Source: a virus
Reading direction: 5' to 3' (one strand)
DNA length: 61,742 nt
IMG/VR virus record: IMGVR_UViG_3300037465_000034
Part shown: positions 1 through 61,742 of the stretch, one piece after another
How the letters are laid out: the number at the start of each line of letters is the position of its first letter
How positions within the stretch are numbered: the stretch's first letter is position 1
The notes under the pieces: generated by a model
What the model was told of the DNA's origin: nothing
Databases searched by the model: none
The model's input: only the letters and a program-made list of their open reading frames with translations
Program-made: the position numbers and the translations under genes

Positions 1-127
1 GCGGTTCGAATCAGTTGGTCTGTGTCCACGCCGCCTTTTACCATGCGAGCTCGATCCCCTTGAGTGCCGCGCTAAACGTCACGGCGCGCTCGTCAGTGCG
101 AGGCGCTCCCCAATGTGCGCGCGCCTG
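1..127. repeat. 127-bp terminal direct repeat, identical to 61616..61742 (closed-circle overlap or terminal redundancy)
   Basis: Read directly: bases 1-127 (gcggttcgaatcagttggtc ... gtgcgcgcgcctg) match 61616-61742 letter for letter. Confidence 0.9.
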
Positions 128-700
128 CGCCAGCGTGACAGGACCACGGCAACCGGCGTAGTAGTGCCCGCTTGGTGATTGCAGCAGCGCCCACTCACTG
201 CGGGCGAGTTCCGTCCATCCGTCCGCGGTGGCCTGCGCCGAGTCGCGCACGTCGAGCTGCCCCTCGTCGCGCACGTCGAGCCGCGCCGAGTCGAGCGTGA
301 TGATCTGCGCCGAGTCGCGCACTTTGAGCCGGGCCGAGTCGTGCACGCTGAGTAGCGCCGAGTCGCGCACTTTGAGCAGCGCCGAGTCGCGCACAATGAG
401 CCAGGCCGAGTCGTGCACAGTGAGTAGCGCCGAGTCGTGCACGCTGAGTAGCGCCGAGTCGCGCACACTGAGCTGCCCAGACACAATGAGCTGCGCCGAG
501 TCGCGCACTTTGATCCAAGCCGAGTCGTGCACAGTGAGTCGCGCCGAGTCGCGCACTTTGAGCAGCGCCGATTCGAGCACGTTGAGAGTGCCTACCAGCC
601 GCACGGCGCCGGTGATAGTGTGGACGCCCTCAGTGAGCGTCTGCTCGCCGCGTATTTCTCGAGTCCCGTCGGCAGCGATGGTGTATTGGATGGTGGTCAT
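38..700 (-). CDS. Octapeptide-repeat protein, cassette copy 1 (220 aa)
   Basis: ORF track, starts MTTIQYTIAADG. Residues 39-156 are 15 tandem units of consensus L-x-V-[RH]-D-S-A-x. C-terminal domain ADGWTELARSEWALLQSPSGHYYAGCRGPVTLAQARAHWGAPRTDERAVTF is shared with the paralog at 60521..61240. No family recognised. Confidence 0.75.
   Translation of the reverse strand: MTTIQYTIAADGTREIRGEQTLTEGVHTITGAVRLVGTLNVLESALLKVRDSARLTVHDSAWIKVRDSAQLIVSGQLSVRDSALLSVHDSALLTVHDSAWLIVRDSALLKVRDSALLSVHDSARLKVRDSAQIITLDSARLDVRDEGQLDVRDSAQATADGWTELARSEWALLQSPSGHYYAGCRGPVTLAQARAHWGAPRTDERAVTFSAALKGIELAW
233..586 (-). repeat. 24-bp tandem coding repeat array (15 units) inside 38..700
   Basis: Plus strand reads gccgagtcgcgcacNNtgagNNgc over and over. 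It corresponds to the 8-residue protein repeat. One unit is shortened to 6 codons. Confidence 0.85.
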
Positions 701-724
701 TTCGATTGCCGTCCCGTGGACCGG

Positions 725-1225
725 TCAAAACGAGCCGGTCGGTTGGTAAAATCTGCGCTCGTTGTCGTTTGCGACCTCGCGGACAACCGCGCCGGTGTAG
801 CGCGAGCGCGGGTGCCACGACTCGTAGGTGGTGGATAGCCTGCGCGCCAAGGGCTCGGCGAACTCGCGCGAGCGGTAAATGTGCGCCCGCCACTGAGCGC
901 GCGTCCACCGGGCGCCGCTCCAATACCGCTGGCCGCGCTGGATCACGTATCCGACCCAACTCGCGGCCTCCGTTATCGCGTAGCACACGAGCAGAAGGTC
1001 CAGCCCAACCTGTTGCAGCGTCGCCGTGTTGACGAGTTTGCCGCCGGAAAAATACTCGATCACGTCGCCACGCCGACGGATTTGGCACGATTGGCCCGGT
1101 GCCCAAAACACCACTGGGTCCGGCAGTCCGTTGCGGATCGTGTCTGCGAGCACCGCTCGGTTGTAGGACACTCCGATACGGGCCGCCTCGTTTTCCGCTT
1201 CTGTGATCAGTTGGTTCGTATCCAC
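725..1225 (-). CDS. Hypothetical protein, cassette partner copy 1 (166 aa)
   Basis: ORF track. N-terminal third (..AVLADTIRNGLPDPVVF..) and last residues TGSF are paralogous to 61360..61659. Lies directly upstream of 38..700 on the same strand. Confidence 0.6.
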   Translation of the reverse strand: MDTNQLITEAENEAARIGVSYNRAVLADTIRNGLPDPVVFWAPGQSCQIRRRGDVIEYFSGGKLVNTATLQQVGLDLLLVCYAITEAASWVGYVIQRGQRYWSGARWTRAQWRAHIYRSREFAEPLARRLSTTYESWHPRSRYTGAVVREVANDNERRFYQPTGSF

Positions 1226-1337
1226 GATATTCTCCTGTAGTTGCTCCTTGCTATAACGCGTGTATGGATTTTGCGTTTACAGACTGGCGTCAGTGGACGC
1301 TCACTCACGCTAGGAAAGTGGAACCATGCGAGCTCGA

Positions 1338-1367
1338 TCGTAGGCGAGTTGCTCGTAGGCGAGTTGC
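1338..1367. repeat. 15-bp direct tandem repeat x2 (tcgtaggcgagttgc)
   Basis: Read directly at 1338-1352 and 1353-1367. Abuts a 17-nt relic of the cassette junction at 1323-1339. Confidence 0.8.
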
Positions 1368-1462
1368 ACGGCGCGAGTCTTCCAGGCATGATGCGCGCCG
1401 TGGGGGTTCGCTCGCCCTAAACGGGCGAAGGGGTCCGACTGCTGGGGTGCGGGAAACGAAAA

Positions 1463-1484
1463 GGCCGGGGAAACCCGGCCTTTT
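1463..1484. terminator. Bidirectional intrinsic terminator-like hairpin
   Basis: ggccggg-gaaa-cccggcc with an A-run before and tttt after. Sits immediately 3' of the minus-strand gene 1490..1726. Confidence 0.6.
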
Positions 1485-1489
1485 CGCTT

Positions 1490-1726
1490 CTAGGCGCGGC
1501 GCGGCAGGAGCCGGCCGCAGGTAGGACAGGTCTTGCGGTTGAGCCGCGCGGAGTGCGCGCGGTAGACGACGCTGTAGGACAGGCCGAAGAGCTTGGCGGC
1601 GGCGTAGAGGGATCGCCCCGAGCGCGCGTCGAGCCAACAATAAGTGACGACGCGGTTAGGGGTAAGGCGCCGACAACCTGCCAGATTGGGCGCTCTCCCT
1701 CGCCGGCCGGGGCGAGATCCGGCCAC
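1490..1726 (-). CDS. Small DNA-binding-like protein (HTH-like segment plus C-terminal CPTCG)
   Basis: ORF track. Contains ..SLYAAAKLFGLSYSVVYRAHSARLNRKTCPTCGRLL. Ends at the hairpin above. True start uncertain. Confidence 0.5.
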   Translation of the reverse strand: MAGSRPGRRGRAPNLAGCRRLTPNRVVTYCWLDARSGRSLYAAAKLFGLSYSVVYRAHSARLNRKTCPTCGRLLPRRA

Positions 1727-1883
1727 CTACAAGCGCGGGGTAGCTCAGTGGTTCGAGTCGTGCCCCCGCTACCAGTTCTGCCCGACGGATGCTGTCAGGA
1801 CTCCTCCTTGGCCTGGCAGATCCCGAAAGGGAGCCGTTGGCGCGGTCGCAGTCGGGCAGATTCATTTATCGATAGGGGCCAAT

Positions 1884-2345
1884 GTGAACGCCGAGCTGGT
1901 GCGGAAGCACTACTTGTCCGACACCACGGTGGGCGAGCTGCGCTTGGCGGGCGACTTCTTCTGCCACACGCTCGAGGACGTCGTGCGCGAAGTGCCTGGC
2001 CAGCCGGTCGAGGCGTGGAAGGTGAAGGGCGCGACCGCGATCCCCGAGGGCACCTACGAGCTGGTGCTCGCAACGAGCCCGAGGTTCGGGCCAGAGACGC
2101 TGACCCTGCTCAATGTCCCAGGGTTCGCCGGCATCAGGATCCACAGCGGCATGGACCATGAGGACACCGAGGGGTGCATCCTGGTGGGCGATGTCATCGA
2201 CCTTGAGCGCCACACCATCGCCGGCGGCAAGGTCCGCGGCGTATTGGCCGGCCTCAAGGCGACGGTCAAGGCCAGCATCGAGGCCGGCGAGCGAGTGTGG
2301 CTTACGGTTCGTGGTGCCTGGCGCGTCACACAGGGGAAGGCATGA
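1884..2345 (+). CDS. DUF5675-like protein, candidate endolysin (His/Cys L,D-peptidase-like motif)
   Basis: GTG at 1884 after AGGGG. Sequence TVGELRLAGDFFCHTLED...IPEGTYELVLATSPRFG...LLNVPGFAGIRIHSGMDHEDTEGCILVG matches my memory of the DUF5675 family. ATGA-coupled to the i-spanin gene. Confidence 0.7.
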   Translation: MNAELVRKHYLSDTTVGELRLAGDFFCHTLEDVVREVPGQPVEAWKVKGATAIPEGTYELVLATSPRFGPETLTLLNVPGFAGIRIHSGMDHEDTEGCILVGDVIDLERHTIAGGKVRGVLAGLKATVKASIEAGERVWLTVRGAWRVTQGKA

Positions 2346-2953
2346 GCCAGCGCGGCTTCGGGCTGCTCGGGTATCTGCTCGGGGCTGCGGCCGTCCTGGG
2401 CCTTGCCTTGGGCCTGTGGATGGCGGTGGACGCCAATTTGGTGACCTCTGCCGGGATGGCGAAGGGCGTGGCGCAGGGCCACCGCGAGCGCGACGATGCC
2501 TACGCCAAGCGCGACGATCGGGCAAAGCGGGACGCCGAGGCCGAGCTCAAGCGGCTGCGCGACACGATCGCGGTGCTCGAGGACCGGCACAACGAGGCAG
2601 TCGCCCTGGCGGGCGCCAACTACGACAAGGGGGTAGCCGATGGACGCAAGGATTTGGATGCTGCTGTTGCTCGGGTGCGCGCTGGCCACCGGCTGCGCGA
2701 CCCAGGGCGCAGACCTGCCCCCTGCCCCGCCGACGGTGGTAAGGGCTCCGGTGCCGCGCCTGGGATCACCGCCGGCGTGGGTGATGCAGCCACGGACCCC
2801 CAACTTTCAGCAGAGGCTTCGGAGTTTCTTCTCCAACTCGCCGGAGAGGCCGACGAAATCGCCCGACAACTCGGAGGAGCGCAAGCCGTGATGCGCGCCT
2901 GCTACAAGGCGTTTGATGACCTATGGATGGCCTATGGCGCCGCGCAAAAGTGA
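2342..2953 (+). CDS. i-spanin (Rz-like)
   Basis: N-terminal TM (GFGLLGYLLGAAAVLGLALGLWMAV), then a charged coiled coil. Contains the embedded lipoprotein ORF in another frame. ATGA overlap with the upstream gene. Confidence 0.75.
   Translation: MSQRGFGLLGYLLGAAAVLGLALGLWMAVDANLVTSAGMAKGVAQGHRERDDAYAKRDDRAKRDAEAELKRLRDTIAVLEDRHNEAVALAGANYDKGVADGRKDLDAAVARVRAGHRLRDPGRRPAPCPADGGKGSGAAPGITAGVGDAATDPQLSAEASEFLLQLAGEADEIARQLGGAQAVMRACYKAFDDLWMAYGAAQK
2640..2891 (+). CDS. o-spanin (Rz1-like lipoprotein) embedded in the i-spanin gene
   Basis: Signal peptide plus lipobox MLLLLGCALATGC, then a Pro-rich short mature part. Entirely nested out of frame in 2342..2953, the classic Rz/Rz1 architecture. Confidence 0.75.
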   Translation: MDARIWMLLLLGCALATGCATQGADLPPAPPTVVRAPVPRLGSPPAWVMQPRTPNFQQRLRSFFSNSPERPTKSPDNSEERKP

Positions 2954-2984
2954 CGAGCAGATCGACGGAGGGCCGGAGGTGAGA

Positions 2985-3290
2985 ATGGGGCTGCAACACG
3001 CCTTCGGCGGCCCGTGGGTGTCGTTCCGGGGCGCCGGGTTCCTGCTGATCGTGAAGCTGCTGCTGGTGGTCGCGGTGCTGGTGCTCGTCCTGATACACGA
3101 CCGAGAGGATCAGCTCGCGCGCGCCTCGATCATGGCGACCCTTACCCAGCAGGTTGCCCAGCAGACGGCGACCACCGAGGCGCTTCAGGAGCAGACCTAC
3201 GTCCTGACCCTCAAGCAGGAGGAACGAGAAAAGCTCAACCTGCGGATGCCGCCCAGCCTGCGCGCCAAGCTCAACCGAGGGACGCAGTGA
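2985..3290 (+). CDS. Single-TM membrane protein (holin/antiholin candidate) with RHH-like C-terminus
   Basis: ATG at 2985 preceded by GGAGGTG. TM segment FLLIVKLLLVVAVLVLVLI. C-terminus EEREKLNLRMPPSLRAKLN. High GC3. Confidence 0.55.
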   Translation: MGLQHAFGGPWVSFRGAGFLLIVKLLLVVAVLVLVLIHDREDQLARASIMATLTQQVAQQTATTEALQEQTYVLTLKQEEREKLNLRMPPSLRAKLNRGTQ

Positions 3291-3670
3291 TGCAGACGGC
3301 TGTCCAGCGCGCGCTCGAGGAGTCATCGACCTTCGCCTTTGGCGTGTTCATGGTCGGCCAGGCCGTCGGCGTGGTGCTGCATTGGGGTGCCAAGTGGCTG
3401 AAGGGAGAAATCGCCTGCGTTGTCGACATGGCGCGCACCGAGTTCAAGTGGACGATGGGCTCGTTCGTCGCGCAAGCACTGGCCGCGATTGGCGTATTCG
3501 CCACCGGCATCGTGGACGGCCAGCCGATCGTCAAGGCGTTCGCGCTGGGCATCGGCGGCGGCGGGCTGCTGGATGCGTTCGTCAACAAGGGCCGGCGCCG
3601 GGAGTGGACGCCGGAGCAAAGAGAGCGAGCCCGGCATCGTGCCGGGCGCAACCAAGGAGGACTAGGATGA
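3290..3670 (+). CDS. Three-TM holin candidate
   Basis: TGATG junction with the upstream gene. Three hydrophobic segments, then a charged tail NKGRRREWTPEQRERARHRAG, typical of class I holins. Confidence 0.5.
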   Translation: MQTAVQRALEESSTFAFGVFMVGQAVGVVLHWGAKWLKGEIACVVDMARTEFKWTMGSFVAQALAAIGVFATGIVDGQPIVKAFALGIGGGGLLDAFVNKGRRREWTPEQRERARHRAGRNQGGLG

Positions 3671-3825
3671 GCCCCCAAGCAAAGGCCCGCTGGGCGGCGC
3701 TCGGCCAGGCGATCGAGCGCAAGACCGACGACCTGTTTGCCTTCGCCGCCGGCCAGCCATACACGGCCGCGGCGCTGGCGGTCGCCTTCGCCGCTGTGTT
3801 CTTTCTCGGGCGCTGCTCGGCCTGA
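3667..3825 (+). CDS. Small membrane-anchored protein (52 aa)
   Basis: ATGA overlap with the upstream stop. C-terminal TM AAALAVAFAAVFFLG. Confidence 0.45.
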   Translation: MSPQAKARWAALGQAIERKTDDLFAFAAGQPYTAAALAVAFAAVFFLGRCSA

Positions 3826-3826
3826 C

Positions 3827-4153
3827 ATGGAAGAGCATGGCACTGGACCGGTGCGCGCCGGCCTGATCCGTCGCGCCATGACCCCAGCCAAGGTCGAGTC
3901 CAACCCGAAGATGCGCGACTTACAGCGCGGGCGCGCGCGGATCATCACGGACGACGAGGCCGCCGCCGACGCCGCCCAGGAGAACGCCATGCGCGAGAGC
4001 AACTTGGCCGAGATTGCCCGCGAGCTCCGGCGCCGTGACCTGGGGGAACGCCAGCGGGCCACGTTGATCGCCGAGCGCGACCGCATCCTCGCCACGCCAA
4101 AAACCGAGCCTGACGAGCGGTTCGGCCGGATCAGATTCGCTCCGTGGCGCTGA
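3827..4153 (+). CDS. Hypothetical protein
   Basis: ATG at 3827, two bases after the upstream stop. In-frame portion of ORF 3737..4153. Charged helical sequence. Confidence 0.5.
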   Translation: MEEHGTGPVRAGLIRRAMTPAKVESNPKMRDLQRGRARIITDDEAAADAAQENAMRESNLAEIARELRRRDLGERQRATLIAERDRILATPKTEPDERFGRIRFAPWR

Positions 4154-4231
4154 TGCGCTGATGGGTGGCAACGCCTACGGCACCGTCCCGCCGAGGATCG
4201 GCAGCCGGCCAAGCCCTAATAGGCTGAAACG

Positions 4232-4897
4232 ATGACGATTACTACCAACGGGCGGAAAAAAAGTTCGGCCGCCAAGCCGCGCGTGAAGGCCGGCACCAGC
4301 AAGGCAATGGCAGCCCAGCGCAGGGCCCTGTTTACAGAGGCATACCTCACCAACGGCGGCAACGCCACCAATGCCGCGATCGCCGCCGGCTACAGCCCCA
4401 ATGGCGCAGATGTCGTTGGGACTCGGCTACTAGGGGATGTTAGCGTTGCGACAGCCATCGCCGCGCGCCGCGCCGAGGCGCTTGCTGCGGCGCAGCAGAA
4501 CACAGGCGTGACGATCGAGCGGACGCTGCGCGAGCTGGCGCGGCTGGCATATGTCGACCCGCGCCGAATGTTCGACAGCGACGGCAAGATGCTCCAGATC
4601 CATCAGTTGCCAGATGACGTCGCCCCGGCGGTAGCGCAATTCGAACGTGTCGTCGAATACAAGGGCAATGGCGAGGATCGCGTCGAGGCCGGGTACACGA
4701 CAAAGGTCAAATTGTGGGACAAGGTGTCCGCGATCGAGAAGGCAATGAAGCACCTGGGCCTGTTCGAGAAGGACAATGCACAGCGACCACAGACCGCTCC
4801 GGCGGTGTTCGTTGTGATGGGGGTTGAGCCGATGGGGGTTGAGCCAACGGTGGTTGGTGGCGGCTCGGCGGCGCCTGACAAGCCGATGATCCGATGA
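4232..4897 (+). CDS. terS: Terminase small subunit (P27/Terminase_2-like)
   Basis: ..FTEAYLTNGGNATNAAIAAGYSPNGADVVGTRLL...WDKVSAIEKAMKHLGLF. Lies immediately upstream of TerL. Confidence 0.8.
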   Translation: MTITTNGRKKSSAAKPRVKAGTSKAMAAQRRALFTEAYLTNGGNATNAAIAAGYSPNGADVVGTRLLGDVSVATAIAARRAEALAAAQQNTGVTIERTLRELARLAYVDPRRMFDSDGKMLQIHQLPDDVAPAVAQFERVVEYKGNGEDRVEAGYTTKVKLWDKVSAIEKAMKHLGLFEKDNAQRPQTAPAVFVVMGVEPMGVEPTVVGGGSAAPDKPMIR

Positions 4898-6267
4898 CCG
4901 CCGTGGGGGCCGTTGCGGCACCGCCGCCCGCGGCGGCCTCGGCGATACCGCCGGCCACACCGCAGCGCGAGCAGGTGATCAAGGTCGGCAAGGTCTACCT
5001 GCCGCTGTTTGAGAGGGACGAAGCCAAGCGGTATCGCTACTACGTCTACTACGGCGGCCGCGATGCTGGTAAATCGTGGTCGGTCGCCACGGCGCTAGTG
5101 AGCTGGGCGCGCCTTGAGCCACTGCGGATCCTCTGCACACGGGAGATTCAGCGCACGATCGCGGACTCAGTTCACAGGCTGCTGGCGGACACGATCAAGC
5201 GGCTGGAGGTCGAGCATGAGTTCGAGATCACCGACAATTCGATCGCCTGCCGGCTGACGGGCGCGGAGTTCCTGTTCGTGGGATTGCGCGACCAGGACGT
5301 GCACAAAATGAAGTCCTACGAGGGGGTGGATCTGGTGTGGGTCGAAGAGGCGCACACGGTCACCGACCGCTCGTGGACCGTGCTGGTTCATACTATCAGG
5401 CGTGAGGGCTCGGAGATCTGGATCACGTTCAACCCCGAGCTCGACACGGACGCCACATACCAGCGGTTCGTGGTCAGGGGCGCGCCGCGGTCGTTCGCGC
5501 AGAAGGTCACCTGGCGGGACAACCCCTGGCCGTCGGCGGTGCTGGAGGCAGAGCGCGAGCGGATGCGGCGCGAGGATCCGGCCGAGTTCGACAACGTCTA
5601 CGAGGGCAACCCTCGCACGGCGGTGGTTGGCGCGATCTACTCCAAGGAGGTCGCAGCGATGGTGCAGGGCGGGCGGATCCAGCGCCTGCCCTACGACCCG
5701 AAGCTTTTGGTTCACGCGGTATGGGACCTGGGGTGGAACGACCAGACCACGATCGTATTCGCGCAACGGCTGCTATCCGAGGTCAGGGTGATTGACTACG
5801 AGGAGCAGTCGTTCGTCCCGCCAGACGAGTGGGCGATGCGGCTGAAGGCGAAACGCTACAACTACGGCGGGATGTGGCTGCCGCACGATGCCGACCATCA
5901 GCGGCTGGAGGCCAGGGGCGTCTCGTTCAGGGAGCAGATCAGGCCGCTTCTGCCGCCAGGGATTCCGCTGCACATCGTGCCCCGCGTTAACGAGGAGAAC
6001 GACCGCATCAGGGCAGCGCGCATGATGTTCCCGAGGGTCTACATGGACTCCGAAAAATGCGCCCGGCTGCTGGAGTGCCTGAAGCGGTTCCGGCGGGCGG
6101 TGCCCAGGACGACGGGCGAAGAAGGCGATCCGGTGAAGGACGAGTTCAAGCACGGCGCCGATGCGTTCGGGCAGATGGCGATGGTGGTGGACAAGTTCGG
6201 CAACGAAAGGCAGCAAAAGATCGTGGTGCCGGCAAGGCGCATGGCGAATCCGCGGGTGGGCTACTGA
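4894..6267 (+). CDS. terL: Terminase large subunit (PBSX/Terminase_3-like)
   Basis: Walker A YYGGRDAGKSWS, Walker B DLVWVEEA, C-terminal nuclease-like region. ATGA overlap with terS. Confidence 0.9.
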   Translation: MTAVGAVAAPPPAAASAIPPATPQREQVIKVGKVYLPLFERDEAKRYRYYVYYGGRDAGKSWSVATALVSWARLEPLRILCTREIQRTIADSVHRLLADTIKRLEVEHEFEITDNSIACRLTGAEFLFVGLRDQDVHKMKSYEGVDLVWVEEAHTVTDRSWTVLVHTIRREGSEIWITFNPELDTDATYQRFVVRGAPRSFAQKVTWRDNPWPSAVLEAERERMRREDPAEFDNVYEGNPRTAVVGAIYSKEVAAMVQGGRIQRLPYDPKLLVHAVWDLGWNDQTTIVFAQRLLSEVRVIDYEEQSFVPPDEWAMRLKAKRYNYGGMWLPHDADHQRLEARGVSFREQIRPLLPPGIPLHIVPRVNEENDRIRAARMMFPRVYMDSEKCARLLECLKRFRRAVPRTTGEEGDPVKDEFKHGADAFGQMAMVVDKFGNERQQKIVVPARRMANPRVGY

Positions 6268-6282
6268 GAAAGAGGAGAAAGC

Positions 6283-6654
6283 ATGGCTGCAATCAACCCG
6301 ACTTATAGTTATGTCGGAGCAGGCGAGCACACGGTCGTCGTGACCTGGGCGAACGTCACGCAAGCCGACACATTCACGCCGATCGGGCCGCGCTGGGCAG
6401 ATTACGCCGACCGCAACGTCCAGATTCAAGGCACGTTCGGCGGCGCAACGGTTGTTCTGACCGGCTCGAACGACGGCAGCAACTACTTCACGCTCACTGA
6501 CCCGCAGGGCAATTCGATCAGCAAGACCTCGGCCGCGCTCGAGCAGATCACGGAGGCCACGGCATTCGTGCAGCCGACGCATTCGGGCGGGGCGGGGGAA
6601 TCGGTGACGGTGGTCATGCTCATGCGCCGTGGTCGCGGCGGACTGGAGGTATAG
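6283..6654 (+). CDS. Hypothetical virion-module protein
   Basis: ORF track. SD agaggag upstream. High GC3. Confidence 0.6.
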   Translation: MAAINPTYSYVGAGEHTVVVTWANVTQADTFTPIGPRWADYADRNVQIQGTFGGATVVLTGSNDGSNYFTLTDPQGNSISKTSAALEQITEATAFVQPTHSGGAGESVTVVMLMRRGRGGLEV

Positions 6655-7188
6655 ATGGATGCAGGCAAATTCAACGCCGCTGCCGACACTCTGCAGCGGG
6701 AGGCCAATCGGTTCCAGCAACTGGCCGAGGCTGCCCAGCTCATGCGCGATTCGGGGGCGATCCTGGCGCAGCTCAACGAGGCGCAGCAGACGCTCAAGAC
6801 GCTGCGCGAGGCTTCGGTCGCCGCGCGCGCTGAACTCGAGCGGTTCGCAGAGGAGATCGAAACGGCAAGGACTCAAGCCGGCGAGATCGTCAGGCAAGCC
6901 AACGAGCAAGCCGCGCAGCGCCTGGCCGAGGCCGACGCCAAGGCCCAGGAAAGGCTCGGTGCGGCCCAGGACGAGGCATCCGAGCTGCTGGAGCAGGCGC
7001 GGGCCAAGGGCAATGGAATGATCCAAAGTGCGCAGTCCGCCGTGGACACGCACGAACAGGACATCAGGTCTCGCAAGTCCAAGCTCGCCAAGCTCGACGA
7101 CGAACTGCTCGCCAAGTCGCAGGAGCTGGAGCGCGTCAATGCAGCCCTGCGCGAGGCGCGAGAGCGCGTCGCTGCGTTCGCGCGGTGA
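6655..7188 (+). CDS. Coiled-coil protein
   Basis: ORF track. Heptad-rich Ala/Glu/Gln sequence. Starts one base after the upstream stop. Confidence 0.6.
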   Translation: MDAGKFNAAADTLQREANRFQQLAEAAQLMRDSGAILAQLNEAQQTLKTLREASVAARAELERFAEEIETARTQAGEIVRQANEQAAQRLAEADAKAQERLGAAQDEASELLEQARAKGNGMIQSAQSAVDTHEQDIRSRKSKLAKLDDELLAKSQELERVNAALREARERVAAFAR

Positions 7189-7442
7189 GCGATCCACGCA
7201 AGGATGGCTGCGGCTCATGTTTTTACGTCGGCGAGGCTGATGACGGCGAAGTAAGGCAGCATCCCAGCCGGCGCAAGAGCGTGAACGTGGAAACGGGCAA
7301 GCTAGTGTGCCTGCGCAACCCGCCGGTAGCGGTGGCGATCATGTTGCCAGGCGGGCAGCTCGACAGGGTTGCAGGCATCGTGCCGCCCGTAAGCAAGGAC
7401 TCCTGGTGCGGTGAGTGGCGGGCCGCGCTGGTGCCGCGATAA
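7185..7442 (+). CDS. Small Cys-containing protein
   Basis: GTGA overlap with the upstream gene. Contains DGCGSCFY...C...C. Confidence 0.5.
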   Translation: MSDPRKDGCGSCFYVGEADDGEVRQHPSRRKSVNVETGKLVCLRNPPVAVAIMLPGGQLDRVAGIVPPVSKDSWCGEWRAALVPR

Positions 7443-9371
7443 ATGGCCGGCGTCAAGCACGCAAAGAGCCTCGCCAGCCCGGACTCCGGCGCCGAGGACA
7501 AGGTATACGGCACCGACTGGAACGCCGAGCACGTCCTGTCGGACATCGCGTCGCAGGGCAGCCTGAATGCCTTGAGCAACGCGCTGTCGGCGCTCGAGGT
7601 CAGGGTGTCGTCGCTGTCCGTCGCGGCGACGGCAAGCGTCACCAGCGCCGAGGCGCAGGCAATTTCATCCCAAGCGGCGAGCGCGCTGTCGCAGGCGCTG
7701 TCGGTCAACGCGGTCGACCATGCAACGATGGCCGCGGCGATCAACGTGGTGTCCAACGCGCTGTCGAACGAGATCAGCGTGCGGGGAGCCGCGGACGCCT
7801 CGCTCGCGGGGCGCGCAGATTCACTCGCCCAGGCGTTCTCGCTGCTGTCCGACGGCGTGTCGGTCGCGGATGCCGCGCTGTCGCAAAGGGCGGACTCGAT
7901 CGCCGCCGGCCTGGGATCGGTGTCGGCGCGGGCCGACTCGCTCGCCAACGCCGTGTCCATTTTGTCGACCGCGAACTCCGCGTCCCATGCGTCCCTGGCG
8001 CAGGCGCTTTCGCTGCTGTCGCAGCAGAACTCGGTGGATCACGCATCCATCAGGGTGCTGATCAACAACGCCTCGAACACCGCAAGCGCAGGGGACGCGG
8101 CGCTGTCGGGGCGCGCGGACAGCCTGGCGAACGCCGTGTCGATCGTGTCGCAGTCGCTGTCGGCGCTGTCGCAGCAGAACTCCGTTGACCACGCCTCGAT
8201 CCGCAACCTGATCAACACGGCCAGCAACGCCGCGAGCGCCGCCGACCAGAAAGCGTCCAACGCGCGCTCGATCGTGGACAACGTGACGGTGCATGAATCG
8301 GCCGGCGCCATATCCACCAGGGGACTGCAGGCCGCGATGGACGCGCTGTCGCGCAGGATCAGTGCCGAGGCCCCGCTGGGCGGCGGCGGCGGCAGCGTCA
8401 ACAGCACAGAATTGTCCAATGTGCTTTCGGTGGCGAATGCGGCGAGTCAGGCGGCGTCGGTCGCAGATGCGAAAGCCTCGAACGCACAGTCGGACTTGAA
8501 CAGCGTCAGGTCGAACCTGCTGTCGCAGATCAGCCAGTTGAACAGCGTCCACTCGGCGTTGTCTCAGGCGAACTCTGCGGCCCACGTTTCGCTCAACAAC
8601 GCCGCATCGAACGCCCTGTCGGTGGCGAATGCGGCGAGTCAGGCGGCGAGCGTAGCAGATGTAAAAGGCTCAAACGCTCTTTCGGTCCTGAATAACCTCT
8701 CGGCCCACGAGTCGGCTGGCGCGGCGTCAACCACCGGGTTGCAGGCCATCATCGACGCGCTGTCCCGCAGGATCAGCGCAGAAGCGCCGGCCGGTGGTGG
8801 CGGCGGCAGCGTCACCAGCACAGAATTGTCCAACGTGCTTTCGGTGGCGAACGCCGCGAGCCAGGCGGCGTCGGCCATTTCGCAGAGGTTGTCGGAGCGC
8901 GCGCCGTGGTCGGTGGCGCGCATTGCGCAGGCAAGTGGAACGCAGTCCATCCAGGCCTCCGCGATAGCCGACATCAGCGGCATGGTCGTATCGGTCGAGT
9001 CCGGAAAGTGGGAGATTCGCGGTGGATTCGTAATCTCGACAAGCCTTCCGACAGCGCAGCTCCGAGTTGGCGTATCCTGCCCGCCGATGGCGGCTACACC
9101 AGGCTGGATCATGTTCGACTATGGTAGCGCACAGCAATCTGGACCAGGTGTTAGGGGAGCCGGTATCTTGCCAGCGTCGGCAAGTTCAGTTTATTTGTCG
9201 CTGACTTCGGTAACACCAGCAGGTTTTAATCCCATTAGATTTCATGCGTTGGCGAATGTATCGACCGCAGGCACTTTCAGGATCAAGGCAGGCACCGTGT
9301 CCTCGCTTGCCTCGAGCCCGCTGCACATCCAGGGCGGCACGGCCTACATGATCGCAACCAAGGTCGCGTGA
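7443..9371 (+). CDS. Tail fibre-like protein, Ser/Ala/Asn-rich coiled coil with a globular C-terminal domain
   Basis: ORF track. About 500 aa of SxALSxA-type helical repeats, an internal 60-aa duplication, and a non-repetitive C-terminal ~150 aa. Confidence 0.7.
   Translation: MAGVKHAKSLASPDSGAEDKVYGTDWNAEHVLSDIASQGSLNALSNALSALEVRVSSLSVAATASVTSAEAQAISSQAASALSQALSVNAVDHATMAAAINVVSNALSNEISVRGAADASLAGRADSLAQAFSLLSDGVSVADAALSQRADSIAAGLGSVSARADSLANAVSILSTANSASHASLAQALSLLSQQNSVDHASIRVLINNASNTASAGDAALSGRADSLANAVSIVSQSLSALSQQNSVDHASIRNLINTASNAASAADQKASNARSIVDNVTVHESAGAISTRGLQAAMDALSRRISAEAPLGGGGGSVNSTELSNVLSVANAASQAASVADAKASNAQSDLNSVRSNLLSQISQLNSVHSALSQANSAAHVSLNNAASNALSVANAASQAASVADVKGSNALSVLNNLSAHESAGAASTTGLQAIIDALSRRISAEAPAGGGGGSVTSTELSNVLSVANAASQAASAISQRLSERAPWSVARIAQASGTQSIQASAIADISGMVVSVESGKWEIRGGFVISTSLPTAQLRVGVSCPPMAATPGWIMFDYGSAQQSGPGVRGAGILPASASSVYLSLTSVTPAGFNPIRFHALANVSTAGTFRIKAGTVSSLASSPLHIQGGTAYMIATKVA
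8289..8468 (+). repeat. Internal 180-bp duplication in the fibre gene (second copy at 8703..8882)
   Basis: HESAGAISTRGLQAAMDALSRRISAEAPLGGGGGSVNSTELSNVLSVANAASQAAS versus HESAGAASTTGLQAIIDALSRRISAEAPAGGGGGSVTSTELSNVLSVANAASQAAS. Confidence 0.85.
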
Positions 9372-10756
9372 TGAACAAGATCATCGATATCGACGAGCCC
9401 CTCAAGACCGGATACTGCATCCCCGAGTGGCTGCGCGACGAGCAGATCAAGCTCGCGGTCGAGCGCAAGCTCAAAAGCGTCGAGCCGATGGCGGACACTG
9501 ACGAGCCGGTGGCCGTGGTGTGCTTCGGCCCGAGTCTCAAGGATACCTGGGAGGAAATACGCGCGTTCAGGAAGATCATCACCTGCTCCGGCGCGCACAA
9601 GTTCCTGCTCGAGCGCGGCATCGTGCCCACATGGCACCTGGAGGTTGACCCGCGCCAGCACAAGATCGAGCTGCTCGGAGACCCGCACCCCGGGGTGACA
9701 TACCTGCCATCATCGACGTGCCACCCGAAGTATTTCGATCACCTGCTGCAGCACGTTTCGCCAGCGAACGTGAGGATCTGGCACATCTACGAGAACGACT
9801 ACGAGACCGCGATGAAAATGCCGCGCGGCGAGATGGTCATTACGGGCGGCATCGACGCCGGCAAGCGTTGCATGACGATGGCAAGGTTCTTCGGGCACTG
9901 GAACCAGCACATTTTCGGCATGGACGGCTCTTCCTGCGAATGCACCGCCGACGACGTGCCGATAGTCGGCGAGGGCAAGACCAAGCACGCGGCCCCGCAT
10001 CCGGTGCAGGACAAGACCAAATACAACCTGGTGGAGTATCCGAAGGGCTCCGGGCGCTGGTGGCGCACCACGCCGGCGCTGCTGCAGGCGGCCAAGAACA
10101 CCTGGCACGAACTCGACATGATGCCGACGTTGCAGGCTAGCTTCTACGGTCATGGCCTGGTGCAGGAGATGGCGAAGCACTACGTCCGCAAGCATCCGCG
10201 GCCCAGCGCGATCGCCGCCTTCATGCCGAAACTGATCTCCGATGAGTATCGAGAGCTCAACGCCCGGATGCACCGGGAGAACCTGGCATTCGGCGTGGGC
10301 GGCGGCAAGCACGCCGAGACGGTGACGCGGCTCAAGATCAAGACCGGGGCGGCATCGGTGCTGGACTACGGGGCCGGAAAAGGCTATTTGGCAAAGGCGC
10401 TCAAGTTCCCGATCTGGGAATACGACCCCGCGATCCCTGGCAAGGATCACGCGCCTCGGCCGGCCGAGCTGGTCGTGTGCACCGACGTGCTGGAGCACGT
10501 CGAGCCGGATAAGCTGCAAGCCGTGCTGGACGACCTGCGCCGCGTCACCATCAGGATCGGGTTCTTCGTGATCCACACCGGGCCGAGCTCCAAGAACCTG
10601 CCCGACGGGCGCAACGCGCACCTGATCCAGCAGCCCGAGCCGTGGTGGCGCGAGCAGCTTGGGAGGTTTTTCCAGATCGGCGCAATCAATCAGGCTGGGC
10701 CGCTTCTTTACTGCGTCGTGTCGCCGATGATAGCCGCGCAGCGCAAGGTTGCGTAA
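9368..10756 (+). CDS. Fusion protein: Maf/DUF115 (MptE-like) N-terminal domain plus class I SAM methyltransferase C-terminal domain
   Basis: N-terminal part PVAVVCFGPSLKDTWEEIRAFRKIITCSGAHKFLLERGIVPTWHLEVDPR resembles DUF115. C-terminal part has motif I VLDYGAGKGYLAKAL and VVCTDVLEHVEP. ATGA-coupled to the fibre gene. Confidence 0.6.
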   Translation: MMNKIIDIDEPLKTGYCIPEWLRDEQIKLAVERKLKSVEPMADTDEPVAVVCFGPSLKDTWEEIRAFRKIITCSGAHKFLLERGIVPTWHLEVDPRQHKIELLGDPHPGVTYLPSSTCHPKYFDHLLQHVSPANVRIWHIYENDYETAMKMPRGEMVITGGIDAGKRCMTMARFFGHWNQHIFGMDGSSCECTADDVPIVGEGKTKHAAPHPVQDKTKYNLVEYPKGSGRWWRTTPALLQAAKNTWHELDMMPTLQASFYGHGLVQEMAKHYVRKHPRPSAIAAFMPKLISDEYRELNARMHRENLAFGVGGGKHAETVTRLKIKTGAASVLDYGAGKGYLAKALKFPIWEYDPAIPGKDHAPRPAELVVCTDVLEHVEPDKLQAVLDDLRRVTIRIGFFVIHTGPSSKNLPDGRNAHLIQQPEPWWREQLGRFFQIGAINQAGPLLYCVVSPMIAAQRKVA

Positions 10757-10964
10757 ATGTTCAGTTGCTCTTTCAGCAACCAGTTCTCGAACGACTGCTG
10801 CGAGCAGTGGAGCTTCAGCAGGTTCTCCTTCAGCGGCGCCCTTGGGGGCTTTCACGTCGATTGCGGCCCTGGCGTGGCGCAGGCCGACGAGTGGATCATC
10901 CGCTGGCGCCGCAGAAGGCACATCACATGAGGCGGCGTTCTGCCAGGGTTAACGGAGGGCATCG

Positions 10965-13232
10965 GTGAGCATCAGGACGACGATGGGCGAGATGGCCGCT
11001 GACGCAGACGCCGGGCCTTCGCTCGAGGACGAGGCCGCCGAGCAAGAGCGCGAGCAGGCGCTCGCGCTGCGCCGGCAGAAACTCGAGGCGCTCGCGCTGT
11101 CGCTCGCCAAATCGCGCAGCGACGCCATTGCGGCGCGCCTGTCCTCGGGCATCGAAACGGAATGGATGCAGGACGAGGAGTATTACGAAGGCATCGACGA
11201 CGCCAACCGCGGCGACATGGCCGCATGGCGCTCCAAGCCCCCAGGCCAGACCACGGAGAGCGCCGAGCAGCGGGCGCAGGCAGCGAGCGTGTTCATCAAC
11301 ATCACGCGCCCCTACGTTGACGCGGCGGCATCCAGGGTGGGCGACATGCTGCTGCCAACGGACGATCGCGCCTGGGAGATCAAGCCCACGCCCATTCCAG
11401 AGCTCGAAGGCATGGCAAAGGGCAACTTCCCGCCGCAGGTGCTGCGCCAGGCGCTCGCCGCGAACAACGGCAACGCCGATTTGGCGAAGGCCCAACTGCA
11501 CAAGGCCGTGGATCAGGCCGTGGCATCGATGACAGAGGCCAGGAAAAGGGCCGCGTCAGCGCAGTCGCAGATAGAGGACTGGCATGTCGAGTGCCAGTTC
11601 CACAACCACGCGCGGCGCGTGATCGACGACGCCGCAAAGGTCGGAAGCGGCGTGCTCAAGGGGCCGTTCCCGACCAGGAACCGCGGGCTCGCGTTCATGG
11701 ATGGCGCGCTGGTGCTCAAGGACGAGATCCAGCCAGCGAGCATCCGGGTAGATTACTGGAATTTCTATCCAGACCCGGCCTGCGGCGAGAACATCCACAA
11801 CGGGTCGCACTGCTGGGAGCGCGACGACATAAGCAAGAAATCCCTCATGGATCTCATCGATCATCCAGGCTACATGGCCGAGGAAATCATGGCCTGCCTG
11901 GAAGAGGGGCCGATGCGAGCCTCGTCGCAGGCGCCGGAGCGCCAGACGCCGAGCGGCCACAAGCCCGACACCAAGTCGATGTTCGAGATCTGGTATTTCC
12001 ACGGATTGCTCGAGCGCGAAGACCTGGACGCGATCGGATGCGAGTGTGAGCCCGGCGAGCATCCGATCGTGGCGGCCGAAGTCACGATGGTGAACAACCG
12101 CATCATCAAGGCCATTCCTTGCACCATTCCCAACGGCGGGCTGCCCTATGACGTAATGGTCTGGCAGCGCCGCGCCGGGAGCTGGGCTGGCATCGGGGTT
12201 GCGCGCCAGATCAGGACGCCGCAGGAGATCGTGGTCGGCGCCGGGCGCAACCTGCTGGACAACGCAGGCCGCGCCGGCGGCCCGCAGCTCGTCATCCAGC
12301 AGGGCATCGTGGTGCCGCACGACGGCATCTACGAAGTCACGCCCTGGAAAATCTGGCTCGCTGGCACCGACGCCGACCTCGAGCACATCGACAAGGCGTT
12401 CCGGTTCGTCACGATCCCGGCGCTGCAGCAGGAGTTGATGGCGATCATCCAGTTGGGGTTGAAGCTCGCCGAGGATGTCACCGGCCTGCCGCTGCTCCTG
12501 CAAGGACAGAAAGGCTCGTCGCCCGAGACGCTGGGCGGCCAGCAGATGGCGATGAACAACGCGAGCTCCGTGCTGCGCCGCGAGGCGAAGTTGTTCGACG
12601 ACCTCATCACCGAGCCGCACATCCGCCGCTACTACGCATTCCTCATGCTCTACGGAGAGGACGAGCACAAGGGCGACTTCCAGATCGACGCGCGCGGGTC
12701 TTCCGCGCTGGTGCAGCGCGACATCGAGAACCAGGCGATCGCCGAGATGGCGAAGGTGGTGGTGAACCCGATCTTCGGTATCGACCCCAAGAAGTGGGCC
12801 GAGGAGTGGCTGAAGTCCAAGCACCTGGACGCGAAGCGGTTCCAGTTCGACGACGAGAAGTGGCAGCAGGTCGTCTCCAACATGGCGAAGGGCGGAGACC
12901 CGCGCCTGGCGGTGGCGCAGTTGCAGGCCGAATTGAAGGTCAAGATCACGCAGATGGAGCAGGCGTTCGAGGCCGATCAGAATAACCGCGACCGCGAGCT
13001 CAAGATGATGGTCGCGCAGATCGACGCGCAGCTCGCGCAGGCGGGCCTCACCAGCGACCAGCAAAAGGTGCTCGCCGAGATCAAGGGCAGGCTCTCCGAC
13101 ACCGTGCTGCGGCTGCGTGCCCAGCGCGAGATGCAGATCGCCGACCAGCAACAGGAGCGCGCGATCCAGGTCATCGAACCCAGGGCAGAACCCAAGGGCA
13201 AGGCTCCCGACGGCAAGGCTTTCATCCAATGA
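10965..13232 (+). CDS. Portal protein
   Basis: 755 aa. GTG start after GGAGGG. Acidic N-terminus followed by EWMQDEEYYEGIDD. Size and position upstream of scaffold and capsid genes. Confidence 0.75.
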   Translation: MSIRTTMGEMAADADAGPSLEDEAAEQEREQALALRRQKLEALALSLAKSRSDAIAARLSSGIETEWMQDEEYYEGIDDANRGDMAAWRSKPPGQTTESAEQRAQAASVFINITRPYVDAAASRVGDMLLPTDDRAWEIKPTPIPELEGMAKGNFPPQVLRQALAANNGNADLAKAQLHKAVDQAVASMTEARKRAASAQSQIEDWHVECQFHNHARRVIDDAAKVGSGVLKGPFPTRNRGLAFMDGALVLKDEIQPASIRVDYWNFYPDPACGENIHNGSHCWERDDISKKSLMDLIDHPGYMAEEIMACLEEGPMRASSQAPERQTPSGHKPDTKSMFEIWYFHGLLEREDLDAIGCECEPGEHPIVAAEVTMVNNRIIKAIPCTIPNGGLPYDVMVWQRRAGSWAGIGVARQIRTPQEIVVGAGRNLLDNAGRAGGPQLVIQQGIVVPHDGIYEVTPWKIWLAGTDADLEHIDKAFRFVTIPALQQELMAIIQLGLKLAEDVTGLPLLLQGQKGSSPETLGGQQMAMNNASSVLRREAKLFDDLITEPHIRRYYAFLMLYGEDEHKGDFQIDARGSSALVQRDIENQAIAEMAKVVVNPIFGIDPKKWAEEWLKSKHLDAKRFQFDDEKWQQVVSNMAKGGDPRLAVAQLQAELKVKITQMEQAFEADQNNRDRELKMMVAQIDAQLAQAGLTSDQQKVLAEIKGRLSDTVLRLRAQREMQIADQQQERAIQVIEPRAEPKGKAPDGKAFIQ

Positions 13233-13471
13233 ACGAGGTGATTCTCGAGGCGCTGGTGGTGTTCAAGACCGTCGGCGGCAAGCGGCCGGTGCCGGTTCAG
13301 CAGAAGGATGTGCCGGATTGGGTCAAGGATCCCGTGATCATGTCCAGGCTTGCACAAGGCTTGTTCGTGTCCAATGACGCAGAGGACACCGATCCAGAAG
13401 ACGTCGCGTGGTGGAGCGCGCTCAAGATCGAGGAGTTGCGGCGCAGAGCAAAGGGGAAGATACTGCGCTGA
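13229..13471 (+). CDS. Hypothetical protein
   Basis: ATGA overlap with the portal stop. ORF track. Confidence 0.55.
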   Translation: MNEVILEALVVFKTVGGKRPVPVQQKDVPDWVKDPVIMSRLAQGLFVSNDAEDTDPEDVAWWSALKIEELRRRAKGKILR

Positions 13472-13746
13472 TGGAAGCACTCACCAGGATCGAGCGAGAG
13501 TCCCCGGTGGTGGTCAAGGTGGCCGACCATCTGCGCGCGCGGCTGGCAATGCTGCGGAGGAAAAACGACGCCGACGCCGACGCAGAGACCACCGCGGCAC
13601 TGAGGGGGCAGATCCGCGAGTGCAAGGACATGCTGTATTACCTCGAGGGCGGGATCGAGAAAGCCATCGAGGAAATGAGACGGCCGCAGCCAGTGGCTGC
13701 CGCCACCTGGCCCGCAAGGGCAAGTGAAACTGGAGCGAGACGATGA
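13471..13746 (+). CDS. Hypothetical protein
   Basis: TGATG junction. In-frame part of ORF 13408..13746 (MEALTRIERESP...). Confidence 0.55.
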   Translation: MEALTRIERESPVVVKVADHLRARLAMLRRKNDADADAETTAALRGQIRECKDMLYYLEGGIEKAIEEMRRPQPVAAATWPARASETGARR

Positions 13747-14678
13747 GCGAAGCGCAAGCGGCTGCCGCCGACAAGGCCGCGGCTGAGCAGGAGCAGTTGG
13801 AAGAGCAGGAACATGCCGCAGCGGAACGTGCCTTCAAGCATGTCGTCACGGGAGAGCCGCAGGAGGTCGTAAAAGACGACCTGCCGCCATCCGAGGAGAC
13901 GCCGGAGCAGAAGAAGGCGCGCGAGGCAGAGCAGAAGAAAGCCGCGCAGGAAGCCGCGAAGAAAGCCTACGACGAGTGGATGGCCGCTGTGCCTTCGGCC
14001 GTGCGCGAGAAGATCGAGCGCGTGGACAAGATGGCCGAGACGGTCAACCAGGTCGGCAGGTTCGAGCGGCACCTGAACAAGGTCGAGGAGCGCGTGTCGG
14101 CGGTCGAAAAGGCCGGCAAAGCGGCGGCCGCGGCTGCCAGGGCTGCAGGAGGCGAGGCGCCCAGCGCCGATCAGATCAAGGCTGCTGTGGCGAACCTCAA
14201 GAAGTGGAATCAGATGAAGGATGACTTCCCCGATTGGGCAGACGCGATGGAAGAGCGCCTGTCGGTCTTCGGTGCGCCGGCTGCAAATACAGAACCCGCG
14301 CAGAAGATCAACCAGGACGAGATCGTCGGCAAGATCAGATTCCAGTTGAACGCCGAACGGGTCGAAGAGGTTCACGAAGGGTGGCAGGACACCGTGAAGA
14401 CGCCTGAGTTCAAGGAGTGGCTGCAACGTCAGCCCGATGATGTGAGGGCGCTGGCGGAAAGCGAGCGGGTCAAGGACGCCGTGTCGCTGCTGGACAAGTT
14501 CAAGGAACACCGGAACAAGGCCGCGGACATTCCGCCGCCTGAGACGCCGGAGCAGAAAAAAGCGCGCCTCGCCGCTGCGATGCCGCCCACCACGGGCCGC
14601 ACGATGCAGCAGCGCGGCGAAACCGAAACCGAAGCCGAGGCGGCGGCGAAGAGATTCGCGCAAATCCGCTCCGGCTAA
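13743..14678 (+). CDS. Scaffolding-like protein
   Basis: Acidic Ala/Glu/Lys-rich helical protein immediately upstream of the major capsid gene. Confidence 0.6.
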   Translation: MSEAQAAAADKAAAEQEQLEEQEHAAAERAFKHVVTGEPQEVVKDDLPPSEETPEQKKAREAEQKKAAQEAAKKAYDEWMAAVPSAVREKIERVDKMAETVNQVGRFERHLNKVEERVSAVEKAGKAAAAAARAAGGEAPSADQIKAAVANLKKWNQMKDDFPDWADAMEERLSVFGAPAANTEPAQKINQDEIVGKIRFQLNAERVEEVHEGWQDTVKTPEFKEWLQRQPDDVRALAESERVKDAVSLLDKFKEHRNKAADIPPPETPEQKKARLAAAMPPTTGRTMQQRGETETEAEAAAKRFAQIRSG

Positions 14679-14696
14679 ACCAAAAGGAGAGCCATC

Positions 14697-15749
14697 ATGG
14701 CTCAGCAGGCATACAACACCCCGACCGCCGCACGAATCGGGGCAGTGAAAGGCGAGATCCTCGCCCACGCGGCGCCGGTGGAAGTGCTGGGGATCACCGG
14801 CGAGCAGAAAAAGCTCGGCAAGAATCAGAGCGACACCATCAAGTTCCGGCGCTGGCTGCCCTACGGCGGCACCACGGCGAGCGCGAACACGATCAACCGC
14901 TGGGTCGTGGACGCAAGCGCCCATGTCCTGACGGAAGGCGTGACGCCGGCCGCGGACACGCTCTCGGCGCAGGACATCACCGTCACCATCCAGCAATACG
15001 GGTGCCTCTATCAGATCACCGACAAGGCGTTCGACCTCTACGAGGACGACATCGCCGGCGAGATGAGAAAGCAGGTCGGCGAGCGCATGGGCCTGGTGCG
15101 CGAGCTGGTGCGCTACGGCGAAGTGAAGGCGGGAACCAACGTCTTCTACGCCGGCGGCACAAGCCGCGTGACGGTGAACGCGAAGATCAACCTGAACACC
15201 ATCCGGCGCGCGACGCGGAACCTCCGCGCCAACCACGCCGACATGGTGACCAGGGTGCTCTCGCCATCGCAGATGGTGGGCACCGCCCCCGTGGAAGCCG
15301 GGTTTCTCGTATTCGTGCACAGCGATGCCGAGCCAGACATCCGCGATCTGCCGGGCTTCAAGCACTGCTCGGAATACGGGCAGAGGAAGCCCGTGCATCC
15401 GAACGAAGTGGGGTCGGTCGAGACGTTCCGCTTCGTCATCAGCCCCGAGCTCGCGTCCTACCCGGATGCGGCGACCTCGGTGACGGCCTCGACCTTCGGC
15501 CTTTACTCGACCACCGGCACCAACCCGGACGTCTACCCGTTCATCGTGTGCGGCGAGATGGCCTGGGCGCAGGTGTCGATGCGCTCGGTGGACGGCCTGG
15601 ACCTCACCTGGATCCCGCCCGGCCAGAAGGACAAGAACGACCCGCTCGGGCAACGCGGCTACGTCGGCGCGACGCACTACCACGCCGTCAAGATCACCAA
15701 CCAGGGCTGGATGGCGGTGATCGAAGCGGGAGTCTCGGCCCTGACGTAA
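14697..15749 (+). CDS. Major capsid protein
   Basis: 350 aa. Strong SD aaaggaga. Position after the scaffold gene. N-terminus ...GKNQSDTIKFRRWLPYGG resembles N4 gp56-type capsid proteins from memory. Confidence 0.8.
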   Translation: MAQQAYNTPTAARIGAVKGEILAHAAPVEVLGITGEQKKLGKNQSDTIKFRRWLPYGGTTASANTINRWVVDASAHVLTEGVTPAADTLSAQDITVTIQQYGCLYQITDKAFDLYEDDIAGEMRKQVGERMGLVRELVRYGEVKAGTNVFYAGGTSRVTVNAKINLNTIRRATRNLRANHADMVTRVLSPSQMVGTAPVEAGFLVFVHSDAEPDIRDLPGFKHCSEYGQRKPVHPNEVGSVETFRFVISPELASYPDAATSVTASTFGLYSTTGTNPDVYPFIVCGEMAWAQVSMRSVDGLDLTWIPPGQKDKNDPLGQRGYVGATHYHAVKITNQGWMAVIEAGVSALT

Positions 15750-15770
15750 TCGGGGTGAAGCTGTAGCAGA

Positions 15771-15794
15771 CCCTCCGGCCTTCGGGCCGGAGGG
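15771..15794 (+). other. GC-rich hairpin after the capsid gene (no T tract)
   Basis: ccctccggcc-ttcg-ggccggaggg, a perfect 10-bp stem. Confidence 0.5.
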
Positions 15795-15854
15795 GGCAGA
15801 GCGAGTGGCGGGGTTGTAGACCCGTCGTCCTCAACTTGAGAGAAGGAGAAGCAC

Positions 15855-16349
15855 ATGCAAGCGAAAGACCTGATCGGTGCGACGTTCAACACCGTGAAAA
15901 CCGGCCTCACCGGCATCTCTGGCGCGGCCACGACCTACTCCACCGGCTCGACATCGCTGCAGTATGCGGTGCGCGGCAAGGCGGCGACCAAGGCGCAAGT
16001 CTCTGGTGGCACCACGCCGACCACGGATGCGGTGACGGGTGCTGCGATCACGCTCACGGCGAACCAGGCGCGCGCGGTGGTGTGGATGCTGAATTCCGCC
16101 GGAACAGTGTTCGTGCAGGCAGGGCCGGTGGTGGATCTGGACAGCGCCGGCAACTACATCGGCGGCAAGCCCCCGGCGATGCCCTGGGTGGATCTGGCGA
16201 CCTACTGCCCGATCGCCTACACGCTGCACAAGGCGAGTTCGAGCCTGTCCGGCACGTTCACGTTCGGCTCGAGCAACTGGAACACGACCGGCATGACGCA
16301 CACGGTCGTGGACCTGCTCACGCTGCCCGACCGGCCGCAGACGTCGTAA
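15855..16349 (+). CDS. Virion structural protein (possible head decoration)
   Basis: SD gaaggaga. Thr/Gly/Ala-rich beta-type sequence. Follows the capsid gene. Confidence 0.6.
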   Translation: MQAKDLIGATFNTVKTGLTGISGAATTYSTGSTSLQYAVRGKAATKAQVSGGTTPTTDAVTGAAITLTANQARAVVWMLNSAGTVFVQAGPVVDLDSAGNYIGGKPPAMPWVDLATYCPIAYTLHKASSSLSGTFTFGSSNWNTTGMTHTVVDLLTLPDRPQTS

Positions 16350-16358
16350 TGCAGCCAG

Positions 16359-16391
16359 GCGCGGGGCGGGTGGCGCCGCCTCGCGCGCTTT
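16359..16391 (+). terminator. Terminator-like hairpin
   Basis: gcgcggggcgg-gtggcg-ccgcctcgcgc (11-bp stem with one G-T pair), then gcttt. Confidence 0.45.
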
Positions 16392-16467
16392 GCCTTGCCC
16401 GGCACGCCGTCCGCTACGGCGCACGGCTGGAAGCGCCCTACGTGGCGCATGAGACAGGAGAACGAAC

Positions 16468-16968
16468 ATGAGATCGTTGTGGAACAGGTTGGCGAACCTC
16501 GCCATCACCAAGGAGCTGATTGCGCCCAGCGGGCAGGTCTTCGACACCAACCGCTCGGTCACGCTGACGGGCGCGACGGTGCTCAACGTCAGGCAGCACG
16601 CGGACAAGCCCATCATCCTGAACAACGCCACCGGCTTCCAGGTCACGCTGCCGGCCGCGATCGGGAGCGGCGCGAAATTCGAGATCCATGTCGGCACCAC
16701 GGTCACCTCGGGGTCGATGACGATCAAGGTGGCGAACTCGACCGATGTGATGAACGGCCTGGCGCTGCAGTCGCAGGACGCGGGCGCTACCCTGCAGGCG
16801 TTCGAGACCGCGGCGAGCGACGACACCATCACCTTCAACGGCACCACCACCGGCGGGATCATCGGCGACAAGGTGGAGCTGGTGGACGCCAAGCCCGGCT
16901 TCTGGCTCGTCCAGATCCGCGGCGCGGCGACCGGGACCGAGGCGACACCGTTCTCCGCAACGGTGTAA
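16468..16968 (+). CDS. Virion structural protein
   Basis: SD caggaga. ORF track. Beta-rich sequence. Confidence 0.6.
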   Translation: MRSLWNRLANLAITKELIAPSGQVFDTNRSVTLTGATVLNVRQHADKPIILNNATGFQVTLPAAIGSGAKFEIHVGTTVTSGSMTIKVANSTDVMNGLALQSQDAGATLQAFETAASDDTITFNGTTTGGIIGDKVELVDAKPGFWLVQIRGAATGTEATPFSATV

Positions 16969-17031
16969 GCAATTTCAGCGAAGTGCTCTCCCGCCCGATG
17001 AGGGCGGGGGAGATTCACGAAGGAGTAAACG

Positions 17032-17487
17032 ATGCGACGCAAGGAGCAGGACAGCAGGGACTACCAGGCGCCAGAGAAGGTCATCGAGGCAACGCAGGGT
17101 GGCGTGGAGATCGAGCAGCCGGAGATCGCGGTCGCGTCAGGACCGAAGGCCGAAGACTACGCAGCCGAGATGGCGTTCAACGAGGATATGCTGACGATCG
17201 TCATCCATCAGTCGGCCGATCCCAAGCCGGAAGACCCCGTGCAGGTCGGCGTCAACGGCCGCAACGCCTACATCTGGCGCGGCCAGAAGACGATGGTGCC
17301 GCGCAAATACGTCGAGGTGCTGCTGCGCGCGCAGACCAACGCCGTGCAGCAGGACGTCACGGCGCGCGAGGAGGTGGACTTCAACCGCCTCACCATCCGG
17401 CCGACGCAACGCTATCCGCTGTCGGTGCTGCACGACCCCAGCCCACGCGGTCAGGCCTGGCTTCAGGCGATCACGCAGGGCGCGTAA
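17032..17487 (+). CDS. Virion structural protein
   Basis: SD gaaggag. ORF track. Confidence 0.6.
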   Translation: MRRKEQDSRDYQAPEKVIEATQGGVEIEQPEIAVASGPKAEDYAAEMAFNEDMLTIVIHQSADPKPEDPVQVGVNGRNAYIWRGQKTMVPRKYVEVLLRAQTNAVQQDVTAREEVDFNRLTIRPTQRYPLSVLHDPSPRGQAWLQAITQGA

Positions 17488-18207
17488 GTGTCCACCTACT
17501 TGCAGCTCTGCCAGAAGATGCGCCGGGAGTGCGGCATCCCCGGCGTCACGGCGTCGCCGTCCACGGTCACGGCGCAGTCTGGCGTGCTGGAAAAGGTGGT
17601 GGCTTGGGTGGCGGACTCCTGGCGCGACATTCAGATCCGCCACAACAACTGGCGCTGGATGCGCTCGGGGTTCACGGTCAACACCGTCGTTGACGACGAC
17701 GCCTACGCATACGGCGATTGCACCGACACGCGCTCGGGGAGCGCGATCGACAGGTTCCGGCAGTGGTGGATGCACGATCGGCTGGACCCGCCGAAGTGCT
17801 ACCTGACATCCGGCGGGGTGGCGGGCGAATACCGGCTGATCTGGATGCCTCCCGAGGACTTTCGCAGGATCTACAAGTTCGGCATCCAGCAAAGCACCAA
17901 CGGCCAGCCCATTCACATCACGGTGGACGACGACAACAAGTTCCTGCTGGGGCCAAAGCCCAACTCGGTCTACACCGTGTCAGGCAGGTTCCAGCGCGGC
18001 GCGCAGACTCTGGACGATGATAGCGATGTGCCGGACATGCCGGCGGACTTCCACGACCTGATCGTCTACTACGGCATGGAACGCTACGCCTTCAATTCGG
18101 TGGCGCCGGAAGTGCTCTCCAGGGCCAAGCTCGAAGCCTCGCGCCTGATGCGGGCGCTCGAGCAGGATCAACTGCCGCCCATCCGCCTGGGAAGGGCGCT
18201 CGCGTGA
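17488..18207 (+). CDS. Virion structural protein (possible head-tail adaptor / tail tubular A-like)
   Basis: ORF track. Abuts the upstream stop. Function inferred from position only. Confidence 0.5.
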   Translation: MSTYLQLCQKMRRECGIPGVTASPSTVTAQSGVLEKVVAWVADSWRDIQIRHNNWRWMRSGFTVNTVVDDDAYAYGDCTDTRSGSAIDRFRQWWMHDRLDPPKCYLTSGGVAGEYRLIWMPPEDFRRIYKFGIQQSTNGQPIHITVDDDNKFLLGPKPNSVYTVSGRFQRGAQTLDDDSDVPDMPADFHDLIVYYGMERYAFNSVAPEVLSRAKLEASRLMRALEQDQLPPIRLGRALA

Positions 18208-20327
18208 GAGCATCGCGCGGGCTTGGCGCGCTCGGCCTGGGCCAGCAACTGATGCGCCGCGGCGAGGCCGCTCTCGCGCAGGTCCGGGTGCTGCCCGACC
18301 AGATCAAGCTCATTGGCGGCCTGGATGAAGTGACGCCGCCCTACGAGCTCGGATCAGGATTCGTGCGCGAGGCGAAGAATTTCGAGGCCATCAGCGAGGG
18401 CGGCTACCGCAGGATCTACGGCTACGAGCGATTCAGCGGCCAGCCCAAGCCTTCGGAAGCGATCTACTACATCCTGAATCTCACCATCAGCGACACGATC
18501 AATGTCGCCGACACGGTGAACGGGCAGACAAGCGGTGCCACCGGCGTGGTGCTCGCGGTGGTGACCACCGCCTCGCCGAATTACCTGGTGCTGACGAAAG
18601 TCAGCGGCACCTGGCAGTCGGGCGAGAACGTAAGGGTTGGGGTGGCCGTGAAGGGCGTGAGTTCTTCCGCCGCTGTCGCCGGCGGCGCGGCAACGCCGCT
18701 GCTAAATGCCACCTACGCCGGGCTCGCCGCCGACAACTATCGCGCCGACATCTCGGCAGTGCCTGGATCCGGCAGTGTGCGCGGGGTGGTGGAATACCTG
18801 GACACGGTATACGCCTTCCGCAACAACGCCGGCGGGACCGCTGTGGACATCTACAAGTCATCCAGCGGCGGCTGGGTCAACGTGCCGCTGATGGAGGAGA
18901 TCAGCTTCTCCAACGCCAACACAAGCGTCGGGGAAGGCGACACGCTCACGCAAGGCGGCGTGACCGCCACCATCCAGCGGCTCATTGTGCAGACCGGAAC
19001 GCTCGCATCCGGCACCAACACTGGGCGGCTCGTCATCAACGGCCGCTCTGGCGGCAACTTCGCCGCCGGGGCCGCGACCTCGACCGGAGGCGGCGCACTC
19101 ACGCTCTCGGGCGCGCAGACCGCGATCACGCTCTCGCCCAACGGCGACTTCGAGTTCTTCATCGAAAACTTCGCCGGCGGCACGCAAACCAAGCGCGTCT
19201 ACGGCTGCGACGGCGTGAACCGCGGCTTCGAGTTCGACGGCACGGTGCTCGCCCCCATATCGACGGGCATGGCAAGCGACGCGCCGAACCATGTGTTCGG
19301 CCACAAGAACCACCTGTTCTTTTCCTTCGGGCCTTCGGTGCAGCACTCGGGGCCAGGAACGCCATACGTCTGGACGCCTGTGGTCGGGGCCTCTGAGTTG
19401 GCGATGGGGGACACGGTGACCGGGTTCCTGGCGCAGCCTGGCAGCGCAGACGGCGGCGCACTTTCGATCTTCTCTCGCAACAAGATCTCCATTCTCTACG
19501 GCACCGGGGTGTCCAATTGGCAGTTGAACACCTACCGCTACGAGCTGGGCGCCTACGCGCGCACCATGCAGGACATCGGCTACTCGGTGTATTTGGACGA
19601 TCGCGGCATCACGGACCTGAAGACCACGGCGGACTACGGCAACTTCACCGCCGCGACGATTACCGACCGCATCAAGAATTCGATCAACGCGGCCCGCACC
19701 ACGGCGATCGCCTCCTGCATCTCGAGGAACAGCAACCAGTATCGCCTGTTCTTCTCGTCGGGCGGCGCCTACTACCTCACCTTCAAGCTGGGCAGGCTGG
19801 TCGGCATCATGCCGATGCTTTTCCCGAACGTGGTGCGCTGTGTGTGGTCTGGCGAGCGGATCGACGGCTCGGAGGCGATCTACTTCGGCTCGGACTCGGG
19901 GCACGTTTACCAGATGGAGAAGGGAACGAGTTTCGACGGCGCGGCGATCGAGGCCTACTTCGCGCTCGCCTACGACTTCCAGGGCGCGCCGCGCGTCAAC
20001 AAGCGATACCGCGACGCCACCTTCGAGCTGCGAGGCACTGGCTACGCCAACTTCCAGTTCGGCTACGCGCTGGGCTACGCCTCGACCGACATCCCGCAGC
20101 CCGTGGACACGCAGGTCAGCGTGAATTTCTCGCCGGTGTTTTGGGACTCCTTCACCTGGGACGCCTTCTTTTGGGACGGCGTGACGCTGGGGCCATCGAG
20201 CCTTGAGATCGACGGCGAGGCCGAGAACATCAGCCTGGCGGCGCGCAGCAACTCGTCGATCATGGCTCCGATTACGGTCAGTTCCATCCTGCTTCACCAC
20301 TCACCGCGCGGGAGACTCAGAGGATGA
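18204..20327 (+). CDS. Large tail structural protein (possible nozzle / tail tubular B-like)
   Basis: 707 aa. GTGA overlap. Function inferred from position and size only. Confidence 0.55.
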   Translation: MRASRGLGALGLGQQLMRRGEAALAQVRVLPDQIKLIGGLDEVTPPYELGSGFVREAKNFEAISEGGYRRIYGYERFSGQPKPSEAIYYILNLTISDTINVADTVNGQTSGATGVVLAVVTTASPNYLVLTKVSGTWQSGENVRVGVAVKGVSSSAAVAGGAATPLLNATYAGLAADNYRADISAVPGSGSVRGVVEYLDTVYAFRNNAGGTAVDIYKSSSGGWVNVPLMEEISFSNANTSVGEGDTLTQGGVTATIQRLIVQTGTLASGTNTGRLVINGRSGGNFAAGAATSTGGGALTLSGAQTAITLSPNGDFEFFIENFAGGTQTKRVYGCDGVNRGFEFDGTVLAPISTGMASDAPNHVFGHKNHLFFSFGPSVQHSGPGTPYVWTPVVGASELAMGDTVTGFLAQPGSADGGALSIFSRNKISILYGTGVSNWQLNTYRYELGAYARTMQDIGYSVYLDDRGITDLKTTADYGNFTAATITDRIKNSINAARTTAIASCISRNSNQYRLFFSSGGAYYLTFKLGRLVGIMPMLFPNVVRCVWSGERIDGSEAIYFGSDSGHVYQMEKGTSFDGAAIEAYFALAYDFQGAPRVNKRYRDATFELRGTGYANFQFGYALGYASTDIPQPVDTQVSVNFSPVFWDSFTWDAFFWDGVTLGPSSLEIDGEAENISLAARSNSSIMAPITVSSILLHHSPRGRLRG

Positions 20328-21298
20328 GCAACAACTTTTATACACCGAGCGGCAACCCAGCGACTTCCTCGTCGGGCAGCTCGGCGGTCATGCGCTCGGA
20401 GCTCTCGCTCATCGAGGCGGGATTCGACAAGCTGCCAACGCTCACCGCCAACGGCTTCAAGATCGTCCGTGTCAACTCTGGCGGCACCGGGCTGGAAGCG
20501 GTGGATCCGCTGTCGATCTTCGGCACCACCTTCGGGTTGTCCAGCATCATCAGCCCGTCGCAGATCACAGCCAACCAGAACGACTACTCGCCCACGGGGT
20601 TGTCCACGGCGACGGTGCTGCGCCTCAATTCGGACGCCAGCCGCGACATCACGGGACTCGCAGGCGGCGCCTCGGGGCGCATCATCCTCATCCACAACGT
20701 CGGCAGCCAGAACATCGTCCTGAAGGACGAGAACGGCAGCTCGAGCGCGGCCAACCGCTTCGCGCTATTCGCCGACTACACGCTGCCGCCAGACTTCTTC
20801 CTGTGGCTGCAATACGATTCGACCTCGGCGCGCTGGCGCTGCTCGGGGCTGCAGGGCTCGGCGGTGGGGCAGTCGCTCGTCCAGGCCGCGAGCGTCTCGG
20901 CGGCGCGCGCCGTGATCTCGGCGGCGGCATCTGGAGCAAACGCCGACATCACCAGCCTGCAGGCCGGCGTCACGCTCACCAATCCAGCGATGACGCACCA
21001 GATCTTGACGGACGCGGCTACCGTGAATTGGGCGATGGACTCCGGCAGCTCGGCGCAGGTCACGATCGCCGGCAACCGCTACTTCGCCACGCCCACGGAG
21101 ATGCGACGCGGCACCTGGGTGCTGCTGGTCATTCAGGACGGCACGGGCGGCCGGGATCCCACGTTCAGCTCGAACTGGAAGTGGTCGGCCGGCGTGAAGC
21201 CCGTGTTTTCGACGGCGGCTAACGCCACGGACATCCTGTCGGGCTACTGCGACGGCACCAATATGCACGGCGGCCTGTTCTCGAGGGGCTCGGCATGA
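20324..21298 (+). CDS. Tail fibre/spike protein
   Basis: N-terminus MSNNFYTPSGNPATSSSGSSAVMRSELSLIEAGFDKLP is typical of phage tail fibre N-termini. ATGA overlap. Confidence 0.7.
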   Translation: MSNNFYTPSGNPATSSSGSSAVMRSELSLIEAGFDKLPTLTANGFKIVRVNSGGTGLEAVDPLSIFGTTFGLSSIISPSQITANQNDYSPTGLSTATVLRLNSDASRDITGLAGGASGRIILIHNVGSQNIVLKDENGSSSAANRFALFADYTLPPDFFLWLQYDSTSARWRCSGLQGSAVGQSLVQAASVSAARAVISAAASGANADITSLQAGVTLTNPAMTHQILTDAATVNWAMDSGSSAQVTIAGNRYFATPTEMRRGTWVLLVIQDGTGGRDPTFSSNWKWSAGVKPVFSTAANATDILSGYCDGTNMHGGLFSRGSA

Positions 21299-22263
21299 TG
21301 ATGCTTATGCCCACCGGCATCCTCGCGGTGGTCGTCTCGGGGGCTCAAGCCTCCGGCTACAACGCCTTTACGGGGGCGGGGTCGCCGGTGTGGGCGCGTC
21401 GCGTCGAGGTTTTCCTCAACAACACGGTGAGCGGCGCAGACCCTTCTCTGGATGCTGGCTACGCGAGCTGGAGGGCCGGAAGCCAGGTGTTCATCAGAAA
21501 CAACTCGACCGTGAGTTCCACCACCGGTTCCACTGGAAGCACGGGGTCCACTGGCGGAACGGGGCCTGATGGTGCAGGAGGGGCTGGCGGCAGAGGGGGA
21601 GACGACTACACAAGTCCTTCCTATTACGGCAATCCCGGCAGCAGCGGATCCCCTGGATCACCTGGCGCGCAGGGCGGCACTGGCGGCACGGGTGGCACGG
21701 GTGGCACTGCGTTCAGCGCCTCTGGATCGAACACGGTCGGGCTGGGCGTGCATAACGGTTCTGGCAGCATCATCGGCGGCCCCGGAGGAGTTGGGGGGCC
21801 CGGGGGCCCCGGAGGCCCAGGCGGGACAGGCGGCGGCGGCGGCGGCGGCGGCGGCGGATTGGGTGCTGGCAGCGTTCCTGTTCCGAAAAGTCCTCCCGCA
21901 CCAGATAATTCCGGCGGCGGCGGTGGTGGTGGCGGAACATCCGGCGGCGGTGGTGGACCAGGAGGCAGCGGGCCAAGCGTAAATAATGCTGGATCACCAG
22001 GCTCATCCCCTGGCGGCGGCGGTGCTGGCGGCGTCGGAAGCGTCCCCGGTGGGGCTGGCGGCCCTGGTGGCGGGCTTGGTTCTTCTGGCGCAGGAGGAAC
22101 CCCATCGAGTTATCCAGGCGGCTCTGGCGCTGGCGCTGGCAGCACCGGTCCAGTTGGGCCGACCGGGCCAACCGGAAGCACGGGGCCACAGGGCAACGCC
22201 GTGACCGGCAACGCGAACATCTACTGGCACGCCACGGGCACGCGAAGCGGGCCTATCACATGA
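21295..22263 (+). CDS. Collagen-like (Gly-X-Y) glycine-rich fibre protein
   Basis: Runs of GST GST GST GGT GPD.., GNP GSS GSP GSP GAQ GGT.., GGP GGV GGP GGP GGP.., GST GPV GPT GPT GST GPQ. Confidence 0.8.
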   Translation: MMMLMPTGILAVVVSGAQASGYNAFTGAGSPVWARRVEVFLNNTVSGADPSLDAGYASWRAGSQVFIRNNSTVSSTTGSTGSTGSTGGTGPDGAGGAGGRGGDDYTSPSYYGNPGSSGSPGSPGAQGGTGGTGGTGGTAFSASGSNTVGLGVHNGSGSIIGGPGGVGGPGGPGGPGGTGGGGGGGGGGLGAGSVPVPKSPPAPDNSGGGGGGGGTSGGGGGPGGSGPSVNNAGSPGSSPGGGGAGGVGSVPGGAGGPGGGLGSSGAGGTPSSYPGGSGAGAGSTGPVGPTGPTGSTGPQGNAVTGNANIYWHATGTRSGPIT

Positions 22264-22856
22264 GCTGCGTAGCCGCGCCGCTGCTTTCGACAACGCACGC
22301 GCAGACGCCGTGCCATTGGGCCAACGGCTGGTCGAATGAGGACATCCAGCGCATCGTCGAGCACTGCGAGACGCTGCCCAAGCTCGACGCGAAGATCGGC
22401 GGCGATGGCGCAGGCGGCGTGGATCGCACCGTGCGCCGCGGGCAGGTTGCCTGGGTCGGCGTCACTGAGGAAAGCCGCTGGTTCATGCAGCGCCTCATGG
22501 AGCAGGCGATGGCCCTGAACCGCGACTTCTGCGGCTTCGACCTGTGGGGCTTCGAGACCGCGCAATACACGGTCTACCAGGCCGAGGGCCAAGGCGACAC
22601 CTACGATTGGCACATCGACACGATGGGCAAGGGCAACGCCGGGCAGAGGAAACTTTCTATCGTGCTTCAGCTCTCGGACCAGCAGGAATACGAGGGCGGC
22701 GAGCTCTGGCTGCACGGCCACACGAAGGAGGTCGTGCAGAAGGCGAAGGGGCTGCTGGTCGCTTTCCCGTCCTACACTCTGCATCGCGTGACGCCGGTCA
22801 CGGCGGGCATCCGGCGCACGCTGGTCACGTGGATCCTTGGCCCGCAATTCAGGTGA
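22260..22856 (+). CDS. 2OG-Fe(II) oxygenase, prolyl-4-hydroxylase / PKHD type
   Basis: YDWHIDT (HxD) ... RKLSIVLQLSDQQEYEGGEL ... GLLVAFPSYTLHRVTPVTAGIRRTLVTW (distal His, Arg). ATGA-coupled to the collagen-like gene. Confidence 0.8.
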   Translation: MSCVAAPLLSTTHAQTPCHWANGWSNEDIQRIVEHCETLPKLDAKIGGDGAGGVDRTVRRGQVAWVGVTEESRWFMQRLMEQAMALNRDFCGFDLWGFETAQYTVYQAEGQGDTYDWHIDTMGKGNAGQRKLSIVLQLSDQQEYEGGELWLHGHTKEVVQKAKGLLVAFPSYTLHRVTPVTAGIRRTLVTWILGPQFR

Positions 22857-22860
22857 CATC

Positions 22861-23307
22861 ATGCACATCAAGATGAAAATCCTCGCCCTGAATCCAGCCG
22901 AGCACTCGGTGCTGGTGCGCTACTACACCGACAAGATGGGAGAAGAGGAGCTGGCGCTCCACGACGGCCGCGGTCATGTCGATCGCCGCGAGGATGGCTC
23001 GCCCGCGCGCTGCCGCACGGACGTCTACCTCAACATCCATGACCTGAGTGGCGCGCTCACCGAAAAGCGCCTGGTGGACTACATCTTCAAGTTCGCGCCG
23101 CCGAATCACGCCTGGTTCGAGCTGATGGAGAAGGTTGCGGATCCTGCGGTGGACACCAGCATGAACGCCGTGCGCGAGTCCGTCGGCAGGGAGTTCGCCT
23201 ACGAGCCGCCGCCGCCCCCGCCGCCCCCAGGAAGCGATCAGGTCGTCGCGGTGCCGCTGCGGGCCGCGCGCGAGCCGCAGCGCCAGATCAAGACCACCGT
23301 GCTATGA
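22861..23307 (+). CDS. Hypothetical protein with a C-terminal poly-Pro tract
   Basis: ATG at 22861 (MHIKMKILALNP...). Contains ..YEPPPPPPPPGSD.. Confidence 0.55.
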   Translation: MHIKMKILALNPAEHSVLVRYYTDKMGEEELALHDGRGHVDRREDGSPARCRTDVYLNIHDLSGALTEKRLVDYIFKFAPPNHAWFELMEKVADPAVDTSMNAVRESVGREFAYEPPPPPPPPGSDQVVAVPLRAAREPQRQIKTTVL

Positions 23308-23852
23308 GCGGCGGCCACCTGAAGCAGTCTCCGTTCTACCGCGACGGGCGCTTCGCGGTCGCGGTGTGGGACGGCGACGCCGGCGACAAGCTGCTCATCA
23401 ATGTGCATGAGCCCACGCCGAGATCGCGCTTTGCCTGCGTCACGGTGATGATGCGGGGAAAACTCGAGATGTTCGACCCCGAGGGCAAGCGGCGGTGGAG
23501 CTACACGCCTGGCAATACGAGTCTGGACGGCGGGGACTTCGACCTGCATGGCATTTGGGAGTGGCGCGCGCTCGCAAGCCCGACGCAGGAGATCTGCATC
23601 TCGCAGTTGGGCGCGAACGGCCGCGAAACGGATGAGGCGCCCGAGGCTCATGTGATTGACATGGCGGTGGGCGAAACCGCGACGGTGCGCGCAGGAAGCC
23701 TGATCGTGATCCCTGTGGGCGGGGTCGTCGTGGACGCGGGCGCGCACTCGGAGCGCCAACTCCTTGCGCCGCACTTCGCGCGCGTGGATCACGACAAGGA
23801 TGTGACCGCGCACTACTCCGAGACGCGCATCGTGGTGGTGAGGCCAAGGTGA
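23304..23852 (+). CDS. Beta-rich (jelly-roll/cupin-like) protein
   Basis: ATGA overlap. The GSLIVIPVGGVVVD segment resembles GGLFILSVGD / GTLFVLSRGP of the two downstream paralogs. Confidence 0.5.
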   Translation: MSGGHLKQSPFYRDGRFAVAVWDGDAGDKLLINVHEPTPRSRFACVTVMMRGKLEMFDPEGKRRWSYTPGNTSLDGGDFDLHGIWEWRALASPTQEICISQLGANGRETDEAPEAHVIDMAVGETATVRAGSLIVIPVGGVVVDAGAHSERQLLAPHFARVDHDKDVTAHYSETRIVVVRPR

Positions 23853-24499
23853 ACCCGCTTGATGCCCGCTTCGCGCCGCTCGCGTTCGACTACGACCGCA
23901 AGCGCGCCTTCGAGGAAGCCTTCGACCTGCTGCCGCAGCTCGAGGTCACCCGGTTCGTGCATCCGCCGGAGTTCTCCGCGCCGTTCATGGTCGAAGATGC
24001 GCCGGTTGGCGCGATGGACATGACACACACCTGGCGCTCGATCGGCCTGACCTGGGTTCCAGGCGACGAGTTGACCAAGGGCGGCAGGGGGAGTCGCCGC
24101 AATCGCCATGTCGAGGACGAGTGGATCTGGCGAGACGATGTTCACGCGCCCTACCTGCGCGAGCTTGTCGAGCGCCTGCCCATCGAGCGGATGCTGTGCG
24201 TGCGGCTGGTTGTGCTGCTCCCAGGCTGCGTAGGTTCGGTTCACAACGACGACCTGGCAGGACTCTACTACCCCAGCGGCGCGCGCTCGGTGACGCTCAA
24301 CCTCGCCTCTGGCGGGGCCATGATGCGGATGTTGCACGACGGCGAGTTCTACGATGTGAGCGACCATCCGGCGTTCCTGTTCAGGGACGACTGCTGGCAC
24401 GGCGTTCCGCGCGTCGAGCGGGTTCGCATCCAGATGCGCGTCAACGCCTTTTTCTCGCAACGCATGGCAGAGCTGATCGGCAAGCCGGTGCTTCAATGA
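23849..24499 (+). CDS. Cupin-fold protein, weakly aspartyl/asparaginyl beta-hydroxylase-like
   Basis: LLPGCVGSVHNDD ... VTLNLASGGAMMRML ... FLFRDDCWHGVPRVERVRIQMRV. The pattern recalls the AspH family, but the match is weak. Confidence 0.45.
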   Translation: MNPLDARFAPLAFDYDRKRAFEEAFDLLPQLEVTRFVHPPEFSAPFMVEDAPVGAMDMTHTWRSIGLTWVPGDELTKGGRGSRRNRHVEDEWIWRDDVHAPYLRELVERLPIERMLCVRLVVLLPGCVGSVHNDDLAGLYYPSGARSVTLNLASGGAMMRMLHDGEFYDVSDHPAFLFRDDCWHGVPRVERVRIQMRVNAFFSQRMAELIGKPVLQ

Positions 24500-25083
24500 C
24501 CTTCCCACTCGAAGACGCGAATCATCGCCCGGTGAACAACCTGCCGGTGGGCGCGCTGGTGTTCCCGGCGCCGGGATGGTGCGTGCAGACCTACGCCGGC
24601 GGCGTGGGCGACTTCTTCGAGCTGGTCTACCCGCCCGGCACCTTCACCAAGGATCTGACATCGTTCGTGCTCTATGTGAGCGGCGGCATCGACGGCGTGC
24701 GCGAGGACACGGGACAGTGGTTCCGCGCCGACCGCGACCGGGTGTTCGGCTGCTACTTCCTGCCCGATGGCTCGATCGGAGAAGAGGAGGCACTGCATCG
24801 CGCCGGGAAGTTCCGATTCTACCTGCTCGCCGATACCCAGCGGCTTTGTGTGCTGCCGGTGAACGAGTTCGGCCAGAAGAGCTACGAGCCTACCGAGTGG
24901 CACCACCTGAAGGGTCCGGCATCCATCGACGTTCCGGCGGGCGGCCTGTTCATCCTTTCGGTTGGTGATATGAGGATCAACTTCCGCATGGCGAGCGGGC
25001 CGCACATCGTCGATTGCACTACGCCGCGGCGCTTCGACATTCCGGCGGGTTGCTACGGCGGCGCGATCTGGCGGCGGCCATGA
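24496..25083 (+). CDS. Jelly-roll-like protein, paralog 1
   Basis: ATGA overlap. Shares DG..E..GQWF..D...F..DGS..EE..L.R.G..R....D..RLC..PV..FGQ.S.E with 25080..25673. Confidence 0.6.
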   Translation: MTFPLEDANHRPVNNLPVGALVFPAPGWCVQTYAGGVGDFFELVYPPGTFTKDLTSFVLYVSGGIDGVREDTGQWFRADRDRVFGCYFLPDGSIGEEEALHRAGKFRFYLLADTQRLCVLPVNEFGQKSYEPTEWHHLKGPASIDVPAGGLFILSVGDMRINFRMASGPHIVDCTTPRRFDIPAGCYGGAIWRRP

Positions 25084-25673
25084 ACAAGTTCACGCGCGAC
25101 GTTCTCACGCATCCGCGAGCGCGCCGCAAGGCCGATGCGAAGATCATCTTCGAGGGCCACGGTTTCCAGATCACGGAGCTCTCAGGCAACGAGGGCTCAT
25201 ATTGGGATGTGCGCTGGCCTAGCGAGTTGGATGTGCGCGAGGCGGGCTACACCAACCTGTGCATCGCCGGTCGCGTGGACGGCCTGAACGAAGTGGACGG
25301 CCAGTGGTTCTACAACGACGCGCAGCATCCGATGAGCGCGCGCTTCGCCGACGACGGCTCGCTTACAGAGGAGCCACACCTGATCCGCAGCCCCGGCATC
25401 ACGCGGCTTTTTTTCGGCGACGGCACAAAGCGCCTGTGCATCTATCCGGTGGACGCCTTCGGGCAGCACAGCGGCGAGAAGGTGGGCGGCGGCTACATGG
25501 ACGGCCCGTGCGGATTCACGCTGCGGCGAGGCACACTGTTCGTGCTCTCGCGCGGCCCGATCTTCGCGGCAGGCAGTGAAGTGCAGGCGCCGAACGTGAT
25601 CTTTGCGAAGACGATGGACGTTCCCATCGTCATGTCCGATGACAGCCACGGAGCGATCGTATGGAAAGCATGA
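25080..25673 (+). CDS. Jelly-roll-like protein, paralog 2
   Basis: ATGA overlap. Tandem paralog of 24496..25083. Confidence 0.6.
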   Translation: MNKFTRDVLTHPRARRKADAKIIFEGHGFQITELSGNEGSYWDVRWPSELDVREAGYTNLCIAGRVDGLNEVDGQWFYNDAQHPMSARFADDGSLTEEPHLIRSPGITRLFFGDGTKRLCIYPVDAFGQHSGEKVGGGYMDGPCGFTLRRGTLFVLSRGPIFAAGSEVQAPNVIFAKTMDVPIVMSDDSHGAIVWKA

Positions 25674-26254
25674 GACTCAAGTCAGACCAATTGAAGCCGA
25701 TCGTGCCCACCGCGGAGCCGCCCGCCGAGGGCTGGCCGACGCTGGAAGCCTTCGCGGAGTGGTTCTGCGCGATGGGCTTTCCGATGCAATTGCCGCAGCT
25801 CGATCACCAGCGGATCTTCTGCACCGACAGCTCGAAGTCCTTCGTGTGGTTCCGGCACGGCTGCTACCAGGCCGAGATGTATATGTTCCATCCGAATCAG
25901 AACGTGCCCAGGCACTCGCATCCGATGGAGCAGGTCTTCATTCCTCTCGCCGGGCACTGCCGCACATACACGCAAGTCTCTGGCGGCACCGAAGGATGCT
26001 GGCGGCCGAAGCACTCCGGCAAAATCATCAGCAAGAAGCTGCCGGCGAATTACTGGCACAAGCTCAAGACCACCGAGCGTGGCCTGGCTGCCTTCGTGCT
26101 GCAGAAGTTCCCCGAGGGCTACCCGATGGTGAGCGCGGCGGTTGACTACGACGGCGCGGTGACGGGCGATGAGCAGCGCCGCCAGAAGGAGTTGTTGGGC
26201 CGTCCCGCCGAGACGCCGCCCGGCTGGGTCGGTGCCGGCAGCGGAGGGGTCTGA
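25670..26254 (+). CDS. Cupin-domain protein
   Basis: ATGA overlap (alternative ATG at 25661). Cupin motif-1-like NQNVPRHSHPMEQVFIPLAG. Confidence 0.55.
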   Translation: MRLKSDQLKPIVPTAEPPAEGWPTLEAFAEWFCAMGFPMQLPQLDHQRIFCTDSSKSFVWFRHGCYQAEMYMFHPNQNVPRHSHPMEQVFIPLAGHCRTYTQVSGGTEGCWRPKHSGKIISKKLPANYWHKLKTTERGLAAFVLQKFPEGYPMVSAAVDYDGAVTGDEQRRQKELLGRPAETPPGWVGAGSGGV

Positions 26255-26256
26255 CA

Positions 26257-26598
26257 ATGACGCCGCGCAAGATCGCCAGAAAGTGCGCCGCGCTGTGCTA
26301 CGAGATGGCGCAGGTTGCGAACGAATCCGACCCCAGCGGGCGCGACCGCAAGGTCTGGCTCGCGGCGCAGGCGAGGCTCGAGAAGTTCGCCGCCACGCAG
26401 CCCGATGTCGAGGAGCGCAGCGCCGAGCAGCGCGTGCTGGATGCGATCTGCAAGGCAAGCGGCTTCGATGATTGGTGGATCTGGAACGGCCGGCTGATCT
26501 TTCATGTCAGCGGCGAGGACGGCAATCAATCGACCAGCGTGATCGAGACGGTCGGCAGCACCGTGCAGGAGCCGAAATATGCACATCCAATGGCGTGA
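26257..26598 (+). CDS. Hypothetical protein
   Basis: ORF track. Starts 3 nt after the upstream stop. Confidence 0.55.
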   Translation: MTPRKIARKCAALCYEMAQVANESDPSGRDRKVWLAAQARLEKFAATQPDVEERSAEQRVLDAICKASGFDDWWIWNGRLIFHVSGEDGNQSTSVIETVGSTVQEPKYAHPMA

Positions 26599-27058
26599 CG
26601 CGCTGATCGACTGTCCGCCGGAGGTCGTGAATCTGGCGCTCGAATTGCACCTTGAGCTGCGGCGCACCTATCCCTACGTCATCGAGCTGCTGACCGGGGC
26701 CGAGAAGACGCTGTGGGCCGAGGTCGATGGCAAGCCCGCCGGGGTGTTCATGTGGACGGTCCACGACTTCGGCCGGCGCTGGTGGGTGGACTTCGCGGCG
26801 GTCGCCGCCGAGCACCGCGGCAAGCGCGTTTTCGTCACGCTGCGCGATGCTTTCCGCGAGCTGTTCAACGCCGACCCTCTGGCGCGCTGCTACGAGAGCC
26901 ATGTGAAGCTCACCAACGGCGTGATGCGCGAGCTGAACGAAAGAGGCGGCAGCCGTGCGGTATCGGTGAAATACCGCTACGATAAGGGGCAGGCCGCGCC
27001 ACCGAAGATATTGCAGCGCCCCAGCCCGTTGCCGGGCTGGGCTATTGACGGAGGCTGA
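26579..27058 (+). CDS. GNAT-like acetyltransferase (weak)
   Basis: ..WWVDFAAVAAEHRGKRVFVTLRDAF.. resembles the GNAT motif A region. ORF track. Confidence 0.45.
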   Translation: MHIQWRDALIDCPPEVVNLALELHLELRRTYPYVIELLTGAEKTLWAEVDGKPAGVFMWTVHDFGRRWWVDFAAVAAEHRGKRVFVTLRDAFRELFNADPLARCYESHVKLTNGVMRELNERGGSRAVSVKYRYDKGQAAPPKILQRPSPLPGWAIDGG

Positions 27059-27059
27059 C

Positions 27060-28001
27060 ATGGCCTTGGTGAACGATGCGATGGTCGAGGACGAAGATGT
27101 CGCCCTTCCTGCACAGAACAGCAACGTCCTCCTGCCCAACTCCGTAGCGCAGGCAGACAGCACGCTGCAAGCCGCGCCGCCGCCTGGCTACGTCAGGAAG
27201 GCGGACGTCGCCTCGGTGGATCCGAGCATCCGTCATATCGACCAAGCGAAGGAAACGGTGAGCGGGCAACTGGACGCGCTCATCAGAGCCGATAGCCCCT
27301 ACCTGCAGATGGCGCGCTCCGGCGCGATGCAGGCAGCGAACGCGCGGGGGCTTCTCAACACCAGCATGGCAGCCGGGGCTGGCGAAGCTGCGGCGATCGG
27401 CGCGGCGACGCCGATCGCGCAGTCAGATGCCGCGATCTACGGCACGGCAAGCCGCGACAATCAGGCTGCCGAAAACGCAGCGCGCGCGCTCAATGCCGAG
27501 GCGTCGAACAGGGCTTCGCTGCAGACCGCCGACGCAGCGAACAAGACCACGCTCATGGCACAGGAGCAGTCGCATCAATACGCGATGCAGACGCTCAAGG
27601 GCGAGCAAGCTGAAATGCTTGCGAACATCGAGGCCAACTACAAGACGCTCATCCAGGCCAGCGCCTCGGCGGCGCAGTTTTACACGGCGATGGCGAACAA
27701 CATCGCAGCCGTGATGGCGGATCCGAAGACGGACGCCGCGACCAAGCAGGGCGCGGTGGACAAGCTCAACACGCTGCTGCAGTCCGGGCTCACGATCATC
27801 GGCGCGACCGGAAACATCGACCTGACGGGGCTGCTCGACTTCACCGGCGAGGGCGCGCTGAATTACGCGCCGCCGCAGCCGGAGCCGGAGCCAACGCCAG
27901 CGCCGGCCTACAACCCGTGGAGCTGGATGGACCCGAGTTGGGGCCTGGGCGGAGACGCCGGCGGCGGGATCGGCGGGGACGGCGCCGGAGCGCCGCTGTA
28001 A
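27060..28001 (+). CDS. Internal virion protein candidate
   Basis: ATG at 27060 after GGAGG with 6-nt spacing. Ala/Gln/Asn-rich helical protein with a Gly-rich tail. Confidence 0.55.
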   Translation: MALVNDAMVEDEDVALPAQNSNVLLPNSVAQADSTLQAAPPPGYVRKADVASVDPSIRHIDQAKETVSGQLDALIRADSPYLQMARSGAMQAANARGLLNTSMAAGAGEAAAIGAATPIAQSDAAIYGTASRDNQAAENAARALNAEASNRASLQTADAANKTTLMAQEQSHQYAMQTLKGEQAEMLANIEANYKTLIQASASAAQFYTAMANNIAAVMADPKTDAATKQGAVDKLNTLLQSGLTIIGATGNIDLTGLLDFTGEGALNYAPPQPEPEPTPAPAYNPWSWMDPSWGLGGDAGGGIGGDGAGAPL

Positions 28002-28453
28002 TGGGCAAGCTCGCGCACGATCTGTCTCGCCCGATGGCGCCGGCCCAGCTCGAGGCCACCGTCATGCGCGCGCAGGAAGTGATCGGCAAAATGCCGCAGG
28101 TCGAGGCGCCCATCAGGCACCTGTTCGCCGACGGGCTCTACGCGAGGGAAATGACGATTTGCCGCGGCATGGTCTTCGTCGGACGGCTGCACTTGCAGAG
28201 CCAGGTCAACATCATCAGCAAGGGCGACATCAGCGTGCTCACGGCGCAAGGTCTGATTCGGATGCGCGCGCCGTTCTCCTACGTCGGCGAGGCCGGGGCG
28301 AAGCGCGTCGGGTTCGCGCACGATGACACCGTATGGACCACGATCCTCGGGACCAGGCTGACCGACCCGCAGGAAATTTTCGAGACGCTGACGGTGATGG
28401 ACTTCGAGGACTACAGGAACCTGCTTCACAAAATTCGCGGGGGGGAACAATGA
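28001..28453 (+). CDS. Cupin-like small protein
   Basis: TAATG junction. ..PIRHLFADGLYAREMTICRGMVFVGRLHLQSQVNIISKGDISVLT.. Confidence 0.5.
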   Translation: MGKLAHDLSRPMAPAQLEATVMRAQEVIGKMPQVEAPIRHLFADGLYAREMTICRGMVFVGRLHLQSQVNIISKGDISVLTAQGLIRMRAPFSYVGEAGAKRVGFAHDDTVWTTILGTRLTDPQEIFETLTVMDFEDYRNLLHKIRGGEQ

Positions 28454-29403
28454 CATTCGCGGTCGTGACAAGCGTGGTCGTTGCGGAGGTTGCGGGCGCT
28501 GCCATAGCCGCGACCGTCGCCACGGAGGTTGTCGGCGCAGAGCTGGTAGCCGGCGCAATTGCCGGTGATCTCGCCTTCGATGCAGCCGCGATGGGGCTTG
28601 TCGGCGAATTGGGGTCTACCTTCGTGGGTGAGTTCCTGGCCGGAACCGCCGGCGCGGTGGAAGCCGCGGCGCCGGAGCTTGCCGCATCGCTCGCCGCAGA
28701 GGGCGCCGGCGCCGTGGAAGCGACCACGGGCGCAGCCGAGGCCGCGGCCAGTCAGGCAGGCATCGCAACGCCGGCCCAGGTTGCCGGGGTGGCCGACACC
28801 GCCAGCGAGGCGCTCGCCGCGACCGCCGGACAGACGGCCGATACCGCCGCGACAGCCGCGAAGGGCGTGGAAGCCGCGGCAGGCACCGCCGAGACGGCGC
28901 AAAACGCGAGCCAAGCCCTGCAGTTCGTGGGTGACACCGGAGCGCCTACCAGCCAGGCCGTCGAGTTCGTGGGCGACACCGGGATGCCGACCGCCAGCAG
29001 CGCGCCTAGCGCGCCGAGCACCGCGGGTGCGCCGACCAACACCAGCAGCCCGACGTTCCTCGAGGATCTTGGAAAGTGGGCAGAGAAGAACAAGGGCCTG
29101 ATCCAGATGGCGAGCCTTGGGATGCAGATGGCAGGCGGCGCCGGGAAGGCGATGCTGGACAGCTCCGCGCAGGAAAAGCGCATCGCCGCCGAGCGCGAGT
29201 TCGCGCAGAACCGGACGCTGTGGGATCTCCAAGGCGCGCAGTCCGCCGCGGCGCAGTCAGGCGCTTTCCAGCAGAATCTAGGCTTCAGACCCTACATTGA
29301 CCCGTTGACCGGCAAGCCCGTGACGCCGGTGGCGCGCAGGCCCAGCGGCGCGCCGGTCTACAAGCAGCCTGGAATGGTCATGGGCGCGATGCAGGGACGA
29401 TAG
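28450..29403 (+). CDS. Internal virion protein candidate (Ala/Gly-rich, hydrophobic N-terminus)
   Basis: ATGA overlap. MTFAVVTSVVVAEVAGAAIAATVATEVVGAELVAGAIAG... Confidence 0.55.
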   Translation: MTFAVVTSVVVAEVAGAAIAATVATEVVGAELVAGAIAGDLAFDAAAMGLVGELGSTFVGEFLAGTAGAVEAAAPELAASLAAEGAGAVEATTGAAEAAASQAGIATPAQVAGVADTASEALAATAGQTADTAATAAKGVEAAAGTAETAQNASQALQFVGDTGAPTSQAVEFVGDTGMPTASSAPSAPSTAGAPTNTSSPTFLEDLGKWAEKNKGLIQMASLGMQMAGGAGKAMLDSSAQEKRIAAEREFAQNRTLWDLQGAQSAAAQSGAFQQNLGFRPYIDPLTGKPVTPVARRPSGAPVYKQPGMVMGAMQGR

Positions 29404-29412
29404 GAGGCGGCG

Positions 29413-29961
29413 ATGGCAGCCACACCGAAGCAAAAGCCGACCGCGCAGGCCGCGCAACCGGCCGGGGCGCCAGCCGCGCCAGAGCGCGGGCATGGAAAGC
29501 CAGAGGACAACCCCAAGCGCGAGCAGGGCAAGCAGGTCTGGCGGCACCTGGTCGCCGCCGCGATGAAGATCATCTACAGCGAGCAGGTCACAGCGGCGAT
29601 CCTCCAAGTTCTGCAGCAAAGCGCCGACAACCCGCCGCACGGCGTTGCGATGGCGACGAAGTTCGTCATGGAAGCGATTGCCAGGCAGCTCCGCGGCATC
29701 GACCCGCGCGTGGTCGTATCGGCCGCTCCGGCGATCGCCTCGATGATCTTCGAGCTGGGCAACAAGGCCGGAGTGTTCAAGGCCGACGCGACGATGCTCG
29801 CGCCGACGTTGAAGATTATCGCTCAGTCGATGCAGAGCGGGCCTGGCCATCAGGCTGCGCCAGAAGCGCCCCAGGCCGGCGCACCGCCGGCTGGTGCGCC
29901 TCCGCAAGCGCCCGGCGGATTGGTGGGGGGCGCGATGCAGCAACCGATGATGGGAGGCTGA
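29413..29961 (+). CDS. Internal virion protein candidate
   Basis: ORF track. SD taggagg upstream. Confidence 0.55.
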   Translation: MAATPKQKPTAQAAQPAGAPAAPERGHGKPEDNPKREQGKQVWRHLVAAAMKIIYSEQVTAAILQVLQQSADNPPHGVAMATKFVMEAIARQLRGIDPRVVVSAAPAIASMIFELGNKAGVFKADATMLAPTLKIIAQSMQSGPGHQAAPEAPQAGAPPAGAPPQAPGGLVGGAMQQPMMGG

Positions 29962-29962
29962 C

Positions 29963-31015
29963 ATGGCTGGACTCGGGTTGGTCGGCACCGCGCTCGCCGG
30001 TGCTGCGATGGGCGCAGGCACGGTCGGCGCCGAGGCGATGGATTGGGTGAAGCGCAGCACGCTCAACGACCAGCTCGCCGAGTTGCAGAAACAGCGCGAC
30101 GAAAGGCTCGAGGGCTTCGCCAAGGGACGCGAGGAGCGCGGCTACGCGCACGCCGAGAAAACGCAGGAGAGAGGCTTCACGCACGCCGAGCGAATGCAGC
30201 AGAGCGGCCAGGAGTTCACGAAGGGCGAGAACAACCTGAACCGGCAGCTCCAACAGAACATCGCCCAGCTTCACGAAAAAGCCGCGACCGAGCGCCACAA
30301 CGAAACGATCCGCGTGCAGATGGCACGGCTCGGCCTGGCGCAGCAGCAGTTCAACCTCGCCAAGGAGCAGATCACGCTCATGCCGATGGCCGACGGCACC
30401 TTCCAGAAGGTCGATCGGCATGGCAACTCCAAGGGCACCGCGACAGACCTGAACGGCAATCCCTTGCAGGGCGCGAAGGACATCTCGAAGTCCACGCAGA
30501 TGCTGATGGAAGCGAACAACGTGCTGCTCAAGGGCTTGGAAGCGGAAATGCGAGCCGAAACAGATCCGGCCGAGAAAGCGAAGATCAGGGAGCGCGTCGA
30601 CTTCTTCCACAAGTATCAGGAAACCCTCGCTGGCGTCGGCGGCAACAAGCGGCCGGAGCAGACGTTCCAAGCACCGAGCGAAGAGCACATCAAGGCAGCG
30701 CGCGCGCGCCAGAACAACCCGCAGGCCAAGACCGCGTTCGAGCAGCAGTTCGGGCCGGGATCGTGGGACAAGTTCGTCAAGCCTGCGCCAGCCAAACCTG
30801 GGCCAGCGCCACAAGCCGGCGCCGCTCCTAGCGCGGCTGCGCCTAGCGCGGCCGACTACAGCGCAGATCAGTTGAAGGCGATGCGTATCGGGCCGCTCAC
30901 GCCGCTGGGGCTCATCAACCAAGCCGCAGCCGCAGGCAATCCTGCCGCGATTCAGTGGAAACAGCAGAAGGCTGACGAAGAACAGGCGCGCGTCGAAGCG
31001 AACGCACCATACTGA
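29963..31015 (+). CDS. Internal virion protein candidate (N-terminal Gly-zipper TM, coiled coil)
   Basis: MAGLGLVGTALAGAAMGAGTVGA..., then Gln/Glu/Lys-rich helices. Confidence 0.55.
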   Translation: MAGLGLVGTALAGAAMGAGTVGAEAMDWVKRSTLNDQLAELQKQRDERLEGFAKGREERGYAHAEKTQERGFTHAERMQQSGQEFTKGENNLNRQLQQNIAQLHEKAATERHNETIRVQMARLGLAQQQFNLAKEQITLMPMADGTFQKVDRHGNSKGTATDLNGNPLQGAKDISKSTQMLMEANNVLLKGLEAEMRAETDPAEKAKIRERVDFFHKYQETLAGVGGNKRPEQTFQAPSEEHIKAARARQNNPQAKTAFEQQFGPGSWDKFVKPAPAKPGPAPQAGAAPSAAAPSAADYSADQLKAMRIGPLTPLGLINQAAAAGNPAAIQWKQQKADEEQARVEANAPY

Positions 31016-31018
31016 CCA

Positions 31019-34000
31019 ATGGGCGCGTTCGACGACTACCTGAACGGGAAGCCGCCGGCCGAGCCGGCGAAGCCTTCTGGCGCCTTCGATCAGATGGTCG
31101 CTGCCGATTCGCAGCGCGGCGACTTCTGGCGCGCGGTCAAGCAGACCTATCAGCAGGTTCCCGAGCTGGCCTACGGCATCACCGCGCTCGGCGCCTCGGC
31201 GATCGAGACTGCGATGGGCGAGGGCGGGCTTGCCACTTCGGCCAAGAATTGGTCGGTCGGCAAGATGCTGGAATGGAAGCACGCCATTCAGGAAACCTCT
31301 AAGGAGAGCGACGACATCAATTTCTCCTGGGAGCGCGCGCGCGAGGGCGATTACGGCGCCCTCGTCGATTGGCTGCAATACGGCGTCGGCTACGGTGTGG
31401 GGCAGGCCAGCCAGATCCTCGCCACCGCAGGGGTTGGGGCCATCGCCGGCAAGATCGGTCTGCGCGCCGCTGTGGACAGGTTCGCGGCTCCCTTGGTCGA
31501 GAAGGAGGCCGAGAGGCTGGTCATGGCCTCGATGGCCGAGAAGGGCGGCAAGGCCACCGCTGAGCAGATCGCCAAGGCGGCAGCCCTGCCGGAAGTCAGG
31601 AAAGCTGCGGTCGGCAGGCTTGCGAGTCAGGCTGGGGCGATCGGTGCCACCGGCGCCTACGCCTTCGGCATGGAGGGTGGTGAGATCGGCGGCGACGTCG
31701 CCGAAAGCAGTGTTTCACGTGGAACACAGCTCACCGGGTCCGAGCTCGCCAAGGCGTTCGGGGCCACCATGCTGGCAGGCACGGTCGAGTTCGCAGGCGA
31801 CCTGCTGGGCCTTGGGGCCATGATGGGCAAGATCCCGGTCGGCAGGAGGCTTGCCGAGGCCACCGGGTTGAAGGGTCGCGCCGCGCGCGGGATCGTTGGT
31901 GGCGCGATGGTTGCGCCGGCCGAGGGGGCGCAGGAGTTCTTTCAGACCGGCATCGAGGAGTGGGGCAAGGGCAAAGAGGAAAGCATGTTGCCCTGGGAAC
32001 AATCCCCAGAAAATCAGCGCCAGGCGTTGAATGCAGCCGCGCTAGGCTTCGTAGCCGGCGGGGTAATGGGTGGGGGTGGTGGCGTCCTGCGGGCCGCAGA
32101 AAAGGCCCGTGGCAGGCCGTTCGTGCCAGCACCAGCCAGGACTGCAGGCGAGACGATTGCGCCGATTCTGGATGCTCCTGACGTGCAGTCGGCCGTGGAT
32201 GCAGCCACGGCCGCCTACGAAAGCGATGTTGGCGCCTCGATCATCGCGCAGGTTCAGGACACCGAGTCGATTCAGGACGGCATCACGCTGGCGGTGGGCG
32301 CGGCGCGCGACGCCGCGGAGCGCGCCGCAACCTCCGGCTTCGCCTACCGCCAGCACCTTGAGCAGCAGGCAGACGCCGCCATAGCCGAGAGCCTCGGCCT
32401 CGAGGCGCGCCAGGCAGCCGAGGAAGCCGCAAGGCCCAAGACGGCCATGCAGCTCGCGCTGGAACGCGCCTTCCAGGTCGCCGCGGAACGTCCGGCCAAG
32501 GCTGCTGCTGCGCCCACCGCTGGCAGGCCAAGCACCAGCGAGGCGAAAGCCTTCGGGCGGCAGATCAAGGAATTGAGCGACGAGGAGCTGGCCGACGTCG
32601 CCGAGCGGCACACCATGTCCGCGCAGCGCGAGGCGGCGCGCGCCGAGTTGACGCACCGCACCGCGGTGCTGATGGCGCGCATCCCCGAGGAAAAGCCCCC
32701 GGAGAAGCAAGCGGCGCCGCCTGTGAGGATCTACGGGCAGTTGCCCGAGGACATGAGCCTCACGCAGTTGCAGAGTGCCGCGCAGCTCCTGCCCAACGGC
32801 AAGCCAAAGAACGTGGCGTTCGCCTATCAAGCTGCTGCGGCACAACGCGAGCTGGCGTTCCGCGAGAAGGTCGGCCAGATCTTCGAGGGCAAGACGGTGG
32901 AGCAGATGTCGGTGGCCGCGCTCGATCGCCTGATCGCCAACCCGACCGCCAAGCGCCAGTTGAAGCTGTTCGCGCAGGCCGAGAAGCGCCGCCGCGCCAA
33001 GGCCGACGCCGACATTCGCCGCCGCATCGCCAACCCCGGCATCGCCGATGAGCTGAAGGCATTCGCCGCTGAAGCCGGATGGGCTCAGAAGGGCGGGTTC
33101 TTGGTGAGGTCCAAGCGCAGCGAGCGCGCGGGCGACGAAACCGTGACCCGCACGCAATGGATCCCGCGGGCAGAGTGGTGGAGAGGCCGCCCTGTCGCCG
33201 AGAACGAGGACTTCTACCGGAAGGCCGTTGCCGACGCCATAGCAGGCAAGCCGTTGGGCGAGAAGCAGAAGCGGGTGGTGAATTTCCTTCTCGGCATGGC
33301 CGAGGAGGTCGGCAGGATGCTGGCCGAAGCCGATGTCGATGGAGTCGTGGACCAGGGGCTGGGGTTCAGCGTGGAAGATGACATGACCCATGAGTCCGTA
33401 GACTTGGCGATCGAGCGCGCCGATCGGCATTTCACCGAGGTCAAAGGACAGATCACGAAGGAGGAAGCCGATGCAATCGAAGACAGGCTCTTTGGGGCCG
33501 ACACGCGACCTGCCGTTCGGCGTGAGGAAGCTCGCGCGGCAGCTATTCCGGCGGAAGCTCGAACAGAACGGGTTGTTGAAGGACAGCGACGCGAACCTGC
33601 CGCCGCAGCCCCGGCAGAGCGAGGCCCGCCTGCCGCAGAAGCCGGCGCAGAACGAGGCAAGATCGTTGTCGCCGGAAAGCCAGCGGCCGGAGGAGTGAGC
33701 GGCGAGCCTGCATCGGATGAGCGCATCGCCGCCGCCAAGCGCAACCTGCGGAAGGCCTTGGACGGCAAACAGGCGTGGGAAGTTCCGCTCAAGAAGTGGG
33801 CGGCAGCGCACGACGCCTATCTCGAGGAGGCGTTCGGCGCCGGTCCAGAGGTTCCAAGGGAAAACGACGAAGAGATCGCCACGCAGCACCTTGAGCACAT
33901 CGAAAGCGCGATCGAGAACGCGCACAAGCCGCCGCGCGCCGCGCTGGCGAGCCACAAGGACATCGACGCCAAGGAGTTCCCGAGGGCGGCCGCGCTCTGG

Positions 34001-37000
34001 AATGAGTATTTCGGCCAACCAAAAGAGAAGGGGGCTGCAGATGCCAGCGCAATACGAAAGGATCAGGGACAGCTATTTGCGGGCGGGCAAGCCGAAGAAA
34101 GAGGCGAAGCGGCTCGCGGCGATGACCTACAACGCGCACCGGCCGAAGGGGGCGAAGCCCGTGGGGCCGCACAGCGACAAGAAGGGGCTCGTCCAGAAGG
34201 CGATGAAGTAGGGTCGAAGGCATGGTATGCCGCCTTACGTCGTGCTGCTCACCAAAATGAGTCGAGGCCCAAAGGCAAGCCCAGCTTGAGCAACAACCTG
34301 GTGCTGGCCTTGATGAGCTTCGCCGACGCAGATAGCAGATGGGCCGAACGCTTCTCATCTGGAAGGACTGACGATGAGTTGAGGCTTGACATCGGCCACG
34401 AGTTCGGCATGCAGGGCGGCGGTTATTCCCAGGCGCACAAGGGCGGCGAAAATCCCAAGTTTTATTTCAGCGCCGAGGGACACATACCAGTAGCGCACGG
34501 CAAGCCTACGCTGCAAGGCAAGGCTCTGATCGACGCGGTGCGGGCATTGTTCAAGATCCCGAAGCGCAAGGCGCAGGCAGCGCAGGTCGAGCGCCGCGTC
34601 GAGCCTACGCCAGAACAACAGGCGATGCTCGATTACGAGCGTGAGTTCGAGGAGGACATTGCCGGTCGCCGCGAGATCGCGCCTGATGATGCCGGGCTCG
34701 ATGAGCAGGCCATGCAGCGCGAGGAGGCAGAGGCAGAGGCGCAGCCGACCAAGCCCACTCCGAAAGCCGAGTCGCGGATCGAGCGCATGCGCGCGGTGGA
34801 TTCCGCCTTGATGGAAGGCGACATCAATTCCGTGGTCGAGTGGATGCGCGACGGCTTCGACGCCACGATCGTCATGGACGCGATTCGCGGCCTTGCCGAG
34901 ACGACGGCCTGGCCGGAGCGGCTGGCCTATGTAGCGAACAGGGCGGCAGAAGTGCTGCGGAGCGCCGATGAGAATGGCGTCGCCGATCTCGCCGAGCGCA
35001 TCCTCAAGCGCGGCTGGACCTACACGACGCACCAGGTCAAGAAGGGCGCGAAGCCTGATGACGTTGACGCCTGGGAGGCGCACCTAGCGCGCCGCAAGGC
35101 ACTGGCAGCGCGCCGCGCCGACATCGACGGGCTGCTCGAGCGCCGCGCCATGAAGCTCGTCGAGGACCGGCTCTACGAGAAGCGCATCAAGCCCGGCGAC
35201 ATGGTTACCTTCAACGCCACAGTCTACGACCGCTACGGCGAAGCGCGCGAGCGCACGACCGCGGAGCTTCGCAAGGGCGTCGGCGGCTATGCGATGAGCG
35301 GCATCGACACCGGCGGCGGCATCCTCAACATCGGCACCGAGGATGTTAGATACCTGACGAAGGCGAGCGAGACGGATCTCGCCGCGCTGCGCGAGCGCGA
35401 GCGGCAGGCATTTATGGAGCAGGACACAGGCGCGGCTCTCGAACGCCTGCGCGCGCCGGAGGGCGTCGGGATCCTGAAAGGCACCGAGTCGGCTGGCACT
35501 CCTGCCGCCCAGCAGCGGTGGATGACGTCGGAAGCTCTCGGCTCCGTCGATGGCATCGTTCTCGGCTACGCCGATGTTCAAGGCACGGATCGCGTCATCT
35601 TCCAGACCGACGATGGCAACCGCTACCTACTGGCACCGCACAGCCTGTTCCCGGTGGAAACAGGTGGCGAGCAGGTCATCCCGCAGCCCTACGCTTCCGG
35701 CATGAGCCGACGACGCGACATGAGGGCCGCGATCGAAAGCGCGGTCGGCGTCGGGGTGGCGGCTGCCTCGGAGAAGCCTGCTCTCGGCGCGAATGTTGAT
35801 GAAACCGTCCTGGCTCGCTACCTGCTCGCCGAGGCGCGCGTCGGCAACCGGATGATGGGGCCGCTCATCATCGACCGGATCTATGGGCCGGAGCATGGCG
35901 AGATGCGCCAGCGCATCATGCAGCGGCTCACCGGCGAGAATGTGTCCAAGGAGAAGTCTGGCGTCGGCGTGGTCAAGGCAGCCCTGTTCAAGCACTTCGG
36001 CATCCAGGGGGATTCGGAGCGCGCGCGCGAGGAGGCGCTGCAGGAAACTCTGGAACGCCTGGCTTACGGCGGGAAGACCGAGCGCGAGGCGCTGGATGCG
36101 GGCTGGGCGAATCTGAGCGCGGAAGAGCGCGCCCAGGTCGAGCGCGAGGTCGGCAGGCACCGCTTCGATGAGAACGCAGTCACCTGGATGCAGGGCGCCC
36201 GCGAGGGCGTCCAGAAGTGGCTGGCATCGGTCAGCGAGTCGGTCAGGGCGGCCTTCCGCAAGTTCGTCGCCTTTCTCGCCGCCGTTGCAGTGGCGCTCAA
36301 CGTCAGCACCGTGCAGGAGGCCGACGCTGTAGCGAGGCCCGCCGCGCAGCAGCAGGAAGTGACGGTGCGCGAGCTGGTCGAAAGACCGAAGGCCGACTTC
36401 GGCTACGCGCGGCCCGGCTGGGCCGCTCGCCTCACGGCCAACTGGATCATGGCAAGCGGCGCTCACGAAGGTCGCAGCTTCCTCGTCGCCGACAAGAACG
36501 CCGGCACGCTCTACGCTTTCGGCTCAGACGGCAAGCTGATCGAGCAGACTGCGGCGCTCTACGGCGAATCGAAGGCAGACGAGTTGACACCAGAGCAGTG
36601 GAAGGTGTCGGTGGACAAGATGCGGACCGCCGACAAGGTGACGCCTGCAGGGCGCTGGACGGTCGGCCTGCAGCCAGATTCCGAGCGCGGCTGGACGATG
36701 GACTTCGAGGGCGGCGAGGGGCTGGCGATCCACGCGGTCTACCTCGGCAACCCGAAAGAGACGCGCGCGCAGCGGCTTGTCACCGAGACGGCCGAGGACA
36801 ACTTCATCACCTACGGCTGCATCAACGTGCCGAAGGACTACTTCGAGCGCGTGCTCAAGCCCAACTTCGGCGACAAGCACGGGCTTTTCATCATTCCGCA
36901 CCAGGAGGCCAATACCGAGCGGGTGCTGGGGATCGTGGCCGCCGACATGGCGCCGCAGCTCGTCGAGCGCAAGGTGACGCTGCCTGCCGGCGCGCCGAAG

Positions 37001-40000
37001 CGCGAGAGGCCATCCGGCCGCCGCCGCAGCAAGGGCAAGTTCCGGTCGCGCGATCTGGACGCGCTCGGCGCGAAGGAGCGCGCCGCTGCCGAGCGCCAGA
37101 TCGAGCGCCGCGGCGCCGACGCTGCGCGCCTGGCGCAGCAACTCGAGCTGCATCAGGGAACGCCGTGGGCGAAGCAGACCATTCAGGGCTTGATCGTCAG
37201 GGCCGCGATCGACGAATACGTCGCTGGGCGCACGCCCGACTTCGCCTCGATGCTGGACAGTCCGCATACGACGAACGCCAAAGCCGCCGCCAAGGCCGGC
37301 GTGGATGGCATCTGGCGCTATCTCATGCAGCGCGGCCTGATCGGCGAGGCTGGCAAGCCAGCGAACAGCGTCAATTCCAGCTTCGCCAACTGCACGCCGT
37401 CGGCCGACTGCGCGAGATTCTGCTACGCGGCGACCGGCAACTACACGGCGCCGAATCCGATCGTGAAGTCGGAGCTAACGAGCTGGGCCGTGGAGAACAA
37501 CCCGCAGCGCGCCGGCGACCAGATCGCGCACGAATACAAGACCACCGCCGAGTTCTACGTCAAGAAGGCACTGCGCCTGTTTGACAAGGGCGACGGCACG
37601 ATGAATTGGATCCCTGTGATACAGCGCCTGAACGCGCATGGTATCCGGGTTCAGGTGTTCAGCAAGAACCCCGACTTTTTGCGCGCCGTGCCGAAGATGA
37701 ACCTGCGGCTGCTCTCTGCCGACAAGTCCAACCTGGGGATGGTGCGGGCCAACCCTGATCTGCCGGTCGCCTTCGTCTACTCGGATGCAAGCCAGATTGC
37801 CTTCCTCAACGAGATCCGCGACCGCGTGCAGGTCATCCTGCCAATTAAGCTCGGGTCGAGACTGCTCTCGAAGGCCGAACTCGAAGAGCTGCCGGCCTGG
37901 ACGCGGCCCTACCAATGCCCGGTCAACAACGGCCACCGCAAGATTGGCCGCCAGCCGAATCAGTGGACCTGCGGGCGCTGCGACTACCGCGGCGGGGTTG
38001 GGTGCTTCTACGGCACGCCCAGCGCGAAGGCGTTGGAGGCGATTGATCGCCCAGCGGAGTATGATAGCGAAACCAGGTCGCTAGTTGAGGAGTTGACCCA
38101 TGCGAGCCGACAGCTCAGACCGACAGAACGTCGAAAACTACTTGGAGAGATCGATCGCCTCATATCTGCAATACGGGCTGGCGTTGACATCGGAACAGCG
38201 GGCGGCAGTGCGCGCGAAAATGCTGCGGCGGTTCAAGGAGATGATCGAGGGCTGGGACGAGGTGTCTATCCGATCACTTTCCATCCCTCCCGAGTTCGTG
38301 AAACTCGCCCCGAAGCGGATCTTGCGCGGTTTGAGGGAGAGGGCGGACGACTAGGGGCCGAGCGTGAGGTATCCGAAGATCAAGGAGAAGCGCCTCCTGG
38401 CGCGCGCGAACCGGCCGCCGAAGGTGGGGACGTTTACTCCGTCGCCGCGCTACAGGGTGCGCCGGGCGAAGCAGCGCAGGCCAGTGACGACCAACTCAAG
38501 CTGACCGTCGCCGAAGGCGGCACAGCAGCTCGCTTCAGCCTCGAGGATGGCGCCGCAGAGAGCGTCGGCGCAAGGCTGCTGGGAAGCGTCGTCACAAAAA
38601 CCGGGGAGCCGTGGCTGCGACCGGGCGATGAGAAGCGCGTCTATCACGGCACCAGTAGGTCATTCAATAACTTCGAGGCTCAATACGGTCTGCCGTGGTT
38701 CTATTTCTCGGAAAAGCACGAGATGGCAGAGAAGTTCGCTGCCTCAGACGAGCCCATTCCGCCGACACCAGACAAGCCGGAGCGCCCAGCAGATCGCAAG
38801 GTGACGATCGCAACGAAGGACGGCCCCGCCAATGTTGATGCATGGGACGTTGGCGTGCCCGGTCTTGTCGTCACCTATCAAGTGAAGTCTGGCTTATACA
38901 GCGTCACGCACGAGGCATCAGGATACGCCGCTGGTGGCGCATCCGAGTATTTCGTCGCCGTCATGGAAGCAGCCAGGCGGCTTGGCAGAGCTGGCAAGAA
39001 GCTCGGTGTCGATTGGAGGCGTGGCGCAGAGTTCTTAGACGCGCTGCCGCGAGACGAAAAGCGCAAGCTGGCCGTCGCTGCTCGCATTGTCGAGCCCGAG
39101 CAGCCAGACCCAATCGCCGCGATGTTCGGCTACAAGGGCCGCGCTGGCATCGGCGTCGGCAGCAACATTCGCCCGGCTTACCTTGCGATCAAGAAACCGA
39201 TCGATCTGCGCGGATTGCGCGGCGGCACGCATCAGACGCCGAGGCAATTGCTGGAAGCTCTAGCCAGTCACGGCATCAACCTGACGATTCGGGACATGCC
39301 GTTCTCGCATCGCAAGGTCTATCAGATGCTCAACAGTCCTAGCGTGGCCGAAAAGATCATGGCGGTGGCCCAGGAGCGCGGATACGACGGCCTGATTTTC
39401 AACGACGAGTTCGATGCCAGGCTGAAGGCCGTCAGTTACATCGTGTTCAGTCCGTCCCAGGTGATCCCGGCGTTCGTGCCGCGTTTCAGCCGCAACGAGC
39501 GCGGGTCAGAACTAGAGCGCCGCGGCGCGCGCGTCGCGGCGATGGTGAAGGCGCTGGAGAAGCGCGTCGATCGCGCCTATCGGCGTGGCGATCCTCGCGC
39601 AGAGGATTGGGACGCCATTCTCTCGGAGCTCAAAGCCATTGAGGAAGGCATCGCCGAGGCGCTGCAGGAGGGCTCGGTCGAGGATGTTGGCGAGCCATCT
39701 GCCGATGATGTTGGAGAACCCGCAGGCATCGAAGAGAACCTTGTCAGGTTGTATTGGGAATACCTGCAGGGCGGCCTGGTGCGCGGCGGGGAGCAGGAAA
39801 CCATAGCCGCCATGCGTGATGCGCTGTTCGCGCCCGAGGGCATCGTCGGATCAACGAAGATGCAGCCGCGCACAGACGCGACGGATGAAGAAGTTCTGGC
39901 TGCGGCGAAGGATGCGTTCGAGGCATGGGCGGCGCGACAGGCGCGCAATGCCGGCGCCTACTACACCACCGACGCCAAGGGCCAGCCGCTCTTGCACCTG

Positions 40001-43000
40001 GACACGGTGCAGCTCGTCGATCCACAGCCATTCCCTGGCGCGGTGCGCGGCGGGCAGGCCTACCAGCACTCGATCTACCGCGACGGCAGGCCGGTGGGCG
40101 TTGTGTCGCTGGTGTGGGAGCAGGGGCGCGTCAAGTCGCTCTTGCACATCCTCACCTACGACGAGGAGCAGGGCCGCGGGGTGGCGGAAGCGGTGGTGCG
40201 TGGCATCCTCATGCACAACCGCGGCGGGCTGCACATCATGTCGATTCAGGACACGGCGCGCGGCTTTTGGGAGAAAATGGGGACTGAGTATCTGGAGACC
40301 GAGGGGACAGAACCCGATGGCTACATCACACCGGAGAGTTACCGTGCAGCGCGGGGTGCTGAGGGAGATCAGGAGGCGCGACGCAGAGCGCGCGAAGCGG
40401 GAACGCGCCCAGCCGCCGTCGGAGAAGGCGCGCCTCGACCTGGCGACGCTCGATTCTCTCCGGCAGACGAAGCACTAGATGTAGACCGCGCGCTCAACGA
40501 CATCCGCCGTGCCGGCACCACAAGATATGACGAGCAGGCACAAAGCGACCTCGCCGTCCTTGAGCGCGAGCTGGGGCCGTTCAGTTCGACGGGTCGGGTT
40601 CCTCGCGGTCTTTACAGACCTGTTCGCCTGCCTGACGATTCATACCTTCAGGAGCTCGCCGGGACCTTCGGAAGGCGAGTCCTCGGGATCAGCTTCGACG
40701 AATCCAGAGCACCACCGAATTCCCCGCTTCTGACGGATTGGCAGGGCGTCAGCGTCGGCGCCGATTCCGGCATCATCGGCATCCGCTACGGCGCGAGGCG
40801 CCCGTCGATCGCGCTCACCATGCACGAACTGTCGCATGAGATTGAGCGCGAGGATCCCGAGACGTTCAACGAGCTGGTCGAGGCGCTGCGGCCATATATC
40901 CGCCAGGAGGAATACGGCCGGCGCTTTGCTGCCGTATATCGCGGGATGCCGGATGCCCGCATTCGCGGCGAATTTGTCGCGGAGGTGATGAGCGACGGCG
41001 CGATGTATCCCAAGTTTTGGGATTACGTCGGCCAATACAGCCCGGAGCTTCTGAGAAAGCTGGTCGGCGCCGTGCGCCGGCTGCTCGATCGCGTGGCGCG
41101 CGGGCTGGGCATGGGCTACAAGTGGAAGACCGCGCAATACGTCACCGACTTCGACGCCGTGATGAACGAGGCGGCGCGCGCCCTCGCCAAGTATCACGAC
41201 AAGCGCGCTCTCGCCGATATGCAGCGCGCCGAAGAGCGGCGGCATCCTGCCTTCCAGCGCGACGACCTGCCTGCGATGGACCTGGACGCGGACCGCCCGT
41301 TCCAGACCGTGGACAGAATCGAGGACATCGAGTGGAAGGAGATGATGGATTACTTCTCGGCGAACGTGAACGAGCGCCGGGTGCTGATCTACAAGCCGAT
41401 GCTGCCCGAGGATCTGACGTTATCGAAGGCGCACCGTGGTGGCGGAAGAACATGGTGGCACGCCGTCGTGGCGGGCAGCAGCAAGCACCTGAGAAACGGC
41501 GGCAAGGCTGACAGCTTCGAGGATGCCGCGCGCATCGCCTGGGAAGCATTGACACTGCTACCGCCGGTTACTGACACGGTAGAGACCCGCTCTGCGATGT
41601 ATAGCAAGCGCATGGTGGCGAAAATGGGTGGGCGCCGTGGCAAGCAATACGGCTATTACCACCGCAACACCGGCCGCGAGTCCGAATACATCGAGGGCGA
41701 AGAGCTGGTCGATGGCGTGGAGCCTAGCGAAGGCGACATCGAGCGCGGGCCAGACTTCTCGCGCGAAGGCACGGCAGCGCCAGTCTTCTACTACGCGCTG
41801 GACCGCCAGCTCGTCGCCTCTCCCATGAAGGCCGGCCCGGCGAAAGCCTGGCGCGACTACATCAAGGGATTGGTAGCGAAGGGTCTTGTCAAGCAGGACG
41901 AGGTTAATTGGAGCGGCATCGACGACCTGCTGCAAATCGACACCGAAGGGCATCGCATCCAGCGCGAAGAGCTGCTGTTCTACCTGCGCCAGATGAACAA
42001 GGAGATCGGGGATGTCGTCGCCGGCGAAGCCATTGACGCAGAATTCGAGGGTGGTGGTGCGCCAAGCGCCGCCCACAGGGCCAGCAATAAGGTGAATGAG
42101 CTGCGAGTTCAGCTCGATGCGCTGGGCTATGACGTAGAGTTCGAGGCGAACGGCCCGGACGCCGGGATGCCGCTTTATGTGCTCCGGCGCTCGGATAGGT
42201 CGGCGTTCTCGTTCGGTGACAGGTTCGCGCTCGGAGACGCGCTGCACGTTGATGAGCTGCCAGACGGCCCGCGTGAACTCGCCGAAGATATTTATCAGGA
42301 GGCGCAAAAAGCCTTGGAGGACGAGGACGGAATCGTCGCCCAACACCAGCAATCGTTGCAACCAAGGTATGTGAAGACGCGCTACGAGACCTACGGCCTG
42401 CCGGGATCTGAGCCGGGCACCTACCGCGAGATCCTGATGACGCTGCCATCGTTCACGATGGAAGGCGTCGCTGGCCGCGTCGTGTTCGAGGGGCGCTGGC
42501 GGGAAGCTGTCGTCGATGAGTTCATGAGCGAGATCGCCGAAGAGCATCCAGAGGTGTATTTGGCGGCCATCGAGGAAGATGGCGTTCGGAACATCGTCGA
42601 GTTCAGTGGGGCAGGAGAAACAGCGCGCGACAGCATCGACAATTTCGCCAGGATGAATAGTGGCGATGTCACCTACACGAAGGGCGCTGGCCCGGTGCCG
42701 ATGTTCACTTCAGCCCACTGGCAGCAAGGCAACGTCGTGGCGCACATCCGCGCCGATGTCGTGAAGGCCGAGGATGGCAAGAGCTATCTGCGCGTGATCG
42801 AGATTCAGTCCGATTGGGCTCAGCGCGCGCGCAAAGTCAGAAAGCAAGAGGTCGTCCGCGTCGCCACTGAAAAAGGCATCAGCCGCGAGGAAGCCGACAA
42901 GCTGGTGGCGAGGGACTTCGGATTCTCCGAGCCCCGAGCGATCAGGGACGCTTCTGACAAGGTGATCGTCACCGAGCGCCACTACCGCGATCTCGTCAAG

Positions 43001-46000
43001 AAAATGCTCGCTCAGATCACCGAGCACGACTACTTCGGCTTCGAGGATGAACATGGGGCTTTGGAGGACATCACCTACAATCCGATCACCTGGGAGCAGA
43101 GTTGGCAGACTCAGCGTAAAGTCGTCCCCGCTGAGTTCCGTCGCCTCGCCAAGGAATATCTTGAAGCCTACGATGCGTGGCGGCGGGCGACGCGCGAACA
43201 GGTTGCGATCTCGCCGTATCCTAAGGCGCCGTTCGTGGACAAGACAGAGGCGTGGGTGTCGCTCGCGGTCAAGCGCGCGCTGCGCTACGCCGCCGACAAG
43301 GGGCTCGCAGGCGTGGTCTTCGCCAGCGGCAAGCAGAATCTTTCCCTCTACGAAGGCATCCGACGGCGGGTCAAGCGCATCGAGTGGCAGCCGGAGAAGA
43401 GGCAGCTCAACATCGTGTTCAAGCCAACCCGCGACGGGCATGGTCTGCAAAACGCGGAGCCCGACCGCCTGGTAGAAGCTGTCGGCCCCAAGGAGTTGCC
43501 GGAATACGTTGGCGAGAACATCGCCAAGCAACTGCTCGAGCCAACACCATCCGCAGGCACGGATGCCTTCAACGTGACCAAGAAGGATGGTTCGGTGTGG
43601 CGCGTTGTCGAGGGCGAGAAGCTTCGTGTCGGCGGCGAAGGGCTAGTAGCTTTCTACGACAAGCTGCTGCCAGCCGTCGCATCCGGCGTCGTGAGGAAAC
43701 TCGGCGGCAAGCTCTCCAAGGTGACGACGCAAAAGAAAGAAGGATCGCCGCTCGCCAAAAAAGAGATGACCGATACGGTGGTCGCCTATATGGCAGGGGA
43801 CATCAGCGCAGAGGAATTCATCGACAACACCGGCTTGAACATGACGGTGAGCGACGTCGAGGCGGACGAGGACATGAATGGAGCATGGGACAGGCACGAC
43901 GCGCGAACGAGGACAGTCGCCAAAACGATAGCCAATCGCCTCACGCGGCAACACGGCCCCGCGCGCTCAACGACTTACAACGCGGTCGAGCTCACGCCGG
44001 AGATGCGCGACAAGGCGCTGGGCGGCCTGCCGGCGTTCAGCCCATACTACACGCCAGATCTAAAGATGCGCCTGGCCAAGGGTAGAGAATCGCCAGATGA
44101 GTGGGTGAAAGGGTTGCAGAAAAAATACCCGGTGACCTGGCGCGAAGTCGGCGAGCGCGAGCTGAATTCACTTGAGCGCGAGATCGGGCTGCGCCCGATC
44201 CCGTCCGAGCATGAACCAGGCCACGGCCCTGCGCTCGAGGACAGGTATGCGTCGTTCAGGTGGGTGACGGATGCGCGCTACGCGCTACGAAACGCCGGGG
44301 AACCGGAGCCTCCGGCCGGCATCGAGCGGCCGTTGTTCAGCCGCGAGGAGCGCGAGCCGCGCGAGGCCGCGCCAGTGGCGGCTGGGATTCGCAAGAAGTT
44401 CGAGACGGCCGGAAATTTTGACAAGACGACCATCAGGCAATACGACGACTACGTTGCCGGTGCGCCAGAGCTGGCGTCGGCGCAAGCCGGGCCGATCACC
44501 GTTCGCGTGATGCGTGACACCAATGGCATCTGGTTCGGGCCAGGCTATTTCATACTCACGCACCGCGACTTTCCGCAATACCCGGTGCCGGCGCACAGGT
44601 GGATGGACGAGTGGGAACCCTATATGCAGTCCGTCGAGGGCGTCTCCCGGGCCGACTACGCGAAACTGCCGCAGGAGGAGCGCGCGGCGATCGAGGCCAG
44701 ACGCCAGGCGAGGACCTACGCAGAGAAGCAATTCTTCGGCGATCTGGCCGAGTTCTACTGGAACGACAGGTGGCAAAAGCGCCTCGACGAGAAGTTCAAG
44801 AAGCGCACACAAGGAGTCGCCGGCCACGATTGGGTCAAGGCCCGCAGCGCCGCCGAGAACGACTACTGGAAGGCGCTGGTCTACGACGAGCTGGGCCAGC
44901 GCGCGTTCACGCCGCACGACTACCCGCCGGCCGACAAGCCGAATCATCCAGTGCGGAAGATCGTCCACGGCATCAAGGACAACATGGAGTCCGCGATTCG
45001 CGAGGCTCGCGCCATGATCGCGGAGAAAGGCTGGAAGTCCGTCGCCGAGGCCTTCTCCTGGTTTAGCGATGATCGCTCTCACGGCGGCGAGGACGTAGCC
45101 GAGGCCGCGCGCGCTGTGGTCAAGCAGTTCGGCGGCACCGAAAGCACGGCGGACCCCTTCGATTTCGTGACGCGAGTCCTGACTGACGCTGAGGCCGAGC
45201 CTGTTCTGAGCGCCTACACCGAGGCCGAGCTGCGCGCCAAGGAGCGCCGCGAGAAGGAAGGCAAGCCGGTGCCGACGCCGACCACGGGACCGGAGCCGCC
45301 ACTGCTGACGACGCCAGAAGGCGTGGCGCCCGCGCGCTTTGGAGAGGTGCCGAAGAGCCCGACCGGTCAGGGCAGCCTGTTCAGCCGCGAGACGAGGCGC
45401 GCCCGGCGCCGTGGATCCGATGTGCGATTCAGCCCGATGGAGGCGATCGGTGCGAGCGGTGTGCGCGGCGACCACGAGGACGGCCTGGCGCGTCGCGGCA
45501 GCAATTTCGTGCGCGACCTGCTGCACAGCTCGGGCAAGTTGTCCTGGTGGTCCAGAACCGTCGGCACTCCGCAGCACGTTGCCGAGACGAACGCCGAGTT
45601 CCGGCCCGTGTTCGACGAGGGGCAAGCCTTCATTCACGACGTCAGCCGCTTCGCCAACGAGGCCGCTGACGCCGCGAACGGGGATCCGAACGACCCGAAC
45701 GCCATGCACATCCTCCCTCGCATCGAGCAGTTCATGGACTTCCTCAAGAAGCACGCCAGCAACGAGGACCAGGAGCGGGTCATGGGCGCGCTGATGACGG
45801 GAACGCTGTGGGGCGGCGGCGACCCGCTGCAGGGCCGTATCTGGACCGACGAGGAGCTGCGCGCCGGCAGGGAGGTCGATGGCGACATCCGCCTGCCGGC
45901 CTTCACGCCGATGACGGAGGCGCAGATCAAGCTCTACCGCCAGGCGCTCAACTCGACGCGCGTGAGCTTGGACAACACCGCGAAGTCGATGATCGCGCGC

Positions 46001-48322
46001 CACGCAAGGCAGCACGACATCGGCTTTGACCGCGACATGAGCCTTGAGGACGTTGCCGAGTCCGTGAGGCAGACGGCCGACAACACCATCACCGACCTGT
46101 CCGTCGATCTGGAAACGATCGCCGACGAGGGCTACGTCAATGAGATGGCGCAGGAAGCCTACGAGCAGGCCGGCGAAGGGGCGCCGGGCCGGCGCGCGGC
46201 GGCGCGCGTCAGCGCGAAGCTCGCCGAGGACGCCGAGAAGCTGCGCGAGCAGATCGCGCAGCTCGAGCAGTTGAAGAAGGATGTGACAGACATCGAGGAA
46301 AAGACCACCGGCTTGAAGAACAGCGGCTACTTCCCGGCGATGCGGTTCGGGCAATACGCCGTCCAAGTGCTGCGGCCACGGCTGGGCGAAGAGCCAGAAC
46401 AGCTCTACTTTTCCATGTTCGATACGCAGTTGAAGGCGAACCTCGCCAAGCGCGAGTTGCGCCGCGAGTTCGGGCCGGACGTTGACATCGTTGACGGCAT
46501 GATTTCTTTGCAGCAGTTCAGGTTATTCAGGGGCCTGAACCTGGAAATGATCGAAGCCTTCGCCGACAACATCGTGGACGAGAGCGGCGGCCGGCTCTCG
46601 AAGGACCCGGTGGTGCAGGGCTTCATCAAGGCCGCGGCGAGCGAACGCTCGAACCTCAAGCGCCATCTGCATCGCAAGGGCGTGGCTGGCTACTCGCGCG
46701 ACCTGCCCAGGGTGCTCGCGGCTTTCACGGTGTCGTCGGCGCGCGCGGCGGCGAGCGGCTACCACTCGGCCGACATGGCGCGCCTGGCGCAGCGGATCAG
46801 GACCGGAGATGTGAAGGACTACGCCATCGACCTGGTGCGCTACCTGCAGGATCCCGAGGAGGAGGCGCACTGGCTGCGGGCGTTCCTGTTCGTGCAGTAT
46901 CTAGGCGGCTCGATCGCGCACGGCATGGTGAACATGACCCAGCCGGCGCTGGTGACGGTCCCCTACCTGAGTCAATTCACGACGCCGAAGGATGCTGCGG
47001 CGAAGGTGTCGAGCGCCGCAGCGACGAAGGAGTCGGAGCTCACCGGCTCGTTGAAGGACGACTTCACCAGGGCGAAGGGCGAGGGGGTCGTTGCACCGCA
47101 GGAGATCCACCAGCTCCGCGCCGAGGCGGGCGGCCTCCCCGTCGGCAGCAGCCTGATCGCCCGGAAGCTCTCGTTCCTGTGGGGCTCGATCTATTCGATC
47201 ACCGAGCAGTTCAATCGCAAGACGACCTTCATCGCCGCGCATCGCATCGCGCAGGACATGAGCAGTGCTGATCTGGCGAAGGCTGGTGCCCGCAGCGCCT
47301 ACGAGTTCGCGGTGAACGCGGTCAACCGGACGCAGTTTATCTACAACAAGGGCAACCGTCCGGCGTGGGCGCGCGGCCCAATCGGCGCGACGGTGTTCAC
47401 CTTCAAGCAGTTCTCGATCAGCTATCTCGAGCTGGCGAAACGAATCTATAGGAATGACAAGAAGGCCTTCGCGCTGATGATGCTGCTCTTGATCGCAGCC
47501 GCTGGCCTCGAGGGGTTGCCCTTCGCCGAGGACATCGAGGACATCGTGGACACCGTGGGCCAGTGGATGGGCTACGCGACCAACTCCAAGAAAAAGCTCC
47601 GCGAGTGGGCCGCTGCCTCGGTTGGCATGGATCTCGCCCAGGTCGCCATGAAGGGCGTGAGCGGGCTGCCCTTCATGCCGGTGGACATCAGCGTCAGGAT
47701 GGGCCTGCAGAACCTCATTCCAGGCACCGCGGCGCTCAAGCCTAGCGAGAAGAGCAAGGTGCGCGACGTATTGGAGATGATGGGGCCGGCCGGGCAGCTC
47801 GTTCCTGCCGAGGGCACGATGGCTGGCCGCGCCATCGAGCGCCTGGCGAAGGGCGATGTGCTGGGGGCGGTGCGCGAGGGCGCCCCGGTCGCCGTGCAGA
47901 ACGTCGTGAAGGGCGCGCAGATGATGGACAGTGGCTACGCCACCGACTACGAGGGGAAGCGCACCGTGGGCGTAAGCCCAGGCGAGGCCGCGTTCAAGAT
48001 GGTTGGCCTCAACCCAGCAAGCGTGGCGCGCGAGGGCGAGAAGATGCGCCTGGCGAAGTCAGACATGGACCTGCAACGCCGCATGGAGGACGAGATCGCG
48101 GAGAAGTGGGCGCGCGGCGTCGCGGACGGCGACCGCGAGGCCGTCAGGGATGCCATGAAGAAACTCAACCGCTGGAACGTGGACAACCCCGAGTTGCGTG
48201 TCCGCATCACCATGCAGCAGATCCAGCAGCGCGTCAGGGACATCAAGCGCACACGCGCCGAGCGCACCATCAAGCACGCGCCGCCGGAGATCCGGCCAGG
48301 CGTGAGAGATGCGCTGCGGTGA
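31019..48322 (+). CDS. Giant multi-domain ('polyvalent') virion/ejection protein, 5767 codons in one open frame
   Basis: Uninterrupted ORF with strong codon bias over most of its length. Contains Gly-zipper/TM segments and YkuD-like, Cys-rich, ART-like, GNAT-like, HExxH and PLxRFG-like modules (listed separately). Follows the internal virion protein genes. Confidence 0.8.
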   Translation: MGAFDDYLNGKPPAEPAKPSGAFDQMVAADSQRGDFWRAVKQTYQQVPELAYGITALGASAIETAMGEGGLATSAKNWSVGKMLEWKHAIQETSKESDDINFSWERAREGDYGALVDWLQYGVGYGVGQASQILATAGVGAIAGKIGLRAAVDRFAAPLVEKEAERLVMASMAEKGGKATAEQIAKAAALPEVRKAAVGRLASQAGAIGATGAYAFGMEGGEIGGDVAESSVSRGTQLTGSELAKAFGATMLAGTVEFAGDLLGLGAMMGKIPVGRRLAEATGLKGRAARGIVGGAMVAPAEGAQEFFQTGIEEWGKGKEESMLPWEQSPENQRQALNAAALGFVAGGVMGGGGGVLRAAEKARGRPFVPAPARTAGETIAPILDAPDVQSAVDAATAAYESDVGASIIAQVQDTESIQDGITLAVGAARDAAERAATSGFAYRQHLEQQADAAIAESLGLEARQAAEEAARPKTAMQLALERAFQVAAERPAKAAAAPTAGRPSTSEAKAFGRQIKELSDEELADVAERHTMSAQREAARAELTHRTAVLMARIPEEKPPEKQAAPPVRIYGQLPEDMSLTQLQSAAQLLPNGKPKNVAFAYQAAAAQRELAFREKVGQIFEGKTVEQMSVAALDRLIANPTAKRQLKLFAQAEKRRRAKADADIRRRIANPGIADELKAFAAEAGWAQKGGFLVRSKRSERAGDETVTRTQWIPRAEWWRGRPVAENEDFYRKAVADAIAGKPLGEKQKRVVNFLLGMAEEVGRMLAEADVDGVVDQGLGFSVEDDMTHESVDLAIERADRHFTEVKGQITKEEADAIEDRLFGADTRPAVRREEARAAAIPAEARTERVVEGQRREPAAAAPAERGPPAAEAGAERGKIVVAGKPAAGGVSGEPASDERIAAAKRNLRKALDGKQAWEVPLKKWAAAHDAYLEEAFGAGPEVPRENDEEIATQHLEHIESAIENAHKPPRAALASHKDIDAKEFPRAAALWNEYFGQPKEKGAADASAIRKDQGQLFAGGQAEERGEAARGDDLQRAPAEGGEARGAAQRQEGARPEGDEVGSKAWYAALRRAAHQNESRPKGKPSLSNNLVLALMSFADADSRWAERFSSGRTDDELRLDIGHEFGMQGGGYSQAHKGGENPKFYFSAEGHIPVAHGKPTLQGKALIDAVRALFKIPKRKAQAAQVERRVEPTPEQQAMLDYEREFEEDIAGRREIAPDDAGLDEQAMQREEAEAEAQPTKPTPKAESRIERMRAVDSALMEGDINSVVEWMRDGFDATIVMDAIRGLAETTAWPERLAYVANRAAEVLRSADENGVADLAERILKRGWTYTTHQVKKGAKPDDVDAWEAHLARRKALAARRADIDGLLERRAMKLVEDRLYEKRIKPGDMVTFNATVYDRYGEARERTTAELRKGVGGYAMSGIDTGGGILNIGTEDVRYLTKASETDLAALRERERQAFMEQDTGAALERLRAPEGVGILKGTESAGTPAAQQRWMTSEALGSVDGIVLGYADVQGTDRVIFQTDDGNRYLLAPHSLFPVETGGEQVIPQPYASGMSRRRDMRAAIESAVGVGVAAASEKPALGANVDETVLARYLLAEARVGNRMMGPLIIDRIYGPEHGEMRQRIMQRLTGENVSKEKSGVGVVKAALFKHFGIQGDSERAREEALQETLERLAYGGKTEREALDAGWANLSAEERAQVEREVGRHRFDENAVTWMQGAREGVQKWLASVSESVRAAFRKFVAFLAAVAVALNVSTVQEADAVARPAAQQQEVTVRELVERPKADFGYARPGWAARLTANWIMASGAHEGRSFLVADKNAGTLYAFGSDGKLIEQTAALYGESKADELTPEQWKVSVDKMRTADKVTPAGRWTVGLQPDSERGWTMDFEGGEGLAIHAVYLGNPKETRAQRLVTETAEDNFITYGCINVPKDYFERVLKPNFGDKHGLFIIPHQEANTERVLGIVAADMAPQLVERKVTLPAGAPKRERPSGRRRSKGKFRSRDLDALGAKERAAAERQIERRGADAARLAQQLELHQGTPWAKQTIQGLIVRAAIDEYVAGRTPDFASMLDSPHTTNAKAAAKAGVDGIWRYLMQRGLIGEAGKPANSVNSSFANCTPSADCARFCYAATGNYTAPNPIVKSELTSWAVENNPQRAGDQIAHEYKTTAEFYVKKALRLFDKGDGTMNWIPVIQRLNAHGIRVQVFSKNPDFLRAVPKMNLRLLSADKSNLGMVRANPDLPVAFVYSDASQIAFLNEIRDRVQVILPIKLGSRLLSKAELEELPAWTRPYQCPVNNGHRKIGRQPNQWTCGRCDYRGGVGCFYGTPSAKALEAIDRPAEYDSETRSLVEELTHASRQLRPTERRKLLGEIDRLISAIRAGVDIGTAGGSARENAAAVQGDDRGLGRGVYPITFHPSRVRETRPEADLARFEGEGGRLGAEREVSEDQGEAPPGAREPAAEGGDVYSVAALQGAPGEAAQASDDQLKLTVAEGGTAARFSLEDGAAESVGARLLGSVVTKTGEPWLRPGDEKRVYHGTSRSFNNFEAQYGLPWFYFSEKHEMAEKFAASDEPIPPTPDKPERPADRKVTIATKDGPANVDAWDVGVPGLVVTYQVKSGLYSVTHEASGYAAGGASEYFVAVMEAARRLGRAGKKLGVDWRRGAEFLDALPRDEKRKLAVAARIVEPEQPDPIAAMFGYKGRAGIGVGSNIRPAYLAIKKPIDLRGLRGGTHQTPRQLLEALASHGINLTIRDMPFSHRKVYQMLNSPSVAEKIMAVAQERGYDGLIFNDEFDARLKAVSYIVFSPSQVIPAFVPRFSRNERGSELERRGARVAAMVKALEKRVDRAYRRGDPRAEDWDAILSELKAIEEGIAEALQEGSVEDVGEPSADDVGEPAGIEENLVRLYWEYLQGGLVRGGEQETIAAMRDALFAPEGIVGSTKMQPRTDATDEEVLAAAKDAFEAWAARQARNAGAYYTTDAKGQPLLHLDTVQLVDPQPFPGAVRGGQAYQHSIYRDGRPVGVVSLVWEQGRVKSLLHILTYDEEQGRGVAEAVVRGILMHNRGGLHIMSIQDTARGFWEKMGTEYLETEGTEPDGYITPESYRAARGAEGDQEARRRAREAGTRPAAVGEGAPRPGDARFSPADEALDVDRALNDIRRAGTTRYDEQAQSDLAVLERELGPFSSTGRVPRGLYRPVRLPDDSYLQELAGTFGRRVLGISFDESRAPPNSPLLTDWQGVSVGADSGIIGIRYGARRPSIALTMHELSHEIEREDPETFNELVEALRPYIRQEEYGRRFAAVYRGMPDARIRGEFVAEVMSDGAMYPKFWDYVGQYSPELLRKLVGAVRRLLDRVARGLGMGYKWKTAQYVTDFDAVMNEAARALAKYHDKRALADMQRAEERRHPAFQRDDLPAMDLDADRPFQTVDRIEDIEWKEMMDYFSANVNERRVLIYKPMLPEDLTLSKAHRGGGRTWWHAVVAGSSKHLRNGGKADSFEDAARIAWEALTLLPPVTDTVETRSAMYSKRMVAKMGGRRGKQYGYYHRNTGRESEYIEGEELVDGVEPSEGDIERGPDFSREGTAAPVFYYALDRQLVASPMKAGPAKAWRDYIKGLVAKGLVKQDEVNWSGIDDLLQIDTEGHRIQREELLFYLRQMNKEIGDVVAGEAIDAEFEGGGAPSAAHRASNKVNELRVQLDALGYDVEFEANGPDAGMPLYVLRRSDRSAFSFGDRFALGDALHVDELPDGPRELAEDIYQEAQKALEDEDGIVAQHQQSLQPRYVKTRYETYGLPGSEPGTYREILMTLPSFTMEGVAGRVVFEGRWREAVVDEFMSEIAEEHPEVYLAAIEEDGVRNIVEFSGAGETARDSIDNFARMNSGDVTYTKGAGPVPMFTSAHWQQGNVVAHIRADVVKAEDGKSYLRVIEIQSDWAQRARKVRKQEVVRVATEKGISREEADKLVARDFGFSEPRAIRDASDKVIVTERHYRDLVKKMLAQITEHDYFGFEDEHGALEDITYNPITWEQSWQTQRKVVPAEFRRLAKEYLEAYDAWRRATREQVAISPYPKAPFVDKTEAWVSLAVKRALRYAADKGLAGVVFASGKQNLSLYEGIRRRVKRIEWQPEKRQLNIVFKPTRDGHGLQNAEPDRLVEAVGPKELPEYVGENIAKQLLEPTPSAGTDAFNVTKKDGSVWRVVEGEKLRVGGEGLVAFYDKLLPAVASGVVRKLGGKLSKVTTQKKEGSPLAKKEMTDTVVAYMAGDISAEEFIDNTGLNMTVSDVEADEDMNGAWDRHDARTRTVAKTIANRLTRQHGPARSTTYNAVELTPEMRDKALGGLPAFSPYYTPDLKMRLAKGRESPDEWVKGLQKKYPVTWREVGERELNSLEREIGLRPIPSEHEPGHGPALEDRYASFRWVTDARYALRNAGEPEPPAGIERPLFSREEREPREAAPVAAGIRKKFETAGNFDKTTIRQYDDYVAGAPELASAQAGPITVRVMRDTNGIWFGPGYFILTHRDFPQYPVPAHRWMDEWEPYMQSVEGVSRADYAKLPQEERAAIEARRQARTYAEKQFFGDLAEFYWNDRWQKRLDEKFKKRTQGVAGHDWVKARSAAENDYWKALVYDELGQRAFTPHDYPPADKPNHPVRKIVHGIKDNMESAIREARAMIAEKGWKSVAEAFSWFSDDRSHGGEDVAEAARAVVKQFGGTESTADPFDFVTRVLTDAEAEPVLSAYTEAELRAKERREKEGKPVPTPTTGPEPPLLTTPEGVAPARFGEVPKSPTGQGSLFSRETRRARRRGSDVRFSPMEAIGASGVRGDHEDGLARRGSNFVRDLLHSSGKLSWWSRTVGTPQHVAETNAEFRPVFDEGQAFIHDVSRFANEAADAANGDPNDPNAMHILPRIEQFMDFLKKHASNEDQERVMGALMTGTLWGGGDPLQGRIWTDEELRAGREVDGDIRLPAFTPMTEAQIKLYRQALNSTRVSLDNTAKSMIARHARQHDIGFDRDMSLEDVAESVRQTADNTITDLSVDLETIADEGYVNEMAQEAYEQAGEGAPGRRAAARVSAKLAEDAEKLREQIAQLEQLKKDVTDIEEKTTGLKNSGYFPAMRFGQYAVQVLRPRLGEEPEQLYFSMFDTQLKANLAKRELRREFGPDVDIVDGMISLQQFRLFRGLNLEMIEAFADNIVDESGGRLSKDPVVQGFIKAAASERSNLKRHLHRKGVAGYSRDLPRVLAAFTVSSARAAASGYHSADMARLAQRIRTGDVKDYAIDLVRYLQDPEEEAHWLRAFLFVQYLGGSIAHGMVNMTQPALVTVPYLSQFTTPKDAAAKVSSAAATKESELTGSLKDDFTRAKGEGVVAPQEIHQLRAEAGGLPVGSSLIARKLSFLWGSIYSITEQFNRKTTFIAAHRIAQDMSSADLAKAGARSAYEFAVNAVNRTQFIYNKGNRPAWARGPIGATVFTFKQFSISYLELAKRIYRNDKKAFALMMLLLIAAAGLEGLPFAEDIEDIVDTVGQWMGYATNSKKKLREWAAASVGMDLAQVAMKGVSGLPFMPVDISVRMGLQNLIPGTAALKPSEKSKVRDVLEMMGPAGQLVPAEGTMAGRAIERLAKGDVLGAVREGAPVAVQNVVKGAQMMDSGYATDYEGKRTVGVSPGEAAFKMVGLNPASVAREGEKMRLAKSDMDLQRRMEDEIAEKWARGVADGDREAVRDAMKKLNRWNVDNPELRVRITMQQIQQRVRDIKRTRAERTIKHAPPEIRPGVRDALR
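33471..33698 (+). CDS. Embedded +1-frame small ORF s1 (75 aa) inside the giant gene
   Basis: AAGGAGG, 6 nt, then ATG. G/C-ending codons dominate in this frame while the giant frame loses its bias over exactly this interval. Confidence 0.55.
   Translation: MQSKTGSLGPTRDLPFGVRKLARQLFRRKLEQNGLLKDSDANLPPQPRQSEARLPQKPAQNEARSLSPESQRPEE
34041..34211 (+). CDS. Embedded +1-frame small ORF s2 (56 aa, basic helical)
   Basis: AAGGGGG, 6 nt, then ATG. Product MPAQYERIRDSYLRAGKPKKEAKRLAAMTYNAHRPKGAKPVGPHSDKKGLVQKAMK. Codon bias switches frame here. Confidence 0.6.
   Translation: MPAQYERIRDSYLRAGKPKKEAKRLAAMTYNAHRPKGAKPVGPHSDKKGLVQKAMK
36475..36900 (+). other. YkuD-type L,D-transpeptidase-like domain of the giant protein
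   Basis: FLVADKNAGTLYAFGSDGKLI ... TPAGRWTV ... GLAIHAVY ... ITYGCINVPKDYF (His ... Gly-Cys). Preceded by the TM helix FRKFVAFLAAVAVALNV. Confidence 0.6.
37379..38015 (+). other. Cys-rich domain of the giant protein (possibly GP88-family-like)
   Basis: NCTPSADCARFCYAATGNY ... CPVNNGHRKIGRQPNQWTCGRCDYRGGVGCFYG. Family name is from memory only. Confidence 0.35.
38100..38354 (+). CDS. Embedded +1-frame ORF s3 (84 aa) inside the giant gene
   Basis: GAGGAG, 7 nt, then ATG, with a stop codon just upstream in this frame. Protein-like helical product (MRADSSDRQNVENYLERSIASYLQYGLALTSEQRAAVRAKMLRRFKEMIEGW...). Locally lower G+C. The giant frame has weak bias here. Confidence 0.6.
   Translation: MRADSSDRQNVENYLERSIASYLQYGLALTSEQRAAVRAKMLRRFKEMIEGWDEVSIRSLSIPPEFVKLAPKRILRGLRERADD
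38364..38504 (+). CDS. Embedded +1-frame ORF s3b (46 aa, very basic)
   Basis: GTG 9 nt after the s3 stop, same frame. Nearly all codons end in G/C. Product VRYPKIKEKRLLARANRPPKVGTFTPSPRYRVRRAKQRRPVTTNSS. Confidence 0.4.
   Translation: MRYPKIKEKRLLARANRPPKVGTFTPSPRYRVRRAKQRRPVTTNSS
38636..39465 (+). other. ADP-ribosyltransferase-like (ART-PolyVal-type) module of the giant protein
   Basis: RVYHGTSRSFNNFEAQYGLPWFYFSEKHEMAEKFA ... RPAYLAIKKPIDL ... ERGYDGLIFNDEFDARLKAVSYIVFSPSQV. Assignment is from memory. Confidence 0.45.
40060..40285 (+). other. GNAT-like module of the giant protein
   Basis: VGVVSLVWEQGRVKSLLHILTYDEEQGRGVAEAVVRGILMHNRGGLHIMSIQDTARGFWEKMG. Confidence 0.45.
40317..40478 (+). 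CDS. Embedded +1-frame ORF s4 (53 aa)
   Basis: GAGGGG, about 10 nt, then ATG. Product MATSHRRVTVQRGVLREIRRRDAERAKRERAQPPSEKARLDLATLDSLRQTKH. The giant frame is a weak-bias Arg/Ala/Glu/Gly linker here. Confidence 0.5.
   Translation: MATSHRRVTVQRGVLREIRRRDAERAKRERAQPPSEKARLDLATLDSLRQTKH
40823..40837 (+). other. HExxH zinc-metallopeptidase motif (HELSH) in the giant protein
   Basis: ..IALTMHELSHEIEREDPETF.. read directly. Confidence 0.5.
46331..46351 (+). other. PLxRFG-like motif (FPAMRFG) opening the C-terminal membrane-associated module of the giant protein
   Basis: NSGYFPAMRFGQYAV. Downstream TM segment AFALMMLLLIAAAGLEGLPF. Family name is from memory. Confidence 0.45.
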
Positions 48323-48453
48323 CGGTCACGGCCTTGTGCGCCTTCGCGGCGAGTTTCTTCGTGGCGGTGGCGCTCGCCGGCGAGCGCAACGCCATGTTCA
48401 TCCCGGCCGCGGTCGCGGTCTTCGCCGGCCTTGCCCAATGGACCCTCGCATGA
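48319..48453 (+). CDS. Small two-TM membrane protein (44 aa)
   Basis: GTGA overlap with the giant ORF stop. VTVTALCAFAASFFVAVALAGERNAMFIPAAVAVFAGLAQWTLA. ATGA-coupled to the next gene. Confidence 0.45.
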   Translation: MTVTALCAFAASFFVAVALAGERNAMFIPAAVAVFAGLAQWTLA

Positions 48454-48833
48454 ACCTCGCACAAGCAGTGAATCTCGACGACCCCATGACCATCGACTAC
48501 CAGCGCGCGAGCGCGGGTGACGGCAGCCCGCCTCCTGGCTACGCAGCCGGAGTCAGGGGGGTGGTGACCCATCTGCGGCGCAAAGAAAGGATGACGCCCA
48601 GCCGCACTGGCTCGATCAAGGGCACGCTGCGCGCCGAGGGGCAGGAAACGATGGCGGCGCTGCGTGCGCTGGGTGCCGAGTGGCGGTGGGTGAAGGAGAT
48701 GGCGCTTCGGGCGCGATTGCGCCAAGCGCCCAAGAAGGTGCTCTCGGTGCGGCTGTGGCACCTGTGCCAGCAAGGCCGCCTGCGCCGCAGAGGCATGAAG
48801 GGCGCTCTGGAATATCGCATCGTTACGGCATAA
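48450..48833 (+). CDS. wHTH-like protein, last gene of the late operon
   Basis: ATGA junction. ..ETMAALRALGAEWRWVKEMALRARLRQAPKKVLSVRLWHLCQQGRLRRRGMKGALEYRI. Confidence 0.5.
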   Translation: MNLAQAVNLDDPMTIDYQRASAGDGSPPPGYAAGVRGVVTHLRRKERMTPSRTGSIKGTLRAEGQETMAALRALGAEWRWVKEMALRARLRQAPKKVLSVRLWHLCQQGRLRRRGMKGALEYRIVTA

Positions 48834-48862
48834 AATATCCTGTGGTTTGCCGACACCGGCAC

Positions 48863-48893
48863 CCTTCACGTTCGTTGTGATCGTGAAGGTTCT
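48863..48893 (+). terminator. Hairpin between the convergent late and early-left operons
   Basis: ccttcacg-ttcgttgtgat-cgtgaagg, then ttct. Confidence 0.4.
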
Positions 48894-48964
48894 CGCGGCC
48901 ACATGGCGTTCCTCGATGGCTGTGTCCGCCTTCTGCGCCCGATCCAGCGGACTGATGATGTCTC

Positions 48965-49315
48965 CTACCCGATCTGATCGACGTCGATCGAAGGCGACAT
49001 CGGAGGCATGGCCTCGCCCAGCGGCAGCGCAACGTCGCCGTTGGCGGTGTGCTGGTGTCGCTCGAGGATCTTCCTCACGCCAATCAGGTCGCCCTGCAGG
49101 GCCTGGACGCTCTTTTGCATCTTGTAGACCACGCCGCGCAGCGTCTCGATGCGCTCATGTTCCAGTTGCAAGCCCCATTTCTTTACTTCCGGCTTGATGG
49201 GGGCCGCCTGAGAGGCTGGCACCACCACCGGCTTCACCTTGTCTTTCATGTTCTCCGGCAAGGCATTGGCGGCTGCTGCCGTCTCGGCTACAGCTTGTGG
49301 CAAATTGTCGGACAT
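48965..49315 (-). CDS. Hypothetical protein
   Basis: ATG at 49315 after AAGGAGAG (MSDNLPQAVAE...). Confidence 0.6.
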   Translation of the reverse strand: MSDNLPQAVAETAAAANALPENMKDKVKPVVVPASQAAPIKPEVKKWGLQLEHERIETLRGVVYKMQKSVQALQGDLIGVRKILERHQHTANGDVALPLGEAMPPMSPSIDVDQIG

Positions 49316-49385
49316 AGTTCTCTCCTTCGGTTGTGCCGCTGTGCGGCGGGTTGCGTCTCGCTGCCTGATATAGGCAGCGATCGTG

Positions 49386-49736
49386 CTAAAAGATGAATTT
49401 CCACACAATGCACTTGCGCCCCGTCGGTCCTGGTCTGCGCTGGTCGCTGTTTTCGATTTTGCCAGAACGTATCAGCGGGGCGTGTTGCCTTGCCACCTGA
49501 ACGTGGTCGAGCTCGCCGTTGCTGCGCTCCGCTATCTCGTAGCAGGTCAGGTAATTTTCCCGGCGCAGGATCCCGAGGATAACATTCTGTTGGTGTGCGG
49601 TGACCGGCCCTGACTTCGCGTAGGCTTCGTGGCTTGTGTCTGGCAGGGCGCCGACCTTGCGCGGCCTGATGGCCTTGGTCGGCGTGTCAAAGAGGTCTTG
49701 CTGTTCAAAGAGGTATAGCCGTTTGCTGCGTTCCAT
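49386..49736 (-). CDS. Winged-helix DNA-binding-like protein
   Basis: ..QQNVILGILRRENYLTCYEIAERSNGELDHVQVARQHAPLIRSGKIE.. Confidence 0.55.
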   Translation of the reverse strand: MERSKRLYLFEQQDLFDTPTKAIRPRKVGALPDTSHEAYAKSGPVTAHQQNVILGILRRENYLTCYEIAERSNGELDHVQVARQHAPLIRSGKIENSDQRRPGPTGRKCIVWKFIF

Positions 49737-49745
49737 CGGCGCCTC

Positions 49746-50045
49746 TCACGATGACCGTCGTTTTGGCACGGCAGAATTTCGCGTCGCGCCCTGGCCGAAC
49801 AGTCGCTTCGCAAATTTACGCGCCGCAGCAGCCGCGGACGCAAGAGACGATGCCAAGTCGTTTTTGCCCTGTTCTGCGGCTCGCATGGATCGCGCCTCTA
49901 AGATGCGCGCGTCGCGTTCGTGCGCGCGGCGCAACTCGCGGCGCTCCTTCTTGGGCGAGTAGTTTCCCGGCCAATTGGATGGCGGCACCCCGGCACCGCG
50001 CGCGTGAGCAAGCGGTTGGTGCGTGAAGCGGTGGCTGCGTCTCAT
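49746..50045 (-). CDS. Small basic protein
   Basis: ATGA overlap with the upstream gene's stop. Fills the gap between neighbouring genes. Good GC3. Confidence 0.5.
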   Translation of the reverse strand: MRRSHRFTHQPLAHARGAGVPPSNWPGNYSPKKERRELRRAHERDARILEARSMRAAEQGKNDLASSLASAAAAARKFAKRLFGQGATRNSAVPKRRSS

Positions 50046-50467
50046 TGACTGTTGCAGCGCGGGCTCTCGTCGTGCCCGTCAAGCCTGCTGAGCCCGTTCG
50101 GCGTCCAGTAGCCGAGCATCCCTACCACGAAGTTCCCCACCATCGCGTCGGGGTCGTAGTCTTCGGCACCGTTCATCGTTGACGCGCGGATCGCGTATCG
50201 CGCCGCCAGCCTGATCTTCGCGGCGAATTCTTCACGGTTGGCGATCTGCGGCAGGACGTAGGCTCCTGCCTCACAGGTGCCGATGCGGAACGGCATCGGC
50301 GGATTATTCACGCCCGGCTGGGTGAGCCAATGGTCCTTCGGCAGAGGCATGGATAGGGTTGCAAAGCCGCTGCCGTCGGGGAGCTTGCCGACTTTCTCGA
50401 TCTTGCCGCTGGTGTTGTCAACGATGGCCTTGAGCAGGCCGAGGACGCGCTCTGGCTTGACGTTCAT
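50042..50467 (-). CDS. Hypothetical protein
   Basis: ATGA overlap. MNVKPERVLGLLKAIVDNTSGKIEKVGKLPDGSG... Confidence 0.6.
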   Translation of the reverse strand: MNVKPERVLGLLKAIVDNTSGKIEKVGKLPDGSGFATLSMPLPKDHWLTQPGVNNPPMPFRIGTCEAGAYVLPQIANREEFAAKIRLAARYAIRASTMNGAEDYDPDAMVGNFVVGMLGYWTPNGLSRLDGHDESPRCNSQ

Positions 50468-51414
50468 AGTGACCTCGACACGGCCTTCGGCCTGTTCACA
50501 CAGCGCAGGCCGGGGATATTGAAGTGCTGCTTGAGGGCGGTTCCCTGCCGACGCAGCGCGACCCAATCCAGCTTCAACACCGCGACCAGCTCGGGGCGCT
50601 CTGCGAGTTGCCCGGCGATCGCCTTGATGACGTCGGCCTCACATGGGGCGGTCAGCTCCACGATCCAGTTGGCGGCGGTCCCAAAGCCCTCCGGCACCGA
50701 CGCAGCGGCCACCGGCTGCTGCGCCGCCTCTGCCTTGGCGTTGGCTGCGAGCTGGGCCTCCTGCGCCTTCCTCTCGCCTTCCAGCCGCGCCTGGCGCCCC
50801 TGTTCCTCGCGCTTGGCCTGTTCTACTGCAGCAGAACAGGCCCGGCGCTCGGCCGCGGCGGCGGCTTCCTTGTCGCCGGCCTTGCGCGCCGCCTCGGCCG
50901 CAGCCTGGGCTTCGAGGCGGCGCCTCTCGGCGGCCTCTGCCTCGGCGCGAGCCTTCCTCTCGACCTCTGCCGCCTTGGCGCGTTCGGCCGCTGCTGTTCT
51001 GTCGGCTTCCTCGCGGATCCTGCGCGCCTCGGCCTCCTGCTCTCGGCGCTGGTCCTCGACGCGCTTGTCCTCGGCCTGTTTCCACGCCACCAGCTTCGCC
51101 TTGAGAATTTCCTCTTTGCGCTCGTAGGCGTCGATGGTCGGCTTGAACCACTTGAGCGCGCTGGCGAGGATTGCCTTGGCCGGAGACACGAAGTCTTCGC
51201 GCATCGCCTTGATTTCCTTGAGCTTTATCTTGGTTCCGCGCAGCTCGGCGTTCGCCATTTCCGCGACCTCCTGGCAGTCCACCGTGAAGACCTCGGCCTC
51301 GGCGACGATCTCTTCCGCGCGCGCGAGTATGCGCTGCTGCTGGTCGGTCAGCCTGAGAATGACTGCAAGCTGCTCGTTGGTGGGTGGTGCGGCGGTGTCG
51401 GTTGCGGTGTTCAT
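50464..51414 (-). CDS. Coiled-coil protein of the recombination module
   Basis: ORF track. Central Ala/Glu/Arg/Lys coiled coil. Lies next to the exonuclease and RecT genes. Confidence 0.65.
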   Translation of the reverse strand: MNTATDTAAPPTNEQLAVILRLTDQQQRILARAEEIVAEAEVFTVDCQEVAEMANAELRGTKIKLKEIKAMREDFVSPAKAILASALKWFKPTIDAYERKEEILKAKLVAWKQAEDKRVEDQRREQEAEARRIREEADRTAAAERAKAAEVERKARAEAEAAERRRLEAQAAAEAARKAGDKEAAAAAERRACSAAVEQAKREEQGRQARLEGERKAQEAQLAANAKAEAAQQPVAAASVPEGFGTAANWIVELTAPCEADVIKAIAGQLAERPELVAVLKLDWVALRRQGTALKQHFNIPGLRCVNRPKAVSRSL

Positions 51415-52016
51415 CCTGCTTGCTCCTTTGGGGTGGGGTAGTGCCGTTGCCGCCAGCGATACTGCTGCAGGCAGGCGATGAAGGCGATGCGGTCGTCCTC
51501 GTCCTCGTATGGCGTCAGGTTGTATTTGCCGTCTTCGTGCAGTTCAAGCGCCCAGCGAGAAGAAGTGCGCCTGCACCGCTCGACCGTTTCGTTGCGCGCC
51601 ATTTCGTAGGCCGCGAGCTGCAGCCCGATCGCCGGGCCTGCGTAGAGGCTGCGCTTTATGTCGATCAGGACTCCACCGCCCTTGTGAATCGTGCCTGCGA
51701 GATCGAGAGTGCCGGCGTAGCCCATCCGATGATGATAGACCCGCTGTTCGCTCTCCCACGGCTCGAAGCGCGCGAAGGCGACGAAACTTCTCCATGCCTG
51801 GTGGTATGGCCGCAGCCATTCGGGCAGCTCGGCCAGGTCGTCGCGGATGGCGAGGGCAACCATCTTGTGGATTGCCTTGCCGCGCTCCTGCAGCTCGCGC
51901 AGCCGGTCTGCTGGTATGTGGCTGTAGTCGGTCAGGTGCGCGATGATGGAAGTTACGTTCGGAACGCGCTTTCCGTTCCAGAAGTAGGTGTGGCTCGCTT
52001 CGTCGAAGGTCAGCAC
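51411..52016 (-). CDS. PD-(D/E)XK-type exonuclease
   Basis: GTG at 52016 (GTGCTGA overlap). LTFDEASHTYFWNGKRVPNVTSII ... GYAGTLDLAG ... VLIDIKRS (D ... D/E-x-K). Confidence 0.7.
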   Translation of the reverse strand: MLTFDEASHTYFWNGKRVPNVTSIIAHLTDYSHIPADRLRELQERGKAIHKMVALAIRDDLAELPEWLRPYHQAWRSFVAFARFEPWESEQRVYHHRMGYAGTLDLAGTIHKGGGVLIDIKRSLYAGPAIGLQLAAYEMARNETVERCRRTSSRWALELHEDGKYNLTPYEDEDDRIAFIACLQQYRWRQRHYPTPKEQAG

Positions 52017-52276
52017 TCGATCCCCACCTTGAGGGCGTGTTCGTGAATGTCGGCGGCATCCTTCCTGCACAGCAGCACCGCGTTCTCGATCGCTCCGTGC
52101 TTTCTGTGGGTCTGAACTGCGTCGATCAGCAGCATTCCGACCTGATCGTGTTGATACCATGTCAGGACGCAGTTGGGTTCCTCCGTGACGTAAATAACAG
52201 TGGCGCCGGTTTCCTCGCGTTGATTTACCGGGGTGATGGTTTTGCGCCACAAAATGTTGGTCAACTCCATGGTCAT
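52010..52276 (-). CDS. Hypothetical protein
   Basis: ATGA overlap with the RecT stop. MTMELTNILWRKTITPVNQ... Confidence 0.55.
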   Translation of the reverse strand: MTMELTNILWRKTITPVNQREETGATVIYVTEEPNCVLTWYQHDQVGMLLIDAVQTHRKHGAIENAVLLCRKDAADIHEHALKVGIEC

Positions 52277-53319
52277 CCCTTCCTGTTGGCGTCGATCCAT
52301 TCGAGGATCGCGTTGGCCTCGGAGGCATCGAACAACACGAAGTCGGCCTTTGGCTCAAGGCTCTTGCCGGGGAAGGCGGCTTCCAGGTCTAGTTCGCTCA
52401 ACGCGGCGAGCTGCAGCTTCTTGCGGATGATCGTGATCTGCGACGGCCGCAGCGCGCTCTTGAAGTCGCCGTTGCCGGTCTTCTTCGGCTTCTGGCTGCC
52501 GGTCGGCTCTTCTGTGACGACTTCGCCCTCGACCACCTTCGGCTCGGCCCGCGCCTCGCTCTTGGACTTTGGCTGCTCGACCCTCGGGGGTGGCGGCTCA
52601 TCAGGCACAGGAGCGCCGGTGTCGTGTTCGATCACGCGACCGATCATTTCCTCCATCGTCGGCTGGGCGCCGATCTCGGGGAAGGCGCGGCGCAGCGCCA
52701 TCGCCTCGGCGCACTTCTCGAGCTGGCCGCGGGTGCGCTTCTCCCACATTTCGTTCGGCAGACTGGTGTCGCGCCCAGCGGTGGCGTAGGTCTCGCGCCA
52801 GTAGACCCTGCCGCTCGGGAACGGGCACCGTTGCCCTGCGATCAGGCGATACACCGTGACCTCGCACCACAGAGGGTAGGTGATTTGCTTGGTCGGCCAC
52901 TTGCCGACCACGATGCGCTTCCTCGCCTGTTCGTCCCATTCCACCTTGTCTTCTCCGCCCAGGGTCTCGGTGACGTCCGCGCCCCACTCGGCGCTGTCCA
53001 TGCCGGCGTAGACCCCGGTGCGCGCTGCCTTGGTGCGGTAGAGCTCGATGCCCTGCATCACAACGTCGCGCTTTTTGTAGGCAAAGCCGCCGTCATCCTT
53101 CTTCACCTTGACTGTCATGGGGACGATGTGAAACGGCTTGCTCATGGCGTCCAGGCCCTGCGCCTCGCAGGCCGCGATCACTAGCGCAATGGATTTTTTG
53201 TCGGCGCCTGGATAGATGGTGGACTCGAGAACGTCGATGCGTTGGTCTAACGTCAGTAGCTCGAAGCGCCGCTCGGGCTGAGCGGGGACTACCTGCTGCT
53301 TGTTGCTGGGTGCATTCAT
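52273..53319 (-). CDS. recT: RecT-family single-strand annealing recombinase
   Basis: ATG at 53319 after AAGGAG. ..KSIALVIAACEAQGLDAMSKPFHIVPM ... ELYRTKAARTGVYAGMDSAEWG ... GQLEKCAEAMALRRAFPE. Confidence 0.85.
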   Translation of the reverse strand: MNAPSNKQQVVPAQPERRFELLTLDQRIDVLESTIYPGADKKSIALVIAACEAQGLDAMSKPFHIVPMTVKVKKDDGGFAYKKRDVVMQGIELYRTKAARTGVYAGMDSAEWGADVTETLGGEDKVEWDEQARKRIVVGKWPTKQITYPLWCEVTVYRLIAGQRCPFPSGRVYWRETYATAGRDTSLPNEMWEKRTRGQLEKCAEAMALRRAFPEIGAQPTMEEMIGRVIEHDTGAPVPDEPPPPRVEQPKSKSEARAEPKVVEGEVVTEEPTGSQKPKKTGNGDFKSALRPSQITIIRKKLQLAALSELDLEAAFPGKSLEPKADFVLFDASEANAILEWIDANRKG

Positions 53320-53321
53320 GG

Positions 53322-53492
53322 TCACTCCTTGGTAATTGCCATGCAGCCTTCCGGGTGGGTTCGCGTGGCGTTGGCGCGCCACACATCTGCGTCCCGCGCT
53401 GCCTCTTGTGGCGCGCGGAGGGAATAGACCAGATCAGTGACGATCACGCCAAGCGCGAACGACACCACGATGACTGTCAGCTTCTCTATCAC
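53322..53492 (-). CDS. Small TM protein (56 aa)
   Basis: GTGA overlap with the upstream stop. TM segment KLTVIVVSFALGVIVTDLVY. Confidence 0.4.
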   Translation of the reverse strand: MIEKLTVIVVSFALGVIVTDLVYSLRAPQEAARDADVWRANATRTHPEGCMAITKE

Positions 53493-53626
53493 AGAGATCC
53501 CAGACAAAACGAGATCACGGCCAGGAGCGCGCCCATCGAGAACCAAAAGGCGCGATCAATATAGATCCACTCGCGGATCCGTTGCTTTGCATCGTCGCTG
53601 TGCGACAGGTAGTTGACCCAAGTCAC
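53489..53626 (-). CDS. Small TM protein (45 aa), first gene of the leftward operon
   Basis: GTG at 53626 after AAGGAG. C-terminal TM AFWFSMGALLAVISFCLGSL. Confidence 0.4.
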   Translation of the reverse strand: MTWVNYLSHSDDAKQRIREWIYIDRAFWFSMGALLAVISFCLGSL

Positions 53627-53729
53627 TGTGGCTCCTTGGCCCGGCACGTCATTGTCACCCCGGTTGCTGTCGGTGGTCAAGCGCCTACTTAACGGCCCCG
53701 GGCCGCGTGGTGAGCCCCCCTAGCCAGAC

Positions 53730-53759
53730 TTGCGCTCTCGGTGCAATGTCGCCTAGAAT
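53730..53759 (+). promoter_or_regulatory. Sigma70-like promoter (TTGCGC, 18 nt, TAGAAT) that would give a near-leaderless Cro-like mRNA
   Basis: -35 at 53730-53735 and -10 at 53754-53759. The ATG of the next gene is at 53766, and no SD lies between. Confidence 0.4.
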
Positions 53760-53765
53760 ACCGCC

Positions 53766-53963
53766 ATGAACCCCTACACCGATGGACTGAACAGGCTGCG
53801 CCGCGATAGGCGCTCGACCTATACCCTAGCCGCAGAGATCGGGATTCCTAGGGAGACCGTCCGCGACATCAAGACTGGCCGCATTCGTGCGCCGCGCTGG
53901 ACGACGATGCAGAAGATCGCCGGCCACTACCTGCGCCGCAGGGGCGGCAAAAAGCGCGCCTGA
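53766..53963 (+). CDS. Cro-like small HTH regulator
   Basis: ..STYTLAAEIGIPRETVRDIKTGR.. HTH. First gene of the rightward operon, divergent from the leftward operon. Confidence 0.55.
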   Translation: MNPYTDGLNRLRRDRRSTYTLAAEIGIPRETVRDIKTGRIRAPRWTTMQKIAGHYLRRRGGKKRA

Positions 53964-54010
53964 ATGGGTCGCGGGACAGTGCGGCGCAAGCGCGCAGGAT
54001 AAGCCAGGCC

Positions 54011-54814
54011 ATGTATAACAAGCTGTTCACGAAGATCTTGGACAGCACCGTGTGGCTCGAACCTGACGCGACCAGGCTTGTGTGGATCACGATGCTTGCG
54101 GCGATGGACGAGGACGGGTTCGTGGCGCTTTCGTCTGTGGGCAACGTCGCTGCGCGCGCCCGCGTGTCGCTGGAAGACGCTCAGAAGGCGGTGGCCGCGC
54201 TCGAGGCCGACGATCGCCACGACCCAGGCCAAGAGCATGGTGGTCGCAGAATAGAGCGGGTTCCGTATGGCTGGATGGTAGTAAATGCCAGCAAATACAG
54301 GGACATAGTTGCCAGAGAGACTGCTCGAGCGAGCAACAGGGAGAGGGTTCGAATGCACCGCGCACGTAATGCCTCTGTAACGCATGGTAATGCGGTGTCA
54401 CCAAATGTAACGCATGGTAATGCGGTGTCACCAAATGTAACTCATGGTAATGCGGTGTCACCAAATGTAACGCAATCAGAAGCAGTATCAGAGGCATTAT
54501 ATAAACCCATTGTCGGGCTGAAGCCCGACGACGCGAGGTCTTTGAAGGCAGGGCGCGTAAGGCATGCCATCGAGATCCTCGCGTTCCTGAACGAGAAAGC
54601 CGGCAAGCACTTCCAGCCGGTCAAGCAGAACGTCGATCTGATCGTAGGACTACTGGCAAGCGGATCCACGCCGGAGGACATTCGCGCGGTCGTTGCGAAG
54701 AAGGTGCGCGAATGGAAGGGTTCTCCAGACATGGAGCGATACCTGCGCCCGGCAACGCTGTTCGGCCCGAAGAATTTCCACAGCAAGTATAGAGGGGAGA
54801 TCCCGCCAGAATGA
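54011..54814 (+). CDS. Replication initiator (lambda O-like: N-terminal wHTH plus phage conserved C-terminal domain) with internal iterons
   Basis: MYNKLFTKILDSTVWLEPDATRLVWITMLAAMDEDGFV.. C-terminal part ILAFLNEKAGKHFQPVKQNVDLIVGLLASG.TPEDIRAVVAKKVREWKG...YLRPATLFGPKNF. Linker VTHGNAVSPN x3 is encoded by the iterons. Confidence 0.75.
   Translation: MYNKLFTKILDSTVWLEPDATRLVWITMLAAMDEDGFVALSSVGNVAARARVSLEDAQKAVAALEADDRHDPGQEHGGRRIERVPYGWMVVNASKYRDIVARETARASNRERVRMHRARNASVTHGNAVSPNVTHGNAVSPNVTHGNAVSPNVTQSEAVSEALYKPIVGLKPDDARSLKAGRVRHAIEILAFLNEKAGKHFQPVKQNVDLIVGLLASGSTPEDIRAVVAKKVREWKGSPDMERYLRPATLFGPKNFHSKYRGEIPPE
54376..54474 (+). repeat. Iteron array: 30-bp unit gtaacgcatggtaatgcggtgtcaccaaat x3 plus a partial fourth; probable replication origin
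   Basis: Units at 54376-54405, 54406-54435 and 54436-54465 (one mismatch), with a partial unit at 54466-54474. Followed by the AT-rich cattatataaaccca at 54495-54509. Locally low G+C. Confidence 0.75.
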
Positions 54815-54869
54815 GCACTCGTCGGCATCGCGCTTCTGCTGTTTGTTAACGCCCGCGGCGTGATGGCAA

Positions 54870-55082
54870 GTGATCTGCGCTGAATGCAACGGGCGTATCA
54901 ATGACGGCGCCGAAAGGTGTCGCTGCGGCTGGGTGGTGCCGCCACCGTTGAATTCCACCCCTCCTGTCGAGCGCCCAAGGCCGATCGTTGACCGCCCAAG
55001 CCGGTGCTCCAACAGCTTCTGCAACGAGATACGCGAGGCGTATCGGCGCAGCGCGGCCTACGCGCGCAGGAACAGGTCGTGA
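54870..55082 (+). CDS. Small zinc-ribbon protein
   Basis: GTG start. MICAECNGRINDGAERCRCGW. Confidence 0.45.
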   Translation: MICAECNGRINDGAERCRCGWVVPPPLNSTPPVERPRPIVDRPSRCSNSFCNEIREAYRRSAAYARRNRS

Positions 55083-55111
55083 TCCGAGTAACTTTCTGCG
55101 TAGGGGGGGCG

Positions 55112-55381
55112 GTGTATGTCTTAGAGCTCCAAGAGGGCCGCGAGCAGGAGGTTCTCGAGCTTGCGGCGAAGAGGATCTTCCCGACGCCAGACCCAGCGAG
55201 AGAGCGCGAGAGCGCAATGCGGTTTGAGGCGATGATGCGAGCCAGGAAGAAAGTCTCCCATGAGCAGAACAGGCATCTACGATTGCAGCGCCAGCAGGTT
55301 AGCCCTAAAGAGCATGTGGAGGGGAGCTGGGCCACGATCCCTCCGTCTGCTGGCGCTGCATCAGGCCCTGGGTGCTTATGA
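55112..55381 (+). CDS. Hypothetical protein
   Basis: GTG at 55112 after a G-rich SD. In-frame part of ORF 55004..55381. Confidence 0.4.
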   Translation: MYVLELQEGREQEVLELAAKRIFPTPDPARERESAMRFEAMMRARKKVSHEQNRHLRLQRQQVSPKEHVEGSWATIPPSAGAASGPGCL

Positions 55382-55405
55382 TGCGCGACAGCATCTAACT
55401 GAGGA

Positions 55406-55669
55406 ATGCACGTGGCCTACTTTCCTAACGCCAGCACGCCTGGCGCCGAGGCGTTTGACGACCTATGCTCGCGTTGCAGGTTCGGTGGCGGCCAGGTGCC
55501 GTGCCCTATCTGGATGGCGCAGCAAACATACAACTACGAGGCGGCCAACAATGAAGTGGCGACTGCGATCCTCGGTATGCTCGTCACCGACGATGGCGCG
55601 TGCCAGATGTTCGCGCTAGACCCCGAGCTGTTCTTATCTGACACTTGGTTGGCCCTATCTGTGACCTGA
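55406..55669 (+). CDS. Hypothetical Cys-containing protein
   Basis: ORF track. ..CSRCRFGGGQVPCPIWMAQQ.. Confidence 0.5.
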   Translation: MHVAYFPNASTPGAEAFDDLCSRCRFGGGQVPCPIWMAQQTYNYEAANNEVATAILGMLVTDDGACQMFALDPELFLSDTWLALSVT

Positions 55670-55764
55670 ACGAGCTGCTGGACGAATCCAGGTGTTGCAT
55701 TGGTCGGAGACCGGACATAGCACACACCACGCCGCCCGGCGAGGGCGACACCACAGGAGGTCAC

Positions 55765-56115
55765 GTGTCAACCATACAGACGCTCTACACGATGCACGAC
55801 GCGGACGCCGGCAAGCTGATCGGAGTCGTGGCCGCTGTGCGCGCTCTCGGCGCCCCCACGATCCGGGTGGTCGATTGCGGTGATCATTACGTCGCGCTCG
55901 AAGGAGTGCATCGGCTCGCCGCCTGCGCGCAACTCGGCATCGCGCCCGTCCTCGATGTGCTGGAGCAGGACGATCTGGTCGCGGCTGACTCGCTCGACTG
56001 GCCCGATCTGCGTCGAGGGGAGCAATACACCGCGGGCGAGCTGGCTGGAGAGGCTTACAGTCCGGGCAGCGGCGTCTACACCATCAACCCGGACGGAACC
56101 ATTGACGCGCTGTAG
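55765..56115 (+). CDS. ParB/Srx-fold (ParB-like nuclease domain) protein
   Basis: GTG at 55765 after CAGGAGG. ..IRVVDCGDHYVALEGVHRLAACAQLGIAPV.. Confidence 0.6.
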   Translation: MSTIQTLYTMHDADAGKLIGVVAAVRALGAPTIRVVDCGDHYVALEGVHRLAACAQLGIAPVLDVLEQDDLVAADSLDWPDLRRGEQYTAGELAGEAYSPGSGVYTINPDGTIDAL

Positions 56116-56228
56116 CGTGCGACAGGCGATAACCGGAGGATCGACATGACCACCATCCAGCACACCCTCCCTGCTTACGGGGCGCGTGAAAGGACGAGTG
56201 ACCATGACGACACTCAACGAGCGCGAAC

Positions 56229-57098
56229 TTGTTAACGCGCGATCCGTTCCGTATCGCAGGCCCGGCGGTCATCTCCGTCAGTGGCGGACGCACCAGCGGC
56301 TATATGCTCTGGCGCATCCTGCAATCCCACGGCGGACAGTTGCCAGATGATGTGCGAGCGATGTTCGCCAACACGGGCAAGGAGATGCCCGAGACTCTTG
56401 ACTTCGTGCGCGACATGGGCGAGCGGTGGGGAGTGCCGATCACTTGGGTTGAGTATCGCCCAAAGACAGATGCCGGCAAGCAACACGCCATCGTTGATTG
56501 GCACAACGCGAGCAGACTCTGGGAACCATACGCCGCGCTGATCGCAGACAGGAAATACCTGCCGAATCCAGTTGCCAGATTTTGCACGATTGAACTCAAA
56601 ATCAGGCCGATGCACCGAGTTGTGCGTAAGTGGGGATGGGAGGAATGGACTAGCTGCATCGGAATACGCGCCGACGAACCTCGCAGGGTAGCCAAGTTGG
56701 CGGCTCGATCAGGCGCTGAAACTGCGTATGAAACTGCCATTGCACCACTCGCGCAAGCAGGCATCGCGGTGAAGGACGTGTCCGAGTTTTGGCGACAACA
56801 GCCGTTCGACTTGCGACTACCGAATATGGGCGACAGGACAATGCACGGTAACTGTGACTTGTGCTTCCTCAAAGGCGCAGACCAAATTTATTCCTTAATC
56901 CGAGAACAACCCAAGCGTGCCATCTGGTGGATGGAGCAGGAGGCAAAGATTTACAGTAGCGGCCAATTCAGGGGCGATGGTGCTAGATTCAGGTCAGACC
57001 GCCCATCTTACAAACAAATGTATGAGTCCGCGATTAGCCAAAAGGAGTTGTTCGAGTTTGGGGACGAACCACTTCAGGATTGCTTCTGTGTTGATTGA
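56229..57098 (+). CDS. PAPS-reductase-family (PP-loop ATP pyrophosphatase) protein
   Basis: PP-loop VISVSGGRTSGYM. ..NTGKEMPETLDFV.. C-terminal Cys pair HGNCDLCFLKG. Only a TTG start is available in frame. Confidence 0.8.
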   Translation: MLTRDPFRIAGPAVISVSGGRTSGYMLWRILQSHGGQLPDDVRAMFANTGKEMPETLDFVRDMGERWGVPITWVEYRPKTDAGKQHAIVDWHNASRLWEPYAALIADRKYLPNPVARFCTIELKIRPMHRVVRKWGWEEWTSCIGIRADEPRRVAKLAARSGAETAYETAIAPLAQAGIAVKDVSEFWRQQPFDLRLPNMGDRTMHGNCDLCFLKGADQIYSLIREQPKRAIWWMEQEAKIYSSGQFRGDGARFRSDRPSYKQMYESAISQKELFEFGDEPLQDCFCVD

Positions 57099-57126
57099 CA
57101 GGGGTCGTGGACATGATGGTGCGACT

Positions 57127-57816
57127 GTGAAAGTTGCCGTGCTCTACGAGCGCAGCGGGATCGTGCGCGACGCCTTCGCTGCCCTGGGGCATGACGCCGC
57201 CAGTGTTGACCTGGAACCAAGCGAGCGTAGCGGGCCGCATTTCGTGGAGGACGCCCTTCACTGGCTGTCACGCAACCACGTCGATCTCGCCATTGCGCAT
57301 CCGCCATGCACATACCTCTCGGTCAGCGGGCTGCACTGGAACCACCGGCGGCCGGAGAGGGCCGCCCTGACCGAGGTAGCTGTGAGGCACTTTCTCGATC
57401 TGATCGGGCTGCTGAATGAATCCGCAGGAACTTGGGCGATCGAGAATCCAGTGGGCTGCATGAGTAAATTGTGGCGCAAGCCCAATCAAATTATTCAGCC
57501 GCACCAATTTGGCCATGACGCGAGCAAGGCGACGTGCCTGTGGCTGAAAAATCTGCCGCTGCTGCGCCCAACCAAGCAAATTCCACCAATTTTCGGGTGT
57601 GAATGTGGCACGCGGTTTCCATTGGAGCTGGGCAAACATGGTTGTCCCAACTGTCGCGGCGACGGCCGTGTGCGACGGATTTGGGGAAACCAGACCCCGA
57701 CGGGTCAGAACAGGCTCGGCCCAAGCGCGAAGCGGGCGATGGACAGGGCGCGCACCTATCCCGGCATAGCAGAGGCTATGGCATTTCAATGGGGGCGGCT
57801 GATAAGCGCGCCGTGA
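57127..57816 (+). CDS. DNA C5-cytosine methyltransferase-like protein (compact, with a zinc-ribbon insert)
   Basis: VAVLYERSGIVRDAF (motif I-like), AHPPCTYLSVSG (motif IV PC), WAIENPVG (motif VI ENV-like). Insert CECGTRFPLELGKHGCPNC. Start uncertain (GTG 57127, GTG 57088 or TTG 57091). Confidence 0.65.
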   Translation: MKVAVLYERSGIVRDAFAALGHDAASVDLEPSERSGPHFVEDALHWLSRNHVDLAIAHPPCTYLSVSGLHWNHRRPERAALTEVAVRHFLDLIGLLNESAGTWAIENPVGCMSKLWRKPNQIIQPHQFGHDASKATCLWLKNLPLLRPTKQIPPIFGCECGTRFPLELGKHGCPNCRGDGRVRRIWGNQTPTGQNRLGPSAKRAMDRARTYPGIAEAMAFQWGRLISAP

Positions 57817-57845
57817 CGTTTCGCGCGGCACCCAAATAAACAACC

Positions 57846-58046
57846 ATGACGAAGCCGCTCGAATGTCACAGATGGCCGCGCAGGCGTAGATACGGATGTG
57901 TTCGTGTTGCCTCATGGCTGATTGGCACGGAGAAAGTGCCATACTGCCAAGTGTGCGCGGAGCGATACCCCAGAAAAATCGCAGGGCGCACAGTCCAGCG
58001 CATTCCAATTCGGCGAGTGCAGGATGAAACTGAAGTTCTACGTTGA
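57846..58046 (+). CDS. Small Cys-containing protein
   Basis: ORF track. ..VPYCQVCAERY.. Confidence 0.4.
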   Translation: MTKPLECHRWPRRRRYGCVRVASWLIGTEKVPYCQVCAERYPRKIAGRTVQRIPIRRVQDETEVLR

Positions 58047-58224
58047 CATCTATCCAGGGCTCGACTATCACCGAGCCGTGCTCTACGCGACGACCCAGCC
58101 CTGCCAGAAAGGCGGCGGCGTCAGGCGCTTCGCGTTCGAGGTCGAGCTTGACGACACCATCATCAACGATGTCGATGTCGAGGTGTCGCCGGCGAAGGTA
58201 GGGGCTCCGCTGTTGCAGCCGTGA
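58024..58224 (+). CDS. Hypothetical small protein
   Basis: ATG at 58024 (MKLKFYVDIYPGLDYHRAVLY...). In-frame part of ORF 57922..58224. Confidence 0.45.
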   Translation: MKLKFYVDIYPGLDYHRAVLYATTQPCQKGGGVRRFAFEVELDDTIINDVDVEVSPAKVGAPLLQP

Positions 58225-58237
58225 CGATCAGGATCGC

Positions 58238-58708
58238 GTGAGCCGCATCACGGTTAGGAAGGGCGAGGACGGCAAGCTCTGCGGGTTCAGCCAGGCCGAC
58301 AAGCGCGCCTACGCGCGCTTCCGCAAGGCACTCGACGAGCTGGAGATCGGAGATTTGCTGACATTCTCGACCTGGTTCCCGAGGAACCCTGCCTTCCACA
58401 AGATGCACTTCTCGATGATTGGCGGCCTCTTTGACGCGCAGGAGCAATTCGCCGATCCAGACGACCTCCGCCGCTGGCTATACGTCGGTGCGGGTTACTG
58501 CGAGATCGTGCCTGGCCCAAGGGGTCGCATGGTGGCGCTGCCGAAGTCGGTGGCCTACGATAAGCTGGACGATGCCGAGTTCAGCGAGCTGCACCGCAAG
58601 GTGATCGAGTTCCTGCGGAGCGAACACGCGCAAGCCTTCCTCTGGCCGCACCTGAGGCCGGCCCAGCGCGCCGACGCGATCGAGACGATGCTGACGGGGT
58701 ATGAATGA
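58238..58708 (+). CDS. DUF1367-like phage protein
   Basis: ..FHKMHFSMIGGLFDAQEQFADPDDLRRWLYVGAGYCE...PKSVAYDKLDDAEFSELHRKVIEFL.. Family is from memory. Confidence 0.55.
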   Translation: MSRITVRKGEDGKLCGFSQADKRAYARFRKALDELEIGDLLTFSTWFPRNPAFHKMHFSMIGGLFDAQEQFADPDDLRRWLYVGAGYCEIVPGPRGRMVALPKSVAYDKLDDAEFSELHRKVIEFLRSEHAQAFLWPHLRPAQRADAIETMLTGYE

Positions 58709-58784
58709 CGCAGGGCGATTGGCAGCAGATGGCCGGCGGATCTTGAGGCGCGATAATCGTGCTCCTCGGATCGCCGCTGAAACA

Positions 58785-59711
58785 ATGAGGGCATTCTACA
58801 ATGAGATCGACGACCACTCTTGCGGCTGGCTCTCGAACCTCATGGACGCCGGGCTCATCACGCCTGGCAAGATAGATGACCGCGACATTCGACTTGTTCG
58901 GCCAGAAGACCTCAGAGGCTACGAGCGCGCCCATTTCTTCGCCGGCATCGGCACCTGGGACTACGCCCTCAACCTCGCCGGCTGGCGCGGGCCAGTCTGG
59001 ACAGGGAGTTGTCCCTGCCAGCCATTCAGCAACGCCGGGCGCCGTGGCGCTTTCGGTGATGAGCGCCATCTCTGGCCGCACTGGCTCGGGATCATCCGCG
59101 AGCAAAGACCTGACGTTATCTTTGGCGAGCAGGTATCGAGCGCGCACGGCCTGGCTTGGATCGACTTTGTTTGCGCTGACCTGGAAGCAGAGGCTTACGC
59201 CGTCGCGGCGCTCGATACCAGCGCAGCGGGCGTCGGCGCACCGCACATCCGCAACCGGCTTTACTTCGTCGCCGACGCCATGCGCCACAGCAGCGCAGAC
59301 TGCTACTTGGCCGACCACCACGGCGAAGGACGGCAACTCGAGCGCGCGGCACGGCTACATGGTGACGGGCAGGGGCGGCAAGACGCTGCTGGATGCGGCG
59401 AGGCTATGCGCGTGGGCCACGCCACTAAACAAGACCAGCCCCCATGCACACTGCGATCTGGCGAGGGAGGCTCCGCTTGCGGCGGCTTCTGGCGCAACGC
59501 CCGCCCCATCTTCTGCAAGGACGGGTTCGTCAGGTTCGCTGAACCCGGCATTTTCCCTATGGTTGATGGCGCTGCCTTCCGAGTGGGTAGTGGCAGCACC
59601 TTGGAAGGCAAGGCGCGCACGAAAATGCTTCAGGCCGCAGGAAATGCCATCGTTGCCACGCAAGCCGCTGAGTTCATAGCGGCATTCATGGAGTGCGATG
59701 AAGTGCGATGA
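58785..59711 (+). CDS. DNA C5-cytosine methyltransferase (central region appears frame-scrambled)
   Basis: Motif I HFFAGIG, motif IV GSCPCQPFS, motif VI FGEQV, motif VIII RNRLYFVA, motif X GNAIV. Alternative ATG at 58701. See the finding for 59280..59485. Confidence 0.8.
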   Translation: MRAFYNEIDDHSCGWLSNLMDAGLITPGKIDDRDIRLVRPEDLRGYERAHFFAGIGTWDYALNLAGWRGPVWTGSCPCQPFSNAGRRGAFGDERHLWPHWLGIIREQRPDVIFGEQVSSAHGLAWIDFVCADLEAEAYAVAALDTSAAGVGAPHIRNRLYFVADAMRHSSADCYLADHHGEGRQLERAARLHGDGQGRQDAAGCGEAMRVGHATKQDQPPCTLRSGEGGSACGGFWRNARPIFCKDGFVRFAEPGIFPMVDGAAFRVGSGSTLEGKARTKMLQAAGNAIVATQAAEFIAAFMECDEVR

Positions 59712-60019
59712 ACACCGCCGAGGGCCATCATGTTAGGCGCGTCGCGCGGCTCGGCTGCGTCGTGTGCCGCCGGGTATTAAGCACCGTCACGCCGGCCGAG
59801 ATGCACCACGTTGCGGAGGGCTCCGGGTTGCGGAGCTGGTTTTCAGTGGCGCCGCTGTGCAGCGAACATCACAGAGGGGCCACCGGGATCCACGGGCTGC
59901 ACGGCGAGTTCATGGCGCGCTACAAGGTGCCGGGGCTCTCGGAATACGGGCTGCTGGTGTGGGTGAACGAAGACCTGGCACTGCTGGACCTCGGCCGGCT
60001 GCGCCCTGCGATCGCGTGA
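59708..60019 (+). CDS. Ref-like HNH-type nuclease (P1 Ref / DUF968-like)
   Basis: HHVRRVARLGCVVC...EMHHV...APLCSEHHRGATGIHGL..F. ATGA overlap. Confidence 0.55.
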   Translation: MNTAEGHHVRRVARLGCVVCRRVLSTVTPAEMHHVAEGSGLRSWFSVAPLCSEHHRGATGIHGLHGEFMARYKVPGLSEYGLLVWVNEDLALLDLGRLRPAIA

Positions 60020-60042
60020 CAACATGACCACAAGGAGGGCAA

Positions 60043-60552
60043 GTGGATCCAACAACAAAAAGGGCTGCAGTCGCCAAGCTGCTTGCCAAGCTCGGAGTCA
60101 GGGAACGCCTCAAGCAGCTCGCACAGGCATATCACGCGCACCAGCTCAGTGCCGATGAGCTAGAACTCGCTCGGGTGCGCGACTACCTGGATGCATGGGT
60201 GCGGCACCAGGAGAAATACCGTCCGCGGCTGGGTCTGCCATCGTCGTCAGCCTTCGCCCCCGCGCTGAGCAACGCGCGCACCGCGAGCGAATACCATGAG
60301 CGGTCTGACGCATGGATGCTGCAGCAGGTCGATGCCGCGGTCGAGGAGGATCTGCCTATCCTCGAGCCGGACGGGCGAGCGATGTGGCTCGCGCTGCGGA
60401 TGCGCTGGCTCAACGTCAAAGTGGGGCCGCGCGTGTTCCGCTCCGGCCGGCTGCGGCACCTGGACCCAGCCGAGGTCGATGATCTGGCAGACGCGGCCGA
60501 ACGCGCCCTGATACCCATGTTCAAGCGGCGGAAGCTGCCCCTGTTGCCTTGA
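60043..60552 (+). CDS. Hypothetical protein in the lambda Q position (possible late-gene regulator)
   Basis: Last gene of the rightward early operon. Function inferred from position only. Confidence 0.4.
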   Translation: MDPTTKRAAVAKLLAKLGVRERLKQLAQAYHAHQLSADELELARVRDYLDAWVRHQEKYRPRLGLPSSSAFAPALSNARTASEYHERSDAWMLQQVDAAVEEDLPILEPDGRAMWLALRMRWLNVKVGPRVFRSGRLRHLDPAEVDDLADAAERALIPMFKRRKLPLLP

Positions 60553-61240
60553 GTGCCGCGCGAAACGTCACGGCGCGCTCGTCAGTGCGAGGCGCTCCCC
60601 AATGTGCGCGCGCCTGTTCGAGTGTGAAATGGCCACGGCAACCGGCATAATAGTATCCATCGGGTGATCGTAGCAGCGCCCACTCATTGCGGGCGAGTTC
60701 GGTCCAGCCATCTGCGATGAGCTGCCCCTCGTCGCGCACGTCGAGCTGCCCCGAGTCGCAGATGTTGAGCTGCGCCGAGCCGCGCACGTTGAGCCGCGCC
60801 GAGCCGCGCACTTTGAGCCGGGCCGAGTCGTGCACGTTGAGCTGCGCCGAGTCGTGCGCGCTGAGTAGCGCCGAGTCGCGCACAATGAGCCACGCCGAGT
60901 CGCGCACGTTGAGTCGCGCCGAGTCGAGCACAATGAGCCGGGCCGAGTCGCTCATGTTGAGCCGCGCCCAGCCGTGCACACTGAGCCGCGCCCAGCCGTG
61001 CACACTGAGCCGGGCCGGGCCGAGCACGCTGAGTATCGCCGATTCGAGCACAATGAGCTGCCCCGATTCGATCACGCTGAGCTGCGCCGAGTCGAGCACA
61101 ATGAGCCGGGCCGATTCGCGCACGTTGAGAGTGCCTACCAGCCCCACGGCGTTCGTGATGAAATGGACGCCCTCGGTGAGCGTCTGCTTGCCGCGTATTT
61201 CGCGTGCTCCGTCGGCAGCGATGGTGTATTGGATGGTCAT
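60521..61240 (-). CDS. Octapeptide-repeat protein, cassette copy 2 (239 aa)
   Basis: ATG at 61240 (MTIQYTIAADG). 17 tandem 8-residue units at residues 38-173. Same C-terminal domain as copy 1. The 3' end overlaps the convergent gene 60043..60552 by 32 nt. Confidence 0.75.
   Translation of the reverse strand: MTIQYTIAADGAREIRGKQTLTEGVHFITNAVGLVGTLNVRESARLIVLDSAQLSVIESGQLIVLESAILSVLGPARLSVHGWARLSVHGWARLNMSDSARLIVLDSARLNVRDSAWLIVRDSALLSAHDSAQLNVHDSARLKVRGSARLNVRGSAQLNICDSGQLDVRDEGQLIADGWTELARNEWALLRSPDGYYYAGCRGHFTLEQARAHWGAPRTDERAVTFRAALKATGAASAA
60722..61129 (-). repeat. 24-bp tandem coding repeat array (17 units) inside 60521..61240
   Basis: Same gccgagtc[gc]NgcacNNtgagNNgc-type unit as at 233..586. 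Confidence 0.85.
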
Positions 61241-61359
61241 GCCGATCCCCCTGTTTCCCCTGTTGCATCGCACCTGAACTCGTAGACAGGCACGACGATG
61301 TTGCGCTCACCGACTGTCACGCGCCGACACAGCGGGCTGTTTGCCGGCCCGTGGACCGG

Positions 61360-61659
61360 TCAAAACGAGCCGGTCCCCAGATACGCTCGCGATATCGCGT
61401 AGTTGACGAGCAGGCGATCTGCACCGACCTGCAAGAGTGTGGCCTGACGGACGATCTTGCCGTCGCGCACAAATGCGATGAGTTCTCCGGTTTTGCGCAC
61501 GACACCCAATCCCTCGGGCGAATCAAAAACCACGTTATCCGGCAACCCGCCGCGGATCGTGTCTGCGAGCACCGCAGTATTGATCCCTATGCCCGCCTTG
61601 AGTGCCTGCGCCTGTGCGGTTCGAATCAGTTGGTCTGTGTCCACGCCGCCTTTTACCAT
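61360..61659 (-). CDS. Hypothetical protein, cassette partner copy 2 (99 aa)
   Basis: ORF track. Its start lies inside the 127-bp terminal repeat (equivalent to position 44) and overlaps the stop of 38..700. Paralog of 725..1225. Confidence 0.6.
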   Translation of the reverse strand: MVKGGVDTDQLIRTAQAQALKAGIGINTAVLADTIRGGLPDNVVFDSPEGLGVVRKTGELIAFVRDGKIVRQATLLQVGADRLLVNYAISRAYLGTGSF

Positions 61660-61742
61660 GCGAGCTCGATCCCCTTGAGTGCCGCGCTAAACGTCACGGC
61701 GCGCTCGTCAGTGCGAGGCGCTCCCCAATGTGCGCGCGCCTG
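61616..61742. repeat. 127-bp terminal direct repeat, identical to 1..127
   Basis: Read directly. Confidence 0.9.

Follow-up and report, generated by a model that had tools for sequence, protein, structure and literature searches.

Phage T7 keeps its internal virion protein D, gp16, in the core of the capsid; the protein leaves the particle before the DNA does and builds a channel across the cell envelope. In phage polyvalent proteins, the usual capsid-targeting domain is MuF. The pairing of an ADP-ribosyltransferase (ART) with a GNAT module has been described for the polyvalent proteins that phages and conjugative elements encode (Iyer, Burroughs, Anand, de Souza and Aravind 2017, PMC5512222), and a putative polyvalent protein of coliphage PTXU04 came out as a fitness gene in the CRISPRi-ART screen, in which the phage plated far less efficiently after its knockdown (PMC11879866). 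By HMM-HMM comparison (E=8e-19), gp60 of Pseudomonas phage H66 was placed in the extended T7 IVP-D (gp16) family (Hardies et al. 2016, PMC4819975), to which phiRIO-1 gp37 and N4 gp50, through its C-terminal domain, also belong; the F116 equivalent of H66 gp60 consists of two separate genes (PMC4819975). Here, we describe a giant viral gene whose product is likely to belong to the polyvalent class and to serve a podovirus-type phage as an internal virion (ejection) protein.

The gene lies in a viral sequence of 61,742 nt (IMG/VR record IMGVR_UViG_3300037465_000034; hereafter the window), the first 127 nt of which are identical to the last 127 nt, so that the genome is complete at ~61,615 bp. 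An earlier reading of the letters alone (the sequence-only reading) had described a single uninterrupted 17.3-kb ORF of 5767 codons taking 28 percent of the genome, and both statements were borne out (28.1% of the complete genome). The ATG is located 3 nt past the TGA of the upstream gene (31013-31015), and the only stop is the terminal codon, against 36-182 stops in each of the remaining five frames of this span. GC by codon position was 0.68/0.47/0.80 and uniform across 12 of 12 chunks of 1.5 kb. At the base composition of the gene, a stop is expected every ~37 codons, and a chance open run of this length has a log10 E of about -63. Furthermore, a Logan assembly of run SRR12687342 (L003, 32.6 kb) was 100% identical to window positions 21829-54405, and the same 5767-aa gene was called in it. 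These results confirm that the giant ORF is a real gene. The predicted chain has a mass of 630 kDa and contains only 8 Cys, every one at a predicted functional site.

Genes for terminase (4894-6267), portal, major head protein and tail-fibre-like proteins are located upstream on the same strand, and the giant gene closes this structural block, the same place as that of H66 gp60 and of WPJ30526 in phage vB_PalP_Y7. The genes directly upstream had been called internal virion protein genes. This was not supported, because these neighbours had no Pfam or PHROG match, no recognisable homology to IVP-A, -B or -C, and no recognisable gp14/gp15 partners among them. The features of the giant gene are listed in Table 1.

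Table 1. Features of the giant gene, in window positions (nt)
Feature	Position	Strand	Basis
Giant gene, 5767 codons + stop	31019..48322	+	start ATG
N-terminal Gly/Ala-rich module (aa 1-345)	31019..32053	+	composition, hydropathy
Shared module without assigned function (aa ~655-900), within charged region	32981..33718	+	12 relatives
Predicted TM helix (aa 1746-1762), just ahead of YkuD-like domain	36254..36304	+	hydropathy
YkuD-like (L,D-transpeptidase fold) putative domain (aa 1821-1943)	36479..36847	+	near-cutoff Pfam PF03734, conserved residues
GP88-like Cys-rich module (aa 2034-2418)	37118..38272	+	near-cutoff Pfam PF17338, invariant Cys
ART-PolyVal ADP-ribosyltransferase (aa ~2530-2820), ~150-aa insertion inside	38606..39478	+	Pfam PF18760, motif alignment
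GNAT acetyltransferase-like module (aa 2982-3108)	39962..40342	+	Pfam PF00583, conserved loop
Gluzincin-like HExxH module (aa 3166-3412)	40514..41254	+	conserved HExxH + Glu
Conserved core module without assigned function (aa ~3575-4345)	41741..44053	+	relatives' coverage, conservation
Segment aa ~4346-4823	44054..45487	+	uncovered by relatives
C-terminal PLxRFG module, proposed IVP-D (T7 gp16-family) ejection domain (aa 4824-5767)	45488..48319	+	NF032893, phrog_11358, H66 gp60

The C-terminal tail matched the NCBIfam model NF032893 (PLxRFG, 'tail-700') at 420.7 bits against a cutoff of 100, with model positions 2-677 of 681 aligned to aa 5103-5755, and phrog_11358 at 556 bits. The signature reads FPAMRFG (aa 5105-5111, nt 46331-46351), in which Ala replaces Leu. 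The PLxRFG-like module of the sequence-only reading was thus confirmed, but the plural TM helices proposed for it were overstated, as one strong segment was found (aa 5484-5502, nt 47468-47524) and the others were weak. The tail was 33% identical over ~945 aa to the giant proteins of the F116/H66 group. The tail family HMM scored 1186 bits on aa 2829-3779 of H66 gp60, its C-terminal 951 aa; according to its GenBank note, mass spectrometry has verified this protein as a virion component. Of the 41 relatives with the tail, 39 have it at the C-terminus.

With the same HMM, T7 gp16 scored 17.1 bits in two collinear stretches (gp16 aa 511-731 and 1097-1148), and RIO-1 gp37 scored 9.3 bits (gp37 aa 1384-1507). 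Because both families are helical, false matches to gp16 are a risk; nonetheless, the controls were clean, with maxima of 3.8 (T7 gp16) and 2.8 (RIO-1 gp37) over 500 local shuffles each and negative results for reversed and unrelated helical sequences. By hhalign the matches were weak (probability 7%, P=0.005, against the T7 family and 33% against RIO-1 gp37), and the HMM score on N4 gp50 was not significant. These results suggest that the PLxRFG tail corresponds to the IVP-D region of gp60 defined by Hardies et al., an assignment that draws on the tail HMM result and the wording of the phiC725A paper, and that the tail may be distantly and weakly related to T7 gp16.

H66 gp60 (YP_009638975, 3787 aa) and the 'PLxRFG domain-containing' giants of the F116 group (Hollowayvirus) share this C-terminal module of ~950 aa, and gp60 is likewise a giant single ORF that ends the structural block of a podovirus-type genome of 60-65 kb. 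Upstream of the tail nothing is shared with gp60; the present protein is 1980 aa longer, and gp60 has a SAM-methylase-like site of its own (PMC4819975) where our protein has instead the YkuD-like, GP88-like, ART, GNAT, HExxH and core modules. The 'DarB-like antirestriction protein' WPJ30526 of Pseudoalteromonas phage vB_PalP_Y7 (4675 aa, 57.7-kb genome) has a tail of 31% identity and takes 24% of its genome, compared with 28% for the giant gene. However, tblastn matched only its tail region, and the giant protein lacks the methylase/helicase cargo that the name DarB-like would lead one to expect in WPJ30526. T7 gp16 is also encoded by the last large gene of the structural block, has a cell-wall-directed domain (putatively YkuD-like here) in the same chain, and may resemble the giant protein in the tail, whose similarity to gp16 is weak, collinear and above the controls. 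By contrast, gp16 has only 1318 aa, the giant protein being ~4.4 times longer; gp16 carries an N-terminal lytic transglycosylase, compared with the putative YkuD-like domain behind a TM helix; and counterparts of the gp14/gp15 partners of the T7 system were not recognised upstream. N4 gp50 carries cargo meant for the cytoplasm, as the giant protein would, but no similarity was detected between the giant protein and the C-terminal 2491 aa of gp50.

Ahead of the tail, three modules of the sequence-only reading held up to different degrees. The ART-like module was clear, with Pfam PF18760 (ART-PolyVal) matched in two stretches at 49 bits against a cutoff of 31.2, and the motifs VYHGT (2541-2545), FYFS (2561-2564) and GYDG (2788-2791) aligned with those of six other ART-PolyVal domains. 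The GNAT-like module passed narrowly (PF00583, 21.2 bits against a cutoff of 20.7); it was 51% identical to that of the related giant protein P0009, and its Q/RxxGxG/A acetyl-CoA loop, QGRGVA (aa 3051-3056), was conserved in P0009 and P0041. The HExxH site, HELSH, was invariant across 17 homologues within a conserved gluzincin-like module (H3269, E3270, H3273 and the downstream putative third-ligand Glu, E3318, all invariant). Ten members of this module gave no significant Pfam family, the module had no PDB match, and membership in a named peptidase family was not supported; faint Pfam hints to M48 and eCIS_core came from single members only (E=0.04-0.06). As noted earlier from the letters, no T7/N4-type RNA polymerase was present by Pfam, NCBIfam or PHROGs. 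The P1 DarB type (N6-adenine methylase plus SNF2-type helicase) was also considered and rejected, as its domains were not found in Pfam or NCBIfam.

The YkuD family is characterised by a catalytic His followed by the Cys motif (S/T)xGC(I/V)(R/N). In the giant protein, the putative catalytic residues are the His in LAIHAVY (aa 1902-1908) and, after it, Cys1934 in TYGCINV. Both motifs also occur in P0002, which is 46% identical over the TM and YkuD-like module (aa 1686-2011), with the His and GCINVP conserved. The preceding TM helix, predicted by eye and borne out by hydropathy (Kyte-Doolittle 1.76 over 19 aa), is kept in P0002. The score of Pfam PF03734 was 22.1 bits on the isolated segment and 16.8-17.1 in long pieces, below the cutoff of 23.4, and the P0002 homologue scored 21.6 bits. 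A profile made from two sequences only matched no solved L,D-transpeptidase in the PDB at E<=1. For the proposed YkuD-type domain, therefore, the conserved His and GCINV Cys stood but the family score fell short. Similarly, the Cys-rich domain retained its seven Cys, in the clusters C2125/C2131/C2135 (Cx5Cx3C) and C2300, C2318, C2321 and C2329, all 7 of which were invariant in P0001, P0003, P0039 and P0096 (38-47% identity), but the GP88 model (PF17338) reached 23.2 bits, under its cutoff of 24.4, and the homologues P0001 and P0003 also fell below this cutoff. Its C-terminal Cys cluster resembled the L37Ae zinc ribbon (E=7e-4), and an AF2 model (pTM 0.64) had a beta/alpha core with weak Foldseek matches, TIM-barrel-like only. 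The YkuD and GP88 assignments are thus near-threshold and not secure.

The N-terminal module is common to 7 giant proteins, within the first ~490 residues of each, at 28-44% identity. Of the Gly-zipper/TM region claimed there, the Gly/Ala richness was confirmed by composition (G 12-18%, A 18-20%), but the Gly-zipper-like segments (aa 126-151, 251-274 and 339-357) were only weakly hydrophobic. The long regions that follow are indeed charged (DEKR 26-37%). The module at aa ~655-900 occurs at varying positions in its 12 relatives and has no Pfam match; no relatives were detected for its flanks, aa 346-650 and 900-1685.

More than 1500 residues had been described as lacking a motif. This is partly incorrect, because the core module of ~770 aa with sharply conserved motifs lies among them: Y.LPG...YRE.L.TLP (3792-3810), S.H....N..AH.R (3898-3911), E.QSDW.Q (3928-3935), P.APFV..T..W (4068-4079) and GGEG..FYD..P (4205-4218). 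The invariant polar residues are in NYRE, S.H....N..AH.R, E.QSDW.Q, APFV..T..W and GGEG..FYD, and the inserts between the motifs were lineage-specific in a conservation analysis of 120 sequences. The core module was found in 4957 representative protein clusters (E<=1e-3) from many bacterial phyla and at no fewer than 468 IMG/VR loci, but in none of the ~50,000 deposited phage genomes covered by the search. It had no Pfam, PHROG, NCBIfam or PDB match, and its BFVD matches were unnamed giant phage proteins only. The segment that follows, aa ~4346-4823, was not covered by the top 150 relatives and had no Pfam match; a second HExxH-like string, HEPGH, is located in it at aa 4398. The core module could conceivably be an undescribed enzyme or machine part needed by giant ejection/polyvalent proteins and, in a linked and similarly tentative reading, the whole ejectosome would be contained in one chain. 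The parts of such an ejectosome may be the N-terminal Gly-zipper membrane module, the helical spacer, the membrane-anchored wall enzyme and the IVP-D tail, and the chain may replace separate gp14/gp15/gp16-type proteins, which are not recognisable upstream.

Every module of the giant protein recurs piecemeal in giant proteins with ART-PolyVal, LPD22/23, MuF_C, InPase, RadC or SLT. P0096 (4944 aa), an uncultured-phage protein from the metagenome protein collections, has the core, ART-PolyVal and the PLxRFG tail in common with the giant protein, together with the N-terminal (44% identity) and GP88-like (47%) modules; at its start, however, is an SLT transglycosylase, and it carries RadC and InPase as well. 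P0002 (2393 aa, uncultured phage, from the same collections) shares ART-PolyVal and the tail in addition to the TM and YkuD-like module. The complete set and order of modules is found in neither of them. L084 and L085, the closest relatives, have the tail alone in common with the giant protein, and cargo turnover therefore appears to be quick; this fits interchangeable cargo on a fixed delivery module. Muralytic domains occur in relatives as SLT in P0096, glucosaminidase in P0021 and LT_GEWL in a BFVD match. P0021, the largest PLxRFG relative, is located among plasmid-type genes (KorA/KorB/ParA/KfrA), and the tail is therefore possibly not confined to virions. The description of the protein as extreme in size was overstated, given relatives of 6796 and 5875 aa and an isolate phage protein of 4675 aa; it is large, yet not the largest of its class.

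The polyvalent architecture that had been proposed is supported by ART-PolyVal above its cutoff, ART followed by GNAT, the conserved HExxH, the PLxRFG tail and the piecemeal sharing of modules. At least six distinct modules (YkuD-like, GP88-like, ART-PolyVal, GNAT, HExxH and core) plus the tail are present in one chain. Like the polyvalent proteins of PMC5512222, it has many unrelated effector domains, ART-PolyVal beside GNAT and a metallopeptidase-type module, is encoded with virion genes and shares its modules in mosaic fashion. Unlike them, it gave no MuF, LPD or MPTase-PolyVal match in Pfam and its core module has no Pfam model; 'YkuD' is absent from the text of PMC5512222. The giant protein is recognisable as a very large member of this known class.

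Given a tail that it has in common with virion-verified H66 gp60 and that is weakly like T7 gp16, the giant protein is best read as an ejection protein with effector cargo. We infer packaging, ejection, the place of action of each domain and any processing as follows. The C-terminal ~945 residues, with the PLxRFG domain and one strong membrane segment, would be the delivery module, on which the ~4800 residues ahead of it would ride into the cell as cargo. The membrane-anchored YkuD-like domain probably acts on peptidoglycan, and would stand where relatives and T7 gp16 have SLT, glucosaminidase or lysozyme-like domains. The ADP-ribosyltransferase and the adjacent GNAT are probably modifiers of host proteins that act as soon as infection begins, and the GP88-like module would be a Cys/metal-binding cargo. 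For the gluzincin-like HExxH module, possible roles are cleavage of the giant chain into working pieces or an attack on proteins of the host. To pass the podovirus tail channel, the 630-kDa chain would need unfolding or cutting.

A variant of this explanation, which we consider possible but doubtful, is that the chain is cleaved into separate proteins before or during packaging, by the HExxH module or by a protease of the host or the phage, so that the functional units in virion and cell are fragments rather than one 630-kDa chain. The conserved gluzincin-like module in mid-chain and the long, low-confidence, lineage-specific inserts between conserved blocks are consistent with such a polyprotein. 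Autoproteolysis by metallopeptidase domains has been proposed, with P1 DdrB cited as cleaved before packaging (PMC5512222), and the splitting of the gp60 equivalent into two genes in F116 (PMC4819975) indicates that the chain can work in pieces. On the other hand, N4 gp50 (3500 aa) is packaged unprocessed despite its metallopeptidase domain (PMC5512222), no cleavage sites are predictable in the giant chain, and its HExxH module is in no characterised peptidase family.

It is improbable that the product is a cytoplasmic or secreted multi-enzyme or toxin, made late or from a prophage for roles such as superinfection exclusion or host killing and neither packaged nor injected. The lack of a MuF domain in Pfam and the plasmid-like neighbourhood of the largest relative would suit such a protein, but the gene is located at the end of the structural block, the tail has a homologue in the C-terminus of gp60, whose annotation gives it as virion-verified, and is C-terminal in nearly all of its carriers (39/41), and the muralytic domains of relatives make sense for entry from outside. 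Tail homologues labelled 'DarB-like antirestriction protein', 'DNA methyltransferase' or 'putative internal virion polymerase' in GenBank would make it a DarB-type antirestriction protein or a virion RNA polymerase; this is very improbable, as no methyltransferase, SNF2/helicase or RNA polymerase domain was found in the 5767 aa by Pfam, NCBIfam or PHROGs, and the PLxRFG tail, not the enzymatic middle part, is the only region that the giant protein shares with those records. An assembly chimera or a chance frame can practically be dismissed: although G+C-rich DNA (65%) yields long spurious frames, such as antisense frames of 658 and 693 aa inside this gene, the chance expectation, the uniform codon-position GC and the identical second assembly argue against it, the conserved modules are all in frame and collinear, and long frames are found in relatives too (3995, at least 4234, 4944 and 6796 aa).

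The reading as an ejection protein with effector cargo joins two usually separate literatures, those on polyvalent proteins and on the podovirus ejection protein IVP-D (T7 gp16). A fixed tail with interchangeable cargo would be a key to genes mislabelled after a relative's cargo ('methyltransferase', 'DarB-like', 'virion polymerase'). The ~770-aa module, very common and unmodelled in the giant proteins of uncultured phages, is a target for domain curation and structure determination, and the enzyme set, with a wall-directed YkuD-like domain, an ART and GNAT pair and a metal-binding GP88-like module, is amenable to module-by-module biochemistry. Proteins that enter the cell along with the phage DNA are at work before the first phage gene is expressed and thus decide whether the infection survives host defences. 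Devoting 28% of the genome to one such protein implies that a broad toolkit for the first strike is strongly selected for.

The giant gene is a single open frame with an ATG start and takes up 28.1% of the genome. The sole stop in its translation was the terminal one, and the other five frames of the same span contained 36 to 182 stops. GC at the three codon positions (0.68/0.47/0.80) was unchanged across all twelve 1.5-kb chunks, so the entire gene looks like coding sequence. At the base composition of the window, stops are expected every 37 codons, and the expectation for an open run of 5767 codons is ~10^-63. Furthermore, a 32.6-kb contig assembled from run SRR12687342 by a different pipeline (Logan contig L003) was 100% identical to window 21829-54405 and carried the same 5767-aa gene. 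These results bear out the sequence-only reading of one giant ORF. Window 1-127 and window 61616-61742 form an exact 127-nt direct terminal overlap; therefore, the window is a complete genome of ~61,615 bp, either circularly closed or terminally redundant. Three ORFs of 658, 693, and 455 aa were found in other frames within the giant gene, and one antisense frame had just 36 stops across 17.3 kb. The G+C content is 65%; overlapping ORFs of this kind usually accompany a G+C-rich gene and are no evidence for further genes.

Features of the giant protein and of the surrounding genome (aa, residues of the 5767-aa protein; nt, window positions)
Feature	Position	Strand	Remarks
Giant gene	nt 31019-48322	+	5767 codons
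N-terminal module	aa 1-345		Gly/Ala-rich, weakly hydrophobic Gly-zipper-like segments
Charged region	aa 346-1685		DEKR 26-37%
Predicted membrane helix	aa 1746-1762		strong; precedes YkuD-like domain
Probable YkuD-like domain	aa 1821-1943		Pfam, 22.1 bits (cutoff 23.4)
GP88-like module	aa 2034-2418		23.2 bits (cutoff 24.4)
ART-PolyVal	aa ~2530-2820		49 bits (cutoff 31.2); motifs YHGT, YF(S/T), GYDG
GNAT	aa 2982-3108		21.2 bits (cutoff 20.7); QGRGVA loop conserved
HExxH module	aa 3166-3412		common to 17 relatives
Core module	aa 3575-4345 (nt 41741-44053)	+	motifs YS.L; W..G.K..E..W.G; Y.LPGG..NYRE.LLTLP; S.H....N.LAH.R; E.QSDW.Q; P.APFV..T..W..LA.KR; GGEGM..FYD..P....K.GG; F.IT..MR
Segment between core and tail	aa 4346-4823		no relatives detected
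HEPGH string	aa 4398-4402 (nt 44210-44224)	+	second HExxH-like string
PLxRFG tail	aa 4824-5767		C-terminal ~945 residues
ORFs in other frames of the giant gene	nt 32042-34018; 44285-46366; 36217-37584	-; -; +	658; 693; 455 aa
Large terminase	nt 4894-6267	+	Terminase_3, 127 bits
Methyltransferase-like C-terminal part	nt 9368-10756		immediately ahead of portal
Portal	nt 10965-13232	+	best deposited match 42% identity, uncultured Caudoviricetes record
Major head protein	nt 14697-15749	+	upstream of giant gene
Tail-fibre-like genes		+	upstream of giant gene
2OG-Fe(II) oxygenase-like	nt 22260-22856		inside structural block
RecT recombinase	nt ~52273-53319	-	L003 30445-31491
24-nt tandem arrays	nt 235-586; 60718-61129		14.9; 17.2 copies
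ORFs holding the 24-nt arrays	nt 38-700; 60521-61273	-	no Pfam hit
30-nt repeat array	nt 54376-54474		3.3 copies, near-perfect

The giant gene is the last of a structural block, and a strand switch comes soon afterwards. The same position is occupied by the giant gene of Pseudoalteromonas phage vB_PalP_Y7 (4675 aa) and by that of Pseudomonas phage H66, whose 3787-aa product gp60 is followed by holin, endolysin, and spanin. Directly upstream of the giant gene of the window, four to five genes (27045-31015), previously labelled internal virion protein genes, gave no Pfam or PHROG match, and that label was not confirmed. The structural block also contains an oxygenase-like gene; a gene for a protein with a methyltransferase-like C-terminal part lies immediately ahead of the portal gene, and RecT is encoded in the minus-strand early block. 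Two arrays of the 24-nt unit GCGCCGAGTCGCGCACGTTGAGCA flank the genome junction within minus-strand ORFs; these could encode octapeptide repeats or be iterons. The 30-nt repeat TGTAACGCATGGTAATGCGGTGTCACCAAA, close to the gene-strand switch, resembles an array of operators or iterons. GTDB genomes, screened for prophages related to the tail as a clue to the host, yielded no relative.

Among 50,697 deposited phage genomes, matches to the giant protein were confined to the tail, which we consider next; by tblastn, aa 1-3700 matched no deposited phage. The tail scored 420.7 bits against NCBIfam NF032893, "PLxRFG domain-containing protein" (cutoff 100), and 556 bits against phrog_11358, and was ~33% identical to giant proteins that F116-like Pseudomonas phages and a few others encode. 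An HMM built from 36 tails mapped onto aa 2829-3779 of H66 gp60, the C-terminus of a protein whose GenBank record reads "verified by mass spectrometry as part of the virion." H66 gp60 has been placed in the extended IVP-D family (T7 internal virion protein D, gp16) with an HMM-HMM E value of 8e-19 once subgroups were joined, and phiRIO-1 gp37 and the N4 gp50 C-terminal domain are also members (Hardies et al. 2016, PMC4819975). In direct comparisons, the tail HMM scored 17.1 bits against T7 gp16 over collinear stretches (aa 511-731 and 1097-1148; maximum of 500 local shuffles, 3.8) and 9.3 bits against phiRIO-1 gp37 (aa 1384-1507; maximum of 500 local shuffles, 2.8 bits). Reversed sequences and the giant protein's own helical N-terminal part were negative as controls. 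The hhalign comparisons were weak (P=0.005 against the T7 family and P=5e-4 against RIO-1 gp37), and the score against N4 gp50 was not significant. These comparisons weakly suggest that the tail may be related to T7 gp16.

Because of the link to H66 gp60, the similarity to gp16, and the position of the tail at the extreme C-terminus in 39 of the 41 collected relatives, we read the tail as a delivery module. As a gp16-type core protein, it would exit the capsid ahead of the DNA and then insert into the cell envelope, and the chain outside it would be cargo. We infer that the 5767-aa protein is packaged and ejected. Tests of membership in the polyvalent proteins (Iyer et al. 2017, PMC5512222) supported the earlier reading. 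A more exact description would be an F116/H66-type ejection protein of the IVP-D family, sharing the tail with those proteins but carrying a different and larger cargo. Tail homologues in GenBank (H30-H69) are labelled "DNA methyltransferase," "DarB-like antirestriction protein," "putative internal virion polymerase," "structural protein," or "hypothetical protein"; these names follow the cargo of one relative and mislead for others. Despite such labels, the giant protein is neither a DarB-type antirestriction protein nor a virion RNA polymerase, because the defining domains of both are absent; Pfam, NCBIfam, and PHROG searches gave no RNA polymerase, methylase, or helicase domain anywhere in it. 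To test for an all-in-one ejectosome, the N-terminal region (HMMs of the N-terminal and aa 655-900 modules, and aa 346-1700 as a single sequence) was compared with T7 gp13-15, RIO-1 gp36/38/39, H66 gp59, and the first 2800 aa of H66 gp60; no convincing similarity was found, with a best score of 6 bits.

The cargo was then resolved into modules (Table). The N-terminal module is common to seven relatives, each time inside the first ~490 residues. No relatives of the charged region were detected, save for one shared block at ~aa 655-900. The module comprising the membrane helix and the YkuD-like domain (aa 1686-2011) was 46% identical to P0002, a giant relative from metagenome protein collections and the sole clear homologue, which retains the His (LAIHAVY) and the Cys (TYGCINV) of catalytic type. 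The YkuD-like assignment, with its score below the Pfam cutoff, is probable but not secure, since the two-sequence profile reached no solved L,D-transpeptidase in the PDB. The GP88-like module shared 38-47% identity with four other giant proteins, and its seven Cys are all invariant in these homologues; the last four resemble a zinc ribbon. Together with C1934, at the YkuD-type catalytic position, these seven make up the only eight Cys of the whole protein. The AF2 model of this module (pTM 0.64) had a repeated beta/alpha core, and Foldseek gave only weak partial TIM-barrel-like matches; therefore, a radical-SAM reading of the Cx5Cx3C cluster was unsupported by the model.

The ART-PolyVal domain is interrupted by an insertion of ~150 aa; the Poorviridae paper repeats only the Pfam description of this domain. 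It is followed by the GNAT module, and one GNAT family in polyvalent proteins typically neighbours an ART domain (Iyer et al., PMC5512222). In the HExxH module, the HExxH and a Glu 45 residues downstream are both invariant, which is the sequence pattern of a putative gluzincin; no Pfam family and, by sequence and profile search of the PDB, no solved structure matched it. Single-sequence and profile searches of the PDB with the whole protein gave nothing useful. No relative or assignment was obtained for ~2100 residues (aa 346-654, 901-1685, 2419-2529, 2821-2981, 3413-3574, and 4346-4823); the last of these segments contains the HEPGH string.

The stretch that had been taken as motif-free proved to hold a widespread module. 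A k-mer-indexed search with aa 3401-4830 found nothing; this was a false negative, because HMMER, run exhaustively with aa 3581-4780 on 1.84 billion representative proteins, gave 4957 relatives at E<=1e-3, of which 2821 reached E<=1e-10. These proteins were 545 to 6796 aa long (median near 3000 aa) and included the identical 5767-aa sequence. The matches concentrated on ~770 aa, the core module, and in an alignment of 120 segments, eight motifs were near-invariant, with variable inserts between them. The polar residues that do not vary suggest a catalytic role or an interaction that is conserved. The core module matched no Pfam, NCBIfam, or PHROG model and, by sequence profile, no PDB entry. 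Its AF2 model was patchy (mean pLDDT 58; conserved cores, 75-93), and Foldseek found no PDB match for it with E below 0.5; the scattered ~80-column GNAT-like matches (probability ~0.1) were too weak to support a GNAT likeness. In a viral predicted-structure library, it matched only unnamed giant proteins of uncultured phages. The core module was encoded at at least 468 IMG/VR viral loci and was found in genome bins of many bacterial phyla and a few isolate chromosomes, with four Pseudomonas megaplasmids carrying only a fragment; none was found in the 50,697 deposited phage genomes.

Which giant proteins share a module, and where it lies in them, differs from module to module, except that the N-terminal module is always near the N-terminus and the tail is nearly always last. 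This mosaic sharing is what one would expect if a fixed delivery module carried interchangeable cargo. The closest IMG/VR relatives, L084 (10001-12703) and L085 (10001-12772), were 56% and 45% identical over the tail, and their giant frames span at least 4234 and 3995 aa, respectively. Upstream of the tail, they share nothing with the giant protein save 36 ART-motif residues in one, which indicates that the cargo is replaced rapidly. The sequences of these loci start within their own giant ORFs or shortly ahead of them, and no flanking ORF of the window matched them. In place of the putative YkuD-like domain, relatives carry muralytic domains: an SLT domain at the N-terminus of P0096 (from metagenome protein collections), a glucosaminidase in P0021, and LT_GEWL in a BFVD hit. 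The P0021 protein (L152 10001-30391), the largest relative, combines the glucosaminidase with ART-PolyVal, the core module, and the PLxRFG tail, and its gene adjoins KorA, KorB/ParB, ParA, KfrA, and SSB genes on a 96.6-kb contig, a plasmid-like or phage-plasmid setting.

P0021, with the same tail, has 6796 aa, so the giant protein, earlier considered extreme in size, is no record; 9 of the 153 collected relatives exceed 5000 aa. In the isolate phage vB_PalP_Y7, the 4675-aa version takes up 24% of the genome, compared with 28.1% here. The novelty lies in how the modules are combined, in the putative wall-directed YkuD-like domain that follows a membrane helix, and, as a by-product, in the core-module family. 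In coliphage PTXU04, a 2198-aa putative polyvalent protein was a fitness gene in a CRISPRi-ART screen, and its knockdown caused a large fall in plating efficiency (PMC11879866), a pointer that proteins of the polyvalent kind can matter.

Follow-up and report, generated by a model that had tools for sequence, protein, structure and literature searches.

The open reading frame s1 (33471..33698, + strand) is very probably a real gene nested in the +1 frame of a giant open reading frame (31019..48322, + strand), to judge from its sequence and those of its relatives, and it would be one of four or five such genes, together with s2, s3, s5 and possibly s4. These ORFs lie in the window, that is, the whole stretch of 61,742 nucleotides of viral DNA that was analyzed (IMG/VR record IMGVR_UViG_3300037465_000034). 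On the best reading of the sequence, the nested genes would have independent starts, and the giant frame would read through them as low-complexity linkers. Nested out-of-frame phage genes are already known, mostly as isolated curiosities; here, several candidates are present in one 17-kb gene, at the module joints of a giant effector protein.

Frame switches within the giant open reading frame

The giant ORF encodes a predicted polyvalent-type multi-domain virion/effector protein of 5767 amino acids, with all modules in one frame and no stop over 17.3 kb, and an independent Logan assembly also has it called as one product of that length. Terminase, portal, capsid and tail genes are located 5' of it. 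A Pfam match to ART-PolyVal scored 41.8 bits against a cut-off of 31.2, and the C-terminal ~900 residues matched phrog_11358 and phrog_21376. On the basis of its size, multi-domain organization and ART-PolyVal domain, the gene is assigned to the polyvalent protein class. The genome is 65% G+C, and the window contains 133 ORFs of at least 150 aa; promoter/terminator, tRNA and Rfam scans of the window returned nothing above chance.

A DNA search with 31019-39000 against GenBank phages gave no match, nor did a word-indexed protein search with giant-protein residues 560-1300, which was probably swamped by low-complexity candidates. Two scans of genome contigs turned up neither a host nor a prophage relative, a scan with the modules flanking s2 gave no relatives, and the upstream 350-aa gene, used as an anchor in IMG/VR, identified no relative, the exact look-up returning only L009, which is 100% identical. 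An independent sample, L026 (96.7% identity), showed the same nested arrangement with a nearly invariant s2. Two compensating frameshifts or sequencing errors were rejected as an explanation on the basis of this shared arrangement and of the ORFs having their own starts and stops. A relative of the ART module, L020, is without s3 and s4.

An earlier note on this DNA had tallied that codons of the giant ORF mostly end in G or C and that this bias falls to about half between 33471 and 33698, where the +1 frame acquires G/C-ending codons and A/T-rich second positions. Base composition bore this out. G+C at codon positions 1/2/3 was 0.68/0.47/0.80 over the whole giant ORF (31019-48322), whereas in 33471-33698 it was 0.88/0.64/0.49 in the giant frame and 0.64/0.49/0.87 in the +1 frame, the latter being the genome's normal coding pattern. 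s1 is located entirely inside the giant ORF, on the same strand and in another frame, and has its own SD (AAGGAGG, 33458..33464, + strand), separated by a 6-nt spacer from the ATG at 33471, and a TGA at 33696-33698; signals, positions and product string are identical to those given earlier. In the predicted 75-aa product (pI 10.5), a P/Q/E/S-rich tail comes after a basic amphipathic helix (..GVRKLARQLFRRKLEQ..), and its C-terminal half is of low complexity and variable in length.

Frame preference along the 17-kb giant ORF was scored by a codon-usage likelihood scan, trained on the window's other genes and with the margin expressed in nats per 30 codons. Only four segments showed a substantial preference for another frame, in each case +1, namely 33500-33661 (20.1 nats per 30 codons; s1), 34046-34249 (16.1), 38090-38443 (16.6; s3 and s4) and 40346-40486 (11.1; s5). 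All four coincide with s1-s5, and a switch was seen at each of these five ORFs (starting at 33471, 34041, 38100, 38364 and 40317), which are indeed all in the +1 frame. The maximum inside the window's other genes was 9.9, and values above 10 occurred elsewhere only at stop-to-stop extensions overlapping a true upstream gene. In addition, a strong SD hexamer with a start and an ORF of at least 40 codons was found in ~17 cases on both strands of the 61.7-kb window; nearly all sit at high-GC3 ORFs, and s1 and s3 are among them.

The four other ORFs are likewise on the + strand. s2 (34041..34211, 56 aa) has an SD-like AAGGGGG (34028..34034, + strand) 6 nt 5' of its ATG, and s3 (38100..38354, 84 aa, predicted to be helical) has the SD GAGGAG (38087..38092, + strand) 7 nt 5' of its ATG. 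The candidate s4 (38364..38504, 46 aa) has a GTG start and a weak SD, shares the frame-switch segment with s3 and shows G+C of 0.53/0.60/0.87 by codon position; no homologue was found in Pfam, in PHROGs or in the tblastn alignment with the distant relative L001, and s4 is the least certain of the five nested ORFs. s5 (40317..40478, 53 aa) lies directly 3' of the module at giant-protein residues 2982-3153. The five small proteins (46-84 aa) are basic, with pI values of 9.6-12, and both Cys and a hydrophobic N-terminal segment are absent from s1, s2, s3, s4 and s5. Since the basic, P/Q-rich make-up is partly forced by the acidic, Ala-rich linker of the other frame, composition alone is no proof. 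Pfam and PHROGs searches with the five products yielded nothing that was accepted, the matches of s2 to phrog_32268 (E 0.0034) and of s3 to Metal_resist (E 0.053) both being disregarded, and tblastn searches of phages with s1, s3, s5 and the s2 consensus found nothing, s2 giving only matches of E ~0.8.

Conservation and selection in relatives

L001 was the only alignable relative for s1, and no s1 homologue was found outside nested contexts. In this distant relative, for which the flanking modules are only ~40% identical as protein and synonymous sites are saturated, a +1 ORF is conserved at 10686-10826, with the ATG and an SD-like run kept. The s1 helix core VRKLARQLF (33522..33548, + strand) shows four differences from L001 over its 27 nt, three at +1 third positions, one at a first position and none at a second position, and VRKLARQL is identical in both. 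Over the whole ORF, dN/dS was 0.84 against 0.89, the pair being too diverged to separate the frames. The giant frame contains the motif LFGADTRPA at 33488..33514 (+ strand), which overlaps s1 codons 6-15 and has counterparts in the giant frame of relatives, namely SLFGKSTRPA in the tblastn alignment with L001, and DLFGERPTG, DLFGEAPSG and DLFGAKPPG in L002, L018 and L011, respectively. Differences from L001 in this stretch are mostly at giant-frame third positions (3, 3, 6). As the motif is kept in the giant frame and overlaps s1 codons, this stretch is probably constrained in both frames.

Islands positionally equivalent to s1 follow the WIPRAEWW module in other phages (L002/L012, L018, L011, L003/L015, L014 and L017), and all have a +1 ATG ORF. 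SD-like purine runs are located 6-10 nt 5' of the equivalent ATG in L001, L003, L014, L017, L002, L018 and L011, and they are kept though the giant-frame residues there vary (KEE, EE, KG, RR). The Met and first residues are also conserved (MSERVQ, MSTRTQ, MPMT(K/R)TQ). For L003 versus L014, dN/dS was 0.17 in the +1 frame, 1.35 in the giant frame and 0.19 in the flank, and for L002 versus L018 it was 0.21 in the +1 frame versus 0.81 in the giant frame, such ratios being intrinsically confounded in overlapping frames; the whole-ORF ratio for L011/L002 was saturated by divergence and uninformative. In the flanks substitutions favor giant-frame position 3, and in the islands they favor position 1 instead (Fisher P 0.0019 and 1e-8); an OLGenie-style estimate of dNN/dNS for the islands was 0.12-0.13. 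These patterns indicate that the positional equivalents of s1 are under purifying selection in the +1 frame. A conserved RNA element in place of coding was rejected on the three-base periodicity of substitutions in the +1 frame.

A profile comparison (hhalign) left the s1 type of the window and L001 unlinked to the L003 or L002 types, and we therefore regard the latter ORFs as positional analogues rather than proven homologues of s1. Since the selection figures come from these analogues, selection on s1 itself is read only through the core shared with L001.

s2 is a member of a conserved family of small phage proteins, with 22 homologues at 53-98% identity (E 2.6e-28 to 3e-4), 11 invariant columns and membership defined over the conserved N-terminal ~35 residues. 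The family pattern is MPAQYERIRDSY..GK..AKKLAAMTYNAHRP, also seen as MPAQYERIRDSY...AAMTYN. Homologues are free-standing in L021-L025, L027-L029, L031-L035 and L037, and in L036 and L038-L041 each is nested, in the +1 frame, inside an open frame of at least 1289 codons with unrelated flanks. Between nested copies, identity was 59-88% for the +1 protein versus 26-59% for the giant frame. In the comparison with L026, the s2 region has 1 mismatch in 279 nt and the next 700 nt have 31. Other loci with nested s2 copies match helicase or DarB-like families. An AF2 model of s2 predicted a helical hairpin (pLDDT 75), and a Foldseek search of the PDB with this generic fold returned no match at E <=0.001; a Pfam search with the whole s2 family identified no family.

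A search among 1.8 billion proteins identified a 74-aa homologue of s3 (P0002; 48% identity, E 5.6e-9), which is free-standing on L019; there the giant-type frame is interrupted by stops, and an AAGGAG lies 7 nt before an ATG at the aligned position. The AF2 model of s3 is helical, with a confidence (pLDDT 67) too low for a structure search. For s5, the adjacent module at residues 2982-3153 is common to the window and L001, and L001 has at 15204-15365 a +1 ORF that is also of 53 aa, with a TAG stop aligned with the s5 stop. The two pair as ..SEKAR.D.ATLD..RQTKH(stop) against ..SEKAK.E.ATLE..RATKQ(stop), with several +1-synonymous changes.

Proposed expression of both frames and alternative explanations

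In the mechanism that we propose, ribosomes starting at the giant ATG (31019) would read frame 0 through the nested stretches, where the product would be low-complexity A/E/G/R/P/D linkers joining folded modules. Other ribosomes would bind the internal SD sites on the same mRNA and start at the +1 ATGs, yielding small basic proteins that each terminate at their own stop codon. Amino-acid selection in the nested stretches would act mainly on the +1 protein, and the giant frame would be selected there chiefly for openness and locally for short motifs such as LFG..RP. The constant +1 relation would place the first codon position of the giant frame on the G/C-rich third position of the small gene, so that T-initial stops would be rare and G/C-initial codons (Ala, Gly, Pro, Arg, Glu and Asp) would dominate. 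For these +1 proteins and the codon usage of the genome, the joint chance of the giant frame being open across all five ORFs is ~8e-4, and both reading frames thus appear to be in use; the corresponding frame of the free-standing s2 and s3 homologues has 1-3 stops, and in relatives ORFs of 1804-3393 aa run unbroken through the islands. We infer from these sequence patterns that both frames are translated.

As s2 and s3 are free-standing elsewhere, the small genes are probably the older readings, which would place them first and the giant reading later. The giant gene may have taken them in by module fusion through them, or may have tolerated their insertion into linkers. The earlier note had offered three readings of the ORFs. 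Genuine embedded genes are favored by frame-specific purifying selection, the conserved SD-ATG signals and the s2 and s3 families; the term "overprinted", on the other hand, most likely has the direction reversed, with the giant-frame linker derived, because the small genes carry the genome-typical codon signature. Its third reading, fused former genes, is probably right as history, with s2 and s3 free-standing elsewhere and the corresponding frame closed there, and goes wrong only if it is taken to mean mere footprints now, the small ORFs appearing to be still under selection.

A relic of this kind, in which s1 would be the fading footprint of a swallowed gene that has kept its codon signature and lost expression and selection, is quite unlikely. 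The free-standing homologues make a fusion history plausible, and the whole-ORF dN/dS of the window versus L001 is uninformative on this point. However, s1 has kept its start, an SD-like run and its helix core in phages whose flanking proteins are so diverged, the positional analogues and the nested s2 copies are under clear +1 purifying selection, and loss of the ATG and the appearance of stops would be expected soon in a relic.

The second of the earlier readings, C-termini accessed by frameshifting, would have ribosomes slip to +1 near the island starts and terminate, giving truncated giant proteins with +1 tails. Slippage is physically possible in the window, as the +1 frame is open for 23 codons 5' of the s1 ATG (33402-33470) and for ~170 codons 5' of s5. 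An internal SD-like sequence can stimulate frameshifting, as in prfB and dnaX. On reading through 33402-33475, no slippery heptamer, shift-prone stop or rare codon was evident. In relatives, however, the conserved ATG is preceded at once by a +1 stop (L003, L014, L017, L018) or has one five codons before it (L001), and the Met and first residues of the +1 ORFs are conserved. The s2 and s3 homologues begin at the same Met as independent genes, and the 6-7 nt between SD and start codon match the spacing used in initiation. Frameshifting is quite improbable on this evidence, and independent starts are preferred.

It is very improbable that s1 reflects composition only, that is, an Ala/Glu/Arg/Pro/Gly linker whose G/C-first codons raise GC3 in the +1 frame, with no +1 protein. 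The earlier note had itself raised this caveat, and it is valid in that linkers rich in such codons do lift +1 GC3; T is also rare at giant-frame position 2 in them, which makes +1 stops rare, and the linkers of relatives are similar in composition. The caveat nevertheless leaves unexplained why GC3 of the giant frame drops from 0.80 to 0.49, why there is a strong SD-ATG and why substitutions in relatives are concentrated at +1 third positions. For s2 and s3, which belong to protein families with free-standing genes, it is already largely refuted.

Least probable of all is that the giant ORF is several genes whose frame is open across the small genes by chance, with no dual coding: long shadow ORFs are common at 65% G+C, the frame in question being the most permissive of the shadow frames, and the JGI callers split L018 and L026 into the small ORF and a downstream gene where the contig start truncated the giant ORF, but against this stand the low joint open-frame probability, the 17.3 kb free of stops, the uninterrupted ORFs of relatives, the stops in that frame of the free-standing homologues, the LFG..RP motif conserved within the islands, and terminator-like sites inside the giant gene that are no commoner than in shuffled sequence.

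Known overlapping genes and implications

In phage lambda, Rz1 lies wholly inside Rz, in the +1 frame and on the same mRNA, with its own ribosome binding site and start; its product, a lipoprotein that has both a signal sequence and a lipobox Cys, acts with Rz in lysis. s1 resembles Rz1 in being fully enclosed by a longer phage gene, in lying in the +1 frame of that gene and in having start signals of its own. Unlike Rz1, s1 has no Cys or signal peptide, and none of s1-s5 qualifies as a Rz1-type o-spanin. Four or five putative nested genes occur here in one 17-kb gene in a virion/effector context, and the host frame is a disordered linker and not a folded region.

Same-strand, out-of-frame overlaps are also found in phiX174 (B in A, E in D, and K), where the nested genes are taken as newer and overprinted in a tiny genome under size pressure. 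The likeness to these overlaps, which are reviewed in PMC8227390, is that of out-of-frame nested phage genes on the same strand with independent starts. The nested genes here, however, have genome-typical codons and at least two have free-standing homologues, so that the host-gene reading is probably the newer, and in a genome of ~60 kb compression is no obvious driver. The potyvirus PIPO has no start of its own and is expressed as a P3N-PIPO fusion after polymerase slippage. Like PIPO, the ORFs here are short and conserved, hidden in a very long ORF and recognized by frame-specific conservation and codon-position patterns, but their starts are SD-ATG signals, with a stop directly before them in several relatives.

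Immunity genes are normally separate and do not overlap. As in the toxin-immunity cassettes of polymorphic toxin systems, which are mentioned in PMC5512222, a small gene here directly follows an effector module and the pair travels together: the WIPRAEWW module occurs with an s1-type ORF at at least six loci, and the module at residues 2982-3153 occurs with s5 at two. In contrast to such cassettes, the modules on either side of s2 are unrelated from one phage to the next, and s2 also exists as a gene on its own; this speaks against a strict role as cognate partner. Polyvalent protein domain architectures, with a proposed autoproteolytic processing, were described by Iyer et al. 2017 (PMC5512222), and the giant multi-domain phage protein with its ART-PolyVal domain resembles them. 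In a term search of that paper's text, overlapping genes, frameshifts and linkers did not come up, and within the limited literature set that was searched, genes nested in polyvalent or DarB-type genes are nowhere described. One origin route in PMC2268670 is the loss of a stop between contiguous genes in different frames, which creates an overlap; loss of an upstream stop with read-through of a small gene into the next module is a plausible origin here as well. Known stop-loss overlaps are short, terminal and between two genes, whereas the read-through here would span entire genes, with several events in one ORF and modules joined into one giant protein.

The arrangement recurs in different phage lineages, and standard gene finders therefore probably overlook this class of genes. 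If the nested genes are real, small, conserved proteins of phages go unrecorded as a class wherever annotation pipelines do not allow embedded genes, and polyvalent "linkers" are dual-coding DNA rather than free spacers, which bears on how modules grow and are shuffled. Our best guess is that the small proteins act as partners to the giant protein or to modules of it, with assembly, packaging and inhibition as examples of such roles. A broader and more tentative picture, possible though we would not bet on it, is that giant polyvalent and DarB-like genes were built by read-through of pre-existing small genes, which form a hidden layer in their linkers. The small proteins would in that case be functional partners (packaging or assembly chaperones, or module-specific inhibitors), their DNA would serve as joints for module fusion and shuffling between phages, and the class would be widespread and missed by callers by design.

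In each of the five ORFs, one T-to-C change abolishes the nested start and is synonymous in the giant frame; T33472C, for example, converts the s1 ATG to ACG and the giant-frame GAT to GAC, with Asp kept, and T34042C, T38101C and T40318C are the corresponding changes for s2, s3 and s5. If the nested genes are real, such start-killing, giant-frame-silent changes would be clean genetic handles on the function of the small proteins. In-silico digestion predicted the tryptic peptides TGSLGPTR and DLPFGVR for s1, LAAMTYNAHRPK for s2 and SIASYLQYGLALTSEQR for s3.

Frame switches within the giant ORF

The window, about 62 kb in length with 65% G+C, looks like a tailed-phage genome, with a terminase (4894-6267), a portal/adaptor (10965-13232), a major head protein (14697-15749) and tail-fiber-like genes; scans of the window for tRNA genes and Rfam families gave no matches. 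The giant ORF (31019-48322, plus strand) is a single uninterrupted frame of 5767 codons, and an identical sequence in an independent Logan assembly is recorded there as one 5767-aa product. An ART-PolyVal domain was identified above the curated Pfam cut-off and the last ~900 residues matched PHROGs 11358 and 21376; these features place the giant protein among the "polyvalent proteins" defined by Iyer et al. 2017 (PMC5512222). Within the ORF, an in-frame ATG at 33317 with GAGGAGG 8-9 nt before it is a possible internal start for an N-terminally truncated giant protein.

An earlier note had described a gene, s1, in the +1 frame at 33471-33698, and its coordinates, the AAGGAGG located 6 nt before the ATG, the TGA stop and the translation all proved exact. 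The loss of giant-frame third-position G+C (GC3) bias claimed for this interval was likewise borne out. The giant ORF has an overall GC1/2/3 of 0.68/0.47/0.80, compared to 0.88/0.64/0.49 for the giant frame and 0.64/0.49/0.87 for the +1 frame within s1, and the normal coding pattern of the genome thus sits in +1.

The giant ORF was scanned in 30-codon windows with codon models trained on the other genes of the window, with LLR expressed as nats per 30 codons. Only four segments favored another frame by a substantial margin, and all four favored +1: 33500-33661 (LLR 20.1), 34046-34249 (16.1), 38090-38443 (16.6) and 40346-40486 (11.1). These segments coincide with s1 and the other four ORFs for which a frame switch had been proposed, namely s2 (34041-34211), s3 (38100-38354), s4 (38364-38504, GTG start) and s5 (40317-40478). 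In a control scan, the maximum LLR inside other genes was 9.9, and values above 10 were confined to places where the 5' end of a stop-to-stop ORF overlaps a real upstream gene in another frame. In this genome, a switch of this kind is thus the mark of a real gene in the favored frame. Additionally, strong start signals, defined as a Shine-Dalgarno (SD) hexamer 4-10 nt from the ATG or GTG of an ORF of at least 40 codons, are found about 17 times across the window. Almost all of them open ORFs of high GC3, the capsid gene among them, and two belong to s1 and s3.

Conservation of the nested ORFs

Searches of GenBank phage DNA, proteins, IMG/VR and genome contigs found no close relative of the whole giant gene. 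However, the module just upstream of s1, recognizable by WIPRAEWW, retrieved a family from IMG/VR and metagenomes comprising L001 (=L008=L010), L002 (=L012), L003 (=L015), L011, L014, L017, L013 and L016. Every G+C-rich member reaching far enough shows an island of lowered giant-frame GC3 250-350 nt after the module, holding a +1 ORF whose ATG follows an SD-like run of purines, and in L003, L014, L017 and the related contig L018 a +1 stop directly precedes this ATG. The island is absent from the AT-rich member L016. s1 aligns with the +1 ORF of L001 (MNSTAFSEKARALPLKVRKLARQLLKAK...), with the ATG kept and VRKLARQL identical; the 27-nt core encoding this motif differs at four nucleotides, which fall at +1 codon positions 3, 3, 3 and 1. 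Upstream of the core, differences lie at giant-frame third positions, and the giant-frame motif LFG..TRPA is conserved there. Since the flanking modules share only ~40% protein identity, this DNA conservation is not neutral.

Profile comparison detected no homology of the window/L001 type to the L003/L014 and L002/L018 types. The latter match s1 in location, reading frame and layout, with a basic amphipathic helix leading into a P/Q-rich tail, but are not proven homologs. These two pairs are close enough for proper tests of selection. For L003/L014 (83% DNA identity), dN/dS was 0.17 in the +1 ORF, 1.35 in the giant frame over the same span and 0.19 in the flanking giant frame; for L002/L018 (80.5%), it was 0.21 in the +1 ORF and 0.81 in the giant frame. 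Differences by giant-frame codon position were [14,4,5] in the island and [11,7,27] in the flanks for L003/L014 (Fisher P = 0.0019), and [27,6,16] compared to [97,61,385] for L002/L018 (P = 1e-8). An OLGenie-style partition, which allows for the overlap of the two frames, gave dNN/dNS of 0.12-0.13, indicating strong purifying selection on the nested ORFs of these positional equivalents, and dNN/dSN of 0.29-0.66, a sign that the giant frame is weakly selected in the same islands.

s2 has 22 database homologs (53-98% identity) with an almost invariant N-terminal stretch of 35 residues. Many phage contigs carry s2 as an ordinary small gene that stands alone beside unrelated neighbors. Five IMG/VR contigs (L036 and L038-L041; G+C 0.51-0.68) have it nested, in +1 relative to an open frame at least 1289 codons long, one with a helicase match and another with a DarB-like match. 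The flanks of these five copies are unrelated to those in the window and to one another. Comparison of the nested copies gave 59-88% identity for the +1 protein, with dS saturated, and 26-59% for the giant-frame translation, with dN > dS. In a different sample, a 981-nt contig (L026) matches the window at 96.7% identity and has an open giant frame; it carries 1 mismatch in 279 nt around s2 and 31 in the next 700 nt. In this following module (34253-34953), only ~3 of the 31 mismatches are giant-frame synonymous and all others alter the protein; it appears to be evolving fast or diversifying, unlike the nearly invariant s2 region. An AF2 model of s2 is a helical hairpin (pLDDT 75), for which Foldseek found no informative neighbor in the PDB.

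A search of 1.8 billion proteins identified one homolog of s3, P0002 (48% identity, E 5.6e-9). Its gene on contig L019 is free-standing, with AAGGAG 7 nt before an ATG aligned with the s3 start, and the giant-type frame across it is interrupted by stops. About 650 nt away, with no clear coding frame between, L019 matches group II intron domain V/VI (426-499, minus strand; RF00029, 41.2 bits, gathering score 40). In L001, s5 keeps its length (53 aa) and its TAG stop aligns; the two copies differ by five changes synonymous in +1 and by conservative replacements within ..SEKA+...ATL(D/E)..R.TK.*; s4 shows the compositional signal only.

Taken together, the frame signature, start signals, conservation and selection in relatives and the s2 and s3 families support the first interpretation of the earlier note, genuine overprinted small genes. 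s1 is very likely such a gene; s2, judged by its sequence, almost certainly is. JGI gene calls include nested ORFs in two cases (L018 52-306 and L026 29-238); both contigs begin just upstream of the nested ORF, truncating the giant ORF, so that no longer ORF masks it and it scores as coding.

A giant frame kept open

Each +1 protein was held fixed while codons were resampled from genome usage and giant-frame stops were scored. The probability of an open giant frame was 0.245 for s1, 0.203 for s2, 0.103 for s3, 0.411 for s4 and 0.380 for s5, and about 8e-4 jointly. Free-standing s2 and s3 homologs have 1-3 stops in the corresponding frame, ORFs of 1804-3393 aa run uninterrupted through the islands of relatives, giant-frame LFG..RP motifs are conserved inside islands, and terminator-like sites in the giant gene show no excess over shuffled sequence. 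Selection thus keeps the giant ORF unbroken, and the nested stretches appear to be read in both frames.

Motifs of the form (D/S/R)LFG..RP occur in giant-frame linkers of the window (33488-33514), L001 (~10700-10730), L002 (~10860-10890), L018 and L011, and a second, downstream DLF/DIF copy recurs in several relatives; both resemble short linear motifs set in linkers that are otherwise unconstrained.

Origin, possible roles and precedents

Ribosomes would initiate internally at the SD-ATG on the giant mRNA to yield basic proteins of 46-84 aa (pI 9.6-12), and the giant protein would read the same DNA as linkers rich in A, E, G, R, P and D, which form 64-80% of giant-frame residues across the nested ORFs. 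With a small gene in +1, giant-frame codon position 1 is its G/C-rich position 3, so T-initial stops are rare and G/C-initial, disorder-promoting codons dominate. The uniform +1 phase is thus explained by composition making it the most permissive shadow frame; in agreement, the corresponding frame has the longest open stretches among the giant gene's own shadow frames. Two points make it probable that the small genes predate the linker reading: s2 and s3 are free-standing elsewhere, and the codon signature typical of the genome lies in the nested frames. The linker reading would then have arisen through read-through fusion or tolerated insertion. Adjacent genes in different frames are known to become overlapping when the stop between them is lost (PMC2268670).

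The WIPRAEWW module and an s1-type ORF occur together in at least six loci, and the module at giant-protein residues 2982-3153 accompanies s5 in two, hinting that these small proteins could be module-specific partners. s2 lies between unrelated modules or alone, as might be expected of a small protein of general use or of a conserved joint. We tentatively suggest small basic helical proteins that are co-expressed with the giant protein and might act on or with it.

In mechanism, lambda Rz/Rz1 and the nested genes of microviruses, which have an independent start in another frame of a larger gene, come closest; in manner of detection, the nearest parallel is PIPO in the potyvirus polyprotein ORF, although PIPO is reached by slippage. 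The present case differs from these in that a single giant gene holds several nested genes, the host frame is a linker, the direction of overprinting is likely reversed and one of the nested families is found again in long phage ORFs that are unrelated. A term search of the founding polyvalent-protein paper (PMC5512222) found no mention of overlaps or frameshifts, and within the literature searched no description of this arrangement in polyvalent or DarB-type genes was found.

Finally, other +1 ORFs were observed in relatives. Three further giant ORFs, from distant relatives (L005 14628-14846, L006 13680-13904 and L007 13296-13526), share a second, unrelated family of nested +1 ORFs (..RRGTLISGV..MQPAVDQIEQ..), with an L006/L007 dN/dS of 0.44 in +1 and 0.90 in the giant frame. 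The giant ORF of L002 contains a further +1 island at 8568-8873 (LLR 15.1) with an ATG ORF (MALNPYHPGFDPAVSRAYDPNYQ...) and no counterpart in the window. In L011, two very long open frames at 6920-13303 and 12811-15525, the second in +1 of the first, overlap by ~490 nt (12811-13306) with a strong frame-switch signal (LLR 24), and may represent an unfused or frameshift-joined state of a giant gene.

Follow-up and report, generated by a model that had tools for sequence, protein, structure and literature searches.

The window analysed here is a stretch of 61,742 nt of viral DNA. On its plus strand, a block of virion and late genes ends with a giant open reading frame of 5767 codons (31019..48322, plus strand), and terminase, portal/adaptor, major head protein and tail-fibre genes lie 5′ of it on the same strand. 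The giant frame is stop-free throughout, its predicted full-length product is ~630 kDa, and it matches the ART-PolyVal domain (PF18760) with 41.9 bits against a cut-off of 31.2. Its size, the ART-PolyVal match and its late/virion neighbours identify it as a predicted polyvalent-protein gene. Polyvalent proteins may also carry a processing metallopeptidase (MPTase) domain; a HELSHE motif, visible by eye in the translation, was unmatched in the family search. The gene caller of the source contig predicted a single 5767-residue product here, and the small gene described below, s2, is absent from that annotation.

The s2 gene (34041..34211, plus strand), recognised from sequence, homology and conservation, lies inside the giant ORF on the same strand. 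It runs from an ATG at 34041–34043 to a TAG at 34209–34211 and is read in the +1 frame, with the giant ORF one nucleotide behind. Its translated product has 56 aa and reads MPAQYERIRDSYLRAGKPKKEAKRLAAMTYNAHRPKGAKPVGPHSDKKGLVQKAMK. A Shine-Dalgarno (SD) sequence, AAGGGGG (34028..34034, plus strand), stands 6 nt before the start codon and forms Lys-Gly codons in the giant frame; its SD:anti-SD duplex of −10.8 kcal/mol ranks in the top 1% among all positions of the giant ORF. These positions and the frame are exactly those of the original prediction, which had been made from the letters of this DNA. That prediction also called the product basic and helical, and both descriptions hold: the computed pI is 10.5, for a mass of 6.3 kDa, and AlphaFold2 models a two-helix hairpin (helices 3–14 and 19–33, pLDDT >90) with a disordered, basic tail of Lys, Pro and Gly. 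From the translation, tryptic peptides would include IRDSYLR and LAAMTYNAHRPK. The substitution T34042C would change the s2 ATG to ACG and leave the giant-frame Asp unchanged (GAT to GAC). Scans of the plus strand near s2 found no promoter and no terminator, and Rfam returned around s2 only a far-sub-threshold match, outside the gene; these scans give no hint of a transcript of its own or of an RNA element.

Over the same bases (34040..34213, plus strand) the giant frame reads DASAIRKDQGQLFAGGQAEERGEAARGDDLQRAPAEGGEARGAAQRQEGARPEGDEVG, a low-complexity stretch rich in Ala, Gly, Glu and Arg (A12 G11 E8 R7 Q6 D5 of 58 residues). It would yield the peptide DQGQLFAGGQAEER, and is presumably a flexible linker between modules. 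The original prediction had noted that nearly all s2 codons end in G or C and that the giant frame has many A/T endings there; the counts are 51 of 56 versus 26 of 58, and a single s2 codon ends in T. Over the whole giant ORF, 0.80 of the codons are G/C-ending. Measured in windows, GC3 came to 0.95 for the s2 frame against roughly 0.5 for the giant one, and a codon-usage log-odds scan preferred the +1 frame at 33990–34290. Upstream of s2, at 33700–34000, the giant frame has a GC3 of 0.72–0.95, and the +1 frame 5′ of the ATG translates to an Arg/Ser/Thr/Pro-rich reading, again as described. One claim did not survive: codon bias in the giant frame does not recover directly after the TAG. A further ~75 nt (34212..34285, plus strand), delimited from the GC3 profile, the gene calls in a relative (L004) and the sequence, are open in the giant frame but poor in codon bias (GC3 0.54 at 34180–34299), and this segment looks like former intergenic or linker sequence.

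Composition by itself leaves s2 ambiguous, with a signal no better than chance. At 65% GC, 56 open codons in the +1 frame are unremarkable, and because every third base of a +1 codon is also the first base of a giant-frame codon, a linker rich in Ala, Gly, Glu and Pro can mimic the signal of a +1 gene. The significance of s2 thus rests on homology and comparative data.

Searches with the s2 protein found 22 called small proteins (46–98% identity, E values from 2.6e-28 to 3e-4) and 391 clusters at 50% identity that match at E≤1e-3, nearly all of them 45–100 aa long and matching from residue 1. In a single metagenome scan, 198 DNA matches to the family were confirmed. Homologues are called as separate genes of 53–72 aa, and stand-alone copies with stops in both other frames occur on contigs L001, L005, L007, L010, L012, L013, L015 and others. 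The free copies use the same SD-ATG and lie in phage operons, adjoining portal, terminase and virion genes. The copy in L023 shares 71% protein identity with s2, with a contig GC of 0.38 versus 0.65 here. Across 23 family sequences, M1, P2, Q4, Y5, I8, Y12, G16, A22, A27, T29 and Y30 are invariant. The original prediction had staked the gene on a free-standing homologue elsewhere and had named a lack of homologues as a ground for giving it up; significant homologues exist, as separate genes in uncultivated phages. By these comparisons s2 is a member of a widespread small-protein family that has no curated name. Neither Pfam (s2 and 29 members) nor NCBIfam gave a significant match to the s2 family, and we found no close DNA relatives among GenBank phages. 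A prophage scan of genomes matched s2 on 3 MAG contigs only, so we assign no host.

The sole cultured-phage relative of s2 is ORF168 of the Thermus phages phiYS40/TMA (YP_874181, 361 aa). PHROGs returned only its family, phrog_32268 (E 0.0034, N-terminus), which is no usable family for s2, and a tblastn search with three family members against cultured phages gave only phiYS40/TMA and only the N-terminus, where the first ~35 residues match at 41–53% identity. ORF168 (A0MNI6) was also the top fold match of s2 in BFVD, although Foldseek with the s2 model against BFVD and PDB gave nothing at E≤0.001, a two-helix hairpin being too small to inform. In ORF168 the s2 module forms the N-terminus of a hypothetical protein and is not nested. 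An in-frame arrangement is also found in P0096, where s2 is fused to InPase (PF18823, E 4e-47) and followed by AAA_34/Helicase_C_4 genes; Iyer et al. 2017 (PMC5512222) list InPase as a domain confined to polyvalent proteins of the phage type. The s2 gene occurs in three states: free, nested in +1, and joined in frame to the N-terminal end of polyvalent-type modules.

DNA-level scans revealed 25 further loci, from about 18 lineages with GC contents of 0.36–0.66, at which an s2 homologue is nested in a long ORF; these loci were found by searching with s2, and the nested proportion is therefore open to ascertainment bias. The host ORFs span 529 to >3131 codons, and one low-GC example is an ORF of 2528 codons at GC 0.36. 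The flanks of the nested copies are mostly non-homologous or mosaic, and all nested relatives have similar Gly/Glu/Gln/Pro-rich host readings with linker-like flanks. Nesting is in the +1 frame at all 25 loci and never in the other frame. This is explained by the conserved Met28-Thr29 pair, whose codons (ATG ACN) force a TGA in the other nesting frame; +1 is the sole nesting frame that the s2 protein permits.

Nested copies differ pairwise on average by 0.33, 0.29 and 0.49 at s2 codon positions 1, 2 and 3, and they share 0.62 amino-acid identity when translated as s2 versus 0.38 in the host frame. The free set has the same s2 identity, 0.62. An absence of purifying selection on the +1 frame had been named as a further ground against the gene, and the s2-frame identity and the excess variation at position 3 contradict it. 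The host frame is kept open, but its amino-acid sequence is unconserved. T makes up 3% of s2 third positions in nested copies versus 16% in free copies, and G is enriched there in the nested copies; by avoiding T, the nested copies keep the host frame open. Given the s2 protein and the host codon usage, the probability of an open host frame is 0.11 in the window and ≤0.006 in 8 lineages. With chance openness of about 1 in 10 here, the case for selection on read-through rests on the relatives and not on this sequence. The start codon is retained in nested copies, and start and stop are both intact in 19/19 lineages examined. Among the nested homologues, 16/19 have an equally spaced SD that ranks in the top 5%; the 3 without a strong SD are on low-GC contigs with A-rich leaders. 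Two contigs, L016 and L018, have a stop in the s2 frame 7 codons 5′ of the ATG. Both frames thus appear to be maintained by selection, s2 for its sequence and the host frame for its openness, and from the conserved SD and ATG we infer that s2 is independently initiated.

One relative, the short L004 fragment, is near-identical to the window and colinear with it, and its giant frame is also open. Over s2 and its leader 1/238 bases differ between the two, versus 32/743 downstream (Fisher p=0.0016); s2 is their most conserved stretch, and the adjacent host protein changes equally at all codon positions. In L004 the gene caller placed s2 and then a gene starting at the TTG equivalent to 34286. The homologous long protein of L064 is divided between two ORFs. 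Contigs L100–L102 share the first 846 aa of the giant protein and lack s2; this upstream-flank search yielded no two loci, one with and one without s2, in which both flanks are conserved, and no downstream-flank relatives were found among viral contigs. Re-initiation of the giant frame after the s2 stop was considered and rejected: an SD-ATG is present for it in L016, and neither in the window nor generally.

Taken together, these results argue that s2 is very probably a genuine coding gene under purifying selection that lies wholly inside, and in the +1 frame of, the giant polyvalent gene of a tailed phage; homologues and purifying selection support the central claim of the original prediction, a real small gene nested with its own SD-ATG. 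A late mRNA would bear both s2 and the giant gene. Ribosomes coming from 31019 would read 34040–34213 in the giant frame and make an Ala/Gly/Glu/Arg low-complexity linker between modules, and other ribosomes would bind the internal AAGGGGG and translate from ATG 34041 to the TAG ending at 34211, releasing a 6.3-kDa basic protein. Of the two readings, s2 appears to be the older and sequence-constrained one, and the giant frame over it appears to be a permissive read-through held open via synonymous codon choice in s2. The giant gene may have grown or fused across a resident small gene, several times.

This region might instead hold an upstream gene, s2 and a downstream gene starting near TTG 34286 as ordinary neighbours, with a giant frame that is open incidentally, which we consider unlikely. 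Stops are scarce in a frame whose codons begin at the GC-rich third positions of a genuine gene, and the 0.11 probability of openness by chance in the window fits this account, as do the poor giant-frame codon bias from 34041 to about 34285 and the two ORFs of the long protein in L064; the calls in L004 of s2 and then a gene at the equivalent of 34286 are what separate genes predict. However, there is no giant-frame stop between 31019 and 48322, so that ribosomes on the well-biased upstream part (33700–34000) must read through s2. L004, an independent relative, is likewise colinear and open, the same arrangement recurs in low-GC phages at a chance openness of ≤0.005, and the avoidance of T at third positions is specific to nested copies. 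That there is no gene at all, the +1 signal being an artefact of an Ala/Gly/Glu/Arg-rich linker, is barely credible. Such linkers do inflate GC3 in the +1 frame, and several such stretches have no other support. The sister signals s1 and s4 are only candidates, s3 has no homologues that we could find, s1, s3 and s4 gave nothing significant against all collected loci, and a comparison of s1 with L100 was ambiguous between frames. Highly significant homologues in the s2 frame, which include free genes and copies at GC 0.36–0.44, stand against the artefact, and with the substitution pattern of the nested copies they already refute it for s2.

Programmed frameshifting, in place of initiation at its own start, is a very improbable route to s2. 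Either a +1 shift with AAGGGGG as a prfB-like stimulator would give a truncated N-terminal product ending in s2, or ribosomes that start on s2 would slip by −1 into the giant frame and give an s2-headed downstream product like the fusion P0096. There is indeed an SD-like element just 5′ of s2, in-frame s2-InPase fusions are known, and a G GGA AAG heptamer at s2 codons 15–17 occurs in 4/19 nested versus 1/40 free copies. A prfB-type +1 shift, for which an SD-like stimulator should stand about 3 nt ahead of a slippery codon with an in-frame stop or hungry codon after it, was nonetheless rejected: there is neither a shift-prone site before 34041, with no CUU-U type slippery site from 34028 to 34041, nor an in-frame stop in the giant frame. 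We also rejected a −1 shift, since the s2 of the window has no X XXY YYZ heptamer, heptamers in 8/19 nested copies lie at differing sites and are unconserved among relatives, and RNA structure around s2 is not significant (z=0.03). The invariant start codon and Met1-Pro2, the beginning of family members at residue 1, the stop so close upstream in L016 and L018, and the shared SD-ATG of the free copies all speak for initiation at the s2 ATG. Could s2 be a fossil, once free, then engulfed and silent, and now tolerated as linker DNA? The giant-frame reading is a plausible disordered linker, but a silent relic would hardly keep its start and stop in every nested lineage examined, with a strong SD in 16, nor show amino-acid conservation and position-3-biased substitutions that match those of free copies. 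In the comparison with L004, too, s2 is best conserved where the neighbouring host protein varies equally at all codon positions. We regard this account as very doubtful.

No search gave a significant match that would indicate a function for the s2 product. At the turn and in the second helix, s2 carries G16-K-(S/P)-x-K-E-A-K-K-L-A-A (GKSxKEAKKLAA), which resembles the motif GxGxSKKxAKxxAA at the start of helix 2 in the dsRBD family PF00035. A sequence profile search of PDB gave a sub-threshold match to the dsRBD of Loquacious (E=1.2), and PF00035 matched 2/29 family members weakly (best E 0.018) and s2 itself not at all. The dsRBD has an alpha-beta-beta-beta-alpha fold, whereas the s2 model consists of helices only, with no beta-sheet. 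We rejected a dsRBD assignment in view of these non-significant matches and the two-helix model; the resemblance is a weak lead towards binding of a nucleic-acid backbone. As a tentative guess, s2 may partner polyvalent proteins as a small protein that binds nucleic acid or associates with the virion.

Small same-strand genes inside larger ones, in the +1 frame and with their own ribosome-binding site, are familiar from the Rz/Rz1 spanins of lambda, T7 (18.5/18.7) and many other phages. Rz/Rz1 pairs are reportedly embedded, overlapped or separated in different phages, which parallels the nested, free and fused states of s2. At the sequence level, s2 and the giant ORF fit the Rz/Rz1 type of nested pair: a small ORF wholly within a larger one, on the same strand, in +1 and with its own predicted start signal. 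However, Rz1 is a Pro-rich lipoprotein with a signal peptide and a lipobox Cys, and s2 has no signal peptide, no Cys and no hydrophobic segment at its N-terminus; we rejected an o-spanin assignment given these absences and the soluble helical hairpin of the model. The hosts also differ, as Rz is an i-spanin of 150 aa and the s2 host is a polyvalent virion protein of 5767 aa. Unlike Rz, the host reading over s2 is an unconserved linker, and from one phage to another the host genes mostly lack homology. Two frames also share the same bases in the overprinted genes of small phages, such as E in D, B in A and K in phiX174 and L in MS2, where one frame is constrained and the other compositionally odd or disordered. 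In classical overprinting, though, the embedded ORF is young and poorly conserved, whereas at s2 the embedded ORF is old and conserved and the long ORF is laid over it. Overprinting in small phages has been reviewed (PMC8227390). The polyvalent proteins (PMC5512222) resemble the s2 host in being giant, multi-domain, mosaic, encoded in the late/virion block and endowed with ART-PolyVal, but a gene nested in another frame is absent from the concept as described. The words "overlapping" and "frameshift" have zero occurrences in the text of Iyer et al. 2017 (PMC5512222), and our literature search found no paper tying polyvalent proteins to overlapping genes.

The repeated nesting of s2 in unrelated mosaic giant genes, together with the InPase fusion, points to a possible functional tie to injected polyvalent effectors. 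A speculative extension, which we hold as possible and no better, is that polyvalent genes grow by engulfing resident small genes, which they cross in the single frame that the small protein allows and which are left active in linkers, and that s2 is a dedicated polyvalent partner. If so, s2 could serve, for instance, as a leader or packaging module at the N-terminus, as a chaperone or as a co-injected factor that binds nucleic acid, and the free, nested and fused architectures would reflect a tuning of stoichiometry. The +1 signals s1, s3 and s4 would then be further cases, and unannotated phage genes would systematically lie hidden in polyvalent genes. The finding itself adds a large family of small phage proteins, whose nested members are invisible to standard gene callers. 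It would also make s2 a natural reverse of overprinting, in which a conserved gene of older date persists within a read-through frame that arose later and the cost of nesting is borne by synonymous sites, with third-position T avoided and G enriched.

The + strand of this tailed-phage genome (~65% GC) encodes a large terminase (4894-6267), a portal/adaptor (10965-13232), a major head protein (14697-15749) and tail-fibre-like genes, and a single giant ORF of 5767 codons (31019..48322) closes this structural block. The 56-codon ORF s2 lies on the same strand, +1 relative to the giant frame: an SD, AAGGGGG (34028-34034), is followed after a 6-nt spacer by ATG 34041, and the stop is TAG 34209-34211. 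All these s2 positions, as originally predicted, were correct when checked on the sequence. Logan SRR12687342, the public contig of origin, is annotated with one 5767-residue product and no s2 call.

The original prediction drew on codon bias. Indeed, 51 of the 56 s2 codons end in G or C, and one ends in T. Over the same bases 26 of the 58 giant-frame codons are G/C-ending, against 0.80 across the whole giant ORF, and a codon-usage scan favoured the +1 frame across 33990-34290. The giant-frame bias does not return right after the TAG, as had been proposed; it recovers only from about 34286. Taken alone, this signal would leave the status of s2 undecided, because each +1 third position doubles as a first position in the giant frame and an Ala/Gly/Glu/Arg-rich linker would yield the same pattern. 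The giant frame across s2 reads as 58 residues rich in exactly these amino acids. The overlap is flanked by likewise low-complexity sequence in all nested relatives, and its giant-frame reading is probably a flexible inter-module linker.

Homology, not composition, decides that s2 is a gene. The 56-aa query matched 22 small proteins (53-72 aa, 46-98% identity, E down to 2.6e-28) in which M1, P2, Q4, Y5, I8, Y12, G16, A22, A27, T29 and Y30 never vary. With a profile, 1.84 billion cluster representatives were searched and 391 clusters matched with E<=1e-3; almost all of them are 45-100 aa long and align from residue 1. The original prediction held that a free-standing homologue would prove the gene, and such homologues exist. 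On longer contigs s2 homologues are ordinary separate genes with stops in both other frames: amid small genes with a DNA polymerase nearby (L001), closing a structural block (L005), or preceding an adaptor-like gene (L007). Elsewhere the homologue adjoins a gene for a portal (L093), a large terminase (L053) or, in L010, virion proteins.

Nesting of the gene is conserved. A DNA-level scan of viral contigs gave 12 loci with an s2 homologue, and a metagenome DNA scan gave 198 confirmed stretches; 80 loci among them were fetched. The homologue was nested in a long ORF (529 to >3131 codons) at 25 loci, about 18 dereplicated lineages covering GC 0.36-0.66; even at the GC of 0.36 of L074 the host ORF has 2528 codons. 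Nested copies were +1 in every case, because the conserved Met28-Thr29 (ATG ACN) makes a TGA in the remaining frame. The host ORFs share the position of the giant ORF as last gene of the structural block, and their sequences on both sides of s2 are mosaic and mostly unrelated. An open giant frame could also have been an assembly artefact. This was ruled out by L004, a near-identical fragment from another sample, which is colinear with 33974-34954 and keeps the giant frame open.

Selection was compared in 19 nested and 42 free copies. In the s2 frame, amino-acid identity averaged 0.62 in both sets and codon position 3 was the most variable in both, while the host-frame reading across s2 reached an identity of just 0.38. 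At s2 third positions, T was rarer in nested than in free copies (3% versus 16%) and G more frequent (48% versus 32%). When synonymous codons were redrawn from each host's usage with the s2 protein held fixed, the host frame stayed open with P = 0.11 in the window and P <=0.006 in L016, L019, L023, L058, L072, L074, L090 and L097. The window and L004 differ at 1 of 238 bases over s2 and its leader, versus 32 of the next 743 (p=0.0016), so s2 is more constrained than its host. Those 32 differences (window 34212-34954, L004 239-981, 96.6% identity) are distributed 10/10/12 over giant codon positions 1/2/3; from this even spread, evolution of the giant protein along this stretch is nearly neutral or driven by diversifying selection, the pattern expected of a conflict effector.

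How would s2 be translated? Its SD pairing (-10.8 kcal/mol) is in the top 1% of host ORF positions, and 16 of 19 nested copies, with identical spacing, have an SD in the top 5%. The other three, on low-GC contigs, have no SD and instead A-rich leaders (L058 1644-1666, L074 9981-10003, L097 260-282); such leaders would fit hosts that do not rely on SD-led initiation. In L016 and L018 an s2-frame stop lies 7 codons upstream of the ATG. Slippery heptamers were absent from the window and not conserved among nested copies. The heptamer G GGA AAG at s2 codons 15-17, formed by the invariant Gly16-Lys17, occurs in 4 of 19 nested copies (L023, L061, L074, L085) versus 1 of 40 free ones (L052), an excess that may simply follow from the third-position G enrichment. 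In L016 (about 10150-10180), AAGGTGA precedes an ATG that lies 5 nt past the s2 stop and is in frame with the long ORF; translation might re-initiate there and yield a downstream product of its own. The window and nested loci generally lack such a site. Scans near s2 found no promoter, + strand terminator, significant RNA structure or meaningful Rfam match. Independent initiation of s2 on the late mRNA is the best-supported candidate mechanism. Homologues, conserved nesting, selection and the SD all support the embedded gene of the original prediction, and s2 is probably real and independently translated.

Other +1 candidates occur in the giant ORF. At s1 (33471-33698), a second codon-bias switch, the giant frame encodes a linker rich in Ala/Glu/Arg/Pro, and the signal may therefore be a compositional artefact; a +1 ORF of L100 (6578-6736) has M.S.T...R.LP..VRKLARQL in common with s1, and the giant frame aligns there too. 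The strongest and longest +1 signal is s3 (38100-38354, and 38364-38504), an 84-aa ORF (MRADSSDRQNVENYLERS...) with no homologues in a search of 5.8 billion proteins or in the fetched loci. A fourth switch, s4 (40290-40530, at the end of ORF 39816-40478), is a candidate by composition. In related phages, too, giant ORFs have high-GC3 +1 stretches with plausible Met-start small ORFs (L045 10834-10977, L048 6250-6417, L101 4568-4873, L017 11372-11812).

The giant product is a polyvalent protein as defined by Iyer et al. 2017 (PMC5512222), because PF18760 ART-PolyVal reaches 41.9 bits, above the cut-off of 31.2; the Pfam search otherwise gave a weak GP88. By eye, we noted a zinc-peptidase-like motif (HELSHE), a second motif, H...GC(I/V)N, that recalls L,D-transpeptidases, and hydrophobic segments close to both termini. 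In the AlphaFold2 model of the s2 product (pI 10.5), residues 3-14 and 19-33 form the two helices of a hairpin (pLDDT above 90), and the Lys/Pro/Gly tail is disordered; family and structure searches matched no curated family or solved structure. The one hint is its turn-helix motif GK(S/P)xKEAKKLAA, which resembles that of the dsRBD, but the match is sub-threshold and the modeled fold differs, so s2 was rejected as a dsRBD. P0096 (L108 8001-9854) is an in-frame fusion of the s2 module with InPase (PF18823, E 4e-47), a polyvalent-protein domain, and has AAA_34 and Helicase_C_4 genes downstream; this region resembles a polyvalent array broken up into individual genes with s2 at its head. In Thermus phage phiYS40, the module is at the N-terminus of a 361-aa hypothetical protein. 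Tentatively, we would guess that s2 partners polyvalent proteins and may bind nucleic acid or associate with the virion.

Rz/Rz1 has the same architecture, and embedded and separated forms coexist in both systems. With no Cys and no signal peptide, s2 was rejected as a spanin. Nested genes in polyvalent proteins are mentioned neither in the defining paper (PMC5512222) nor elsewhere in the literature searched. By nearest-neighbour comparison, L016-19, L072 and L085 form one all-nested clade, and for several further nested copies the nearest relative is free-standing (0.72-0.80 identity). L030 and L095 carry a free s2 beside giant genes homologous to nested hosts, and L100 shares the first 846 residues of the giant protein without s2. 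Thus, nesting would have been gained or lost several times, or shifted by module recombination. Since conservation is seen in the s2 reading and not in that of the host, the giant gene appears to have been superimposed on an older s2, the reverse of classical overprinting.
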